64,000 nucleotides of DNA from Sporopachydermia quercuum (lineage: Eukaryota), in NCBI GenBank assembly GCA_001599295.1, contig BCGN01000005.1, forward strand, positions 620,001 to 684,000. The letters are read 5' to 3'. A program made the translations under genes and the position numbers. The notes beneath the pieces were generated by a model. The model searched no databases. It was not told where the DNA came from and saw nothing but the letters and a program-made list of their open reading frames with translations. Below are positions 1 to 64,000 of this stretch, piece by piece. Position 1 is the first letter of the stretch, and each line of letters opens with the position of its first letter.

Positions 1-319
1 ATAGATTCAAGAAATAGACTATAACGGAAAGCAGTATTATACCTGTTTCTTAGGCCTAGAAGATGTATACATGCATATTCATATCATTCTCTATCAACAT
101 AAGATAGTAATATCATAACTCACTGTATCAATAACTGGTGTAGATTACGATGTTCTAACTAGATGATTAGAAAGATAGTGATTGATATTCTGAAGCTATG
201 GAATTAAATGATCGCTGTGGTTTGTTCTATATAATTCATCTTTCTTGAAATTCACGTACCACTATCGCTGAATGGTCGTATTATATTGTTTTAATATTCT
301 AATTGACATGCTTTCCCAA

Positions 320-2164
320 CTACCTTAATTGTGAGAACGCATCTAGAAGACCTGAAGAACCAGCGGTTTGGATTTTATTCTTTTCAAACACTTTCCAGAA
401 TCTAAGTGTCTCGTCACCAGCTCCTGTAACTATTGTTTGACCATCTGGGCTCATTGCTAGGTATAACACTCTATAACTATGGCCGGTGAGAGCTGCAGCC
501 TGCTGCATAGATGGGTATTTCCAAATAACGATTTGATTCTTAGAGAAACCATGTGTAGAAACTAATTCATTGGAATTCTTAGACCAAACCAAATTGCACA
601 CTTGAGAACCTGTGTCCACATCAGAAATTTTTTGTCCCGTTACTGTATTCCATATTTTGATCCTACGATCTGCTGTTCCTCCTCCTGACGCTAGTAAACC
701 CCTTTGATGAGTACTCCAGGCTACTGCTTTGACTGCGGCAACATGCCCCATAAGCTTGTGCAGAGGTTGTCTCGCCATTGCTCCATCCCATACTAGTAAT
801 TTATTATCATTACCACCAGATGCAAGCTTATTATCTTCAAGGTTCCATTTTAACCCACAGACCTCTTGTCGATGTTCAGTTAATTGTCCCATATAATGAG
901 CAGCTTCTCGTACGTCTCTTTGAAATATAATTTTGTCTCTACCTCCAGATGAAAGTATATGTTCGTTCCAAGCCAAGGCACCTACTCTTTCTGTATGACC
1001 AGTCATTGTTCTTGTTTTCTTACATAGTTCTGCATCCCAAATTTCCACCAGTCCCTTAGATGTTCCTACAGCCACATGGGTCCCTGCACCAATCCACGAT
1101 ACACTGGTGACTGAATCTTGTGGTCCTAGGTCGCATAGTCTATTTACACTTCCTGATTGAGCATCCCATAGATAAACACACGTGCCTAGTCCAACTGAAA
1201 GTATATCTGTCGACCCCCAATCGACCAGGTTCAAATAAAAATCGTCCGCTAATTCAGGAGCATCAAGAACACGATATGGTAACTTAGAAATGTCTCTTTG
1301 CTTCTTATGTGGTGATAAAAGTAATTTCTGACTATCCATTCTTACCGGAGATAAAGAATAGAGATCTGTTTCTGGTGTATATGCTGACATGTTTACCCTT
1401 GATGGTGATTTGTAGGTAAAAATGTTAGTGCTTTTTCCCCTCGGTGTTGTTACTATGTTAGGTCCTGGGAAGGGATTTTGTTCTGAAGGTGGTGTGCGCT
1501 GAAGAGGATCTGAGGGCTCTGGTCTTTGAGGTGGCACATCTGGTATTTGAGCTCCGGAGCCTGCCGAAAGTTGTTGTTGCTGTTGCTGTTGGATTAAGGA
1601 GCGGGTTTCAATTGAACCATCCCATGAAGCTGCAGAGTTGTTTAATGAAGATATTGATGTTGATGTTGAAGGTCTTGATAGACTTGTAGATGGTATGGCT
1701 GCAAATGGAACATTATCACCGAATATCTCAGCCTTAAGGATTGTTGAAAACGTTCGATCAGCAGTTTCTTGTTTCCTTAGATCTATATCGTTATCTGCTG
1801 TGTTTGGATTTACTCCTGTTGGTCCTGTTACTCCTGCTGTCAGACCTCCATCCAAATCGTTATCGCCACGACCATTGTTCCCATTGGTAGATGTAGAATT
1901 AATACTGTTTGAACTTCTGGATTGTCTGAAAGATGAGTTCTCGTCTTTCAGACTAAAAGCTGCCTGTAGATCAATACCAGTTCTGTTAGGAATGTATCTA
2001 TCTCCATATTTCTTCTTTTTCTTTTGCCTCGTGGGGGAGAATGTTGGGGAGCCCAATAAGCCCAATGAGCTACTTGATGATGGTCTTTCTGGAGACAGCA
2101 TCAAGCCTCTATCAACGGACCCTATAGGTGGTGTTGTACTTCTGAAAGGAGGTGTTGTGGGCAT
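320..2164 (-). CDS. CDH1: APC/C co-activator Cdh1/Fzr1 (WD40)
   Basis: 614-aa ORF with C-box DRYIPNR, many S/T-P CDK sites, PYRVLDAPELADDFYLNLVDW start of the WD40 propeller, and a C-terminal QLR (IR-tail variant). Confidence 0.95.
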   Translation of the reverse strand: MPTTPPFRSTTPPIGSVDRGLMLSPERPSSSSSLGLLGSPTFSPTRQKKKKKYGDRYIPNRTGIDLQAAFSLKDENSSFRQSRSSNSINSTSTNGNNGRGDNDLDGGLTAGVTGPTGVNPNTADNDIDLRKQETADRTFSTILKAEIFGDNVPFAAIPSTSLSRPSTSTSISSLNNSAASWDGSIETRSLIQQQQQQQLSAGSGAQIPDVPPQRPEPSDPLQRTPPSEQNPFPGPNIVTTPRGKSTNIFTYKSPSRVNMSAYTPETDLYSLSPVRMDSQKLLLSPHKKQRDISKLPYRVLDAPELADDFYLNLVDWGSTDILSVGLGTCVYLWDAQSGSVNRLCDLGPQDSVTSVSWIGAGTHVAVGTSKGLVEIWDAELCKKTRTMTGHTERVGALAWNEHILSSGGRDKIIFQRDVREAAHYMGQLTEHRQEVCGLKWNLEDNKLASGGNDNKLLVWDGAMARQPLHKLMGHVAAVKAVAWSTHQRGLLASGGGTADRRIKIWNTVTGQKISDVDTGSQVCNLVWSKNSNELVSTHGFSKNQIVIWKYPSMQQAAALTGHSYRVLYLAMSPDGQTIVTGAGDETLRFWKVFEKNKIQTAGSSGLLDAFSQLR

Positions 2165-2372
2165 TTTGCTGATGATGGTGTTGAATCTGATTGTGTGGCA
2201 ATGAATAAATTGCTATTGGCTATACTAACAATAAGTTATTCGGTTGATATAGCAAATTGGACTTTAATCGCCAGATCTGAATATAATCTAATGTACAGAG
2301 TAGTTGTGAAACTACCATTTAGTTTGATTATCTCACAGTTGATACGTAAAGCTGCCAATTGAAGATGTAGTG

Positions 2373-2380
2373 GTAAACAA
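2373..2380. promoter_or_regulatory. Forkhead-type site GTAAACAA upstream of CDH1
   Basis: Exact match to the Fkh1/2 consensus about 210 bp upstream of a cell-cycle gene. Short motif that could be chance. Confidence 0.3.
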
Positions 2381-3084
2381 GACTGTACAAACCTTTCCTT
2401 GTGGTACAGTACTCTACTGTTCTTCTTTGTTATTCCTTGTATTTCTGTCAGATGGATGGTACAACAAAAAGAATTAATAAGACTTCATTAGAATAAATCC
2501 TGAAGAGAGTTCAATTGATATTTGTGCTTAATACTTCTTTCTCTGGTTTATTCTTTTATCGCAGATGATCTAGTGTTCCGTCTGGACCTTCAATACATGC
2601 ACTATGCGTTTCCTATCAGTTGCCCAACAGCTAAGCTTATTTTGTTGGACTTTTTTNAATATTCCAAAATATCTTTCGCAATCTGTTTATATCAATCCTT
2701 TTGGTGGTTTGAATCTTCTCAGTTTACTGCTTTAATTGCTTGTCTCTGTTGTCGTCAAGCCAGCTTTTTGCTGGTACTTGTTCTACCTTTTGTAATGATA
2801 GGATTATTCGTTTCCAATACTAGCCTCTTTCCCTTCCCCGCTATAAATGCTAATTCAGTGCCTTTATTTGCAATTAGCATTTTTTTTTTTAAGGAAATGA
2901 AATTGATTTTTCATTAGCAGTTAATAAATGTTTGATAATAAAATGATGAACGTGCATAGTGATGATAGTTTAAAGTAATCATATGCGTTTAAAAAGATGG
3001 CATTTAAGGTGTTCAAAACCTTTCTTGTGCATTTGGTTTAAGATTTTTGGGAGCTTATCGATAAAGTGAGGTGACTGGGTGGAA

Positions 3085-3147
3085 AAGAACAGAAAAAGGG
3101 TCTAGTTAACCTTTTCCCAACGGTTACAAGACCCTTTTTCTGTTCTT
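3085..3147. repeat. Perfect 19-bp inverted repeat (hairpin)
   Basis: AAGAACAGAAAAAGGGTCT (3085-3103) and AGACCCTTTTTCTGTTCTT (3129-3147), with an extra inner TAACC/GGTTA stem. Confidence 0.9.
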
Positions 3148-3769
3148 GAATAAGGAGTGAGATGCAATGTGATGGAGACTGGAGAAGAAGCAAGAGAAGG
3201 TGCGTAAATGATTGTGAACGGATAGAGAACAGATGTTAATAGTTTATGCGGACAGACCAGGAGAAAGGGAAATAGATAAAATGTTTATCCCAACTGATGG
3301 CGCTATGGTATAAGCATGCTGGTTAGTCGTAATGTGGAATGGAATGGAAGCAGGTGGGAGGCGTGACCGTATAGCGGAAGTGATATAGAGTGGACTGGAA
3401 TTTACATCTTTTCCGAAATATGTTAGGCATTTGATGGTCAAAATACTGAGCAAGGAGGGAGTAGAAGAAATGATGGTAGAAATGAAGAAAGTATACAAAA
3501 GGAACGATAAAATTTACTATTAAAAGGCAATAATCACCATTGGATGTTTCCGTAAGTAGTTTAACTGGATGCTACCTTCTGCTAGTGTTATTTGTAGCAC
3601 GTAANGAGAACATCACTATATTGGCTTAGTATTTCCTTTCTATTATTACTGTAAACACATTACTTTTATTGTTCTTTTTCATTCAGAATATCAGAACATG
3701 AGATATCCTTGCTATGATTCTATATCGTCGCGTTCTATCATATAATACAAATCAGAGATCAGTGAAGAT

Positions 3770-5329
3770 CTAATCGTCGTCACTTTCAGGTTCCTGAATC
3801 TCTTCTTCCTCTAAACCAACCGGTATAACAAAAGAATTCAACATGATTTGATCAGCATAGGACCAATCTTCAGAACCCGATTGTCCATCATTATTAACAT
3901 AAGCTTTAGCACCATTNACACCATAGCTCTTGGTGATAACATCAACCTCAACATCTTCTTCGTCTTCTAACAGTCTTTGATTGATTCCTTCTTCAGATTC
4001 TATATCAAATTCGTCTTCTTTCTCTTCATATTCTACATTTTCTTCGATTTCCACGAAATCCGGTGCTAATGCGCTCCATTGTTGAGGTATCGGAACACCC
4101 CATATATAAACAGAGCCACTAATGTCACAACCAGCAATCATAGCTTTCCGGGGATTCCAAGCAACATTGACAATCTCATCTCTTGGACACTCCAAGATCT
4201 TTAATAGTGTGCCAGTGCCAGTTTCCCATAAATATATCTTCTTCTCAGTATCATGTGTGGATGCACATAAGAAGTCACCTTTTAAAGAGAAAGATATCGA
4301 GTTCCAAGAGATCTTGCCAATAATTACTTGATAGGACAAAACCACTCTCAGTCTTTGTTCATTCCCCGGTTTGATTTCACCGTTTTCTACATCAAATTCA
4401 GATTTTACCTCATTCTCGTTTCTGCCTTCGCGTTCATTATCACTTTCATCATCATCACTGTCAGACTCGTTCTTACTATTTGCCATTGTTGACCATTCTT
4501 TAACTCGATCTACTGTGTAATTATTAAAGCCCACAGGTAGGTTCATCTGTCTAACTACTTTATCACTGCAATTGAGGGCAAGGTAATTTCCCANTGTATT
4601 GATTATCATTCCAAGTATAGCAAAAGAACCAGAGAGCTTGTTACTTGATATTAGTTTCTTTGTTTCAGTAGATATAATACCTAAAGTTCCTCTTGAAGTC
4701 CCTACGAAAATATAGTTGCCATGAGGCTTCGAGAAAACTAAAGATGTAGGTTTTATAGATCCTGGATAGAACCTTTTTCTAACTGATGATCCTCGTGAAT
4801 GATCTTCAGGTGATGCAGAACCTCCAGCTGGAGACGATACACTTGAGTCAATGGATTTTTCTTCTTCTTCCATGATAGTACTCAGGGGGACAACTAATGG
4901 GTTGAACTGATTTGAGAAATCAACATAAAAAGGACCTGATCCTTGTAGAATAACAACAAATGCAAATTTATTCGAAGGATGCATTTCGGCCATTACAACA
5001 TTTTCCTCAAAATCATATCTCCGTAATGTTGATCCTGTAGATAAATCCCATAGAACTACTGTGCAGTCCTTGCTTGATGATAGTAAATACCTACCGCACG
5101 AGGACCATTGTAAAGATCGAATGATTTGNGTGTGACCTTTCAACACTTTCACTACACGATTGGTACCAAAATCATATATTCCAATCAATCCATAGTCGCT
5201 TCCGCATGCTAGATAGTCACCACTGAGATTGAATTGTGTTATATAATTATGCCCAAAATCTATTGAATGCACCAATGTGTCTGGGAAATCTTGGGCCACA
5301 GCAAATGGGTCTAATAGTGATAGATTCAT
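3770..5329 (-). CDS. SWD1: COMPASS subunit Swd1/RbBP5 (WD40)
   Basis: N-terminal MNLSLLDPFAVAQDFPD, WD40 repeats, and the signature WSALAPDFVEIEENVEYEEKEDEFD. Confidence 0.93.
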   Translation of the reverse strand: MNLSLLDPFAVAQDFPDTLVHSIDFGHNYITQFNLSGDYLACGSDYGLIGIYDFGTNRVVKVLKGHXQIIRSLQWSSCGRYLLSSSKDCTVVLWDLSTGSTLRRYDFEENVVMAEMHPSNKFAFVVILQGSGPFYVDFSNQFNPLVVPLSTIMEEEEKSIDSSVSSPAGGSASPEDHSRGSSVRKRFYPGSIKPTSLVFSKPHGNYIFVGTSRGTLGIISTETKKLISSNKLSGSFAILGMIINTXGNYLALNCSDKVVRQMNLPVGFNNYTVDRVKEWSTMANSKNESDSDDDESDNEREGRNENEVKSEFDVENGEIKPGNEQRLRVVLSYQVIIGKISWNSISFSLKGDFLCASTHDTEKKIYLWETGTGTLLKILECPRDEIVNVAWNPRKAMIAGCDISGSVYIWGVPIPQQWSALAPDFVEIEENVEYEEKEDEFDIESEEGINQRLLEDEEDVEVDVITKSYGXNGAKAYVNNDGQSGSEDWSYADQIMLNSFVIPVGLEEEEIQEPESDDD

Positions 5330-5878
5330 TACGTGTTCATTTCATGAATACTTAAGGCACAAACCCAATATCTACCACTTTTATCGTTTTTATCCTTCTC
5401 ATTAGAACTTATTGATAGTTTACCTATTTCTTCAATCTGTAAATGATATGATAGTATAATTATCCTGTTATACTTCACATTTGATTATGAATTGGATGAT
5501 GAGGATTTGATAGTATGCAAAGTGATGCACCACAGCTGTACCAAGGAAATAAAGTTTTTCAATAGCGACACCTCCTTCCCTCCACCACAAACACGAAATC
5601 CCAACGCGAACTTTTCAAATTTTCAGATAGCATAATCACAAATCATTAATTTTATTTATTCTGGACAGAAAACGCCAAAACTAAAATGAAACGAAATCTT
5701 ACAATGACAAGGCAAGACATTCGAACTATCTTTGTATTTCATAAGGTGTCACTTGAAGGTATTACAATATAAGGTGATGGATTATCACATTTAAAACTAT
5801 TGGTCAAGGGGAGGATTTGTTGGATAAATTGTATCATCTATTACTATAGAAAAGGCTCATTCTGGTTGTAAATATACA

Positions 5879-6757
5879 ATGCGTGGGATTACATTAGTGG
5901 TGGCTATGATGGCCTACTTGGCATCAGCACAAGCATTTCATTTCTATTTAAGTGGTAGTGAGGGCAAATGCTTTTATCACGAGCTGACAGAAGGAACATT
6001 GGTTGTTGGTATGTAGAGTTGCTGTGATAGGATCAAGCTGGATTGAAATGAATTGAAATGATTGGAACAGGATAACTAACAAGTTCACTCTATAGGCAAG
6101 TACCAAGTTGATGAATGGGATGCTCGTATGCAAAACTATATCCAACACGATGATCTTGGATTAGCTATTACTGTTGAAGTACGTTCACACGTTTGAAAGT
6201 TCACTTGAAATTTCACAATGGCAACAATCCCATACTAACTAGTTTTCTATTTAGGAAGTATTTGATAACAATCACCGGGTGATGAATCAACGGGTGAAGG
6301 CCAATGGAGAATTTGCATTCACTGCATTAGACTCCGGTGAACATAGAATCTGTTTCAGACTTACTTCTAAAGGCTGGTTCTCATCTTCTAAAGGCCGTAT
6401 GTTCCTTGACTTCGTTGTTGGTGAAGACCAAGAATGGGATTCAAAGGGAGAAAACAAAATCAACTCTTTATCTTTGAAAGTCAAAGAATTGAACCATAAA
6501 GTTAGAGACATCAAAAGAGAACAAGCTTTAATGAGAGTATGTTAAATATAATTTATAGCAGATACCGATTTTGCAGTCTATTGTTTCTNTTACTAACATT
6601 GCTCTAGGAACGCGAAGCCAGCTTCAGAGATCAAAGTGAATCAACGAACGCTAGAGTTGTAAGATGGACATTTATTCAAGTTTTTGTCTTGGGTGTTACT
6701 TGTGCCTGGCAATTAAATCACCTCAGAGGTTTTTTCATGAAACAGAAATTAGTCTAA
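5879..6757 (+). CDS. ERP1: p24/GOLD ER-Golgi cargo receptor, Erp1/Erp6-like; exons 5879-6008, 6096-6178, 6255-6536, 6608-6757 (214 aa)
   Basis: Signal peptide [54 protein letters not shown], a TM segment and FFMKQKLV tail. Three introns (GTATGT/GTACGT..CTAAC..TAG) join in frame. Confidence 0.92.
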
Positions 6758-7523
6758 TTACTTCATTTAATAATATCTCCAAACAATAACTCATTTAATT
6801 CTATTCATTCTATACTATTTCTTATATACTCTTTATCACGTACGTGTAAACTTCATTTCCATTGCCGCCCTCCTTCTACCAGTATTACACTCAGTTTCCA
6901 TTCAATTCTCTACCAAACACTAGTCAATTTTCACGAAACTTACGCTTTTGGTTTTCATTTCTCTCCAGCATCCTCTTGCTTTCTAACGTTAACAGTTCAG
7001 TGTTGTTCAATTGCTTTCTCTTCGTCCCCCAGCACGCATTTCTGCTTGCTTGTTCATTACTCAAAATGCATTCATTTTCTAGTACTGGCACCCTGATATA
7101 AGACAGCTCAATTGCAGTTGAACTTCATATCTCGTCTTAGAAATATATTACCAACTAAATAAGTCAATATCCATGATATAAGACGGAAATCTTATTGGAT
7201 TTTCTGTCGGAGACTTTAAAACAACTACTATAATAAGGAGTCATTTTCTTTGAAGTAACAATGATAACTGAAGGAACAGAGCACTAAATTTCTTTAAAGG
7301 AAAAGAAATTGGATCAAACGGTATTTCGGTCTATTTTGCTTTTTAAGACACCTCAGGAAGAATTCGGGGTCTCAGATCAACGGCGTGCGGCAATTGCTAA
7401 CCTATGAAATGTCATTCAACATAGACTCATTATCTTGAATCAAATGGAGCGCACATCATAATCATCCAGAGCACACTGTAAATACATATTGCATTGCGTT
7501 GATAATATTGAAAACACATAAAA

Positions 7524-10500
7524 ATGACAAGATTGGAGGAAACTGGACAGCTTTNGGAAGCCAGCAACTCAACTGAATCCGTTGCAGTTGCAAACGGAAC
7601 CACCAGCGACCAGAAACTACTGGAAGATAATACCGGAGATAATGTTTCACTAGCATCGGATCAAAACGGATTTCTACGGATAAACTCTCCATCAATCCAA
7701 GGTAGTGCTCCGACGACACCCGAAAGAAAATTCCCGTATCTACTAAGACATTCACCTTCCGCTTTCTCTCCTGGTGGCTTAAGTGTTGCATCACCAGGTA
7801 GAAGACGCTTAGATGATCGGTTCCAAACTCGTATAAGTTCATTATACTCTCATCGACCGACGTCACGTACAAACTCACTATTATCCATATCTACCACATC
7901 CGAAGACCCTTTGTATTCGGATTCAAAGCTTAATGCCTTAGAACCAGTTAGATGGACCAAACTACGGCGGATATCGTCGTATTTGTTTTCTGCTACCATA
8001 ACATCTCTTTACGGATCCCCAACGACAATTCTACCTGCGGCAACGATATGTGTCGGTACCACAAAAGGATACGTGCTNGTTTTTGACTATCATCAAATTC
8101 TCCGAGCGGTTTTAGGTTACGGCACCAAAGCAGAAGAGTCCGGAGAAGTATCCGCTTTAGCCGTATCAGCCGATTCCACTGTTCTGGCCTCGGCACATGC
8201 TTCGGGTCATATCTTCACGTGGGATTTAACCCAAGCAATAAATATCGGAGCGGGAATATCCGCGGCTCGGAGTTCCAACAATTTTGGCACCGGTTCCGGT
8301 CCCGGGTTAAAACCTTCCATAGAAATACCTCCTCAGAGTAAATCCGGTTCCGGACATCAACCGGGGGCCAATATTTTACATGTAAACTTTATTGGTAAAC
8401 GACATTCCGCTTTGGTTTCTGCTGATGTTTTCGGAATGTGTTATGCCCATGAATTGGTTAGAGGAGTTCTCGGCAAATCGGTAAAAACGTCTCGAGTTCT
8501 TGGCCGACCTCCATCAGCTAATCAAAATGCCAAAGTACCGAACTCCAAACTCACAACCATTCTAGATTGTTCCGCAATGCCTCTGGGTCCTGTTGTTGAT
8601 CCGTGTGATGAACTTGGGCTCGTCGCTCTTTTAACTCCCCATGTATTGGTGATTGTGTCTACAGTCCCAGTACCTGCTACACAATATAAAACGGGTCGTC
8701 CCAAAGTTCTCGATACCAGATTGGGTATCTCGGGATGTCTTGCCTGGTTCCCCCCCTTGAAGACTCGAGATTCGGGATCAGATTCAGGAAAACACACCGA
8801 ATCAGGATATCCGAGGTTGGCTTACGGATGGGGTAATATTCTAACGGTTTTATCCGTCAAGTCAACCGAGACAAAGAACGGAAAAGATAGCAAGAAGACT
8901 ATTTCATTAGAGTTCAGTAGTAAGAAACGATGGGTAAGTTCAGAAACAATAGTAGCTGTACAATGGGTTTCCTCTAAGATAATTGCCGCTTTAACCAAAA
9001 CTCAACAACTAAGCCTTATAAACGCGGAAAAGATGACGGAATGTGCTTCTGCTGATCTTTTAACTCGACATATTCTTCACAGAGACGTATTTTCGTCACA
9101 ATTGTCTGGTTTGAAGTTTGATACTTCGGCTGAACAAGTTAAGATTTCCGATTTATTTGCTCAATCATTTCGCAGTTTCAAAGGTCGTTTATTCCTTTTA
9201 GGAAGATATGAATTTATGGTGGGCGCATTAGCGAATTGGGCCGATCGGCTGTTAAGTATAATGTCCCAAGGCAGGTATGTGGATGCTATTGAATTAGCTA
9301 GAGAGTATTATATAGGCGAAGAGACTGATTTGGTGATAGTGGGGTTACCAGAAGATGATAAAACAAGACATAAGATGCTTTATAATCAAATACTGGAGAT
9401 GGTAATGGCATCATTAAGGTATACGTTCAGAAAGGCTAGTAAGGATAGCGGAGAAGATAATACAAACAATTTCGGAAATGATATTGAGAATAGGAAACCC
9501 AAAAATATCGGAGATGATGTGTTTACGAATTTCGGAGAACATAGTGATTATTCANGACATGGAAGTGAGACTGGAAGTGAGACTGGAAGAGAATTGGGGA
9601 CTTTAACCGAACTATTACCCGTTTGTTTCCGGGCTTGTGTTGCTGTTGGAGCTCCTGAATTTTTAACCGAACAAATATTCGATTATTTCAATTACGGAAA
9701 TCATTTGGGTTTGTTCTTTGATCTATTAGCACCATTTATTCTCAACAAAGATCTCACAGTATTACCACCTACAGTACTAGAAGCGATGGTTTCTTATTAT
9801 ATCTCTTCCGGTCAAGGAGATAAACTAGAAGAGATAATATGCACAATAGATCTCCGGAATTTAGACTTGCATCTAGCTATTTCTTTGTGCGAAAAACATC
9901 ATCTTCGAGATGCCTTAAGTTATATATGGAATGTGGCATTAAATGATTACATAACGCCATTTATGGAATTTATTAGCCTAATGAATANCGGAAACTATGA
10001 AGATGAAAGGGAACCAAATAAAGTATACGGCTATATTTCCTATATACTAACCGGACGGCAATATCCAACTGATTATATGATTTCTGATGGAGATGTTACT
10101 CTTGTGTCGCGGGCGAAAGCTCAACTTTACTATGCTATCTTCCGAGGTTCCGCTATTGAGTGGCCTCAAGGATCGGACAAGATAGTTGCCGAAGTCATAA
10201 ACGGAAGAAATGATACATCTTTTCCGTATTTATATCTCCTGGTTAAATTCAACCCACAAGAGCTTTTGGCATCTTTTAATGAAGCATTAGAAGATGAATT
10301 TCTCAACTATGATGAACAGGAAGGTGCGCTGTTTGATACGCTTGATTCTCATTCGAATACCATGAAAGTAAGCCGACAATATATTGTGGATATTCTATTT
10401 GAACTATTTGATAGCACTGATTTATCCGAAGATGCGGAAGCGGTTACATATTTTTGGATTTTTATTGCCCGGAACTATCCGAAGTATCCGCAGTTTATTG

Positions 10501-12392
10501 TGCTTCGGGATTCCATTCTAGACAGCGTTATCCGAGGGTTGTCGTCGGTTACGAAGCCGGAATGGAAAGAGGATTGTGAACTGAGTTTACAAAGTCTTCT
10601 TTCGGTGTATCAATCGCCTAATATAGATGTGATTATACCTATTTTGGAAGAATCTAAATTCTATGACGTGTTATTTATGTTGTTTCGGTCGGAACGGAGA
10701 TATCCAGAATTATTACAACTAGCATTCCGGCAAATATCAGAACCACAACCCGAATTTTCTCCCGAATTTTCTTCGGACGGAAACTCCCAGTTACTTTCAA
10801 TCGTGAAGAAATGCCTCGTTGCCACGTCAAATCCCAACATGTCCCGTGAACGGTACGCCCTACATCAAATCATCTCCGATAACCTGGAAGTGCTTCTACT
10901 ATTAGATCTTAAGTTCACCGTCTCTTTGCTTGATCAATATGCACCAGAATTACACTCAAAAGTGTTTCAGCTCAAGAACGACAAGCTGAAATACAACTAT
11001 CTAGCGGCAAGAATATTAGTTAATGGGAAAACTTTAGGGGACGGAATAACTACAAGGAAACCTTTCTCCAACAGAGAGTTGCTTCTGTTTGTTAAACTAA
11101 TGATTCAATTTGATCCTCTTCAAGTACGCCGACTGCTAGAGCTATTAGGGCCCAGAGCACCATTGGCCCATGAGATCCACGATGAACTAGTCGCTGGCAA
11201 ATGTATTGAAAGCTTGATATACTTGCTAGTTAAAGAAGACCAATTCAAAGCTGCAACCGATGAATGTATCAAATACTGTAAGGAATTATTAGCACAATTG
11301 TTGGAAACGTTGGAAACAGGTACCGGAAAGGATGAAGAAGAAGAACAAGAAGAAGAAGAAGAAGAAGAAAAAGCAGCTGAATGGCAAGAAATAGAAACAG
11401 TTCAAGAAACAATAAGCAAATATCTTCATTTGGGATTGAATGTGTGCAGCAATGACAAAATACTATACGAAAATATTAATCATGACAAAGAAGAATTGTC
11501 ACTAGGACAAGAATTGGACTTAGAAATGATAGAATATGCTGTTGAGTTATTCAAATCTGTTACCAGGCTGAAACCAGACAAGGTACCTGACAACACAACA
11601 TCACGTGATGAGAATATAGTTTCCGTTATTGACTTCGGTAAGAAATTGGTTCAGGAGACTTTCACAGCAGCTGCTAATAGATCAAATAAAACATGGAAAC
11701 TGTTTAATGAAAAGCATTCTCAAGACGGAAATAATACTGGTTTCACAACAACATCCAAAGCTGTTTCAATTATGAGTAATGAATCCTTTGCTAAAATATT
11801 CATGGAGTTCCTTCATAGAGCTGAACAGAAACACGAAACAACACTAGGTGATATTAGAACAGTCATGCAAGAGGTTTTCGTTGGATATACGTTTGAAAAG
11901 CATATATTTAGACTAGCATTGAAGTTGCTGAATGAAGACGTTTATAAGGATCTGACGTACCTTAGTATGGAAAGATTGAGAGGATGGAGAGTTAGTAGCG
12001 TTGAATGTGAAGCCTGTGGCAAGAATGTTTGGGGCCATGGAGTTTCTGATGATGTTTATATAGCATGGGAGAACAAGAAACGAGGGGAAATTCGAGCTTT
12101 GGTGTCAAATACTGAGGAGAGGATGGGCAGAGCAAAATTGGTCTATGAGTCGTTGAAAGCTGAAGGTGAAATTGTGGATACTAATGATAATAGTGGTACA
12201 GGGGAGGAAACCGGAAATAATGCTGAAGGGGGACAAAATGAAACCGGGAATGAGTTTGCTAGTCTTGAACTGGTCGTGTTTCAATGTCGTCACAGCTATC
12301 ACTGTAACTGCTTGAAGAACTTGGGGGCGTTCAATGGAGGACGATACACCTGTATTGTGTGCGAAGCTAATCATCGTGAGACTGCCAATTGA
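7524..12392 (+). CDS. VPS8: CORVET subunit Vps8
   Basis: 1622 aa with an N-terminal beta-propeller (ICVGTTKGYV.VFDYHQ), WADRLL..G.Y.DAIELA, an alpha-solenoid and a split C-terminal RING-H2 (CEACG...FQCRHSYHCNC...CIVC). Confidence 0.9.
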   Translation: MTRLEETGQLXEASNSTESVAVANGTTSDQKLLEDNTGDNVSLASDQNGFLRINSPSIQGSAPTTPERKFPYLLRHSPSAFSPGGLSVASPGRRRLDDRFQTRISSLYSHRPTSRTNSLLSISTTSEDPLYSDSKLNALEPVRWTKLRRISSYLFSATITSLYGSPTTILPAATICVGTTKGYVXVFDYHQILRAVLGYGTKAEESGEVSALAVSADSTVLASAHASGHIFTWDLTQAINIGAGISAARSSNNFGTGSGPGLKPSIEIPPQSKSGSGHQPGANILHVNFIGKRHSALVSADVFGMCYAHELVRGVLGKSVKTSRVLGRPPSANQNAKVPNSKLTTILDCSAMPLGPVVDPCDELGLVALLTPHVLVIVSTVPVPATQYKTGRPKVLDTRLGISGCLAWFPPLKTRDSGSDSGKHTESGYPRLAYGWGNILTVLSVKSTETKNGKDSKKTISLEFSSKKRWVSSETIVAVQWVSSKIIAALTKTQQLSLINAEKMTECASADLLTRHILHRDVFSSQLSGLKFDTSAEQVKISDLFAQSFRSFKGRLFLLGRYEFMVGALANWADRLLSIMSQGRYVDAIELAREYYIGEETDLVIVGLPEDDKTRHKMLYNQILEMVMASLRYTFRKASKDSGEDNTNNFGNDIENRKPKNIGDDVFTNFGEHSDYSXHGSETGSETGRELGTLTELLPVCFRACVAVGAPEFLTEQIFDYFNYGNHLGLFFDLLAPFILNKDLTVLPPTVLEAMVSYYISSGQGDKLEEIICTIDLRNLDLHLAISLCEKHHLRDALSYIWNVALNDYITPFMEFISLMNXGNYEDEREPNKVYGYISYILTGRQYPTDYMISDGDVTLVSRAKAQLYYAIFRGSAIEWPQGSDKIVAEVINGRNDTSFPYLYLLVKFNPQELLASFNEALEDEFLNYDEQEGALFDTLDSHSNTMKVSRQYIVDILFELFDSTDLSEDAEAVTYFWIFIARNYPKYPQFIVLRDSILDSVIRGLSSVTKPEWKEDCELSLQSLLSVYQSPNIDVIIPILEESKFYDVLFMLFRSERRYPELLQLAFRQISEPQPEFSPEFSSDGNSQLLSIVKKCLVATSNPNMSRERYALHQIISDNLEVLLLLDLKFTVSLLDQYAPELHSKVFQLKNDKLKYNYLAARILVNGKTLGDGITTRKPFSNRELLLFVKLMIQFDPLQVRRLLELLGPRAPLAHEIHDELVAGKCIESLIYLLVKEDQFKAATDECIKYCKELLAQLLETLETGTGKDEEEEQEEEEEEEKAAEWQEIETVQETISKYLHLGLNVCSNDKILYENINHDKEELSLGQELDLEMIEYAVELFKSVTRLKPDKVPDNTTSRDENIVSVIDFGKKLVQETFTAAANRSNKTWKLFNEKHSQDGNNTGFTTTSKAVSIMSNESFAKIFMEFLHRAEQKHETTLGDIRTVMQEVFVGYTFEKHIFRLALKLLNEDVYKDLTYLSMERLRGWRVSSVECEACGKNVWGHGVSDDVYIAWENKKRGEIRALVSNTEERMGRAKLVYESLKAEGEIVDTNDNSGTGEETGNNAEGGQNETGNEFASLELVVFQCRHSYHCNCLKNLGAFNGGRYTCIVCEANHRETAN
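11335..11369 (+). repeat. (GAA)n microsatellite encoding poly-Glu in VPS8
   Basis: gaagaagaagaacaagaagaagaa... read directly. Confidence 0.8.
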
Positions 12393-12921
12393 TTCAAATA
12401 TGTTGATCTAATTTCCAGTTTTTGTTAGTTAAGAGTTTGACTTTATAAATAGAGTTTGTAAGTGGTGTCAACTTAAAACTGAATTGCTAAACCCTAAATC
12501 TAGAGCGTTAACTTTAAAAAGTCATCTTCACAAAACTGATCATTGATTTGCTTCGTTTATACTTTTGTTTCCTCTTCAATTTCTTCCCTGTTTAAGAAAT
12601 CTCCTGATTAATAGCTAGTATAATACATGAACATAATTATAGACTTTAAATAGCATAAGAATTATTCTAAGAATCGCCTGACGCGAAAACAATTGAAACT
12701 CCAGCTGATTTGACAGTAACTTTGNTGATCCAAAAGTTAAGCCACCTACAATTGTTCAGTTGAGAGTACGAANACAATACGCCTATTTCGTTAACTGTCA
12801 GGTAGTTCAGTAAATCATTACTTGGGTACTACTGTCGAACTGCTATATCTCTGTTTATGCTGCTGCTGCCAACCTTTCTTAACTAGCAAGATTAATAAAA
12901 AGGAGGTACATCACTAGCAAA

Positions 12922-13948
12922 ATGACTAGCTTCAATCAAATCCTTCTTTTATGGATGAAAATAAGCGTTTGTCTTGCATTTCTGCCAACATATGTTTATG
13001 CTGCTAACAATCAAAACGTACTTCTACCATCTTACTACACTCTCCTTCAGGGCGCTTGTGTTTCTTTCATTGCTTGAAATCCGGAAAGAAATATCTGTAA
13101 ACCCCTTGATCAAACAGTACTAACATTCAAAAACAATCTTTTTCTAGAATAATGAATGTTTACAACTGATGGCAAAAAGTATTGCTTCTTGTTCTGAGTC
13201 TGACTTAGTTTGCCATTGTTGTGTTGTCCTTCATGGCGACACTAGTTGTTCCACAAGTTTTAAAGATAGCGTAAGTGTATTATTACAGTAATCAGAACAG
13301 TTAGACAGACCCAATATTGTTTTCTGTACTGAAGAAGAAATGATTAGACCTTAGAATCTTCAATTAACGTGATAAACATTGTAATATAGGAGATTGAATT
13401 ATTAGTGAANGCATTAGAAGAGAAATGTAAAGACATCTCAGCTGAGACATGCAAAGAGTTCAGTAAGAATTTAAGTGATGAAAAGGGAAAACCAAGTAGT
13501 ACCATAACTGATACTTTAAAAGAGTTAACTACAGGTATGTCATAACAATTCTTATAATCACAGCACCCGCAATTGAAATCCTATATGTCGATTGGTACTA
13601 ACTGTCTGAACCATCCAAGAGTCATCTAAAATCAGCCCCGATGAAATAAAACCAACTTCTCCGTCAAAACCACCATCAATAATATCAACTTTCAACAACT
13701 CTGAAACCTTCAAAACAAAGAAGGTCCTGATTTCCACCAGAACAGTCACCGATGAATCAGGAATATTTATCACAACCCAGACTTTAGCAAGTGATCCTAG
13801 AAAATCTTATCCTCATCATTCATCAGTAATAGAGCTTGCAAACCAAGGAAATGGTTTGTTTGGTTTTTCTGTTGTATTCACAGTATTTATCTCAATGATT
13901 GTTATCATATTAAGTATTGTCCTACAGCTTGTGTTCCTGACGGACTGA
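12922..13948 (+). CDS. Secreted Cys-rich CFEM-like, probably GPI-anchored protein; exons 12922-13059, 13148-13270, 13390-13534, 13620-13948 (about 244 aa); absent from the ORF track
   Basis: Signal peptide, C-x3-C-x10-C-x3-D-x2-C-x-C motif, S/T/P-rich stalk, and NQG followed by a hydrophobic tail. Introns 2 and 3 have GTAAGT/GTATGT donors. The intron 1 donor is uncertain (GTTTCT 13060 or GTACTT 13018). Confidence 0.75.
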
Positions 13949-14070
13949 TCAATAATGGCCAGGTATTGGCAATAAAGCTTATTCAACTGACTTGACAACA
14001 AATACCATTATTTGATTTACTTCACTTAATGACTTCTGTTTCACATTTAATAGCTGATCTATCTAACTAT

Positions 14071-14108
14071 ATTAACATTCATTAACATTCATTAACATTC
14101 ATTAACAT
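14071..14108. repeat. 10-bp tandem repeat (ATTAACATTC)x3.8 in a convergent 3' gap
   Basis: Read directly. Confidence 0.85.
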
Positions 14109-14145
14109 GATATCAAATGAATTCTTTTATTGATATACAACACAT

Positions 14146-15219
14146 CTATTTACTTTCTTTGCTTTCCTGTTCATCCATCCATTCAAGCGTTTTCCTAATA
14201 CCTGCTTCTAAATCAACAGCTGGTTTATACCCCAAAATAGTCTTTGCTTTAGTAATATTATGATATCTATAAGCACATACAATCTTAACTCTGAACGGAG
14301 TCAGTCCTGGTTCTCTACCTAAAAGCTTTGAGACACCTGCAGATAAATAACCAGCTAAAATAGCTACAGGACGATTTAAAACAATAACCTTCTTATCGAT
14401 ATGTCCATCAGCTTTCCAAACTGTTCTAGCCAAAGTCCAGAAGTAAGTAGGAGCATCATTAGTAATAAAAAATGTTTGACCACCAACATCTTTGGCTACA
14501 GAGGGATCATCACTTAATAGCTTTTCTGCTGCTAAAACATGAGCGTCTGCAACATTTCCAACGTACGTCCAATCGAACAAATTATTATTGTCACCAATCT
14601 GAAATTTAGACTGTCCAAGCTTTGCTACTTGTCGTAAACCAGGGACAAGCTGTCGATCTCCAGGACCAAAAATACCAGCTGGTCTTAAGGCAACAGTTAG
14701 AAAGATGCTGTCGGGATCATTTGCTTCTAACACCATAACTTCAGCTCTTGCTTTGGTATCATTATATGCATCCATTGGAACCGCAGGATATGGATATGTC
14801 TCGTCAGCATTTCTGATGTCTTGACCATTGAAAATTACCCCTGCTGATGATGTATAAACAACTGCTTTGATCCCTAATTCTTTAGCGACCTTCAATAAAT
14901 TAGAAGTTCCATCAATGTTGACTTTTTCGTAAATTTCTTTCTGTTGACCATGAATTGGTGATGCTGAATGAACAATTACATCCGGTTTAGCAGCTTTGAT
15001 TGCTTTACTGACATCTTCCGAGGATGACAAATCTCCTTGATGGAATTCTATCTCTGAGGGATCAAATGTAAAAGATTTTGATAAATGTTCTTTGTCAGGG
15101 AGACCTCTTACGTCAAATACGTGCACTTTTGGTTGTGGTGATAGATCATGAAACTTTTGAACAAGATGTAACCCGAGGAAGCCCGCTCCTCCTATTAAAA
15201 GGACCGATTTGATAGCCAT
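14146..15219 (-). CDS. ERG26: Sterol-4-carboxylate 3-dehydrogenase (C-3 sterol dehydrogenase), 357 aa
   Basis: Probable start MAIKSVLLIGGAGFLG (Rossmann fold), VYTSSAGV, YNDTKA catalytic motif, ALRPAGIFGPGDRQ, DWTYVGNVADAH. Confidence 0.95.
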   Translation of the reverse strand: MAIKSVLLIGGAGFLGLHLVQKFHDLSPQPKVHVFDVRGLPDKEHLSKSFTFDPSEIEFHQGDLSSSEDVSKAIKAAKPDVIVHSASPIHGQQKEIYEKVNIDGTSNLLKVAKELGIKAVVYTSSAGVIFNGQDIRNADETYPYPAVPMDAYNDTKARAEVMVLEANDPDSIFLTVALRPAGIFGPGDRQLVPGLRQVAKLGQSKFQIGDNNNLFDWTYVGNVADAHVLAAEKLLSDDPSVAKDVGGQTFFITNDAPTYFWTLARTVWKADGHIDKKVIVLNRPVAILAGYLSAGVSKLLGREPGLTPFRVKIVCAYRYHNITKAKTILGYKPAVDLEAGIRKTLEWMDEQESKESK

Positions 15220-15491
15220 TGTGAAAATCGAATGACCAGAAAGCTTGAATCTTAACAAATTATAGGCCAAGACGAGCGAGTAAAAATAATNACTTTTTAT
15301 AAAGAATCTTGCCACAATTCAATGGTTTTTACGCTAGAGAAGAAAAGTGTTTATTGATTTGTTGCTGCATGATCAGCCTATTGATCAATGCTGAACGCGT
15401 GGAAATGAAAGGTTGGAGTTTGTGTCAATTGGTATGACATGTTATGTCACACCATGTTGTGTTATGACTGGGATGTTCATGACATATTAAA

Positions 15492-15513
15492 ATCACGCGA
15501 CTTAACACGTGAT
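15492..15513. promoter_or_regulatory. ATCACGCGAC plus CACGTGAT (E-box/SRE-like bHLH sites) upstream of ERG26
   Basis: Two ATCAC-based motifs about 280 bp upstream of the ERG26 start. Confidence 0.3.
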
Positions 15514-15677
15514 CGCAAGGGTAACTGCTGCTTTTATATTTATTGAATAAACTACAATTGATAGAGAGTAATAGGAATAAAGGAGTCACGCAAAATGTTT
15601 ACAAAATGTTTACTGTATTAATTTAGTCTCGGCTCCTTGATCTTGTATATTATTATGTTATGTAATGTAGTATATAA

Positions 15678-17162
15678 CTAAAATGCGAACAGTGAGATTG
15701 GTAAAGTCTTTGCAAGAGTCTTGTCTTCCTCAGAGATTGGCTTACCATTAATTCCGGAAAACTGCTTACTAAAATAGTCAACATATTTTTCTTTGTCTTC
15801 TACTGTATCCTCAGTTGTGGAAGTAGAGGGGGAAGTAAGAGTAGAAGAAGAACTGGAACCGGAACCGGAAGTGGTATTGATAGGTGCAGGTTCTTCCTTG
15901 GTAGCAGTATTTTTGGCACCAAAACTAACATTAGCAGTACCAAAGCTTTGATTAGTTGTGTTNAGCGTAAAGCTTGGTTTACTGCTATCTGATTTGCTAT
16001 TGACTGCAGCTAAAGGTGTTTCCGGCTTACTATCTAACGTTGATGTAGTTGCAGATGTGGTACTTGGTTTAAAGGAGCTGGGAGCAGGATTTGAAACCGG
16101 TTTCTCTTCAGCTTGGTTTCCTGTAGAATTCTCATTGCTTTGTTTGGTTTTCCCTTCACCATTGGATTCGCCATTTACATCTATGCTTTCACGTAATTGA
16201 GACGGTTTCAATGGTTTGAACTTGAACAGGTTGTCATTACTCTTTGGAACAGGGGAAGCAGTGTTTGAATATGATACAGGTGTAGGTGAAAAGGACATTG
16301 GTTCCGGTCTTGAAGAAGGTTTATCAAAAGACAGCTTAGGAGGACTGGTAGGTCTTGGTTCAATAGCTTTTATATCTTTGTCGCTTCCTTTGATAACAGG
16401 GAATTCTTCATTATCACTAATTAACGATAACAGAGTTGATGCAGTTTGACTGAGATTTTGCTGTGAATCTGATTTATTGGCCTCTGAAGATTGAATTTGC
16501 TTTCTAACACTATTTTTGTCATACCTATCGCTAGGATCAGTCATTGCTGATGATCTGAATGGCGATGGCACACTAGAAAACTGAAACCCCGATCTACGCC
16601 TCTCAGATGATAATTTTCCAACAGAAACAACCAGTGGAGACCTTGTCCTCTTTGTCACGTCCTTATAAGGACTTTCCGTTAACTTTGAAATTGGTGTCTG
16701 GGCTTCTGATTTGTGACTTTCTTCTGTTACTTGTTTCGATGCGCTTTCATCTAGTTTGTTCTGCTCTTTCAGTAACGATAGAACTCCTTGCATTTCTATG
16801 TCAGATAACGGTTCCTTACCCTTCTGAGCAAAAAAAGCAGAGAGCCTTTCATTTGGAGATCTTGCACTTATTTCGGACGTATTTTCAATTATTTGTGCAG
16901 GCGTTGATGGTCCTAAATCATTGAATGATGGATATTTCTTAGGTTCTTCCTCGATTGTTTTCTTAGTTGGGAGTTCATCTTTTCTACCATAGAAAAAACT
17001 ACGGACTTTCGACAGCAATGATGATGGCGTACTTGTTTGTTTAACAACTCTCCTCTGGGGTGTAGATGGTCCTGATCGAGCGTAAGGCGAGGATGACGAT
17101 GCACCAAACCTACGGTTCGTTCTCATCACTCTGCTCTGGTCTTGAGATTGGAAAGGGTTCAT
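15678..17162 (-). CDS. NUP60: Nuclear basket nucleoporin Nup60
   Basis: SPY..R followed by the amphipathic helix SLLSKVRSFF, helical region NERLSAFFAQKGKEPLSDIEMQGVLSLL, FKF motif, C-terminal SLFAF. Synteny with TFC3, ERP1 and SWD1. Confidence 0.85.
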   Translation of the reverse strand: MNPFQSQDQSRVMRTNRRFGASSSSPYARSGPSTPQRRVVKQTSTPSSLLSKVRSFFYGRKDELPTKKTIEEEPKKYPSFNDLGPSTPAQIIENTSEISARSPNERLSAFFAQKGKEPLSDIEMQGVLSLLKEQNKLDESASKQVTEESHKSEAQTPISKLTESPYKDVTKRTRSPLVVSVGKLSSERRRSGFQFSSVPSPFRSSAMTDPSDRYDKNSVRKQIQSSEANKSDSQQNLSQTASTLLSLISDNEEFPVIKGSDKDIKAIEPRPTSPPKLSFDKPSSRPEPMSFSPTPVSYSNTASPVPKSNDNLFKFKPLKPSQLRESIDVNGESNGEGKTKQSNENSTGNQAEEKPVSNPAPSSFKPSTTSATTSTLDSKPETPLAAVNSKSDSSKPSFTXNTTNQSFGTANVSFGAKNTATKEEPAPINTTSGSGSSSSSTLTSPSTSTTEDTVEDKEKYVDYFSKQFSGINGKPISEEDKTLAKTLPISLFAF

Positions 17163-17995
17163 TGCTATGATGTTTCTAATTCCTATGGCAAATATAAACC
17201 TGAAAACACTCAGAAATCTCCTCTGATACCACCAAAAGTATTTGAAGCAATTTTTTGAAAGAATCTACTCGTTTCCCATTCTTTTTCATCTTTACTTGAG
17301 CTGAATGTAGAAAATAAGTACGAAGAATGACAAAACGGTATAAAAGTTCTATATGTGCGAAACAAAACCGGAAGTTAGGTATCAGGTGTTCAGGTGTTCA
17401 GTGAAAATGTCGGAAACTATACCAAACGAGATTTTCTCCTATACTATAAGATTTGGGGTGACACATCAGCTGTTTAATTCAAAATATTTTATAATCTTAA
17501 AACCGCCAATACTACGTTTCAAATTCAACTTTTACATACTTTAGTTCTACACTCCAAGCGGAATTCACTACCTCCCCACCAAGATTAAATAGATTCTGCG
17601 AAATTCCGGAAACTATTACATTTCCCTACTTGAAATCTAAAATCTCACTTCAGAAGTACTTCTCCACATCGAGACCTCATATTAGCATTCCTTCACATCT
17701 CTCTCCGTTTCACTCTTATCGTACCAAATAGATTTCTCTATGAGAGAGCAACGCGAGACAATGTCATCCTTCATATTTACTATCTATGTTAGTGTTATTG
17801 ATGTTACTACTGTCAACAGCCTGTTAATATTATTAGCTAGGTGAAATTCTTTCTTGAAATTCGCTGAATAATGTTTTCCAGTTGTTATTATTTCTGACCC
17901 GGTATATGCTTCTATTTTTCCTGCCTCAATAAATAGTAATATCGATATTGATACAGTGCACTTTTGGATGCAATGATTGCTTGGGGTGAGCTACA

Positions 17996-20900
17996 ATGAC
18001 TGAACCTACAAAACGGAGGAAGAAGCCTCTGACTCCAGCGCTCATTATTAAATCAATTATTCACGAGCTTTCATTTTTTGGCCTACAAGGCGCAACCCTT
18101 GATGAACTTTGGGCCCTTGTCGCAGAGTTTTCAGGAGACATTGATCAAATACTGAAATGCGCAATATGGGCATGGCTTATGAGCCATCCGAAATGCTTTG
18201 TGTATGTTGATCGTAAACCTATGGACAAATCGGATTTGAACGACTATGAATATGTGTTTTCATCATTCTCTGAAACCCTCAGAGTTTGCTCTGACGAAGA
18301 AAGTATCTATCTAGCTTTAACTAAACATCCCAAGCAAAACAATCCTATACCTGCGGGTCCTTTTGCTATATTGAGTGATATAGCAAGAACTAGACATTTA
18401 GGCATAACATCTACAAAACTTGCTTTACAAACCAATCAACAACCGAGAAATCTCGGCGCCAAGCTAAAAAGAATTATGGCCGCTAATCTTGTTGTTAGAT
18501 ATCCAGTAGTTATGGCTGGCCACCTTCAGTTCTTGCTGGTTCATTCTAACTTCACTGATAGAGTGCAATTTGACAAATCAGACGCTGTACGTAAAGCGAA
18601 TAAATTAGGGACCGAGGAACTAGAAAAATTGGCGTTGACCTTGATAGAAAAACTGAAAAGCAAAAATAGCTCAGGAATCTACGGAGAACGGAGATTATAT
18701 GAAGAGTTAACGGCTGTGGGAGCTACAACCGAGAATCTGAAAACAGTAAAGAAGTCCCTAGTGAAAATAGGTGTTCTGAAGGAAGTCGTAGCTGTAGCAA
18801 AGAACTCTGCTACGTCCAAACGTTATAGATGTTTACAATACGTCAAGGAGTTTCACCCTGGAGATCTAACGGATAGACATGATGCTAGTGACGATGACAG
18901 CGAGAACGATGAAGATCTCATTGGAGATCACGACCATAATGAAACAGAATACAATGATGATTCTGTCAATAACAGTGATTTAATGCCTGATCCTGACGAT
19001 ACCATTGAACTAGAGATATCAAACCAGCCTTTTTCTTTATCGTCAACAGACGAAAATACCATAAAAGATGATGTTTCTACTACCAATATAACTATCAGAA
19101 GAGCCATTGGATACAATCCCGATTTTGGTCCTTGTCTCAACAGATTTGTCCCATTGGAAACTCAGTTTTTCTCAGTGATTCAACGTAATCCTGGCATATC
19201 TTCTATGCAGACACGAAGAATTCTCCTGGGTGATTATTGTAAGAAGGTGTTTGATCGTTTGGTCGACAATTTGATCATAGATTATACTAATATAAACAAA
19301 TCAATTCAACCAGAAGTATTAAAACATTTAACTCTAGTTAAGGGTTATGATTTCAAACTTAAAGTGCGTTTCTGGAGGCTATTCACTTACGAGGACTATG
19401 CACAATCTCATAATATAAATATACCTTCCGATTCTCGCTGGGGCGAGTTCTTTGATGATCCTTCTACTGATTTTGTTTCTTACCTGGCTGTAACAGAGGA
19501 TTGCACATTATTAGGTTCAATGAGATCTCTGCGGCTATTGAATGAATCTCTGAAGATGAAATTCAAGAACAGGATGGTTTCTGGAGTAAAGAAAGGCAGG
19601 CCGAGGCTAACAGAAGAACAGCTTAGAGAGAGAGAAGACAAGGCCAATGCTAAAGGGAAAGGGAAAGGCAAAGGATCAACAGTGAAGACAGAAACTGGTA
19701 AAGGCAGAGGACGACCGAGGAAGAACCCTGCCATTGTTAAGAGTGAAAATGGTGAGAATGCAGTTAAAATTGAGAATGAAAACGAAAATAACGGTATAAT
19801 TGATGAGGATTTGCCTGTTAGAGCAGCATTGGGTACGAACATTGAGGAGGATCACAGCACTGAGAGTCTGGAAATGACAAATAAGACAGAGATGGAAGTA
19901 AGCAGGAAAAGAGGAAGACCACGGAAGACAAGTAATACAAATGAAGCTAAGAGTAAGAAAGCGAAGACAGAAAATGCTGGGAAAACGGGGATAATAAATG
20001 AACCAAAAACCATAACGGAGACTTTGGAAACCTCGGAAACAATGGAAACCATGGAAATAATACCAGGAACAATCCCGGAAAATATATCGAGAACAACAGG
20101 GTCCTTAGATATCGAGCCGAGTTTACAATCACATAATTCTTCTCACACTCGTGCAATCTCACCAGCTACTTCGTCATCTTCTAACCAAATTTTCCCCCAA
20201 GGAAACGCAGTTGAAACATTATCTGCATCTACATCCGCAACTGCATCAAACTTAACTATGCCTGTTGAAACACACCCACAAGAAATGCGTTCTGTTTCAT
20301 CATTTCTCTCCTCTCAAACATATACACCTATACCAAACAGGAAAACAATTACATCAAAAACAATCAATTCCACCTGGAAAAGCAAACTTAAGCAACTCGA
20401 AAAAGAGAAGAAGCAAAACAGCAGTCATATCTTTACCAATAAAAGCTTCAATTCAAAATCCAGACAGTCCATGATTTTAGGCATAGTAAAGGATAAAAAA
20501 CTAGCCTTTGGTGGTAGCCATATGATTAGAAGCCTGAAAGATAAGTTAGGCAGATCGATTGATAAGAAAACGCTTGACAGAGATGTTGATGTATTAGTAG
20601 CCGAGAAGAAAATAAGAAGAGTGGTAATAGCTTTACCAGCCGATGCAACGGGGGGAATTTCCTACAGATCTGTGCTTATATATGGCAGTTCTGGCGAAGA
20701 GACAGATGAATTAATTAGTAAGCTTAAACAGAGAGTACTGGAATTAGAACGGAAGAACAANAGTGAGATTGCCAGTGAATTGAGTAAAGCCCGAGAGATC
20801 GTAGTATTAGATAAAAGCCATTCGGTTTGGGACCAACAGAGAAAAGCAGCGGAGAAGAGGAAAAAACGATTAGAGTCGCTAAAGGGAAATGGCCAGCCAA

Positions 20901-22708
20901 CTAGGGATAGGGAAAATAGCCGAAATAGTACCAAGCTTGTTCCGCTGAAAGAAGGGTTTGGGGAAAAGAGCTTGCGACTGTCGGATGAGCCTGATGGAAA
21001 AGAGAAAGAAAAAGAATGGAAAGAACGACGGAAAATGGCAGTAAAGACAGAGGGAAAAACGACCGTAAAAACGAGGGGAACATCAGAGGTCAGACCAACG
21101 GAGCTAAACTCATCCGAAAGCAAGGTCAAAAGCATTTCCGAGAAATCTCGAAAACCAAAACCTCGGAAGAAACGGAATAACAGCACTCAGGATATCTCCG
21201 ACCCGCTCTTAACCTTAAACATAGTCCATGCTAAAGGCAGCAAACTGAAAGAGAGGAAACATGAGCCTAAAACTCAAGCAACAAGCAATGATGACTCAAA
21301 GGTTTTCCCCAGAAGAATAAGGCTTTCCGAAGGGGTAAATATTAATGTCGAATTGCTGTTTAGACTGGTGATCGTATCGAAGATGCTCTCAAACAATGGC
21401 GGCATTGATTGGGATCGGCTGAGTATTTTACTAGATGGGCTGCCAGTGTTTTTATTGAAAGCCAAATGGACGTCAGTGAGGTCCAAAATTGGTGGCCAAG
21501 CTACAGTTTTTTTTGCTTCTCAAGCTTTTGAGAAAATCGTTCTGGAAAGCATTGCTGATGGTTCATTAGAAGTTAACGATTTAGAACATATGGATTATGA
21601 GTATTTGGTGGCATTCTGGAAACAGAAGGACAATTTGTTCACAGAAGATGTGGTCGTTCCTTTGTTCAGCGATGTTGAAGCTATTGAAGCAAACTACGAG
21701 TTCAATGCTACTGCAAATGAATCGGTCGACTTCCTAGCCAGCTATGAGAATGCTTATTCAACAATCACCAGGACCGAGATAATAGCTGAGTGTGATTTTT
21801 CATGTATCAGTTATAATAGTGCACAGCTACAGATAACCAGTGGAAACAAAGAGCGAGAAGTTAAATCAGATAGATCAGATGGACAACTGGAAGAGGTGAT
21901 TCAGACTATTAAAGGAATAACAGCTACCATTGAAAAAGAATATGAAAGTGAAAAGGCTAAAGAGGTGTTACTACAGTATGGCGAATCAACCGTTGAAAAC
22001 GCAGTAAGGAAAATGGAAGAGGATAAAATTGTTATTTATGTTCCTGGGGACCATGAGAAACGAATTCCTGGTAGAAGTTTTACATTTTCTGAGAAATTCT
22101 ACGGTTCATTGCAAACAAAGATGCCTGAATGTAATTTACAAGATGTTTTTATGTTTCATGATGTAATGAAACGAGAATTAATCAAAAGAAATGGCATAAT
22201 GCTTGATTATGTTCAGACAGACAGCGCAATGATCAGTTTGTTGAGCATGATAAGTAATCAGGAGATCGATCTCATAAGAGTTGATTTGAAAACGAGTCCT
22301 GATAAATTGATAGATGGCTACGTCTCAAGAGTAGTTGATAGATCTAAACTTGACTGTGGACTTTTAGTAAAGCAAACGGGGAAACTTAAAATAGAACCAA
22401 AAGACAAAGTTTTGAATATCCAGCCTCTGCTGGATAAAAATGGTTGTACAAGGATTTGGATTTCATTGTCAGGTGGACTAAATAAGGATATATTCCATGA
22501 TTTGATTAGAAGCTTATTGTTTAATATATGTTTAAGACCAGGTATACCATACAAGGTGCTGAAAAGCATTATGTCTATCACACTGACCACCGATGAATTT
22601 GATGAATTGCTATGTTGGCTTGAAGATAATAAGATTATCCATAGGGGACCATTAGATGGTCTATGGGTTGAAGATGTGTGGTATAGAGCATTGAATATTG
22701 GAGTATGA
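17996..22708 (+). CDS. TFC3: TFIIIC B-box-binding subunit (tau138/Sfc3)
   Basis: 1570 aa with N-terminal IIHELSFFGLQGATLDELW, a winged-helix segment ILSDIARTRHLGI, IDKKTLDRDV, three AT-hooks and C-terminal RPGI..LCWLED..GLWV. Divergent from NUP60 as in S. cerevisiae. Confidence 0.85.
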   Translation: MTEPTKRRKKPLTPALIIKSIIHELSFFGLQGATLDELWALVAEFSGDIDQILKCAIWAWLMSHPKCFVYVDRKPMDKSDLNDYEYVFSSFSETLRVCSDEESIYLALTKHPKQNNPIPAGPFAILSDIARTRHLGITSTKLALQTNQQPRNLGAKLKRIMAANLVVRYPVVMAGHLQFLLVHSNFTDRVQFDKSDAVRKANKLGTEELEKLALTLIEKLKSKNSSGIYGERRLYEELTAVGATTENLKTVKKSLVKIGVLKEVVAVAKNSATSKRYRCLQYVKEFHPGDLTDRHDASDDDSENDEDLIGDHDHNETEYNDDSVNNSDLMPDPDDTIELEISNQPFSLSSTDENTIKDDVSTTNITIRRAIGYNPDFGPCLNRFVPLETQFFSVIQRNPGISSMQTRRILLGDYCKKVFDRLVDNLIIDYTNINKSIQPEVLKHLTLVKGYDFKLKVRFWRLFTYEDYAQSHNINIPSDSRWGEFFDDPSTDFVSYLAVTEDCTLLGSMRSLRLLNESLKMKFKNRMVSGVKKGRPRLTEEQLREREDKANAKGKGKGKGSTVKTETGKGRGRPRKNPAIVKSENGENAVKIENENENNGIIDEDLPVRAALGTNIEEDHSTESLEMTNKTEMEVSRKRGRPRKTSNTNEAKSKKAKTENAGKTGIINEPKTITETLETSETMETMEIIPGTIPENISRTTGSLDIEPSLQSHNSSHTRAISPATSSSSNQIFPQGNAVETLSASTSATASNLTMPVETHPQEMRSVSSFLSSQTYTPIPNRKTITSKTINSTWKSKLKQLEKEKKQNSSHIFTNKSFNSKSRQSMILGIVKDKKLAFGGSHMIRSLKDKLGRSIDKKTLDRDVDVLVAEKKIRRVVIALPADATGGISYRSVLIYGSSGEETDELISKLKQRVLELERKNXSEIASELSKAREIVVLDKSHSVWDQQRKAAEKRKKRLESLKGNGQPTRDRENSRNSTKLVPLKEGFGEKSLRLSDEPDGKEKEKEWKERRKMAVKTEGKTTVKTRGTSEVRPTELNSSESKVKSISEKSRKPKPRKKRNNSTQDISDPLLTLNIVHAKGSKLKERKHEPKTQATSNDDSKVFPRRIRLSEGVNINVELLFRLVIVSKMLSNNGGIDWDRLSILLDGLPVFLLKAKWTSVRSKIGGQATVFFASQAFEKIVLESIADGSLEVNDLEHMDYEYLVAFWKQKDNLFTEDVVVPLFSDVEAIEANYEFNATANESVDFLASYENAYSTITRTEIIAECDFSCISYNSAQLQITSGNKEREVKSDRSDGQLEEVIQTIKGITATIEKEYESEKAKEVLLQYGESTVENAVRKMEEDKIVIYVPGDHEKRIPGRSFTFSEKFYGSLQTKMPECNLQDVFMFHDVMKRELIKRNGIMLDYVQTDSAMISLLSMISNQEIDLIRVDLKTSPDKLIDGYVSRVVDRSKLDCGLLVKQTGKLKIEPKDKVLNIQPLLDKNGCTRIWISLSGGLNKDIFHDLIRSLLFNICLRPGIPYKVLKSIMSITLTTDEFDELLCWLEDNKIIHRGPLDGLWVEDVWYRALNIGV

Positions 22709-23354
22709 CCCTAGAGTGGGAAAAGTTATGCAATAATAAGATCAAGAAAGATAATCGATATATGCCATATGTTTTCTATTCTTTCGGATGACTGGAAATA
22801 CGTTTGATGTGTTTTAAGCTTGAAAGAGAAATTTCGCAGAAGATGACTATAATTTGATTTAATGTGACTGAATTTCGGAGATTATATAAAATTACGGAAA
22901 TAATGTTTGATCCGCTATTGCTAAGCATCATAAGTTCGGCACGATAGAACACCATAGTTCTGGAATAACTTGTTTAATTGATTAAACTTGCAAATATTTC
23001 ATATTTGAATGTATTATAATTTATATAATTGTACCATTATGTACACTATGATGTATAATAAAAAATCCATCTATGCTGGCCGGCAACGCTACTTGGGCAA
23101 TCATGTATCCTCCCTTATTTTCTCCGAATTTATTTTCTCCGTTATTCTTTGTTTCATGTCTTCGGTTCGTTTAGGTTCATTATTTTCTTTCTATCATTAT
23201 CATTTCAATTTCTTATTATCTTAATATATAAGCAAATCTCTCGCCGAAAGCTAAACCAAAACAAAACTTACCTTCTGTATTATCTTTGATTTTCTCCTGG
23301 CTCTCCTACCTATAAATCATCTTCGCTCTCTTTAAATTCATACACACAGCAATA

Positions 23355-24314
23355 ATGGATGACGAACTGTAAGTATCAGCTGATAGTGATTATCAACTTA
23401 TCTTCAGAATAAACATTCCAACAAACATTCCATTATAATGAAAGCATCAAAAATCATCATATCACTAAATCTGACACTAACAAATGCTCTTTGTAGATCT
23501 CTAAGTGCATCAACATTAGCTGCATTAACAGAGTTCCGTCAGGAGCAGAAGCAAAGGGAAGAACATTTTGCAAAGCTATATCAAACAGCAGAGAACCAAT
23601 TTGAAGAAACCGATGATGATGAAGTGAAAGAAAAAGGGATGGAATTATTTCAGGAAGATTGGAATTTGTCCCAATTTTGGTATAACGACGAAACATCAAG
23701 AATCCTTGCTGAATCAATTCTGGAAGGTGCTACAAAAGATACATATATAGCTGTTATCAGCGCTCCATCAGCATATGCTGCTATATTGAAACTGCCACAA
23801 CAAAAAATTCCCACTCAAAACATTTATCTACTAGAGCATGATAACAGATTCAAATTGTTAGGAAAAGATAAGTTTCTGTTTTATGATTTCGCCAAGCCAT
23901 TTGATCTACCAAAGGAACTTAAAGGCAAGTTTGATAGACTGATAGTCGATCCGCCATTCTTATCAGAAGAATGCCAGACAAAAGGTAAGTTGGCTTTGAT
24001 CAGCATTTGATTGGATTTTATGTTGTTTGTCAATGTAATAATTTCCATAAGAAAGAATAAAAAGAACTGATTCTAACAACTGTCAAGCATCATTGACTGC
24101 ACGATGGATGCAGAAGCTCGGTGAGGATAATATGCCATCAAAGGACAACAGAGTTGTGATTTGCACTGGTGAAAGAATGGAACATTTGATTGTTGACAAG
24201 CTTTATCCTGGTATGAGGACAACTTCTTTCTATCCTGGACATACTAACGGGCTGAGCAATGAGTTTAGATGCTATGCTAATTTTGAGTCCAAGCACTGGA
24301 AGTACTCCCCGTAA
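23355..24314 (+). CDS. EFM5: eEF1A lysine methyltransferase Efm5/N6AMT2; exons 23355-23368, 23497-23984, 24088-24314 (242 aa)
   Basis: MDDELSLSASTLAALTEF, EDWNLSQFWY, DPPFLSEECQTK, GLSNEFRCYANFE. Two GTAAGT introns join in frame. Confidence 0.92.
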
Positions 24315-24782
24315 ATGCAAGACAAAAGAGCTTGAGAGCTCGAAAGGAGCCATTGGAACGTGTAGGTTAGATGACTATTGTACTTGTATTATAATTTCAT
24401 ACGATTTGAAGCACTTATAGAGATGTTTGGATGAGAAAGCGCTGAAATATAGTAAAAATAAATACTGTTCTTTGATCTGACATATGCGTATATGCACAAC
24501 TATGCAGAGGGCACATGCACATACATCTTTATACATATTGGATATTTCGAATCACTCAATAGTTTCTCCATCGAAGATACGAATTATTAATCAACGCAAT
24601 AGTAAATAACATAATCAGACTCCCTCCCTATTTTACCAGTCAAACATACCGCTACCTAACACTTAATCTACTTACCCATTAACTCTCCTACCCTTATCTT
24701 TTTCTATCACGTAATCATTTGGCCTCACTTTGTACCGATTTCCTATGACATAATCATGTAATCTTATTAATATCTATTTACA

Positions 24783-24811
24783 ATCACATAATCACATAAT
24801 CACATAATCAC
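24783..24811. repeat. (ATCACAT)x4 tandem repeat in the epsin promoter
   Basis: atcacataatcacataatcacataatcacac read directly. Confidence 0.8.
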
Positions 24812-25429
24812 ACCTATATCTATTTCCTATCACGTCATCTTTTATCTCACCTTCGCCTCGTTATCTGAAAAGCCGACAAATCGTTCATCCTAATTATTGT
24901 ATGTATCGTTAGCCTTATGAATCTTTCTTCTATTCAACTATCAACCATAATTTTCTATTTGCCATTACGATTCAATCAATCATCAGCAATAGCAGATAAG
25001 GCCCACTAAGTATCAATAACTCACCCATCATACAATTGTGGCAACAATTGGATGGATTGCTGTTCAGATTGTTTTTCCGAAGACTGTTTACTGGTATCAG
25101 TAAAGAGCCAACTGTGAGACACATAACATCAATCTATTAGATATTCTGTCTACTAGCTACTATTATAATAATACAAAACAGTGACTTCCAAACTGAATAG
25201 AATTCAATTTGAAATTTAACAAGGTCGCCAGTTTGCTATTTGTTTCAACTCACTGTTTCTTGTTTTTTATCACCCAGTGCTATTACTACCATCAAAATAA
25301 CATCTATAAGGGTTATCTATCACATACATACACGGAATCCGATAGAATTGAAATTTCATCCAGTGATAATAAACTGTTGATTGAGAAAACAGCAGCATTA
25401 TTGAATATATCAAGTAAACTTTTTACATA

Positions 25430-27490
25430 ATGTCTAAATCAATTGTCAGATCAATGAAAAACCTCACAGGGGGTTACAACTCCGCTGAGGTTAAAGTGAG
25501 AAATGGTATGTGAAAGAGTTTTGAGCGTTCAAATGAACATTTTAATGAGAATTTAGCATATTGTCGGTATTATGAATATATGAAAAAGCCTACGATTATA
25601 TGTCCAATTATTCATAGACGTTAAATTCAAATGAATAGATTCTAACAGACTAATAGCTACTTCCAATGACCCATCTGGACCTGCTACTTATGAAATGGAA
25701 GAGATTGCTGAGTTGACACATGATCAGTAAGTAATAGCAAAAGGAAATCAGTTTTCGACAAACAAATGCTTATATAGGTGATAGTTAATGCTAACAATTG
25801 GTTAGGGCTGTTTTCTTTGATATTATGAACATGCTGGATAAAAGACTTAACGATAAAGGCAAGAACTGGAGACATGTTGCTAAAGTATGTATTAACAGTT
25901 ATATCAAAATTGCTATTATAATTAAACTAGTTTAAGTATGATCCTTTTGTTACTAACATCAGAAAGTCTATGACTGTTCTAGATTACCTTGTCAGATGCG
26001 GAGATGAAAACGTTGTCCTTTGGGCTCAAGACAATCTCTACATTATCAAAACTCTAAGAGAATTTCAATACATCGATGAAACAGGTCATGATCGTGGCTC
26101 TGTAGTAAGAGCTAAAGCCAAAGAATTAACAACATTATTAAGAGACAACGATGCATTGAGAGAAGAACGATTAGCTCGTAAGAATGCAAAGCGCGGTAAA
26201 AACTTAGATAGGAAAGGCTCTAGAAGCCGAAAAGATGACTTCGGTTTTGATGATGACGAAAGAAAAAAAAGCGGTGATGACGAAAGAAGAACAAGAAGTG
26301 ATGGTGACGAAAGAAGAAGAAGAAGTGATGATGAGTATGACAGTGAATTGGAAAAAGCTTTAGAAATAAGCAGAAGAACAGCAGAAGAGGATGAGAGAAA
26401 ACGCCATAATAAAAACGATAAAAGTTTGGAAATGGCTTTGAAATTAAGCGCTGAAGAAGAAGAAGCAAGAAGACAACAACAACTCCAAGAAGCCCAAAGC
26501 TTCCAAAACGCTCCTTTGATAGACTTGGATTCTCAGCCTCAGCCTCAGCTTCAAGCTCAATTTCAACCCCAATACTCACACCAATACCAACTCCCTCAGG
26601 TAACAGGCTTTATGGGATTCCAAGGTCAACAGCAACCACAACAGACTGGATTCTTTCCTGCACAGTCACAAGGTCAATTAGGTGTTATAAACAATCAAAC
26701 TTTTATACCCAATCAAGTGCAGTCAATGCAGCCAATGGCAACAGGATTATTGCAGAATGCATATGGAACAGGAATTACTGGTATGAATGGAATGATGCCT
26801 CAAACCACAGGATTCAACCAAATTGGATACTCTAACAATAACTTACCTTATGCAAACATGAATGGATTGTCAGGATGGTCTCAGCCGCTGTTTGGTGCTC
26901 AACAACAGCAAGGACAACAGGATAATCAGCCATTAAAACCTTTGAAAACAGGTAGTAACAATCCCTTTGCTGCAACAATTGGCGGAGCTAACTCTGAACC
27001 AGATGAGCTATCATTTGCTGAGCAACAAGCTCAACAGTTCAGACAACAACAAGCTCAACAACAAGCTCAACAGCAAGCTCAACAACAATTGTTTCAAAAT
27101 AATCAACAACAATCTCAATTCACTTCCAACCCTTTGGCAGCTCAATTGACAGCTGGCAAACAACAGAAATCTCAACAATTCTCAGAACTGAACGCTTTGC
27201 TTGCGACTGGTGATGGTATTGATACATTTGGTAACACAGGAGAAACAAGAATCCCAGCCCAGTTTACTCACAGTGCATCTTTCATCAACTCTTCAGGTAC
27301 AGGAATTAGACCACAATCAACGGGCGCTGCCAATGCTTCCAGCAATCCTTTCTTTGCTATGCAATATGGACCTACACCTGGAGCTGGACAAGGAGCAATA
27401 GTTGCAGCTCCTACAGGTTTTGGCTTTGGTAATTCAACACCCCAGCAACAGCAGCAAGCAGGAAACGCCAATAGATTACTTGATTTATAA
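25430..27490 (+). CDS. ENT2: Epsin Ent1/Ent2; exons 25430-25505, 25657-25726, 25806-25884, 25967-27490 (582 aa)
   Basis: ENTH domain (KVRNATSNDP, KRLNDKGKNWRHVAKSMTVLDYL), two UIMs, two NPF motifs, many xxTG motifs, C-terminal clathrin box LLDL. ENT1 versus ENT2 cannot be distinguished. Confidence 0.9.
26249..26335 (+). repeat. 24-27-nt coding tandem repeat (DDERR..S) in epsin
   Basis: Three imperfect GATGACGAAAGAAGA...AGT units. Confidence 0.75.
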
Positions 27491-27574
27491 GGGGAAGTAG
27501 AATGTTGAGAATGTCAACTATTGGTAGGTTTTATTATAAATGAATAAACGAATTAATTGCATTGGTTGTTAAGG

Positions 27575-27602
27575 TGTGAGATGTGAGATGTGAGATGTGA
27601 GA
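27575..27602. repeat. (TGTGAGA)x4 repeat in the epsin 3' region
   Basis: tgtgagatgtgagatgtgagatgtgaga read directly. Confidence 0.8.
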
Positions 27603-28018
27603 CTTTTGATGGCGATAGTAGATGTTTCTTTTGAAGTATTTTATTTATCTTATCTTCATGTTTTATGTGTGTTCTATATTTTATATTACTTTATGTTTCT
27701 TCATTTTTTTGTTTCTCTGTTTCTTTATCAAAAATAATTCTATGTGAGTTCCTTTTCTATTGATTATGCGATATATTATAGATTATTTTACTACCTTACA
27801 ATCTACTCTGTTATTCTATGTTATATTTAGACATAGCACATTATGTTTTACATTGCTTAATTTGTTATTTGAAAAGTTATTACTAATGATACGTTGTAGA
27901 AAAGTGTAGTAGAATATGTAATAGGCTGTATGAGAGTCCAATTTTTAATACCTTCTACCATAGACTAACAATAGGGCCATCGATTAACAAATACTTCAGG
28001 TTTTTAGCAAGTTTTTTA

Positions 28019-28781
28019 ATGTTGATAGGAAATATTAATACTATCAATAAAAAGATTGCAAGTAAATCAATCTGTTTCTTTTCTTTCGGTTTTTGCCAAA
28101 AAAAATTCTTCTATTGAACTGATAAGCGCTGGTCCACAAAAACGCTGAAACCACTTCACGTGGATTAATACTCTTTTCCCGACAATTAACAAAGTAGCAA
28201 AGGGTTAGAAAGTATTCATAAGTACGATTAGTTTATTTTGGTCACAATATACAATTGCAAGATGTGGAAATGGGAAACTCACGAAGTTCATACTAATTCA
28301 CTTGAAATGAATATGGTAGATCAAACACAAATTCCTATGATGAAAAGGTAAGAATAAAAGCTGGCTCACTAGAATAGTAGCTTATGATAACTCCACCATT
28401 AATCAAATAATCAGCTACCATACAAATCTCAACATTCTGATAACTAAATTCCTTTCCCTTTTTTGCCTCATATGTTTATGTTTATGTTCATCAACTGTGA
28501 AGGCATCAACAAACGACATGGTTGTGTCGTCTACCTTTCATCGCCTATGTCACTTTATGGGTTCTCTACTGCTGGCCTTACTGATAAGGAATAACGAAGA
28601 GCAATTTGTAATCCTAGAAAGAACCATAATAAGCATATCTTTTGAATTTACATTGCTTGTTATTATCTTTTCTACTTGTAAAACAATATTATTCGTATGG
28701 CATATTGCTCTTATGCTAATCGTTGGGGTAATATTGTATCACAATACAATCAATCGCTGCAAACAACCACCAAAATACTGA
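28019..28781 (+). CDS. Candidate spliced orphan small membrane protein; exons 28019-28061, 28203-28221, 28320-28347, 28503-28781 (122 aa)
   Basis: Donors GTAAAT, GTACGA and GTAAGA, branch-like sites, and an AG-free pyrimidine tract before 28502. The spliced frame is open into a hydrophobic 92-codon exon. No homology recognised. Confidence 0.3.
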
Positions 28782-29211
28782 AACATGTGACAGGAGGCTC
28801 TTCGAGCTGCTTTGCTTCTGGGCAGTGCATAACTGTTACCATTAAAAGAATCCATGTTAAATCTCACACTGGAATTAATGTTCCTAGCCTTTGTTTTCAG
28901 CTTCATGAATGAGCCTCCGGATTTCTTAGGAAGAAGTAAGAGGTTCATTATATATCCTGATTCAGAGACAAGCGTAAATCTATATCACCTATTATAAACT
29001 ACTGTTCTCTCACTGATTATAGGCATAACTACTCCATCATTAAATTCAAATTCAATATCTTATTTGCAGGCAAATATAGTAAATATAATGCTATATTCCA
29101 TCAATAATATAGCACAGAACACTATATGTATATTCATGTATTTATTTATTTCATCTATACTTCATTTCAAAATTACTTTCCTCAGTATAATCAATCAACT
29201 GATTGAATTCG

Positions 29212-31020
29212 TCAACTTGCTAAAAACTTCTTATAAACCGAGTTACCAGTTTCTTCCTTGTATCGGAAATCTAGATTCTTCAAAAACTCTTCGAACTTCT
29301 TGGAATCCTCAGGAGGTACATTAACACCAGCTAATACTTTGCCAATGTCACTACCTTGATTTCTATAATGGAACAAGGTAATATTCCAGCTTGACTTTAT
29401 CCCTTTTAGAAATTTAAGCAGAGCTCCTGGTTTCTCAGGGAAACTAAAACTGATCAATCTTTCATTTGGTACATGAGCTCTACCACCAACCATATAACGA
29501 CCATGGGTCTTTGCCATTTCGTTCTCGGAAATATCTTGTCCTTCAAATCCATTTTCTTTCAACTCAGTCATAACTTGTCCTAATTCTTTCTTTCGATCTC
29601 TGACCGAAAATGATGTATAAACATATGCCTCACCAGCAGCTGAACCATCAGGATTCAATGTGCCTTGGTTATCGCTAAATCTATAACAGAATTCAGTGAT
29701 ATCTCTTGGATAAATAATGGAATGAAGCTTTTGGAACGAGCCTGGTTCCTCAGGGATACGCACGTACATGAATACTTCTTTCCCTTCTCCTAATCTCGCT
29801 CTTTCCGATACAAAACGTAATCTATCAAAATTCATGTTAGCGCCAGATAAAACAGGGATATAAGTTTTGGAAGAATGGTCGATTTCTGGATGAAGTTCAA
29901 TATATTTCTTCATTGCAGCAACACTCATTGCACCGGAAGGCTCAACAATTGAGCGAGTATCTTGGAAAATATCCTTAATTGCGGCACATATTTCATCAGT
30001 AGAAACAAGAATGATCTCATCAACGAATTTTTGACATAATCTGAATGTTTCGGTACCAGGTACCTTAACTGCAGTGCCATCAGCAAATACACCAACGTCT
30101 TCAATAGTAACCGGCTCACCTTGTCTTAAAGATTGAGCCATTGCATCAGCGTCGTAAGTTTCAACACCAATGACTTTCACATGGGGAGCCAAACGTTTAA
30201 TATAAGAAGCGATTCCAGCAGCTAAACCACCACCGCCAACAGCGCAAAATATAGCACCTATTTTCTCGGCATTAACTTGTCTCAACAATTCTAAAGCGAT
30301 TGTTCCTTGTCCAGCAATAACATATGGATGATCAAAAGGTGGGATATTAGTCCAACCATGCTCAGCAGCTAAACGGTTGCATTCAGTCTTAGCTGAATCA
30401 AAGTCATCTCCGTACAAAACAACTTGAGAACCAAGTCTGGAAACATTCTGATACTTAATTGAAGGAGTTGCAACAGGCATGACAATTGTAGCTCTAGCAC
30501 CTAAATGTTTAGCTGAATAAGCGACACCTTGAGCATGATTACCAGCAGAGCAAGCAATAACACCTTTGTTACGTAATTCTGATGGAAGCTTGGCCATCAT
30601 ATTATATGCACCTCGAAGCTTGAATGAGAAAACTGGTTGGAGATCTTCTCGCTTGAGCATAACGGTTGAACCTGTATGATGAGAAAGTGATACAGCATAA
30701 GTAACAGGTGTTTCGTCAATAACATCATAAACTCGGGACGTTAAAATCAATTTCACATAATCTGGATAGCCCGAATCAAGAAAATCATCTTGTTCTAAAC
30801 CTGCGTACAAACTTTTCACGTTCTCAGGATGGTACTCTTTCGCTGGTTTTTCTACTATGAACTCTGTGACTGGCTCAGTAGAAAGGTCAGTACTGGTTGA
30901 ATAATGTCTTGATTTTAAATTCGATGAGACATTGAAATAAGTAAAATTCCTTGAATAGGCCCTTAGATTTCGGCTGAAGGACCGACTGGTCGCTCGGAAT
31001 GCTCTTGAGGCACATGCCAT
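29212..31020 (-). CDS. ILV1: Threonine dehydratase (biosynthetic, mitochondrial)
   Basis: Mitochondrial presequence, [19 protein letters not shown] (PLP Lys), [22 protein letters not shown], two ACT-like regulatory repeats. Confidence 0.97.
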
Positions 31021-31196
31021 ATCTTTGTCAATGTTTCTTGTGTTGAGCTTTTGACTGTTGGACTTGTTTAAAGCATCTACAGAGAAATGTAGAACAAACG
31101 CAAGATACTATGATCCAGTGAATTGTCAGCTACTATTCAGTTTGTTTTCAATCGATGAACCCATAGTTGGATTTGAGTCTATTATGAAAGGTATAA

Positions 31197-31202
31197 GAGT
31201 CA
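31197..31202 (-). promoter_or_regulatory. Gcn4-type TGACTC site upstream of ILV1
   Basis: GAGTCA on + about 180 bp upstream of an amino-acid biosynthesis gene. Hexamer only. Confidence 0.35.
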
Positions 31203-33078
31203 CAACGGTCTTAGTTGTGATGACTACCAGTTGGTTGAGTTTCGGATGGAAACTTGCTATTTACTGCAATAATCTGCAATATTTATGCAATGAAAACAAG
31301 GGGTTACATGTACTTTGTTTAGCAGCAACAAAAATGGGGTGTTAATAGAATGAGTGGAACTAATTAATGATGAAGTGATACGGAAAAAGAAGTTATAAAT
31401 GATTATGTTATAATATAATATTATATGGCTATTCTCTCTGATAAGGAATATGCCATAATGAGAAGATAAAAGAAGTTATTGTCATACAATTTAGGACTAT
31501 TTGTCCCGATTCAAGACGCGTTCCAAGAAATACTGATTGACTTCAACAGGAATGGTTATATGCCATCTCTATGACAATTACAAAGAGACAATCACCAAAT
31601 GCACCTTTTGTGACGCGCAGCTGATACAGATTAGGTGCCAAGAACTTTGCTTCCTGTTAACGAATGGAAACTTTGGGGTACAGGGTCTGAACAATCTCTA
31701 TACGGAATGTTGAAACCGTGCACTCTCAAGACTTAGTAAGAATGCTGCAGACAGGAACAAGTGATAAATATTTGGGAAAGAGTAAACTGTTAATATATTC
31801 TTATAGTAGAAAGAGTATTTTTGTTACTATTCAAATAGCTGTTCGACTAATTAGAAGAAGCCGTCAAGTTGCTTCAGTGTATGTGTTAACAGCAACAAAG
31901 TTCATGTAGTTAATAACCTGCATATGAAGAGAACCCAAAATATATCGTGACATATCACTCATACAAATCAGTGATTTTCGCACAATGGATGATTTTCACG
32001 GTAAGAGAATCTTTCATGTCATCCTGTTAAAGAAAGACAAANTTTTACTATTCTCTGACTCTAATACTCTAACATTGGCAAAAAAAAAACACTCTTCTTT
32101 TACCTGCTAGTGAAGCAAATATTCATTTCCTCATAGAGCACAGCCATGTTTTCATCCCTCCACTTTCACCACAAATTTCAAATAAACTTTCAACTTATTT
32201 TCGACCATTATGTAAAAGTTTCCCTAAACCCCAAACTCTAACGCATTATATTTTCCCTTCAGAACCTTATTGTTCATTGCTTTCTCAACGGTCCTTCAAC
32301 TATCACCATTAATCATCATTGATTCCAACAAAATTCAATCATTGTTACAGAATATTGAACATTTAACCTTGCATTTCATAGGATTACATTCAAATACTCT
32401 TCACACCAGCTTCTAGGATAAAATTCGGGCATTTGAATATCCCTTTCCCTTCAAACCTTTCCTCATCTCTCCGACAGGTTATAGTTTCTCAACTGCCTCT
32501 AGCTTTTCTTGGCTCTTTAAAGTCTTACGCCAGAAGAAAAATAATCAACAAGTTTTTTCTATTGACAAAAAATAACACGCAAAGATCTATTCGGACTTTC
32601 ACCTACTAATTGTTCACCGTTAAAAATGGGTTTGTCTCCTTTCTTTATATTTGCTTGCTCTACGGAAGAGCTTGTTAACAATTGTATGACCGATTGTTTG
32701 TAGCAGGAAGCTTTGTTATATGAGTTACATTAGATAAAGGAAGAAATCTGATGCAGCTGAGAATACATTATAAATAGAATACAAGGAAGTCTTTCAGAAG
32801 TGTTAGTTGCGTTTGTCTGTTCATAACTGGAAATCTTTGGACGTACAGAAGAACGAAGAGTAAAACGCAAGAGTTATTAGAAGAGAGCTTAGAGAACAGG
32901 AATAAATATAGATTTCTTGTAGATTTAATCATTTTGGTAAAATTGTTGGGTAGAAATACAGGCTGTTTGGTTTAACAGAAGCAGAAGCTATTCATTAATT
33001 TGACAGTTTGATTGCGAATATCGTGTTCTTCACAAGACATTCATGAATCTATAGACCAAAATAAGATAATAGTTGAAA

Positions 33079-34461
33079 ATGATATACAGGCACAATATCA
33101 TTTCAGAGAAGCTGTTCACGTCAATATTAAGTCTATTCCTTGGACTTATGACCCAACTTCAATTGAGTGAAGCAATTGAACTTGATGTCAATAGCATTCA
33201 ATCAATCAAAGATGCATCAAAGACTGTAGCCCATGGTTTAATGGATTATTACAATGGATTAGACCCTGGACGACCTATTGGTATGTTTGCTGATCCTTAT
33301 TATTGGTGGGAAGCAGGTTCTGCTTGGAACAGTATGATTGATTATTGGTTTTACACGGGTGATGATCAATACAATGATCAAATCCGTCAGGCTTTGCTAT
33401 ACCAAGTTGGGGACAACTGGGATTATGTACCTGCAAATCAATCAACAACTGAAGGAAATGACGATCAAGCATTTTGGGGCTTCACTGTTATGACAGCCTG
33501 TGAAAGAAACTTCCCTGATCCTGATCCTGAGGAGCCTCAATGGTTATATCTTGCTCAAGCAGTGTTTAATACTATGGCTTCTAGATGGGATGAAGAGCAT
33601 TGCTATGGTGGTTTAAGATGGCAAATTTTTGCTTGGAATTCAGGATACAACTACAAGAATACTGTTTCTAATGGTTCCTTATTCCATTTAGGTGCTCGAT
33701 TAGCTAGATACACTAATAATGATACATTTGCAGAATGGGCAGATAAAGTATGGGATTGGTTAGTTTTGCATAACCTTATCACTGTAAATGATGACTGGTG
33801 GTTAGTGTATGATGGTGCTGGTATTGAATCTGGTTGTGATGATATCGATATGTTGCAATGGAGTTACAATGCTGCCTTGATGTTCAGTGGTAGTGCATAT
33901 ATGTATAACTATACTAAAGATGAGAAATGGTTAGAAAGAACTGAGAAATTAATTTTTAGTGCCTCAGTTTTCTTCAACAATTCAGTTATGTATGAAGCAG
34001 CATGTCAACCAGTATTAACTTGTAACAATGATCAACGATCTTTCAAGGCGATTTTCTCAAGATTCTTAGGATTGACCTCATTAATGGTCCCTCAAATCAA
34101 CGGAACCGCTAGAGAATGGTTAGAAACATCGGCAGAAGCTGCTGCCAGGAGTTGTTCTGGTGGTACTGACGGTGTTACTTGTGGATTAAATTGGTTCGAA
34201 GACGGTTGGGATGGCTTCTATGGTTTAGGTGAACAAATGTGCGCTCTAGAAGTTATGACGAATTTACTAGTGTGGACCAAACCACCACCTGTCACAGCTT
34301 CCACTGGTGGTACATCTATTGGAGATCCAAATGCCGGTGCTTCTAGAGCTTTCAATCCTGAACCATTAGATCTTGACACTGGTGATATTGTTGGTGCTTC
34401 TATAATTACTGCAGTAATTGGTATTGTTCTACTGGGAGGTTCTATTTGGCTGCTGATATGA
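33079..34461 (+). CDS. DCW1: GH76 GPI-anchored mannosidase/transglycosidase, Dcw1/Dfg5 family
   Basis: Signal peptide, PYYWWEAG, EGNDDQAFWG catalytic DD, GGLRWQIF..GY.YKN, C-terminal hydrophobic GPI signal. DCW1 versus DFG5 is uncertain. Confidence 0.88.
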   Translation: MIYRHNIISEKLFTSILSLFLGLMTQLQLSEAIELDVNSIQSIKDASKTVAHGLMDYYNGLDPGRPIGMFADPYYWWEAGSAWNSMIDYWFYTGDDQYNDQIRQALLYQVGDNWDYVPANQSTTEGNDDQAFWGFTVMTACERNFPDPDPEEPQWLYLAQAVFNTMASRWDEEHCYGGLRWQIFAWNSGYNYKNTVSNGSLFHLGARLARYTNNDTFAEWADKVWDWLVLHNLITVNDDWWLVYDGAGIESGCDDIDMLQWSYNAALMFSGSAYMYNYTKDEKWLERTEKLIFSASVFFNNSVMYEAACQPVLTCNNDQRSFKAIFSRFLGLTSLMVPQINGTAREWLETSAEAAARSCSGGTDGVTCGLNWFEDGWDGFYGLGEQMCALEVMTNLLVWTKPPPVTASTGGTSIGDPNAGASRAFNPEPLDLDTGDIVGASIITAVIGIVLLGGSIWLLI

Positions 34462-34917
34462 AAACATTGAGGTTTTTCTGTTGGGGCGGTTACTTTTTTG
34501 GATGTTACAATTTATTCATTCTTTCATTTTTCAAAGCTTTATGAACAGGTTTTTGTCGTTCGTTATCATTGTCATGTATATTAGTAACTATTTTTGAACA
34601 TAGGGGATTTTCATTACAGTTATATATCTTTACCGGGAATAGTCCATTTATTATCTTGTCTAGTTTTCCTTAAATACTAGAAAGTAGCAGTAGTCTTCAT
34701 TTGTCAGTGTTTATGTGCTCTCACTATCGTTTTAATGTAGTCAGTACATCTGTGCGCTATATGCCATTCATACGTTTCCTTTGAGCAAAACACCTAGATC
34801 ACTTTACAATATAAAAACCAGATAATTCCTGAACTATTTTACAGTATATGATCTATAGAAACCCAACGATAAAGAAAATTAATTGAAAGATGGCATGTAG
34901 AAAAGTAAACGAAAGAC

Positions 34918-34924
34918 AAAAAAA
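34918..34924 (-). terminator. Pol III oligo(dT) terminator of tRNA-iMet
   Basis: A7 on + (T7 on -), 2 nt after the discriminator base. Confidence 0.8.
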
Positions 34925-34926
34925 CA

Positions 34927-34998
34927 TAGCGATGCGTAGTTTCGATCTACGGACATCAGGGTTATGAGCCCTGCGCGCTTCCACTGCGCCACATCGCT
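34927..34998 (-). tRNA. IMT: Initiator tRNA-Met (CAT)
   Basis: AGCGATG..CATCGCT-A acceptor stem (A1:U72), CAGGG-CTCATAA-CCCTG anticodon arm, GATCGAAA T-loop (A54/A60), followed by an oligo-T terminator. Confidence 0.97.
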
Positions 34999-35825
34999 GA
35001 AAGTAAATGTAGTAAACTCCATTATCAGAGAGTGAACAGAGAGTGAATATTTATATGCATTTACGAATATGGACGAGGCCACCAAAAGACTATATCATGT
35101 AAACTTTTTCGATTTTATAATGAAATAGTAAAAAGAAGGAAAAGAAGTGGGTGATTATGCTTTTTTTTATATCCGTAGAAAAACTATCTGGTTCATTCCA
35201 GAAGTTATTCAGAACTAGTTTATAACGCGAGTCTAGATGGTGAATTGGCTGGTGGTAGATTATACAAGCTTATTGTATGAGCTTATTAGTCAAATGCCAT
35301 TCCACTTACAATAAAAGTGACTTGATTTGACCCTAAATTCAGGCAACAATTGGATAAAGAAGTATGAATATAAGACTCAAATTTATGTTCAATACTAGGA
35401 ACAAATGAATAGAATATGTGATGAGGCGCTTCCTACCGCATTAGGAAGCTAAGCCACAATCTATATTAAAGATGCCTAGAGATACCGAGTTAACAGCAAT
35501 ATCCAATCAAACTCATGGTCTTTTCTGAGTATGCTGCAATTACTTTAAATATTTTTTGTTCTAGCTCATCTGGTTATAATGAACATCAAAAGAAAAAAAC
35601 AAGGAGCTTATATAATTGAGATCATGATTCCAAATGTGTAAATACGGTGTACTTAAAATAGTACATGCATAATTAGACATATTGTTGCAGATAACTGGAG
35701 AACTAACCTTCAATTAACGTATTATGAAAAGGGGAATGATGGTAATGTCTATTTGACCAGCTACATACGTTAAATGATTGCCATTGATTCTGTAACACAG
35801 ATCAATCATTCCACTTGCTTCGTAT

Positions 35826-36506
35826 TCAAATACCACCAGGTTTTCGTAACCCTTGGCAAGGTGTTGGTGGATCCCCCTCTGGAACCTTATGATGAACAGT
35901 ACCTACTCTGAAGTAATTTGGATTTGTCTCATAGAATTTCTGCCAACCAGTCAATTGTTGGGTAGCATCTTTCATATTCAATCCTCTAAGGTCGTAAGTC
36001 AGCTCATCTTCTTTGTTGAAACATCCTGTAACAAAAACTCTAGCGGCATCTTTCCCAGCCAATGCACTATAGCCTCCACCTGGTCCGTATATCCTTCTAT
36101 TCGCCGAAACATCATATACATTATTCAGAACACCAACATATATAGGTAAATTAGGATCGCTACCATTATACAAAGCAAGCTCTTCGTCCGTGAACTCCAT
36201 CAAACTTGGGTGAAATAAACGAAACTTCAGATAATGTAGATTTGTAGCTTTTATATCATATCCCCAAGTGAATGTCGATGTGATGAAGTATGATCCTAAG
36301 AGTGATAATACCAATAAAGATACAATTACTTCCAAAGTATCTTTTATCAGCGTCGAGTGTCTCAGCTTTTCATCCGTTTTTACTCCCGGCCTCTTTTCGT
36401 TGGGCGTATCAACCTCTTGATTTCTTCGTTTATTCATGGATTCGTGCTCATGAATAACTCTTTCTCGGGGCACATCACTTGGCTGGTGTCTACTTGTTGA
36501 TGACAT
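35826..36506 (-). CDS. MAPR / cytochrome b5-like heme-steroid binding membrane protein
   Basis: N-terminal TM, then FTDEELALYNGSDPNLPIYVGV..VYDVS..YGPGGGYSALAGKDAARVFVTG and W.KFY...Y..VG. Confidence 0.88.
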   Translation of the reverse strand: MSSTSRHQPSDVPRERVIHEHESMNKRRNQEVDTPNEKRPGVKTDEKLRHSTLIKDTLEVIVSLLVLSLLGSYFITSTFTWGYDIKATNLHYLKFRLFHPSLMEFTDEELALYNGSDPNLPIYVGVLNNVYDVSANRRIYGPGGGYSALAGKDAARVFVTGCFNKEDELTYDLRGLNMKDATQQLTGWQKFYETNPNYFRVGTVHHKVPEGDPPTPCQGLRKPGGI

Positions 36507-36675
36507 TTCAACAGGTAGTCTGAATATAGATTATAAAGTAAGCCTAAGCACCCTTGTATATCAACTAATTTTTAGTATACCTTTCATACTACCAGAATAA
36601 ATAACTAGAGTCTTGATAGTTATAACCGCTCAAACGGTGTGTTTGTTGTTTCATATATGTAAATAAATACATTTT

Positions 36676-36748
36676 CTAACGCCCCATATCAAATTTTGAG
36701 TCAACTTATTTAGAGTTACATACATCTACATGCAGAAAGGGGCGTTAG
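36676..36748. repeat. 10-bp GC-rich inverted repeat CTAACGCCCC / GGGGCGTTAG, 53-nt spacer
   Basis: Arms at 36676-36685 and 36739-36748. Confidence 0.65.
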
Positions 36749-37207
36749 GTTTGAAACCTTAACCCTAGGAGTAAAACTTAAATGTTCAGCTATGAAGCTT
36801 ATTCAAATTAGAGATAGAAGTTACCGTTATAGTCTTAGCGTTATAGTATTAGCATTATAGAATAAACACTATAGTATTAGAATTATAATATATTAATTAT
36901 TATTGATTGATCCTCGGAGTATCAGAATGCGATTTCATATTTAGAGAGTGTATGATATATTACTGACGATGTAGCTTACTACCGTTTTTATCAGTTAGGT
37001 AGGTTACTTTCATATTGTGGCCATCATTTCAGCAATAAGCAGCATTGACATATCTATTTGTCTGATAAACAAGCCAATGTCTATAACCACCACAAAACTA
37101 ATTTCCTTCGACAATATCAATAAACTGCCAACGTCAAGCTCAAAATCAAGATCAAAAGTAATTAAAACCAAAACAACCACCCCAATACCTTCTTATAGTT
37201 CCAGAAA

Positions 37208-40200
37208 CTATGCAAGATCGGAGAACTCCATATTGAATAGTAAATCAGTGCAGAACTCATCAGTATATTGCCAGTCAGTAAAATTGTAATTCAAGTCATT
37301 TTCAATGTTCTGAATAGCATTGGAATACTGTGCCCCATAATCCCCTAAGCCAAGATCGCCATTGTCATCGGGATTGCCATTCACTGTTTGAGAAATCTGA
37401 TCAACGTTCTGTAGTCCTTCTCCTTCAGTCTGTTGATTAGTTGTATCTCTGGAGCTATCTATATTATTCATAGGATAGTTATTGTAGTCTCCTGATAATT
37501 GTCCTTGCTGCTGTTCCTGTTCTCGTTGAAAAGCATCTTGATTTTCTTGTTGCTTTGATAACTGTAGTGTTTCCCGTTCTACTTCTTTCAGATGACCATT
37601 AAACGTCATATCAGTGAAAGGATTCTTTGATGAGCCAATTGGAACATCTTTCCCAAGCATACCTGCATTATTGAACGTATCAATCTGCGTGATGTATGTG
37701 CGAAGGAAAAGGCCAATTAGAAACCCAATTTTCAACATGAAAGTTCCACCTGAATACTCCTCATATGTAGCAAGCATCAAATTGCTGATCTTCGATACCA
37801 ACCTCACAGCTTTCAAGGGCACCAAGGCAGTATTTTCTTGCAATAATCTATCAGGAGTAAAATTGACATCTGAGAACGTTTCAACACTATTGTCATGCTT
37901 AATCACTGACACTGGAGTTCGACCAGTTGCTGAAGAAGGTCCCATTCCAGCTCCGACATTCTCATGATCCAGTGATTCATCAAAATGGTCTTCCCCATCA
38001 TCTTCTTCAACATAGAAAAAATAGTCAACAGTGCGCATAAGAAACCTTAGACGGAGAATCATGCCTGATATGTATATCATACGACTGGCAGCAGCAACAG
38101 GCAGGACAGCTATATCTTCTGTTGACATGAAAATAAACTGGTATAAAGATTTAATACACATTTCAGAACATCTTTGAATATAGAGATAAAATCTTGGCCT
38201 ATTCGCAACTTCATTCTCGTCAATTTCTCTATTCTGCTTTTGAATTTGACCTCTAACGAAACTGTATACAAATGGTTCATATAACGATGCTTGAACAGAA
38301 TAACAAAAACTATTGAATTGACGAGGGTCGCAGTCATATTCGTTGAAGAAAGCTTTACCTTCCTCATCAGCATTCATATTAACAAAACTCATTAGTTCAT
38401 TCATCTTCTCGTTTCTATAACCGTGAACACAGTCAATTTCTCTTTGTAATCGGTCGACTGTTTCCTGAATTACTGTTGGATCCTGTGAGAAGAAAAACCT
38501 GAACTCGTCCTCGTCGCTATCTATATCAGAATTCATTCTAAATAGTCTGTGTATTTTTTCCAAAATGAAGTTTAGCCTTGCAAACGCAACGATACGCACA
38601 TCGTCCCTATAATCTCTCAACCATGCCAATTGACTCTTAGTTAATGGCTTGGCAGTTCGGCTACTTAAATCAAAACTCTCTTCAGAGCCAAAATTAGGAT
38701 CCTCTAGAAGTTCACAGCACTCTTCTAAATATTCGTCCCAAGATACGCTTATATACTTCCTGATCAATATACATATTGTGACACCTGAGTAGTATGTGCA
38801 TAATGCCATTTTCCGGCTAACTCTGCTTCTAACTGAACTATTCTGTAAAATAGTGTGATTAGTAGTAGGAAAAGTATTACCGATAATATTAACTCCAGTC
38901 CTCCTTTTTCCGTCTGATTCATAATTGACACTAGAATTTGGAGCAGTATCAAAACCATTGTTGCCATTTCCAATATTTATATTATTGTTACCATTGTTAT
39001 TGTTGTCATCAGTTCCACTATTATTATACCTTAATAAAATACTTCTGTTACTACTGATTTCACTTTTCAGTAGATTACAATTCACATTACCTGACCCGAA
39101 CCTTTTGGCAGTGATTCCTAAATCATTAGCCATAGAAACACACAAATCATTGATTATATGTGACCTTCTCTGTTGGAAAAGCTCTGGTGAATTATACCAA
39201 AAACCAAGCAACAGGATACTTTCTAGAATATCTAATGATTTATTGCCAACAATAATAACATTCCAAGCTATGGCTTGAAACGCAATTCCTTCAATTTCCA
39301 CATTTTTCTTCAAGGATTCTTCCGATTGGTTTTCCATGCATATTGATGATACTGCCATTACTGCAAGAAACAATAGAGGCTCGTTATTCTTAAAGTCGGT
39401 GATATTATAGTTATATTGTTCTTTGATCTTAACAACAGGATGTCGAGGATAAATGACTGTTTGGTACTTCATCAAACGCAATTTCGCTTCTTCTTCATCC
39501 AAGAGACCACCAGGAAAGAATCCTTGATATGAGTTCATCTGTCCTATGCAATCGAGAAACAGTTTTGATTCTAACGTCTGAAGCCTTAATGATTTCAATG
39601 AGGATAAAAGTTGAAATAATCTTAAGAACTTGGCTTTTTCTTTTTGCCTATCAACGCCTGTTTTCATTTTATGAAATCTGCTGCTTGATTTATTTGATGT
39701 ACTACCATTACTTTCTTGCTCTTGTTTGAAAGTAGGATCCAACATGATATTTGGATTCTGATCAAGATTTTGTTGCTGCCCCTGTTTTTTTGTTGGATAT
39801 GATTCTTTTGTAGTCTTGATAGCCTTAGGAGTAGCTGAAGATTCAATAGCATGAGTTCCTTGATCCGTAGGAGCGCCTGGAATATTATTACTTGTTATAG
39901 GAACGTTATTATTATAGCCATAAGATAATCGGGATGATGATAGCGGTTGTGTATACATTGGATTGGAGGTTGCACCAGAATGTAATGGAGAAGACGCCCG
40001 ATAATGATGTTGTAAATTAGATATGCGATTAATAGGGTCAATATTGGGATTGAAGCAAGTCCCCGCCACTGGGGCTGGTGGTAAAGACATCGAATGAGCC
40101 AAAGGAGTAGCAGCTAAAGGAAAATATGTTACATTTTTGTTGATTGACTCGATAGAAGGAGAAATCGACTGAATAGTATTAGCAGACCTAGTAGTACCAT

Positions 40201-40840
40201 ACACTGGAACACTATTACTAGATAGCCTTGAGTCAGATGCAGGTGATGATAAAGGTAGATTATTGGAATAAGGTAAAGATATGTTCTGTGAAGGATATAA
40301 TCCATTAAATGATTGTAATTCTTTGAATTGAGCTTCTTGATTCTTAGCATTAAGTGCAGCTATCAGAGACTCAATCTTTTTCTCCAACACAGCAACTCTT
40401 TCATTTGATGAATCATCCTGCTTAGAATCTTCAGAAACGTTATCTGAGTCATGAGAATCTTCCTGGTCCTTCTTTCTTCTTTTTCTTCTTCTTAGTGACA
40501 TATTAAATATGCAAACCTTATTACCTTTGAGACATCTAGAACAGGTGCCATATGGATTATTGATATCCGCAGGGATACATTTCACTTTTAATTGATGACA
40601 GTTATCACATGCTGTTGACCTTCTTTTAGTACCAGAACAATGAACAGAAGTTCCCCCGGGATTATTAACAATTAAATTACCACTTCTTCCTGATGAATCT
40701 TTCTCGCTATTATTAGTAGTAGTGTTGTTATCACTAGTATCAACGCCCGCTGGTTTAGTGTCTGTGGTATTGGCAAAGGAATTGGCTGGATTTGAATTGG
40801 TAGTGTTTCCACCATTTGTTGATTTANTATTAGGACTCAT
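37208..40840 (-). CDS. WAR1: Zn(II)2Cys6 transcription factor, War1-like
   Basis: ACDNCHQLKVKCIPADINNPYGTCSRCLKGNKVC cluster with the War1-type long loop, a basic linker, a middle homology region (PLLFLAVMAVSS, LLLGFWY..PE) and an acidic C-terminus. Family is secure, orthology less so. Confidence 0.7.
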   Translation of the reverse strand: MSPNXKSTNGGNTTNSNPANSFANTTDTKPAGVDTSDNNTTTNNSEKDSSGRSGNLIVNNPGGTSVHCSGTKRRSTACDNCHQLKVKCIPADINNPYGTCSRCLKGNKVCIFNMSLRRRKRRKKDQEDSHDSDNVSEDSKQDDSSNERVAVLEKKIESLIAALNAKNQEAQFKELQSFNGLYPSQNISLPYSNNLPLSSPASDSRLSSNSVPVYGTTRSANTIQSISPSIESINKNVTYFPLAATPLAHSMSLPPAPVAGTCFNPNIDPINRISNLQHHYRASSPLHSGATSNPMYTQPLSSSRLSYGYNNNVPITSNNIPGAPTDQGTHAIESSATPKAIKTTKESYPTKKQGQQQNLDQNPNIMLDPTFKQEQESNGSTSNKSSSRFHKMKTGVDRQKEKAKFLRLFQLLSSLKSLRLQTLESKLFLDCIGQMNSYQGFFPGGLLDEEEAKLRLMKYQTVIYPRHPVVKIKEQYNYNITDFKNNEPLLFLAVMAVSSICMENQSEESLKKNVEIEGIAFQAIAWNVIIVGNKSLDILESILLLGFWYNSPELFQQRRSHIINDLCVSMANDLGITAKRFGSGNVNCNLLKSEISSNRSILLRYNNSGTDDNNNNGNNNINIGNGNNGFDTAPNSSVNYESDGKRRTGVNIIGNTFPTTNHTILQNSSVRSRVSRKMALCTYYSGVTICILIRKYISVSWDEYLEECCELLEDPNFGSEESFDLSSRTAKPLTKSQLAWLRDYRDDVRIVAFARLNFILEKIHRLFRMNSDIDSDEDEFRFFFSQDPTVIQETVDRLQREIDCVHGYRNEKMNELMSFVNMNADEEGKAFFNEYDCDPRQFNSFCYSVQASLYEPFVYSFVRGQIQKQNREIDENEVANRPRFYLYIQRCSEMCIKSLYQFIFMSTEDIAVLPVAAASRMIYISGMILRLRFLMRTVDYFFYVEEDDGEDHFDESLDHENVGAGMGPSSATGRTPVSVIKHDNSVETFSDVNFTPDRLLQENTALVPLKAVRLVSKISNLMLATYEEYSGGTFMLKIGFLIGLFLRTYITQIDTFNNAGMLGKDVPIGSSKNPFTDMTFNGHLKEVERETLQLSKQQENQDAFQREQEQQQGQLSGDYNNYPMNNIDSSRDTTNQQTEGEGLQNVDQISQTVNGNPDDNGDLGLGDYGAQYSNAIQNIENDLNYNFTDWQYTDEFCTDLLFNMEFSDLA

Positions 40841-42879
40841 TATTATTATTATGGTTATGAGTAATTCTTTTATGTGTTTCGTTTATTGTAATGTCAAATC
40901 AAGGGTTCACCAGAGCATACCATAACATAACGTAGCATACAACACAAGTATTATATAAACGCTCAAACAAACAAGGTATGACTGTTAACCAAATTGATTA
41001 TCTATTTTCCTATCGCCACTCTGCTATTTGCTCCGAATCCTCTTTAATCTATTCTTTCTACCAGATGTAGCTATCATTAACAGAATGTTTCTTTGATCAG
41101 TTCATTATCGATTAAAAGGTCTCCCTCTTTTGGTGTCGTAACTTGCTATAGATACTTCTACTGATACTACAGTTCGCCCAACTCACTTTCAATCAGAAAA
41201 CACTTTGTTCCCCGTACTTTGTGTTCAAATTGAGCACTCTCTTGCGTTAACGCTTTTTTTTCTTTCCTTTCTTCCTTTTTGCTTACTTCCTTTCTTGCTT
41301 CAAAATATCCACCACTCAACCAATCATGAAATACTTATTATCTATTTTAATGTAGGATAAGCCTATCAAACTATATCAACTGTTTGTATACCTTGATCTT
41401 TCCTACTCTTATTTATTTCACTACAAGTAGCTAACTTTGTTATTGCCAAATCATGTATAACAACACGAATGTCTGACTTACAGCGAAAATTTTACTTTCA
41501 ACTGCTCGAGATAATAAACACTTTCCTCATTCTTTCTATTCATAAGGCTTTTACACACTTTAATGTATTGGTTATTGGGGACCTTCCAGCCAAAAATCCT
41601 CAAGTGAAACTGGAAAAAAGTGAATTTCTGATTATGTGATAACTTAAGTATCTGCACGTGAGAGAAGGAAACTTAGGGAGAAAGGATAAAAGAAGAGTGA
41701 CATGAGAGAAGATGGTAGAATCAAATAAACCGAGAAAGATAAGTAAATTTGGATTATAGGTTGATTATGGACGATGAGATAGATGGATTTCTGTGGATTT
41801 AAATGGCATTGTTAGAGTGAATGATGAAAGAAATAAATGTCCAGTACGCGTGTGGGGTTCGTTAGACTGGATACTGGGAAGACTACCATATTGTTATCTT
41901 GTTGAGAGGAAAAGTAGAAAATTGATGATTGAATTTAATGTAACGGAACATTATGTCAGATAGTAAATTATTGCTTCCCCGATTCATCTAGTCGTGCCTG
42001 GTGGATTCCAAGATTCATACACCTATCGCACATCTCCGGTAAGTAGCAAGCTACGCCTTATCCAGTTATCCAAGATGTCAACACATTTTCTGTTTGAGTT
42101 TACTGGAATTGCAATCATTGAGTGTTTTATTGATTGATCGTTTGACAAGACCATATATCTGTATGGATTATGGCGTTTGATAAGATTCAACTTTTAGTAG
42201 TTCGCGTCTCACCGTAGTGATCATTATGAGTAAGTGGTGTCATACATAGAAAGTCTGAAAAGAATCAGAGATCCTTTAACTGACAATCAATAGAGAGCAC
42301 AACTACAACATTTTACTACACTTAACCAGGGAAATGTATTGAAATCTGAATAGAACTGTCTGTCAAAATCAGTTAACTCATTTATATAACAACTATCATT
42401 TCCATCGATTTATTCCCGGCATATATCCCTTCCTCTTCCCGCCTACCCTGTAAGCTTTTCAACCTCGGCACGACAAATACTATCTATCGCTGTATACTCA
42501 TCATTCACTTTGAAGAAGTCTTTTATGAATCAATACAACGCTTAAACTATCTGCAGGTCCTTTAATGAATAGCATTAATTTTCATCAAAATATATGCAAA
42601 TTTCTGCCATCTATTCTACTTTCATTCACTTCATACCACTCCATGCAGTACTATCTAGTACGCATTATTACTCTTACAAAGCATTTTTCCTGAGCACCAT
42701 TTCCTAGCAAACTCTTTTCTCCAGCTATGAGCGACATGTAACTCCAGTAGAGACACACTTTCATATCTCAACAATGATTTCTTATCTATGAAGCCATAGA
42801 TATCCATTCAAGTTTCAATCATTCCGTTTACTTCAGTCACTCTTTCACCCATTTCTCCGAAATGAGAGGCTTTTCATTC

Positions 42880-42947
42880 AACAGACCCTTAGTTGTGGTC
42901 CCTTTCCGGCCCTTATCTCCATAAAAACACAGTTATAACAGACCCTT
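42880..42947. promoter_or_regulatory. Direct repeat AACAGACCCTT x2 plus two further CCCTT sites (Nrg1/STRE-like) in the WAR1-CAB1 divergent region
   Basis: Copies at 42880-42890 and 42937-42947, with GGTCCCTT and GGCCCTT between them. Confidence 0.4.
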
Positions 42948-43364
42948 TTCTCCACATTTTTGTCACGCTCTCTAAGCCGTATAATAATCCCCAGACTCCC
43001 GAGGAATTTAAATATTCAAGTCACTCAAAAGCGTTAGAATGCTATGTATAATACTTTCCTATAAGTTGGATATTTCATCACACAGCAATTTCATGATCTA
43101 TTTTTTCTGTTTCTCTTTCTTCGAACCTTTCGTATTACTTATCAACTACTCTCTTTTCTATCTTATTATCCCATACGGCCAATCTCTACCCAACAATGTC
43201 ATATATATGTCTCTCTCGCGTGACAAACTTGTAAGGTATCTACTGTGACAATATTCGGATTCAACCAAGCAAGTAAAAAAATAACGAAAAAGAAAAAGTG
43301 ACAAAAAAAAAGGACACGAAACGAAGGATACAAACGAAAAGGACTATTATTTGTGAATATAAGG

Positions 43365-44943
43365 ATGCTTCATGAATCTCCTGTTCACTGGGTTGGAGAC
43401 AAATACAATCATTTCATTACCTCTGAAGCTATTAGAGGTTGTAAGCAAATGCCAGTAATCAATCAACAAGTGGAGTTCAACCCTGAAGAAGCGTTCAGTA
43501 TGCCTGTGTCAGGTCGAAAGGCAGGAGAACAGGGATCAGTGTTGGAAGTAGTAGATCATGGGTCATCGGGAGCTCATTCATCGTCAGATTATGAGAAAAT
43601 ATTATATCCTGGAGCAATTCAAATCAATGTTGCTGGTGCATTCATTGTAGATGATTACGAGGATACAGATAGTGATGGGAACAGTATTTCTAGTTCCACG
43701 CCTCCAGAGACTAAAGATATAGCTTTACCTCATCAGACGGATGAAGTTTCTCACATAGCTGTTGATGTATGTTGGCAATTTTTAAAAATTATACATTTGA
43801 ATTTGTTATTCATCAGTCTAATGGTTCTCTTCTCCGGGATTTTTAACTAACAATTTTTAATAGATTGGTGGATCGCTGGCTAAAGTCGTATATTTCACCA
43901 AAGACCCAAGTGGAAGAGGTGGTCGATTGAATTTCATCAAATTTGAAACGGATAAACTACATGAATGTATAGCTTTTATGAAAAATCTAATAGGAGGGCA
44001 TGAAAGTGAGAAAAATGACAGTAAAATCTCATCCAGCAAGCGGATGACAATAATGGCTACTGGTGGAGGTGCACATAAATTTTATGATTTGATGACAAAC
44101 GAAATACAGGTGAAAGTCATTCAAGAGGACGAAATGGAATGTTTAATAGTTGGATTGGATTTTTTTATTACTGAAATCCCTGGAGAGGTTTTCGTTTACT
44201 CAGAAGACAATCCAATGCAATTTGTTGAAGCAAGACCAAACATATATCCGTATCTACTAGTTAACATAGGTTCAGGAGTCAGTATGATCAAAGTCATAGG
44301 ACCAAAACAATTTAAAAGAATTGGTGGCTCATCGTTAGGTGGGGGTACACTATGGGGATTATTGTCATTGCTTACAGATGCTGATTCATATGACGAAATG
44401 TTAGAAATGGCAGGTAACGGTAATAACGCCAATGTTGATATGTTAGTTGGTGATATATACGGCACAGATTATTCAAGAATTGGGCTTAAAGCCACAACGA
44501 TTGCATCATCGTTTGGTAAAGTGTTCAAAAAGGCAACAGGTCAGAATTCATTTGATAGCCATGATCATCAACACGAACATCATAGTAATAAACAATCGAC
44601 CAAAGTCGAAAGATTAGCTAAATTCAACGATGAAGATATATCAAGATCTTTACTATACGCCATCTCAAATAATATTGGTCAAATTGCTTATTTACAAGCT
44701 CAAAAACATAGTTTGGAACATATATATTTTGGAGGTTCATATATTCGTGGGCATCCTCAGACTATGAACACCCTTTCATACGCTATCAATTTCTGGTCTG
44801 AAGGAGTCAAGAAAGCATACTTTTTACGTCATGAAGGATTTCTAGGTGCTGTTGGTGCATTTTTGCGAAGGCAACCTGAAGGATGGGGAAGAAGAAACTC
44901 TGGTGGTGGCTCAGAGGAGTTGGGGTTCAAAACATTTGGTTGA
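43365..44943 (+). CDS. CAB1: Pantothenate kinase; exons 43365(or 43449)-43766, 43864-44943
   Basis: Splicing GTATGT..AACTAAC..TAG restores AVD-IGGSLAK. Also ATGGGAHKF, LLVNIGSGVS, GGSSLGGGT, FLRHEGFLGAVG. Start codon ambiguous. Confidence 0.93.
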
Positions 44944-45231
44944 AAGCTTGTGATAGTAAAATATATATATATATATATAATAAGGGTACTTTCTAGTTTC
45001 ACAACTCACCTTTGCATTCATTTTTCATGTTTCATTTCTTAATTTTTTTCTTTCGGGACAGCTGATTTCTGGAAAATACAGGCTCATATGTATATAAAGA
45101 ATAGAGAGCAAAAATGCTTTAACATAACCTAATAATATACAGTACTATAATACAATGCAATATAAATGATATCAAGGAAACGACATCTGTAGGAATGAAA
45201 ATAAAGCGAAACCAGGATCAATATAGAAGGA

Positions 45232-46512
45232 TTATAAATGTTTCGATACCTNCTCAATAAAAATACCCAGTGCAAATGATGTTAGCTTGCTATTGGCTTT
45301 ATCTTTTGCTTCATTTATGCTATTCTCATTGATGGCATGATCCATCTCAGTAACAGACACGGCAATAATTGTCATAAAATTGTAATTGACAGTCACTGTG
45401 AACTTATAATCTTTAATAGTAAATCTTACCTCATAATACGTATTTGACAAATATTTCCGTAGGGAATCATCAAGGCCACTATATAGCGAGCTCTGTTTAT
45501 CAGGAGTAAATTCTTTAACATGTACATCTCCAACAGAAACAAAATTCGATTCCCATAAATTTATTAACGATTTGAATTTATAACCCGTACTTTCATACTG
45601 TTTATATCTTCTTGTGCTTTCTTTCTCTGGTAAACTAGTACTTTGTTCATCTAACACTTTTTTCGATTCCACACTCTCATTTGCTTTAACTGTATATCTA
45701 TTATTGAGGTCGTGCTTTTTTTCCAGCTCCGCTTTCAGCTGTTGCTTTTCCTTCTCTAAGCTTTGTTGCTTTTCATTATTAACTGACAAACTATCCTCCA
45801 TTTCAGTTTGTTTTTCTTTCTCTTTATCAAGAAGGTTCTGTAAAAGAATTGAAGAATTGAAGTCTGATTGAGTAAAAGAGATATCAGAACCTTTGAATAT
45901 TCCGGAGATCTTTTCAAATAGAACCGATTCACTATCATTCTTAGGTCCGTCGTTGAACTCTTCAGATTCCAACCGCTGTATCTCATTTTCCATTTCTTGT
46001 AACTCTTTGTTCATATTACCTATCTCTTTTCTTTTGATAGTTAATTCATCATAAACAGAACAGAGCTTTTTAGCTTTGCTCTCTATTTCCTCTTGTTGCA
46101 ACTCAGTTTTTCTTTTCTTTGTTTTCAGCTCTTTCTTAAGTTCATCATTTTTAGCTTCCAGTTCATCAATTCCAGATTGTTCTACATATATCGGTGGATC
46201 ATTGAGAATAGCTCTCAGAAACTTTTCTTTGGTTTCTTGTTCCAAGTATGAAAACTTCAGCTTAGCGAAAAACTCCTGATGATTATGTTAGTATGAAAAA
46301 GACAAAAGGAGTTTCATTTGGTTTCAATCTAATAATTTGAATCTTACTTTCTTGTTGTTAATGAAGTCATCTATCAGTCTAGGATCAGGATTTAAATAGT
46401 CATCATGGTTGTCATGGTTTTCTTCTTCGCTATGTTTCTTCTGTTTGCTTCTTTTCTCAAATTCTTCTTTGAAAGAGAAAAGCTTTGTTGAGGATGATGA
46501 TAAAAGCTCCAT
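45232..46512 (-). CDS. KRE28: Kinetochore Spc105-complex subunit Kre28/Sos7; exons 46512-46348, 46275-45232 (402 aa)
   Basis: Splicing gives KEFFAKLKFSYLEQETKEKFLRAILNDPP (Sos7-type motif) followed by coiled coil. Convergent with CAB1 as in S. cerevisiae YDR531W/YDR532C. Confidence 0.85.
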
Positions 46513-47208
46513 TGCTGTAATACTCTAAGAGAAATTCCTCCAGATGTATATGTAGAAGTATCAGATGTAGCTTGACCTAAGCCCAAGGAAAGATAGAACA
46601 ACTGTATAAAAAAGTACAATTCTATTCTAGAGAATCAAACAAAACCACCTATAGAACAGGAAAATCAACTTGCCGCCTGTCTCTCATTTCCTCACTAGCG
46701 AACGTCTTCTTCTCGACCAATGATCAATCATAAAGTAAATATATAATGCCATAAGGCAGTGTTAATACTGTTGTTTCTGTTACTTCCTTTGCTTGGTTTA
46801 TTTATCGACTGCTGAATGAAGGAGTATACACCCTGTAATGAGATGAGAGATAATGGGGCGACTCTGAAGATATAAATGAGGCTTACGTTTTATCATCTTT
46901 AGAATATTCCCCGATTGTGCTTTGACCTCGGTTCATGCATGTGATACATATTCATACATATTGTCACTTTGCGCGTACATGCACCCAAACTTCTCACAGC
47001 TACTCCTCTCAGTCCAACATGATATTAAACTCAGCATAAAGGGAAAGACAGATTGAGGTACCATGAGAGCCAAATGAATCGTATACTGTAGATAATAGAT
47101 TCGAGGACTTCTTGTCTTTTGAAAAGTTATGGTTTGTAGAAATTGAGGCTATGTGTAAGCTTGTGATGGTTTCTGAGAGTAGGAATAAGATAAAGCGCAA
47201 CCATCAGT

Positions 47209-48135
47209 ATGAGTCAAATGATCAAACCATCAAAATGTGCTAGTAGTTTCAATGCTTTAAGCCATGCAGCTGATGCAAAGGATGACCTAGTACGATTATT
47301 GCTTTATACCAGTCAAATTGCCGCTTGGGCGACGAGGAAGAAACCAGAAAAATCAGCAGGAGATACAGGCAGAGTTGCAGGAAAGGAAGGGAAAACCATT
47401 ACACGAAATGGCACTACTGATACATCTTTTGTCTGGATGATGGTCACAAGGTTAAAGAAATTTTTAATAAGCATAAACGATCCAGAGTCTCAATTCATAG
47501 AAATAATTGAGTTTATTAACACATTTTTTGATGATTTATATTTGCTCACAAGCCTAGGATTAATAAAGAACGAAAGAATTTCTGATTTTGCATCTAATCA
47601 AGCTAGCAAAGCATGGCTTGTGACGATCATCTTTTCCTTGAAGAAGAACGTTCAAAAGATCGCTCGCTGCAACAGAAAACTAAAACTACTAGATCATGAA
47701 GCTTTACTAAAAAATGAATTATTAGGTGTTGTGGTCTCAAATAATAAGAAGAGAAATCAGAACGATGATGACGAAGGTAATAGAGGTATCATGGATATAT
47801 TTCAAGGACTATTCGTTGATGAGAATAAAGTGAGATTAGAAAATCTGGAATATTCAAGAGGGCTGAATGTACTCAATGGCCAAACAAAAGAAGGTGATAT
47901 CTTTTATTCAATCGATATAAGAAGGCAACAAATATTGAATGAAAAGTACATGATGAAGCTGGAGATATTGAATCTGATGAATGATCTTCTGTACTGTAGT
48001 ATTGATGTGTTTAAATTGAAATTTCCTCCATATGTTCAAAAAACAAGCGGTATAATTTCAGGTTTATTAAGTGGATACAGAATGATTAAGGGATCTATTC
48101 TTGAAGCATCCACTCCGAAAGATGATGAGAAATGA
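47209..48135 (+). CDS. PEX11-family peroxisomal membrane protein (Pex34/Pex36/Pex25-like)
   Basis: KDDLVRLLLY near the N-terminus, FFDDLYLLTSLG..ASKAWLVTIIFSL, DLLYC and C-terminal GIISGLLS resemble the PEX11 fold. Confidence 0.6.
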   Translation: MSQMIKPSKCASSFNALSHAADAKDDLVRLLLYTSQIAAWATRKKPEKSAGDTGRVAGKEGKTITRNGTTDTSFVWMMVTRLKKFLISINDPESQFIEIIEFINTFFDDLYLLTSLGLIKNERISDFASNQASKAWLVTIIFSLKKNVQKIARCNRKLKLLDHEALLKNELLGVVVSNNKKRNQNDDDEGNRGIMDIFQGLFVDENKVRLENLEYSRGLNVLNGQTKEGDIFYSIDIRRQQILNEKYMMKLEILNLMNDLLYCSIDVFKLKFPPYVQKTSGIISGLLSGYRMIKGSILEASTPKDDEK

Positions 48136-49702
48136 AAACAAGAACTTCAAAAAGAGATATTACCGGATGATTAATATCAAGACAAATCTATCATTCGTTA
48201 GCCAACATGGTTATACAAAATTTATGTTACTATTTGAATTCTAATTGCTGGTTGATTGTAAAAGCTAGTGGTATAATTCTTTCACGATGACTCTTCTCTC
48301 CCTTGTAATGGCTTATAGAAGATGAAATGAACTTACTGTATATAGGATGTATGCGCTCTGACACAATATAAGGACTAAGTGTTTACTCAAATTAGTCTTA
48401 TACTCTTTTGGCAGCTGCCTAAAAGTCATTTAAAGCACTGTTATAACTATGGAATTGTTTGTAATCATCCATAAACTACCAAAGCATCTTTGAAAGCCCA
48501 TCTCGAACAGTTACAGTTGCAGTTTAAATTCGATTAAGGTTTCGGTCCGCGCCATTTAAAGAGAATCTGATCGGCTTTTACTAAAACTTTAAATAAGTTT
48601 AGACAAACGAAACAGGAAAAAATCATAAACCCTAATTTAAGTTCACAACGGTTGCACTGTACTGCCAGTGATTTTCTAATCAGTCCATCAAAGGGACTTT
48701 ATTAGTCTCTTTTGAACTGAATGCGTCAAAAGAATGAGAAAACCCAATTGATGATCTTGATCAGATTGTTATTCAAATGTTCAAAACTTCGCCTGAATAG
48801 TTGTTTCATTGTTGACAAAAGTGCTCACTCTTCGAAGCAAGGAGTTTTTTTCTCTTGCTACACCTCACTGTAGGTATAACATAAAACGTTCCTTTATACA
48901 TTCTTCTACACGTGATAATAGAAGAAACTTATTTAATGTTGTTCAAATCATATGGGTCAGAATGTCATCATAACCGAAGCTTAACCAAGCCCGAAAGTAT
49001 TCTGAGCTACTTATTACATACTTGCATATGGAAGAGTATCAATTCTACATCGTTATGAGTAACCAAAAGAAGTAGTTCGCACTATTCACGTATGACACTT
49101 CCCCATATATAGAATTCCATTTTAAATCAATTGCCTGGCAATTGTAATATCAATTCCAAAGTGGTTCTTATAGAACTAGGTTTCATATCCCTCAAAATAG
49201 TTCTTGAATATTAAAATGGCTTCTTTCTGGCTTTCGTATCAAGTCAATAGAGTTGCATTCACTCAAATTTTAACTGAATTTTTCGGTTTTAGCTTGCCGG
49301 TTTCGAAATAAAGTTCAGTCTTGAACATTTTATAAACCTTATTCTCACTCTTATAAATTGTTAGAACGGCTTGCAGTTTTCAACTGTTCCATCATCAATT
49401 ATCAACTTCTGTTCCAGTTAGTCTTTTTTTCGTTTATTAAACACCAGGAGAACACATTCACAAGTTTAGAACACTAACCATCATACTAATTGGTTAGGTA
49501 CGAAATTGAAATAACAAGAAAAAAGGTAGAGAAGAAGATCCATACATTACAACAATGATAACTCTAGTGCGACCATCAGATCGATAAACATACTAATATT
49601 CATTCTACAAACATAACAACATTACAGCAACGAAACAATCCTAACAGAATATTCAAGTAATTTTAAGTAATACATTGAAGTCATTAAGAGTATTGGTTTG
49701 AA

Positions 49703-50704
49703 ATGGTTCTGAAAACACTACAAGTTCAAGATATCGCTTGGATTCCGACTTCATCAGAAGATTCCAAAGATACCACTAAATCAAAAATGATTCCTACAAA
49801 ATCAAGGCAAATTGCAGATCATGACCTGGTAGATGAAAGTCTTGAAACCAAAGTGAAAGACTCTATTGCCGGGTTTATGGGTGGTGTTTCACAAGTAATG
49901 GTAGGACAGCCATTGGATTTGGTTAAAGTACTACTGCAGACTAATCAATACAAGACACCACAACAAGCAGTCATCCAAACATTCAAAACAGAAGGTATCA
50001 AAGGTTTCTATAAGGGCACATCTGGTCCTTTGCTTGGTGTTGGTGTTGTTAATTCTTTGATTTTTAACACCAGTTTCGAAGCTAGAAGGCAGATAATGAA
50101 ATATAATCCAGGCCAGACAGACTTAACCATTGGCCAGTTCTATTTAGCAGGTACTGCAGCAGGTGTTTTAACCTCATTTATAACAAGTCCCATAGAACAA
50201 GTAAGAATTCTAATTCAAGCACAGAATCCAGAGAAAAAACTATATAATGGCACTATGGATGCATTTAAAAAGATTTACCAATCCACGGGTTATAGGGGTT
50301 TGTTCAGAGGTTTAAATATGACAATATTAAGAGATGCACATGCTCATGGTATTTGGTTTAGTAGCTATGAGTTGATGATGCATAAAAGATGCCAATTAAC
50401 AGGAATAAAGAGGGAGGATATCCCAACATGGGAAGTCTTATTATACGGTGGTATAGCTGGTGATACGTTATGGATAAGTACTTATCCAGCAGATATCGTT
50501 AAAACGGTGTATCAAAATGATAAATTTGGTTCAGAGGCTAAATTTAAGAGTGGTTTCGATGTAGCCAGATGGATATATCGTACCGAAGGTTTCAAAGGGT
50601 TTTGGAAAGGAGTTGGGCCTGCATTAGTTAGAGCTTTCCCTGTAAATGCAGCAGTTTTCGCCACGGTTGAAATATGCATGAGATTTATGGATAATAAGAA
50701 ATAA
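49703..50704 (+). CDS. Mitochondrial carrier (SLC25), Ymc1/Ymc2-like
   Basis: Three PX[DE]XX[KR] signatures (PLDLVK, PIEQVR, PADIVK), GFYKGT.GPLLGVG, RAFPVNAA.F. Confidence 0.88.
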   Translation: MVLKTLQVQDIAWIPTSSEDSKDTTKSKMIPTKSRQIADHDLVDESLETKVKDSIAGFMGGVSQVMVGQPLDLVKVLLQTNQYKTPQQAVIQTFKTEGIKGFYKGTSGPLLGVGVVNSLIFNTSFEARRQIMKYNPGQTDLTIGQFYLAGTAAGVLTSFITSPIEQVRILIQAQNPEKKLYNGTMDAFKKIYQSTGYRGLFRGLNMTILRDAHAHGIWFSSYELMMHKRCQLTGIKREDIPTWEVLLYGGIAGDTLWISTYPADIVKTVYQNDKFGSEAKFKSGFDVARWIYRTEGFKGFWKGVGPALVRAFPVNAAVFATVEICMRFMDNKK

Positions 50705-51144
50705 TGGTACTTTCATTGGTGATCATAATAAGGGCATTAGCAATAATAATACAAAGAATTGATGATGATTGAAAGAGCAAAGGATAACTTTTACAGTTCA
50801 TTGTATAGACTATGTAATTAACGTTGGGGTACGGTTAAAACTCTAATTTGCATTTGCATTAATCTTGCATTAATCTTGCATCCTCACTTTGTCTGTAGTT
50901 GTAGAAATAGCAAAAATCAATCTTTCGACAGAAAACTTGCACTAAATAAATAATAGGGTGACCAGTATAAATTGACGCTTCAATCATTAATTATAAACTC
51001 ATCTCATTACCTATAGCAGTTTTACGGTTTCTGCAGAATCCTATAGCTATCTAGCATTGGACTCACAAATCAATCCACCGAACTTTCACCCTACAACTGA
51101 TCATTTCCTCATAATGGACAAATTACCTAGTATCAACCATACAA

Positions 51145-52778
51145 TTAAAACATAACAACATTGTTTTTACTTCCGTTACCATAATCGATATTTTTATCTT
51201 CTTTCAATCCACCGGAAACTGGGAATGCCTTGTAGTTAAACAAATAGTAGTTAAGAAAGCCATCACCAACGCCAAATTTCAGTTCGCTCAAGAACTTAGT
51301 ATTATCTTGTGAGCTTAAAGCGTTAAAGACATCACACTTATAATCAGTCTTTGCAATAATAAGAGCATCAGTAATTAATTCTTGTAATCGTTTTGAAATT
51401 CTTGCTTCATCCCCATCTACTAATCCAGTACTTGTTGCATAGTAAAACAAGTATGCAATTTCTATATCTTTATGCTGACTGTGATCCAACACTTGGAAAG
51501 GTAGTAAATAAAATGAAAAAAAATCGGTGATTTTACCGGATTCCTCATCAGTAACAACATATGAGCACAAGATCTTCTTATTCTCTTCAGCGGAATTATC
51601 TTCTGATCCAAGCATCCAATGCTTGAACTCATGTAATTCAAAGGTTTGATTGAGATCGAACCTCTTAGAATAGTTTTTGAAAAGTTCTAAAACTTCAGGA
51701 ATGTCATTTTCTTCCATTTTCCTTAATCCTTTCAAAGATGGAGTATTTGGTAAGGAATATTTTGCAATCATCTTACTTTTCGTCATTCCATCAGGCAAAG
51801 GACTAAATCCAACTTCATAAAGCTTCGTCCAATTCAATGGTCTGTGATTGTATCTACATACAGATAAAGGTGTTGGTAAAACCGTACCTGACGTATATAA
51901 AGCTTGCCAGATGTTGTGTAAGTTGACTCTTCTGGTTATTTCTTTAATAAGAACAGGAGCCAAACGTTTTGATCTCAGCTTTTTATGCACACAGAGGAAA
52001 TTAATCCCCACTGACCTGATGTAATTATCTCGTACTTTAAGATTGAGGGGAATACCAGATATGAATCCAATTAACTTTTTGGAGGACTTAACTCTTACCC
52101 CCAAGTTCCATTCTTCACGCCATCCTGGTGGTTTTAAAGCATAATTGAAGAACTCCTTTGAATAGTGGAATCTGAATGTTGCATCTTTATCTTCGACGTA
52201 ATGATCATGTAATAACATGAATATATCTTCCATATCATCCTTATTAGTTAAATCCATTGTTGCCCACTCAAAGTCTGCAAGAAGAGGATACGGTTGAGTT
52301 GGAATGTCTTTGACTTCTTTATTGTCAATTGGTCCTTCCTTATCAAAAGATTCATCTACCGGGTAATTGTTAGTAAAACTGTTCAGCCACTGAATAGGCA
52401 CATAAAAATACACAATAGAACAATTTTATAGTTCTAATGTTAGTCTCTCCTCAGGTAATAAGAAAACATACCAAATTTTGGTACCGGCTGAGTTTTCCAG
52501 AACTTATAATCTTTCATCTCTTTATGTTGATCTTCTGTGAGCTGATCTCTGTTAGTAACTAATGCTTGAATTACAAGGATGCATAGCCAAATAGTTTGTA
52601 TAGCTACTTGACTATAGCGAAGAGGAAAATAAAATTGGAACATAGTCGTATTCAACTAACAAGCTAATGAACTTACTGATGCACCAGAAGCCAATAGCTT
52701 CAGTAATTGTTCTAGCTTGGCTGATATTTCTTGATCAGCATTGCCAGATTTCTCATTCCCATTGTTTGAGGAACTCAT
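51145..52778 (-). CDS. NMT1: Glycylpeptide N-myristoyltransferase; exons 52778-52677, 52541-52472, 52355-51145 (460 aa)
   Basis: [62 protein letters not shown]. Two introns join in frame. Confidence 0.96.
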
Positions 52779-53376
52779 TTTAACAGTTGAGACATTCAAC
52801 TCACAAATGGTTGACTTTACATGAACCCAATGTTGATATCACAATTTAGCCTATAGAAAAATGAATAAACGGTATGAACTCTCAAAGGAGATAGTAGCTC
52901 TATAAACTATCAAGTAGGAAAAAGAAATGATTAGGTTGACTTCCTGGACAACTGTTGGTTTTTGGACTCAGCAATAGAAATGTGTAAAGTTTACGTAATC
53001 CATATTGATGGTTCAAAATCATGCACCTCGTATGCGTGGAACCTGCATAAGAGTCACATGTNGCTTCTTATGATGTATATGAGAAGGTGTCCGGTAGTGA
53101 ATTTGAGACTCGCAGTATTAATAAAATTGATTCATAGTGTATTATAGTGCATAATGAAGCACAATGAATGAATGAAACCATAAAAATGAAATGATTGAAC
53201 GATATTTATTAGTTTTAGAATTACATATAGCGATAGAACGTCAATTACATGCAACTTCGTCTTCATTCCATAGACGCTCAAACTCAACTCGACCGAACTC
53301 AACACTCAGCCCTGACTCTGTAAACTTTCTCCTCCATAGGGGCAATCATATCATGCCCCTAAATATCATTCCGGAA

Positions 53377-53710
53377 TTACACCAACAAGTATCTAATAGG
53401 GATATGGATTAATTTCACACCGTAGCCAACAATTCCCATAATGACGAAACCAACACCAACAGCTCTTAGAGTTCTCAAGTATTCTACAATGCGGTGTTAG
53501 TATTCCTGGTATCTTGATCTATAGTAGACTAAAAAACTCGTGGAGCAGTTTCTGTAACTTCTCCAAATTCAAATATTCGTCCGTTTACTTCATCGTATCA
53601 GTATTCTACTAACCTTTTCTGTCAGGCTTAGTGCACTTCTTCATGAAACTAACACCATCCTTGACGAATTCAACAGGAACTTCAGTAATCTTCTCTAATC
53701 CTTCAGCCAT
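53377..53710 (-). CDS. SSS1: Sec61 gamma subunit; exons 53710-53614, 53483-53377 (67 aa); absent from the ORF track
   Basis: MAEGLEKITEVPVEFVKDGVSFMKKCTKPDRKEYLRTLRAVGVGFVIMGIVGYGVKLIHIPIRYLLV. Intron GTTAGT..TACTAAC..TAG. Confidence 0.96.
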
Positions 53711-54349
53711 TTTGATTTTTGCTATGGGTATCTTACGATGATTGTCAGAATTGAATTAATTCAGGCAATGATCAGAATAACAAACGGAATATAGTAAATT
53801 TTATCAAATGTTGGTAAAACATGAGCAACGGTAATAATAAAGTACTGGTGGCAGAACGAGTGACAAAGATTGCGATAATAAGTTACCCTGTTCTTGGAGG
53901 GGTGTTCTAAATACTTAAGGGTATAGTTATCAGTTGCTATTTTACTACTACTGGAAGAGCTAACGATACTAATTCAAGATGGACTTAATAAACGAAGTAT
54001 ATTATTACTGGTTGGGAATAATAGAGATGTTGTATCTTTGAAACTGATGAAACGTTTATTCACAATGAACTATTTGAGCTATTTGAAGTCAATTGATAGC
54101 TGGACCTAACGTTCCAGAGGTGACTGGTTTTATCTGAGCACGTCATCATTAAATAATTGAATCGCCAAAGAATGTCGGAGATTATGTCAATTAATAGGGT
54201 TTCCGAAATTTCTTGGTCACATATTCAAGGAAATCAAGAGCATAGAGCATTAGTATATCAAAAGGGAGCTACAGTTGGATACAAATTACTATATTCTAGG
54301 CCTGAAATTTCAGGTGAAATGCTTATTATACTACACGTTTTGCTTGCAC

Positions 54350-55236
54350 TTAGTTAAATCCGTTCCATTCATCTTCTTGATCCTCTTCGTCATTACCTGA
54401 TTCTTCCTCTGGATTCACAACACCCCATGCTAGAAGTCTTTCATCACTAATGAAATCTTCACTCAATCTTTCCCTAATAATCTTTTGAATCGACTTGTCC
54501 TTCAACTGAACAAATGGTTTGTATAAATCATCTAATGGAACATCATCTAAGGCTTCTTTCAACTCGTCGCCTTCAAGATCTTGCAATTTCAATACCTTTT
54601 CCAACTCGTCTGTATATATATCAGCGATATGAAATGTAATACCCAGAGGATATCTCGCAAGACTGTTTTCAGGGTTTAATGGTTGATCTGACAGTTGCTC
54701 TATAAACGTAGAGACTTGTTCTTCATCCCAATTCGAATCCTTCAATTTCTTCAAAATGGCATTAAAAAGCCTCCTGATAAGCATATAAAATTTATCAACC
54801 CTAAGGGAGTCGATCGAATTCCATTGTCGTCCCATTATAGTCCAAAATCCTTCAATAAATGCCCAAAAGTTGTTAGGATGAACAATCTCTATCAATCCAC
54901 TCAGATCGTCGGCTAGTCTTTGTTGCGGCAATGGTCTATCACAGAACCACATTGTGTAGAACAATCCTTTCCATAATTTCTTGATGGGTAGTGGTTCAAG
55001 TTTCTTTGGTTTTTGTAGGAATAAGCGCAACGAATCTAACGCTGCCATACGAGTTGCCCTATCTACCAAAAGTTAGCTTTATTTTCATTAGTCGAGTGTC
55101 ATTTCTAGCTATAGCTCAAAAGTAACTTACCATTAGCTGCTAATGCCTTTACAAAAGGTGCAGCATTTGATGCCTCCTTCAGCTTAGTCACATCTGATCT
55201 TGGGGTAGAAACTTTTCTAATCTTAGCTTTACCCAT
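54350..55236 (-). CDS. RRP1: 60S biogenesis factor Rrp1/Nop52; exons 55236-55131, 55062-54350 (272 aa)
   Basis: FVKALAAND-RATR, KLWKGLFYTMWFCDRPLPQQRLA, W.SID.LRVDKFYMLIRR. Adjacent to SSS1 as in S. cerevisiae. Confidence 0.94.
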
Positions 55237-55815
55237 GTTTCCCAATTGCTTCCCCATTGTTTCCCTTATATTTAATTCCAAACTAATGAATTCTTAGGTC
55301 CATCAATACTCTAAAAGATAAAAGTCACGAGACGGCAAGATTAAACATATATACATCTTTCATTAAATTTGCAAGACTGTTCAGTATGTAAGAACAGTTT
55401 CTTTTTCTTTAAGCAAACAAAAATTTTTATGTCTTATTTCGGGGGCCATGAAATTGTTTTGACCATTTCCGCAATTTTAATTGTATGTACAAATATGTTC
55501 ACATATGCGCGTATACATACGCATACAGGAATAATTCACATGTACTGTCAGTGATATTATTATTGCTGTTCAAAGAATCATGAAGAGTGAGGTAACGTAT
55601 CCAGATTTATAGTCCTCTTGTATGGGTACTGAAAAAAGAGGTATCGCAATATTCTAAGCTCTAGTAAATATCACTTTAGTTTCCAGCTTCTGGTTTCCAC
55701 CAAGCAGAGGCTGGCACATAAAAAACATCCTATTAAGATGCTGTAAGCTGTTCACAAAGCAAAAACCCCAGATTCCTCATAAGATAAAGATTATTAATTA
55801 TAGTTCGTGATTTAA

Positions 55816-57309
55816 TCAGAAAACATAGTGACCGAAATACTTCTCTTGACAGTATGCCTCTCCTGATTCAAAATATTCTTCTCTCGTCACAGCCAATTGG
55901 TTATATAAAGAAGGCTCTTCAGCCAATCTTTTACCTCCATTCCAAGCATATGTGATAGGACTAATTCACCATTCCTTGTTAGTATACTCTTATAATAAAC
56001 ATAAACAATTTTCAAACTTCTAAATTGTACTCACTCGTCTGGTAATGCGACATTAAGCCTAGCTTCTTGGGGAACGAGTTTTCTCAAATCGTTATATCTA
56101 GTAAATTTCTTGTTAGTACTCTCAGTCTTCCAAACCTCTTTTTATTTCTTTTGCATTATACTTACATTCTCTCTTTGAATCCAGGTAATTTCGCCGTTCC
56201 TCCTACTAATACAATATTCGAATACAATAGTGACCTATGAATTGGATCCGATATTGAACTAATTACTTGATCAATCGACTCAGGTATACCACTTTGTTTA
56301 AGTTGTATAACGTTAGGATTGAATAAATACTCAGGAATCATAAAACGTTCTTCAACTAGAGAAAGAACTTGTTGGTCTGATTTTGCTGTCTCTCCTAGTT
56401 TTAACGGGTACCCTGTCAAAGTTGTCTTGTAATCAGGTAGAACATAATCCGCACGACACTTATGTGATTTTTTCTGTAGTGGACTCAATTTATGTATTGC
56501 ATCAATATCTTTATAGTAATCTATTGAGACAAAGCAGAGCTTTTCTTTTATGTTGTTTATCAAAAATGTTTCATCCATCACATTGTAGTATTTATATGAT
56601 ATATTTTCCTTTAGCAAACTTGTAAGCATTTTTCCTGCAATACTCATCCGTTTTACAGATTTCCATGATACCTCTCCATCAGTAACTGGTATAATGCTAG
56701 TGAAAGTAAATCCACAGTCAACAATCAGTGAGAAGTTGCTGAAACCTTCTGTGTATGCTTGATTATTATTGTTCAATTCGCGGTAATTATTGAAGCGTAC
56801 CAAATTTCCTGCTGGGCATTTCACCATTGATTCAAATCCATATTCTTCAAACACTATTTGATTCATATTCGCTGAAAGGATAGGTAGAGAGAAACATGAT
56901 TCCGTGAGTATAAGATTAGTATCACCAGGTGTGACGTTCAAATTCGTATCAGAACCAAAAAATGTATAATCCCAAATAGCTTTTTCACATTCCATGCTCA
57001 CCAACTGACCCTGAGTTTAGAAAATCACATTTGGTTAGTACCAGTTGACGAGTTATTGAGTACTCTCTGTACTTATCAGTGAGGAAAAGAAGAAATGAAT
57101 TACATGAGAGCCAAACATACCTTTTCTATTGGACGTCTTATCACTAATTGTGAATAATCTTTACACAGCAAATCTAACTGTTTGCCAACATATGTCAATC
57201 GATCTCTCGTTCTAACAATGCAATTTGGTACAACCTGACAGTCTGGATTTGAAGCAAACCCAGCTTTAATGCCGTATGCACCATTATCTACAATTAGCGT
57301 CTGGGACAT
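55816..57309 (-). CDS. ARP6: Actin-related protein Arp6 (SWR1 complex); exons 57309-57121, 57010-56166, 56097-56035, 55960-55816 (413 aa)
   Basis: TLIVDNGAYGIKAG, RRPIEKGQLV, ERFMIPEYLFNP, NIVLVGG..KLPGFKER, DPITYAWNGG, VTREEYFESG. Divergent from SMC4 as in S. cerevisiae. Confidence 0.92.
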
Positions 57310-57978
57310 TGCAAATGCTTCTCACGATTTCAATAAAACATTTAGCACATAATCAACCATTCTGAGAACGAAATTTAAATCTTGCAGCTTTCACAAATAG
57401 ATAATTGACAATAGCTATTACTCTACGTGCTAACTTGTACTATATAAATCCATTACTGCTCGAACATATACTTGTCCCAATATAGGTCATAGTTAGTCTA
57501 AAAATACTAACATATTATCTCGGAAATTATATATGCACTTAAAATCAAATCGGAGATTATAATATCCGCTTTTAAATTAAATGCTTACCTTATACTTATT
57601 TCATAAGTAAACTCAGTTGCTATGACAACCACATCATGTGACCAAATATTTCGTATTTGGTCAAATTGATAAACATTGTATTTCCTATTCCAGTTTAATA
57701 AACAATCAAAAACTCCGATTCTTTTGTATTGATCAAGAGTATTTGATGAGGTCTACTATTCTACTTTCAACTACCAGTATTTTACGTTCATTTTGTCCTG
57801 TCATTTGGGCTTCGTGATCCTAGTAAACCTAGATTACAAGCTAGTCAATCGAAAATCTACATCCACAGCAAAATCGACCTAAACCCAGAATCAACTGCAC
57901 TGATTGATTAGCCTATTTTTTTTTTTTTGACTGGTGTGATCATAGCTGCTGGTGCCCATATGCCACATACTAATCAGA

Positions 57979-60900
57979 ATGTCTTCTGTAGGAATAAGGG
58001 GAGGGCGTAGCAAAGTGATTGAAGAACCTGATGACGATGAGATAAGTGAAAGTGGCTCAATTAACAACTCAATGGTAGAAAATCAACCACCAATCTCTGA
58101 ACCTCTACCACATAAGATCACTGAAACTCGGCCTATTCCCCCAAGGAAAACTATAGGTCCATTATCAGACGTATCAAATATTCAAAATGTGCAGGAAACA
58201 ATTGCAAGAAGGCTAAGTATCAAAGAGCCAACTCCTTTGGTTGAACCTCCAAGCGTCGATATGGAGCTTGAAACTGTTGCTCTTACACCAAATATTCAGG
58301 AATCAGAATCCATCATTAGAAATTTAGCAACTAAGAAAGTAGCACCTAAAGAAGAAACACATGGCCCAAGATTAGTTATCCGAAAGCTAGTATTAACTAA
58401 CTTCAAGTCATATGCCGGAGAACAAACCATTGGTCCATTTCATTCATCTTTCTCAGCAGTTGTTGGTCCTAATGGTTCAGGCAAATCAAACGTTATTGAT
58501 TCGTTGTTGTTTGTATTTGGTTTCCGAGCCTCTAAGATGAGACAAACAAAATTATCTTCATTAATTCATTACTCTGAAGCATTTCCAAACTTAGATTTTT
58601 GCTCGGTCGATATTCATTTCCAAGCCGTCATTGACAATGACGATGGAACAGTCACCGAAATACAAGATAGTGAATTAATGGTTTCTCGAAAAGCCTTCAA
58701 AAACAACAGCTCCAAATACTATATTAATAGTAGGGAAAGTACATACTCTATTGTAACAAGTATGCTGAAAGAGAAGGAAATTGATCTTGATCATAAAAGA
58801 TTCTTGATTTTACAGGGTGAAGTCGAAAGTATTGCCCAAATGAAACCCAAAGCAGAGAAGGAGAATGATGACGGGTTATTGGAATATTTGGAAGATCTTA
58901 TCGGGACTGCTCAATATAAACAACCAATTGAAGACTCTATTGTTAAAGTAGAACAACTAAATGATATCTGTCTTGAGAAAGAGAATAGATTTAATATTGT
59001 GGACACAGAGTTGAAAGCTCTAGAAGAAAAGAAAGATTCTGTCATTTCATATCTGTCACACGAAAATGATTTGGTCATGAAAAAATCAGCATGTTTACAA
59101 CTAGAACGCTATAACAGTCTTAGAAATATAGATACTGGAAAGCAAGTATTACATGAACTTACTGCTAAGCTAAATGAAGAGCAAGAGAAAAATAAAGGAT
59201 CACAAGAAATAATCAACCAACTTAAGAGCGCTTACGAAATTTTCCAAAAGGACCAGTCACTTCTAAACAAACATGTTGAGGCTTTAAAGAAGAAGCATAA
59301 AGAAGCTGAGAGAAAATCGATTGCATTAGAAACTAAGAAACGTCACTTGGAAAGTACTTTAAATAAAAGCGAGAAACAGTTAGCTGCAGCTTTAACAGCC
59401 AAAAATCAAGCTGAAAATCGGATAGTCGATTATAATCAAGAAGTTCAGGAGACTCAAGAGAAGATTGCTAACTTTGAGAAAGAGTTAGAGCAAGAAAATC
59501 ATTTATTAGAAGAAATTCGTATCAAGTTAAAAGATAAAACTCAGCCTTTTACAGATAAAATTGGACGATATCAAAAGGAATTAGAACCTTGGAGGAATAA
59601 AATCAAAGAAAAATCAGCTGAAATAGAAGTGACGAAGTCTCAAATTGATTTGTTCAATGATAAGAAAGCTCAACTGGAAAGACAAGTTGAAGAAGCCAAG
59701 CTAAGAATTGAATCAATCATGAAACAAGGGCGAAGCAAAGAAAGAGAAATGTTAGCCTTAACAAAAGAACAGGATCATGTCAAGGAACAAATTAAACTTG
59801 GTGGAGAAGAATGTAGCCATGCTTCACAGAAACTTGAAGAGATGAAAGTTGAGTTATCAAATATTCGTCAGAGAGTAAATGATGCGAAATCTGCTATTGA
59901 CACAACTCAGAATCAAAGCAAAGTGTTGAAAGGATTGACCCGTCTTGCAGAATCTGGTAGGGTTGATGGGTTTTATGGAAGATTAGGAGATTTGGGAACT
60001 ATTGATAAGAAGTATGATATAGCAATCTCTACTGCTTGTCCTCAATTGAATAACATGGTGGTTAGAACTGTTGAAGTTGGTCAGCAATGTATCGAACATC
60101 TAAAGAAACATAATTTAGGAAGAGCTAAATTTATTCTATTAGACAAGTTACCAAAGAGAGATCTCTCCCCTATTTCAACGCCTCAAAATGTTCCAAGACT
60201 TTTTGATCTGATTAAATTCCAAGATGATCAGTTTGCTCCTGCTTTTTATAGTGCGTTATACGATACTCTTGTTGCTAAAGATATTGAGCAGGCTAAAGCT
60301 ATTGCTTATGGTGCTAAGCGGTGGAGAGTTGTCACGTTGGACGGTAAATTAATCGACAAGTCAGGAACATTAACTGGTGGTGGTCATTCAGTAGCTAAAA
60401 GTGGTATGAGATCATCAGATAGAGCTAGTGTCAGTGCATCTGACATGGCAAAAATGGAAGAAGCGTTAACTGCTAAAGAAAAAAAAGTTGCTCTCGGTGA
60501 AAAGGCTTATGAAGAAATGATTGAAATGTTCAATAGTCTCAAAGATAAAGAACCACAAATTGAGTTACAAATATCTAAAAGTAACCTCGAAATCGAAAGT
60601 TTGACTAAAGAATTAGCTGATAGGCAAAAATCATTTAAAGAGTTAAGCAAAGAATTAGAACAACCAGATGTTGATGAATCAAAGAAGGCTTTGGTTGAAG
60701 AACAGTACAATTTGTTGAAACAAGAGGTTGAATCATTGAAAGCTCAAACAAAGGAAAAGGAATCATTAATCGAGGAACTTCAAGAACAAATTATGGACGC
60801 CGGTGGGTTGGAACTTAGACAACAAAAATGCAAAGTAGATAGTATTTCTGAGAGAATGGAGATTCTCAAAGAGAAGTTAAATGCGAACGTAATGGCATTT

Positions 60901-62163
60901 ACCAAGACTAAGAACCAGTTGAAGAAGCAAATTAAAATCTCAGAATCAGCTGAAGAAGAAATCAATACTGTAAAACAAGAATTTGACCGGATAACCGGTG
61001 AACATGAGACTCTAGTGAAAGAAATAAATGTTATAATAACTGAAATTCAAGAGTTGGAGAGTAAATTCGATGCTAAACGAGCAGAAGCTGAAGAAACAAA
61101 AGAACATTTAGAAGAACTGGTAGCAGCAGCACAAGGAACAGAATTTCTGAAAATAGAACTTGAAGGTCAAATCAATCAACAAAAGGATATAATTAGTAGA
61201 GAAGAGAAATCGATTCAGTCAATTCAAAACACTCTATCCTCATTGTCGTTACACAATATTGAGGATTTGACGCCATGGGAAAAAGAGAGGGATTCAAAAG
61301 ATAACGACGAGAATGATGAAGAAGAAAATGATGAAGAAACCGAGAAACAGAAAGAACGTGGACCCGTTAAGGAAAATGGTAATGATCCAGCTGAAAATCC
61401 TGATGCAGAAAATGCAATGGATATTGATGAAGATAATGATGAACCAGCAAATACTCAATCAGCCTATACATTGGTTGAGCTATCAAACGATGAACTAGAA
61501 TCAATCAATGGTAAACGATTAAGAAAAGATATTGAGGAGTTGGAGCATGAGATTGCTAACTCTGTTGTGGATTATGATATCTTGGAAGAATACTCTAGAA
61601 GATTCAACGAGTATAGAAAGAGAAAACATGAGCTGAATCAAGCGGTCAATGAAAGAGATGTCATTAGAAAGAATGCTGATGAGTTGAGGAAAAGAAGATT
61701 AGATGAATTCATGGAAGGATTCAATACAATCTCTGTTTATCTCAAGGAAATGTATCAAATGATTACCATGGGTGGTAATGCTGAATTGGAACTAGTTGAT
61801 AGTTTAGATCCATTTTCTGAAGGTATTCTATTCTCAGTAATGCCACCAAAAAAGAGTTGGAGAAACATCTCTAATCTTTCTGGTGGTGAAAAGACTCTAA
61901 GTTCGTTAGCTCTAGTTTTCGCTTTACACCGTTACAAGCCAACTCCGTTATATGTTATGGATGAAATTGATGCTGCATTGGATTTCAGAAATGTGTCAAT
62001 TGTTGCTAACTATATCAAGGAGAAAACCAAGAATGCTCAGTTTATTGTTATTTCATTACGAAACAATATGTTCGAGTTAGCACAACAGCTCGTTGGTATT
62101 TATAAAGTCAACAACATGACTAGAAGTGTTGCTTTACAAAATAAGGAACTCCTTCATAATTAA
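57979..62163 (+). CDS. SMC4: Condensin ATPase subunit Smc4
   Basis: NFKSYAG, Walker A GPNGSGKSN, hinge GRLGDLG, signature LSGGEKTLSSLAL, Walker B MDEIDAALD. First ATG at 57979. Confidence 0.97.
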   Translation: MSSVGIRGGRSKVIEEPDDDEISESGSINNSMVENQPPISEPLPHKITETRPIPPRKTIGPLSDVSNIQNVQETIARRLSIKEPTPLVEPPSVDMELETVALTPNIQESESIIRNLATKKVAPKEETHGPRLVIRKLVLTNFKSYAGEQTIGPFHSSFSAVVGPNGSGKSNVIDSLLFVFGFRASKMRQTKLSSLIHYSEAFPNLDFCSVDIHFQAVIDNDDGTVTEIQDSELMVSRKAFKNNSSKYYINSRESTYSIVTSMLKEKEIDLDHKRFLILQGEVESIAQMKPKAEKENDDGLLEYLEDLIGTAQYKQPIEDSIVKVEQLNDICLEKENRFNIVDTELKALEEKKDSVISYLSHENDLVMKKSACLQLERYNSLRNIDTGKQVLHELTAKLNEEQEKNKGSQEIINQLKSAYEIFQKDQSLLNKHVEALKKKHKEAERKSIALETKKRHLESTLNKSEKQLAAALTAKNQAENRIVDYNQEVQETQEKIANFEKELEQENHLLEEIRIKLKDKTQPFTDKIGRYQKELEPWRNKIKEKSAEIEVTKSQIDLFNDKKAQLERQVEEAKLRIESIMKQGRSKEREMLALTKEQDHVKEQIKLGGEECSHASQKLEEMKVELSNIRQRVNDAKSAIDTTQNQSKVLKGLTRLAESGRVDGFYGRLGDLGTIDKKYDIAISTACPQLNNMVVRTVEVGQQCIEHLKKHNLGRAKFILLDKLPKRDLSPISTPQNVPRLFDLIKFQDDQFAPAFYSALYDTLVAKDIEQAKAIAYGAKRWRVVTLDGKLIDKSGTLTGGGHSVAKSGMRSSDRASVSASDMAKMEEALTAKEKKVALGEKAYEEMIEMFNSLKDKEPQIELQISKSNLEIESLTKELADRQKSFKELSKELEQPDVDESKKALVEEQYNLLKQEVESLKAQTKEKESLIEELQEQIMDAGGLELRQQKCKVDSISERMEILKEKLNANVMAFTKTKNQLKKQIKISESAEEEINTVKQEFDRITGEHETLVKEINVIITEIQELESKFDAKRAEAEETKEHLEELVAAAQGTEFLKIELEGQINQQKDIISREEKSIQSIQNTLSSLSLHNIEDLTPWEKERDSKDNDENDEEENDEETEKQKERGPVKENGNDPAENPDAENAMDIDEDNDEPANTQSAYTLVELSNDELESINGKRLRKDIEELEHEIANSVVDYDILEEYSRRFNEYRKRKHELNQAVNERDVIRKNADELRKRRLDEFMEGFNTISVYLKEMYQMITMGGNAELELVDSLDPFSEGILFSVMPPKKSWRNISNLSGGEKTLSSLALVFALHRYKPTPLYVMDEIDAALDFRNVSIVANYIKEKTKNAQFIVISLRNNMFELAQQLVGIYKVNNMTRSVALQNKELLHN

Positions 62164-62471
62164 AAGTGCTCTTGTCATTTTGCTAAGCTGTACTCCCTTT
62201 CTTGAACTAATTTATTTCTTACGTTGTCATTTACACGAGAATGTGTTTTGTTTACTTTTTGTTTGTTTATTGTTAATACTATATGTATTAGTTTTATTGG
62301 CATTGTGATTATGATATCATAATCACGATAATCGTCTTCCATCTTTCACTAAAAATTTTTATGTAGTATTATTCAATTCAATGTAATATATATAGTTACA
62401 GAGATCTTTATAAAACCTGAAATCATATAAGACGATTGAACTTCACTACTGCCTTCTTTTCCCCTCGTTTG

Positions 62472-64000
62472 TCACACAGCACTCAACGTCCACACTATTC
62501 CGCCAACAGCAACACATATAACAACAAAAACTGAGCAAATCACAGTAAATTGATGTCCTAGACCTGGAACTTCAGTTCTCCGTAGAAATAACACGGTTGC
62601 AAATCCACACAACAATAGCGAGAATAATAAACCAGTAATAATCAAACCAACCAAGGTTGGTGTCAACACATTAATAGGTGGATTGAGTGATGGATCCGGT
62701 TGGGAAGGCGATGAAGTAGATACAATGACCCCAGTGACAATGGCTGATATTAATGCAGATAAAAACAATGCAATAGTATAGAAAAAGGTCAATACAGCAT
62801 CATGCTGTTGTACCTTTATTTGATAATAATCAAATTCATCCTGTAATGCATATGAACGAGGCACCACGCCTCTACGATTAGACAACAGTCTATCTGTTTC
62901 ATATCCATTATCGTCTTCATCTTCGTCGCCAGTAAATGATGATTGGGATGACGCCGTCTCAATTCCCAACCAGTTCTTTATCTTCTGTTTACCATGATTT
63001 AAGGAACTAGCAATTTTCATCAAGAAATCCAACGACGTATCATTAAAGAAAGAGATTTCACTACCATCTTCTTGTGAGATAAAGAACCCAGGATCGTCTT
63101 CTTCGTCAGGATGATCAAATTCATTCCAGTAACGGATCTGAGAAGGTTGGTTGGCGACTTCTGCATTGTGTTGTTGATTTTTCACAGCTACAGCTAATTG
63201 AGATTTCACTGTTCCATTATTAATGTCGTAGGCACTTTTCCGCTTGACAACAGGACGTTCTGGGACTTTTCTAATATCCGTACCATTATCTAACAAATGC
63301 TGCCAGCTGACTGGGAAACTCAAGGCATCTTGTTTAAATGATGCTATACTCTGTAAAAATAAAGAAAAACCAGGAATACAATAAACTAGATGTGATTTGG
63401 AGAATTGGGTGACCCATTCAGGAGGAGACTTTAAAGAAGGGTGCCATCTGATTTGAAGAACATTATGAGGAAATTGATAACCTGAAGAGTCATCTGCTTC
63501 AAAATCAATGCTCTTTCGTGACTCGTCGTCACCATAAAGACGAATATTAGTATCTAAAACAGCGTGTATTTTAGATTGACCATTACTTTGAGTAAGTGGG
63601 CTATTATCTATCGACTCATATTTCAGCTGGGTAGAAACTGATTTTGCAATTGATGATACTTTTCTTTGTTTAATCCATTGAACAGCCATTCTATCCATAT
63701 TACTCAGTTCATTCAATTCAGCTTGTAATTCTTCATCAGTCTGATCGGTTGATTGTAAAGAGTTATCGACAATCTTGGAAGCCAAAGGCTTTTTCAGTAA
63801 AGCAGTAGCATAACCTCTAAGACCACCTATAGGGGAGTAAAGAAAGTACTCATTGGTGTTCACTGAATCTATCCAACGAACTTGAGCTGGCTCAGAGTTA
63901 TTTTGCAATGAATAGAGCTTTCTTTCGTCATCTAAGTAGACTGTTTTGATTTCTTTACTGCCATCATCAATGGGAACATCCTCATTGTCAATATTTTCAG
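62472..64000 (-). CDS. VTC5: VTC-domain membrane protein, Vtc5-like (5' end outside the window)
   Basis: Frame open to the window edge (IKTVYLDD..LY), LDTNI, FPHNVLQIRW, FSLFL, RYWNEFD motif and three C-terminal TM segments. Confidence 0.7.
   Translation of the reverse strand, partial: ENIDNEDVPIDDGSKEIKTVYLDDERKLYSLQNNSEPAQVRWIDSVNTNEYFLYSPIGGLRGYATALLKKPLASKIVDNSLQSTDQTDEELQAELNELSNMDRMAVQWIKQRKVSSIAKSVSTQLKYESIDNSPLTQSNGQSKIHAVLDTNIRLYGDDESRKSIDFEADDSSGYQFPHNVLQIRWHPSLKSPPEWVTQFSKSHLVYCIPGFSLFLQSIASFKQDALSFPVSWQHLLDNGTDIRKVPERPVVKRKSAYDINNGTVKSQLAVAVKNQQHNAEVANQPSQIRYWNEFDHPDEEDDPGFFISQEDGSEISFFNDTSLDFLMKIASSLNHGKQKIKNWLGIETASSQSSFTGDEDEDDNGYETDRLLSNRRGVVPRSYALQDEFDYYQIKVQQHDAVLTFFYTIALFLSALISAIVTGVIVSTSSPSQPDPSLNPPINVLTPTLVGLIITGLLFSLLLCGFATVLFLRRTEVPGLGHQFTVICSVFVVICVAVGGIVWTLSAV

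Follow-up and report, generated by a model that had tools for sequence, protein, structure and literature searches.

A run of eight genes in the 64-kb stretch of Sporopachydermia quercuum DNA analysed here (the window) raises two questions: whether it is an inherited centromere neighbourhood, and whether a centromere still lies within it. Centromere locations are conserved across Saccharomycetales, Saccharomycodales, and Phaffomycetales and their structures change (Hession et al. 2025, PMC12711049), and the same centromere-linked gene groups are conserved among Ty5-cluster centromeres (Haase et al. 2026, PMC13017519). As these papers describe it, the Anc_CEN4 group holds ERG26, EFM5, TFC3, VPS8, SWD1, ERP, and CDH1, plus NUP60, all of which recur in our locus. 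Between positions 320 and 24314 they are ordered, left to right, CDH1(-), SWD1(-), ERP(+), VPS8(+), ERG26(-), NUP60(-), TFC3(+), EFM5(+). The genes and spacers are as follows:

320..2164, minus strand: CDH1, APC/C activator Cdh1/Fizzy-related (Pfam PF24807 CDC20/Fizzy WD40, 7.6e-124)
2165..3769: gap from CDH1 start to SWD1 stop, 1.6 kb, AT 0.649, no convincing gene
3770..5329, minus strand: SWD1, COMPASS subunit (top PDB matches COMPASS SWD1, 3.9e-62 and 1.3e-61)
5879..6757, plus strand: ERP, p24-alpha family of the ERP1/ERP6 kind (exons 5879-6008, 6096-6178, 6255-6536, 6608-6757)
7524..12392, plus strand: VPS8, CORVET subunit (Beta-prop_VPS8 2.1e-63, TPR_Vps8 1.3e-56, TPR_VPS8_2, fungal Vps8 RING)
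~12922..13947, plus strand: probable small intron-containing gene, read by eye
14146..15219, minus strand: ERG26, sterol C-3 dehydrogenase (Pfam 3Beta_HSD 1.4e-82)
15220..15677: ERG26 5' spacer, to NUP60, 458 bp, AT 0.666, one CACGTG, no AT-rich core
15678..17162, minus strand: putative NUP60, nuclear basket nucleoporin, divergent and of low complexity, least secure of the eight identifications
17163..17995: NUP60/TFC3 divergent spacer, 833 bp, AT 0.652
17996..22708, plus strand: TFC3, TFIIIC tau138 (PDB tau 138 kDa subunit 2.3e-22; Pfam DUF6581 1.3e-66, B-block_TFIIIC)
23355..24314, plus strand: EFM5, lysine methyltransferase (exons 23355-23368, 23497-23984, 24088-24314; N6-adenineMlase 3.5e-40)
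24315..25429: EFM5-ENT spacer, left part of the synteny junction
25430..27490: ENT, three introns, open spliced frame
27494..29211: ENT-ILV1 convergent spacer, 1718 bp, long for a convergent pair

The original prediction had named these eight genes, and their positions, order, and strands were all confirmed by Pfam, PDB, and alignments, most weakly for NUP60. All eight genes flanking Anc_CEN4 are identified, seven of them through family-specific Pfam or PDB matches or full-length alignment to syntenic homologues. Orthology was assigned from Pfam, PDB, and alignments to syntenic ORFs, and is most tentative for NUP60. Comparison loci came from one metagenome scan that yielded 26 loci, eight of which were annotated (L001-L003, L006-L009, and L011).

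The best PDB matches of the CDH1 product are FZR1/Cdh1 (7.1e-149, 500 bits) and S. cerevisiae CDH1 (3.8e-143), with the best CDC20 scoring lower (1.5e-102, 347 bits). VPS8 passes the curated cut-offs of four Vps8-specific Pfam families, and ERG26 shares 66-80% identity with the ERG26 of the 14 closest of the 26 metagenome loci. The four exons of ERP splice into an open frame of 214 aa, of which residues 8-214 align to the intronless syntenic p24 ORFs of L001 and L003 (46% and 43% identity); exon 3 carries Pfam EMP24_GP25L, and its only two PDB matches are to TMED9, of the p24-alpha type. The spliced EFM5 product of 242 aa aligns over nearly its full length to intronless counterparts (55.5% identity to L002:967-1701 and 51% to L007:12662-13384); in this three-exon model position 23355 replaces the ORF start at 23438. 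The probable gene at 12922-13947, absent from the original prediction, would by eye encode a product with a signal-peptide-like start, a Cys-rich middle, and a Ser/Thr-rich and hydrophobic end, and Pfam assigned no family to its ORF pieces. The gap between CDH1 and SWD1 holds an 18-bp perfect inverted repeat (3085-3102 / 3130-3147). A TB2_DP1_HVA22 gene there was rejected, as the match, the only one from 10 gap ORFs scanned, fell under the curated cut-off (E 0.0024).

NUP60 was approached through its relatives. The ORF ranked 'putative Nucleoporin Nup60p' first in the Atlas (score 0.92), and its family comprises 16 relatives at E<=0.001 with motifs in common in alignment A1 (best single-sequence E 3.3e-09). 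One member, P0010, is NUP60 according to JGI and is itself part of the query profile. The A1 profile matches the ORFs immediately upstream of ERG26 in L006 (2.7e-43) and L007 (5.6e-39). No Pfam family was found, PDB searches by sequence and by profile gave chance matches only, and a word-index search returned none. Judged from sequence, 15678-17162(-) may tentatively be taken as the NUP60 orthologue.

The locus was also predicted to lie in an intron-rich yeast, and this was borne out by three introns in ERP, two in EFM5, and three in ENT, with every spliced frame open. Five of the 13 CTG codons in CDH1 and NUP60 were examined, and all five fall at L/I/M/V/F alignment columns, consistent with CUG encoding leucine. 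The host contigs total ~16.5-17 Mb. As part of the overall explanation that we favour strongly, the host is very probably a budding yeast outside Saccharomycetaceae with many introns and CUG read as leucine.

Three comparison loci in which the same genes flank centromeres served as controls:

L003 (Saccharomyces-like): TFG2-PEX31-CUL3-SWC4-EFM5-(CDEI-II-III 9454-9566)-ERG26-ERP-CDH1
L002: EFM5-(CDE-like 2727-2874)-ERG26-VPS8-SWD1-ERP-CDH1
L001: RFA1-RAD33-ERV25-TIF35-RPN9-(AT core 9123-9272)-ERG26-VPS8-SWD1-ERP-CDH1

L003, an S. cerevisiae-type CEN7 region, shares with the window the relative order and strands of CDH1(-), ERP(+), and ERG26(-), with EFM5 nearby. It differs in having CDEI-CDEII-CDEIII (a 100-bp CDEII of 90% AT) between ERG26 and EFM5, in the opposite relative strand of EFM5, and in the absence of SWD1, NUP60, TFC3, and VPS8, which lie on the sister chromosome I of S. 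cerevisiae. L001 corresponds in order to H. uvarum gene ids g000968-g000977, within the CEN2 region of that species (g000965-g000977). This region shares with the window ERG26 convergent with VPS8, a divergent SWD1/ERP pair, and then CDH1. By the remaining H. uvarum gene ids, EFM5 and TFC3 are followed by a gene that carries no name, which agrees with EFM5-TFC3-NUP60 of the window if g000967 is NUP60, as we would guess; the H. uvarum order is that of gene-id numbering, which L001 corroborates for g000968-g000977 only. Unlike the window, L001 has the SWD1/ERP pair inverted as a unit, an intronless ERP, and, between ERG26 and the TFC3 group, RFA1, RAD33, ERV25, TIF35, and RPN9 together with a proto-point centromere (150 bp, 90.7% AT, with two motif-like matches at 1 and 2 mismatches lying 300-500 bp off the core). 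In L006 and L007, as here, NUP60 and ERG26 stand in tandem. The suspicion that these two contigs end in a gene-free stretch upstream of NUP60 was rejected, as L006 has a 680-codon open frame there and normal GC.

Eight genes thus lie inside 24 kb, interrupted solely by the probable small gene, and we infer that so many consecutive genes from a single ancestral region are far beyond chance. Ordinary conserved microsynteny, with the centromere link elsewhere being incidental, is an explanation that we consider very improbable. It draws on two other gene pairs in the window, CAB1-KRE28 and SSS1-RRP1 (identities from Pfam), which are adjacent in S. cerevisiae too. These are, however, just pairs as against an eight-gene run, the same genes flank centromeres in all three control loci, and gene number is significantly higher in centromere-associated linkage groups than in the rest (P = 0.0161; Haase, PMC13017519). 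We are highly confident that 320-24314 is the inherited pericentromeric linkage group Anc_CEN4, possibly with an older gene order kept. That the block is the CEN1/CEN7 neighbourhood and predates point centromeres, as originally proposed, is supported, and the idea that such a neighbourhood existed before point centromeres and outlasts changes of centromere type is already published for this group (PMC12711049, PMC13017519). After whole-genome duplication, the Anc_CEN4 region became the CEN1 and CEN7 neighbourhoods of S. cerevisiae; here the eight genes have stayed clustered, in an internal order other than the pre-duplication Saccharomycetales one. The block may have held together because small inversions and arm exchanges make up most of the rearrangement in pericentromeric neighbourhoods (PMC12711049, PMC13017519).

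The S. cerevisiae chromosome I and VII order and strands used in this comparison are those we take from the systematic names. The window departs from the pre-duplication Saccharomycetales order: CDH1-SWD1-ERP agree, whereas the placement of VPS8, the ERG26/NUP60 order, and the order and strand of TFC3/EFM5 differ. The original claim that six genes keep this order and only VPS8 and EFM5 have moved is doubtful as worded. With ancestral CEN4 placed between ERG26 and EFM5 (PMC13017519, Supplementary Note 3), the pre-duplication ancestor would also have had NUP60/ERG26 and TFC3/EFM5 the other way round, and the way in which ERG26 and NUP60 had been interleaved was arbitrary. The window order fits L001 and L002 better. 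VPS8 and ERG26 are also neighbours in two Hanseniaspora-like contigs and in the H. uvarum gene numbering, and therefore the move of VPS8 may be on the Saccharomyces side. With NUP60 directly upstream of ERG26 as a second adjacency shared with other lineages, the window order may be near the older state, as far as an unrooted comparison of gene orders can suggest.

Does the block still hold a centromere? In the species treated in the text of PMC12711049 and PMC13017519, a mapped centromere lies 5' of ERG26, with EFM5 as the gene on its other side, or RPN9 in H. uvarum. In the window, by contrast, NUP60 occupies that side at a distance of 458 bp and no centromere is visible. This spacer has the position that the centromere takes in the Saccharomyces-like and Hanseniaspora-like loci. 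Point centromeres were sought with the consensus (RTCACRTG, 70-200 bp of >80% AT, then CCGAA), and CDEI-II-III had no match in the 64-kb window; the identical scan of the controls found L003 9454-9566 and L002 2727-2874, both 5' of ERG26. The NUP60/TFC3 spacer, whose flanking genes are configured as at S. cerevisiae CEN1, contains no CDE pattern or centromere-like feature. For proto-point centromeres of the Saccharomycodales type we looked for a compact untranscribed spacer holding an AT-rich core of <300 bp flanked by GCG motifs. Over 150 bp, AT in the window peaks at 0.80 (27641-27790), compared with 0.907 in L001, 0.86 in L002, and 0.893 in L003, where the top stretch lies in the ERG26 5' spacer in all three cases. 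The H. uvarum motif AACGCA-N5-TGCGTT has one match in the window at 2 mismatches, against 1.28 expected.

Larger centromere types left no trace either. Ty5-cluster centromeres comprise several gene-free kilobases with Ty5/LTR copies, and in the 64 kb no repeat family exceeds 39 nt, none of the 132 gap ORFs scanned (of 168 listed) matches a retroelement Pfam family, and the largest spacer is ~2.5 kb. Inverted-repeat centromeres of the Barnettozyma and Komagataella type (0.5-4 kb, near identity) were not found in the window, where just two inverted pairs occur (31-33 nt, 77-79% complementarity, 24-30 kb apart). Rfam returned only one tRNA from the window. Three short-read contig sets of the same organism run unbroken from ~94 kb, 20 kb, and 15 kb to the left of the window as far as ~34,948, where all three end inside a tRNA gene, and this argues against a Ty5-cluster or large inverted-repeat centromere in that span. 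Across the three sets there are no isolate-specific insertions, the sole difference being a 10-bp copy-number change at 14071.

Motif-array centromeres were sought as well. The tandem GTTTCTYSAGTTATATCTSTG array of W. anomalus (21-bp motif from PMC12711049) has no match in the window at <=3 mismatches, setting the locus apart from W. anomalus centromeres, and the (GTGGTTTT)n array of B. discipulorum is absent from the tandem-repeat list of the window. The arrays at 36821-36891 (14-bp, degenerate), 24782-24812, and 27575-27602 were considered as centromere arrays and found unsupported. The AT-richest 3-kb stretch, 22965-25964, is ahead of the next by only 0.001, and AT troughs on this scale were given no weight. 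Any centromere still linked to the block would accordingly have to be short, non-repetitive, and not extreme in AT. Among published kinds, only the short-motif centromeres of Phaffomycetales and the featureless ones of H. menglaensis, in unique sequence within 1-2.4 kb intergenic regions (PMC12711049), are compatible with the window. Starmera quercuum centromeres, for instance, lie in ordinary-sized intergenic regions of 1.2-2.4 kb marked by only a 17-bp motif (PMC12711049).

A short unique-sequence centromere inside the window, either one with a small defining motif or a featureless, epigenetic one, is on these precedents possible, though we hold it only tentatively. The least unlikely site would be the junction between Anc_CEN4 and ENT/ILV1, at 24315-25429 or 27494-29211; less likely are 15220-15677 in the ERG26 5' flank, 17163-17995 between NUP60 and TFC3, and 2165-3769 between CDH1 and SWD1. 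Rearrangement near centromeres takes the form of small inversions or arm exchanges, and ILV1, near CEN1, is centromere-proximal in some Phaffomycetales (PMC12711049); here it lies 5 kb from EFM5, exactly where the synteny of the block stops. The ENT-ILV1 spacer is long and contains the most AT-rich stretches of the window at 120, 150, 200, 500, and 1000 bp. Its AT excess is modest, however, with the 150-bp maximum below the 0.86-0.91 of the three controls and about the extreme expected for 64 kb, and the motif counts for W. anomalus and H. uvarum give it no help. By eye, a small gene may lie inside this spacer, which would weigh against a centromere there.

Loss of linkage, which would make the block a relic of a former pericentromere through relocation, arm exchange, or loss in this lineage, is a serious contender to which we give slightly less than an even chance. 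The compact, repeat-free character of the 64 kb, the contigs unbroken to ~34,948, and the occupation by NUP60 of the ancestral site 5' of ERG26 all agree with it, and documented relocations include one of 250 kb for B. californica CEN2 and one of ~60 kb for C. sargentensis CEN3 (PMC12711049). Against it, long-distance relocation was found for a single one of the 49 Phaffomycetales centromeres mapped (Hession, PMC12711049), and the retention of centromere-linked genes close to centromeres is significant also beyond the two orders that have point and proto-point centromeres (Haase, PMC13017519). A centromere nearby but outside the window seems unlikely.

It is already established for budding yeasts that the neighbourhood of a centromere persists longer than the structure of the centromere itself (PMC12711049, PMC13017519), and the window adds one further species to this pattern. 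The window also shows that the block can exist without a repeat-rich or AT-extreme centromere inside. We also entertain, as a speculation unlikely to be right in full, that the window preserves the oldest surviving Anc_CEN4 arrangement, EFM5-TFC3-NUP60-ERG26-VPS8-ERP/SWD1-CDH1, with a short non-repetitive centromere at the EFM5|ENT|ILV1 junction, where another ancestral centromere region would have been joined by arm exchange. If so, Saccharomycodales and Saccharomycetales, with their centromere 5' of ERG26, would show a later position in the same neighbourhood, and the locus would make it possible to put in order the local inversions that came with the switch of centromere type. The window unites adjacencies that are otherwise split among Hanseniaspora, Saccharomyces, and two other yeasts, and could thereby help to polarise rearrangements around ancestral CEN4. 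It could bear on two alternatives, namely that the centromere was replaced in place or that it moved within its neighbourhood.

Eight genes at 320-24314 emerged when a six-frame ORF list was searched against Pfam and the PDB and the region was compared with related loci, which confirmed the original prediction of an eight-gene block:

320-2164, minus strand: CDH1 (Pfam CDC20/Fizzy WD40, 7.6e-124)
3770-5329, minus strand: SWD1 (COMPASS Swd1 chains as top PDB matches)
5879-6757, plus strand: ERP, p24-alpha (four-exon model, 214-aa spliced product)
7524-12392, plus strand: VPS8 (four Vps8-specific Pfam families at the curated cut-off)
14146-15219, minus strand: ERG26
15678-17162, minus strand: NUP60 (Atlas, HMMER relatives, alignment profile)
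17996-22708, plus strand: TFC3 (PDB tau138, 2.3e-22)
23355-24314, plus strand: EFM5 (three-exon model, 242-aa product)

The CDH1 product scored 500 and 481 bits against Fizzy-related/Cdh1 chains in the PDB; no CDC20 chain exceeded 347 bits. ERP residues 8-214 align with intronless p24 ORFs in the same syntenic place in metagenome contigs L001 (Hanseniaspora-like) and L003 (Saccharomyces-like), and both PDB matches of its exon 3 are TMED9. The EFM5 product, which starts at 23355 with a first exon of 14 nt, aligns end to end with its intronless homologues on L002 (Hanseniaspora-like) and L007, two further metagenome contigs. Three introns in ERP, two in EFM5, and three in ENT, the next gene, have donors GTATGT, GTAAGT or GTACGT and leave open spliced frames, making the earlier label "intron-rich" a fair one. 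The 1.75-kb VPS8-ERG26 space appears to hold a small additional gene with introns at ~12922-13947 on the plus strand, a by-eye reading missed in the original prediction; a Pfam search lent this candidate no support.

NUP60 is the weakest identification among the eight. Searches for it returned no Pfam family, no PDB relatives, and no matches in the word-indexed library. The language-model Atlas ranked "putative Nucleoporin Nup60p" first (0.92), but with low recognition. HMMER, run in full against 1.84 billion representatives, found 16 relatives (best 3.3e-09), one of which, P0010, is called "nucleoporin NUP60" by JGI. An alignment of the query with 15 of these 16 (P0012 was left out) contains short motifs common to its members. 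When all ORFs in 26 loci were searched, the profile of this alignment matched exactly two, each of them the immediate upstream neighbor of ERG26 and on its strand, the arrangement seen in the window. The NUP60-family ORF of the yeast contig L006 contains four 48-nt tandem coding repeats (4318-4509), with none reported in the window NUP60.

The comparison set came from a metagenome scan for ERG26, which yielded the 26 loci; eight of them were annotated with tblastn and Pfam.

Gene orders around ERG26, all in window orientation (CEN, centromere or centromere-like element).
Window: CDH1- SWD1- ERP+ VPS8+ (small+) ERG26- NUP60- TFC3+ EFM5+, then ENT+ ILV1-
L003, Saccharomyces-like, chromosome VII type: CDH1- ERP+ ERG26- CEN EFM5- SWC4 CUL3 PEX31 TFG2
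L002: CDH1- ERP- SWD1+ VPS8+ ERG26- CEN EFM5-
L001: CDH1- ERP- SWD1+ VPS8+ ERG26- CEN RPN9 TIF35 ERV25 RAD33 RFA1
L006 and L007: ERG26- NUP60-, with TFC3 and EFM5 (the latter observed in L007 only) across ERG26, five to six annotated ORFs off

VPS8 convergent with ERG26 is common to the window and both Hanseniaspora-like loci, and NUP60 in tandem upstream of ERG26 to the window, L006, and L007. The L001 order equals H. uvarum identifiers g000977 down to g000968 (PMC13017519 Supplementary Data 2). Further down the same numbering (PMC13017519), an unnamed gene, g000967, is followed by TFC3 (g000966) and EFM5 (g000965), a series that parallels EFM5-TFC3-NUP60 in the window. Our guess is that g000967 is NUP60.

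Six of the eight genes had been described as collinear with two interleaved S. cerevisiae sister regions, a count that hung on free choice during the interleaving. The ancestral CEN4 position of PMC13017519, used with what we take to be the S. cerevisiae chromosome I and VII maps, implies a pre-duplication Saccharomycetales order from which the window departs in VPS8, in EFM5, and also in the order of ERG26 and NUP60. The statement that only VPS8 and EFM5 had moved is therefore doubtful. Given its adjacencies in common with other loci, the window order is plausibly nearer the older state.

Conserved neighbors also occur elsewhere in the window. At 43978-46287 a minus-strand gene with a kinetochore Sos7 domain (KRE28-like, Pfam 5.9e-26) adjoins a plus-strand gene for pantothenate kinase (CAB1-like, Pfam Fumble), an adjacency presumably also present in S. 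cerevisiae (YDR531W/YDR532C). At 53612-55048 the minus strand carries a Sec61-gamma/SSS1-like exon fragment (Pfam SecE, 6.5e-05) next to a Nop52/RRP1 gene; we take SSS1 and RRP1 to be neighbors in S. cerevisiae too (YDR086C/YDR087C).

From Hi-C centromere mapping in nine species, Hession, Byrne, Wolfe and Butler (PLoS Genet 2025, PMC12711049) report conserved centromere locations with changing structures, among them 17-200-bp motifs, inverted repeats, and Ty5-like clusters, across Saccharomycetales, Saccharomycodales, and Phaffomycetales, with one of 49 Phaffomycetales centromeres having moved far. In a scheme of centromere-linked ancestral linkage groups that they define, Haase et al. (Nature 2026, PMC13017519) place ancestral CEN4 between ERG26 and EFM5, with RPN9 in place of EFM5 in H. 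uvarum, and they show that in other orders centromere-linked genes have kept their proximity to Ty5-cluster centromeres. Given these results, the proposal that the neighborhood predates point centromeres and may still be centromere-linked under another centromere type is partly supported and right in kind, but in kind it is published and not new. The main text of neither paper mentions TFC3, NUP60, VPS8, or CDH1; gene maps are given as figures.

A scan for the CDEI / AT-rich / CCGAA pattern found no match in the window; in controls it returned the expected element at L003 9454-9566 and a CDE-like element at L002 2727-2874. The H. uvarum motif matched the window once, at chance level, and the W. 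anomalus 21-bp motif had no match there. The most AT-rich 150 bp lie in the spacer 5' of ERG26 in all three of L001 (0.907), L002 (0.86), and L003 (0.893), whereas the window maximum of 0.80 (27641-27790) lies away from that spacer. The L001 core (9123-9272, 90.7% AT) shares the RPN9-ERG26 spacer with two AACGCA-N5-TGCGTT matches (9562-9578 and 9752-9768, with one and two mismatches), which stand 300-500 bp from it, 5' of ERG26, and core and matches together fit the published H. uvarum CEN2.

Spacers inside the block measure 458-1753 bp with AT of 0.649-0.687, versus a window mean of 0.635, and the longest spacer in the window is ~2.5 kb. The window contains no repeat families >39 nt, and the repeat search detected just two inverted pairs, 31-33 nt long. 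Of the ORFs that overlap intergenic spaces (168 with 45 codons or more), 132 were scanned, and none matched a retroelement family. Contigs from three public DNA runs of one organism are gap-free over the stretch, reach 93.9, 20.0, and 15.3 kb past the window on the left, and all end on the right at ~34,948, within a tRNA-Met gene (34927-34998, minus strand). A repeated gene of only 72 nt is enough to interrupt these contigs, and we therefore infer that the span they cover holds neither a multi-copy Ty5/LTR cluster nor a large perfect inverted repeat. A centromere here could possibly be short, unique, and not strongly AT-rich, of the kind reported in Starmera quercuum and H. menglaensis (PMC12711049), or there may be none.

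Three sites are candidates. The ERG26 5' spacer (15220-15677), an unproven candidate, is the positional counterpart of mapped centromeres; it spans only 458 bp, with one CACGTG site, and an AT core was not found in it. The NUP60/TFC3 divergent spacer (17163-17995), likewise unproven, has what we take to be the configuration of the S. cerevisiae CEN1 flanks. The junction at 24315-29211, where block synteny ends, is itself a doubtful site and still the least unlikely of the three. In L002 and L003, EFM5 has the centromere on its 3' side. In the window, that side leads across a 1.1-kb spacer to ENT and then, through a 1.7-kb convergent spacer where AT content is the highest of the window, to ILV1. 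ILV1 lies near CEN1 in some Phaffomycetales and Barnettozyma has CEN4/CEN1 arm exchanges (PMC12711049), so a centromere would be expected where two pericentromeric arms join.

At the synteny junction, both spacers that adjoin ENT hold short perfect tandem arrays, (AATCACAT)x3.9 at 24782-24812 and (TGTGAGA)x4 at 27575-27602. The 1.6-kb gap from CDH1 to SWD1, featureless apart from this, contains an 18-bp perfect inverted repeat noticed by eye (3085-3102 / 3130-3147, 27-nt spacer) that was too short for the repeat search to report. A degenerate 14-bp tandem array at 36821-36891 (5.1 copies, 77% matches, unit TTAGCGTTATAGTA) occupies the spacer between cytochrome-b5-like and Zn-cluster factor genes, in an 80-bp stretch that ranks among the most AT-rich, with CCG or GCG in two units.

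The three runs, with contig totals of 16.5-17.1 Mb, carry the stretch at full identity. The only difference observed in 19.9 kb concerns 14071-14108, just downstream of ERG26: X1 agrees with the window in carrying the tandem repeat (ATTAACATTC)x3.8, and runs X2 and X3 have one unit fewer. The window has a G+C content of 36.5% and 20 single N letters across genes and spacers, 16 of them before 21 kb (e.g., 4594, 5129, 9555, 15963, 20761); they become X in translations and may be masked ambiguous or heterozygous calls. Across 14 ORFs, CTG makes up 86 of the 931 leucine-box codons, and all five checked, from the 13 in CDH1 and NUP60, fall at L/I/M/V/F alignment columns, so CUG is read as leucine. 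In the PDB search CDH1 was slightly nearer human FZR1 than S. cerevisiae Cdh1, a similarity that fits a lineage outside the fast-evolving Saccharomycetaceae.

The block, which may still be centromere-linked today, adds one more case to a known phenomenon and has some comparative value.
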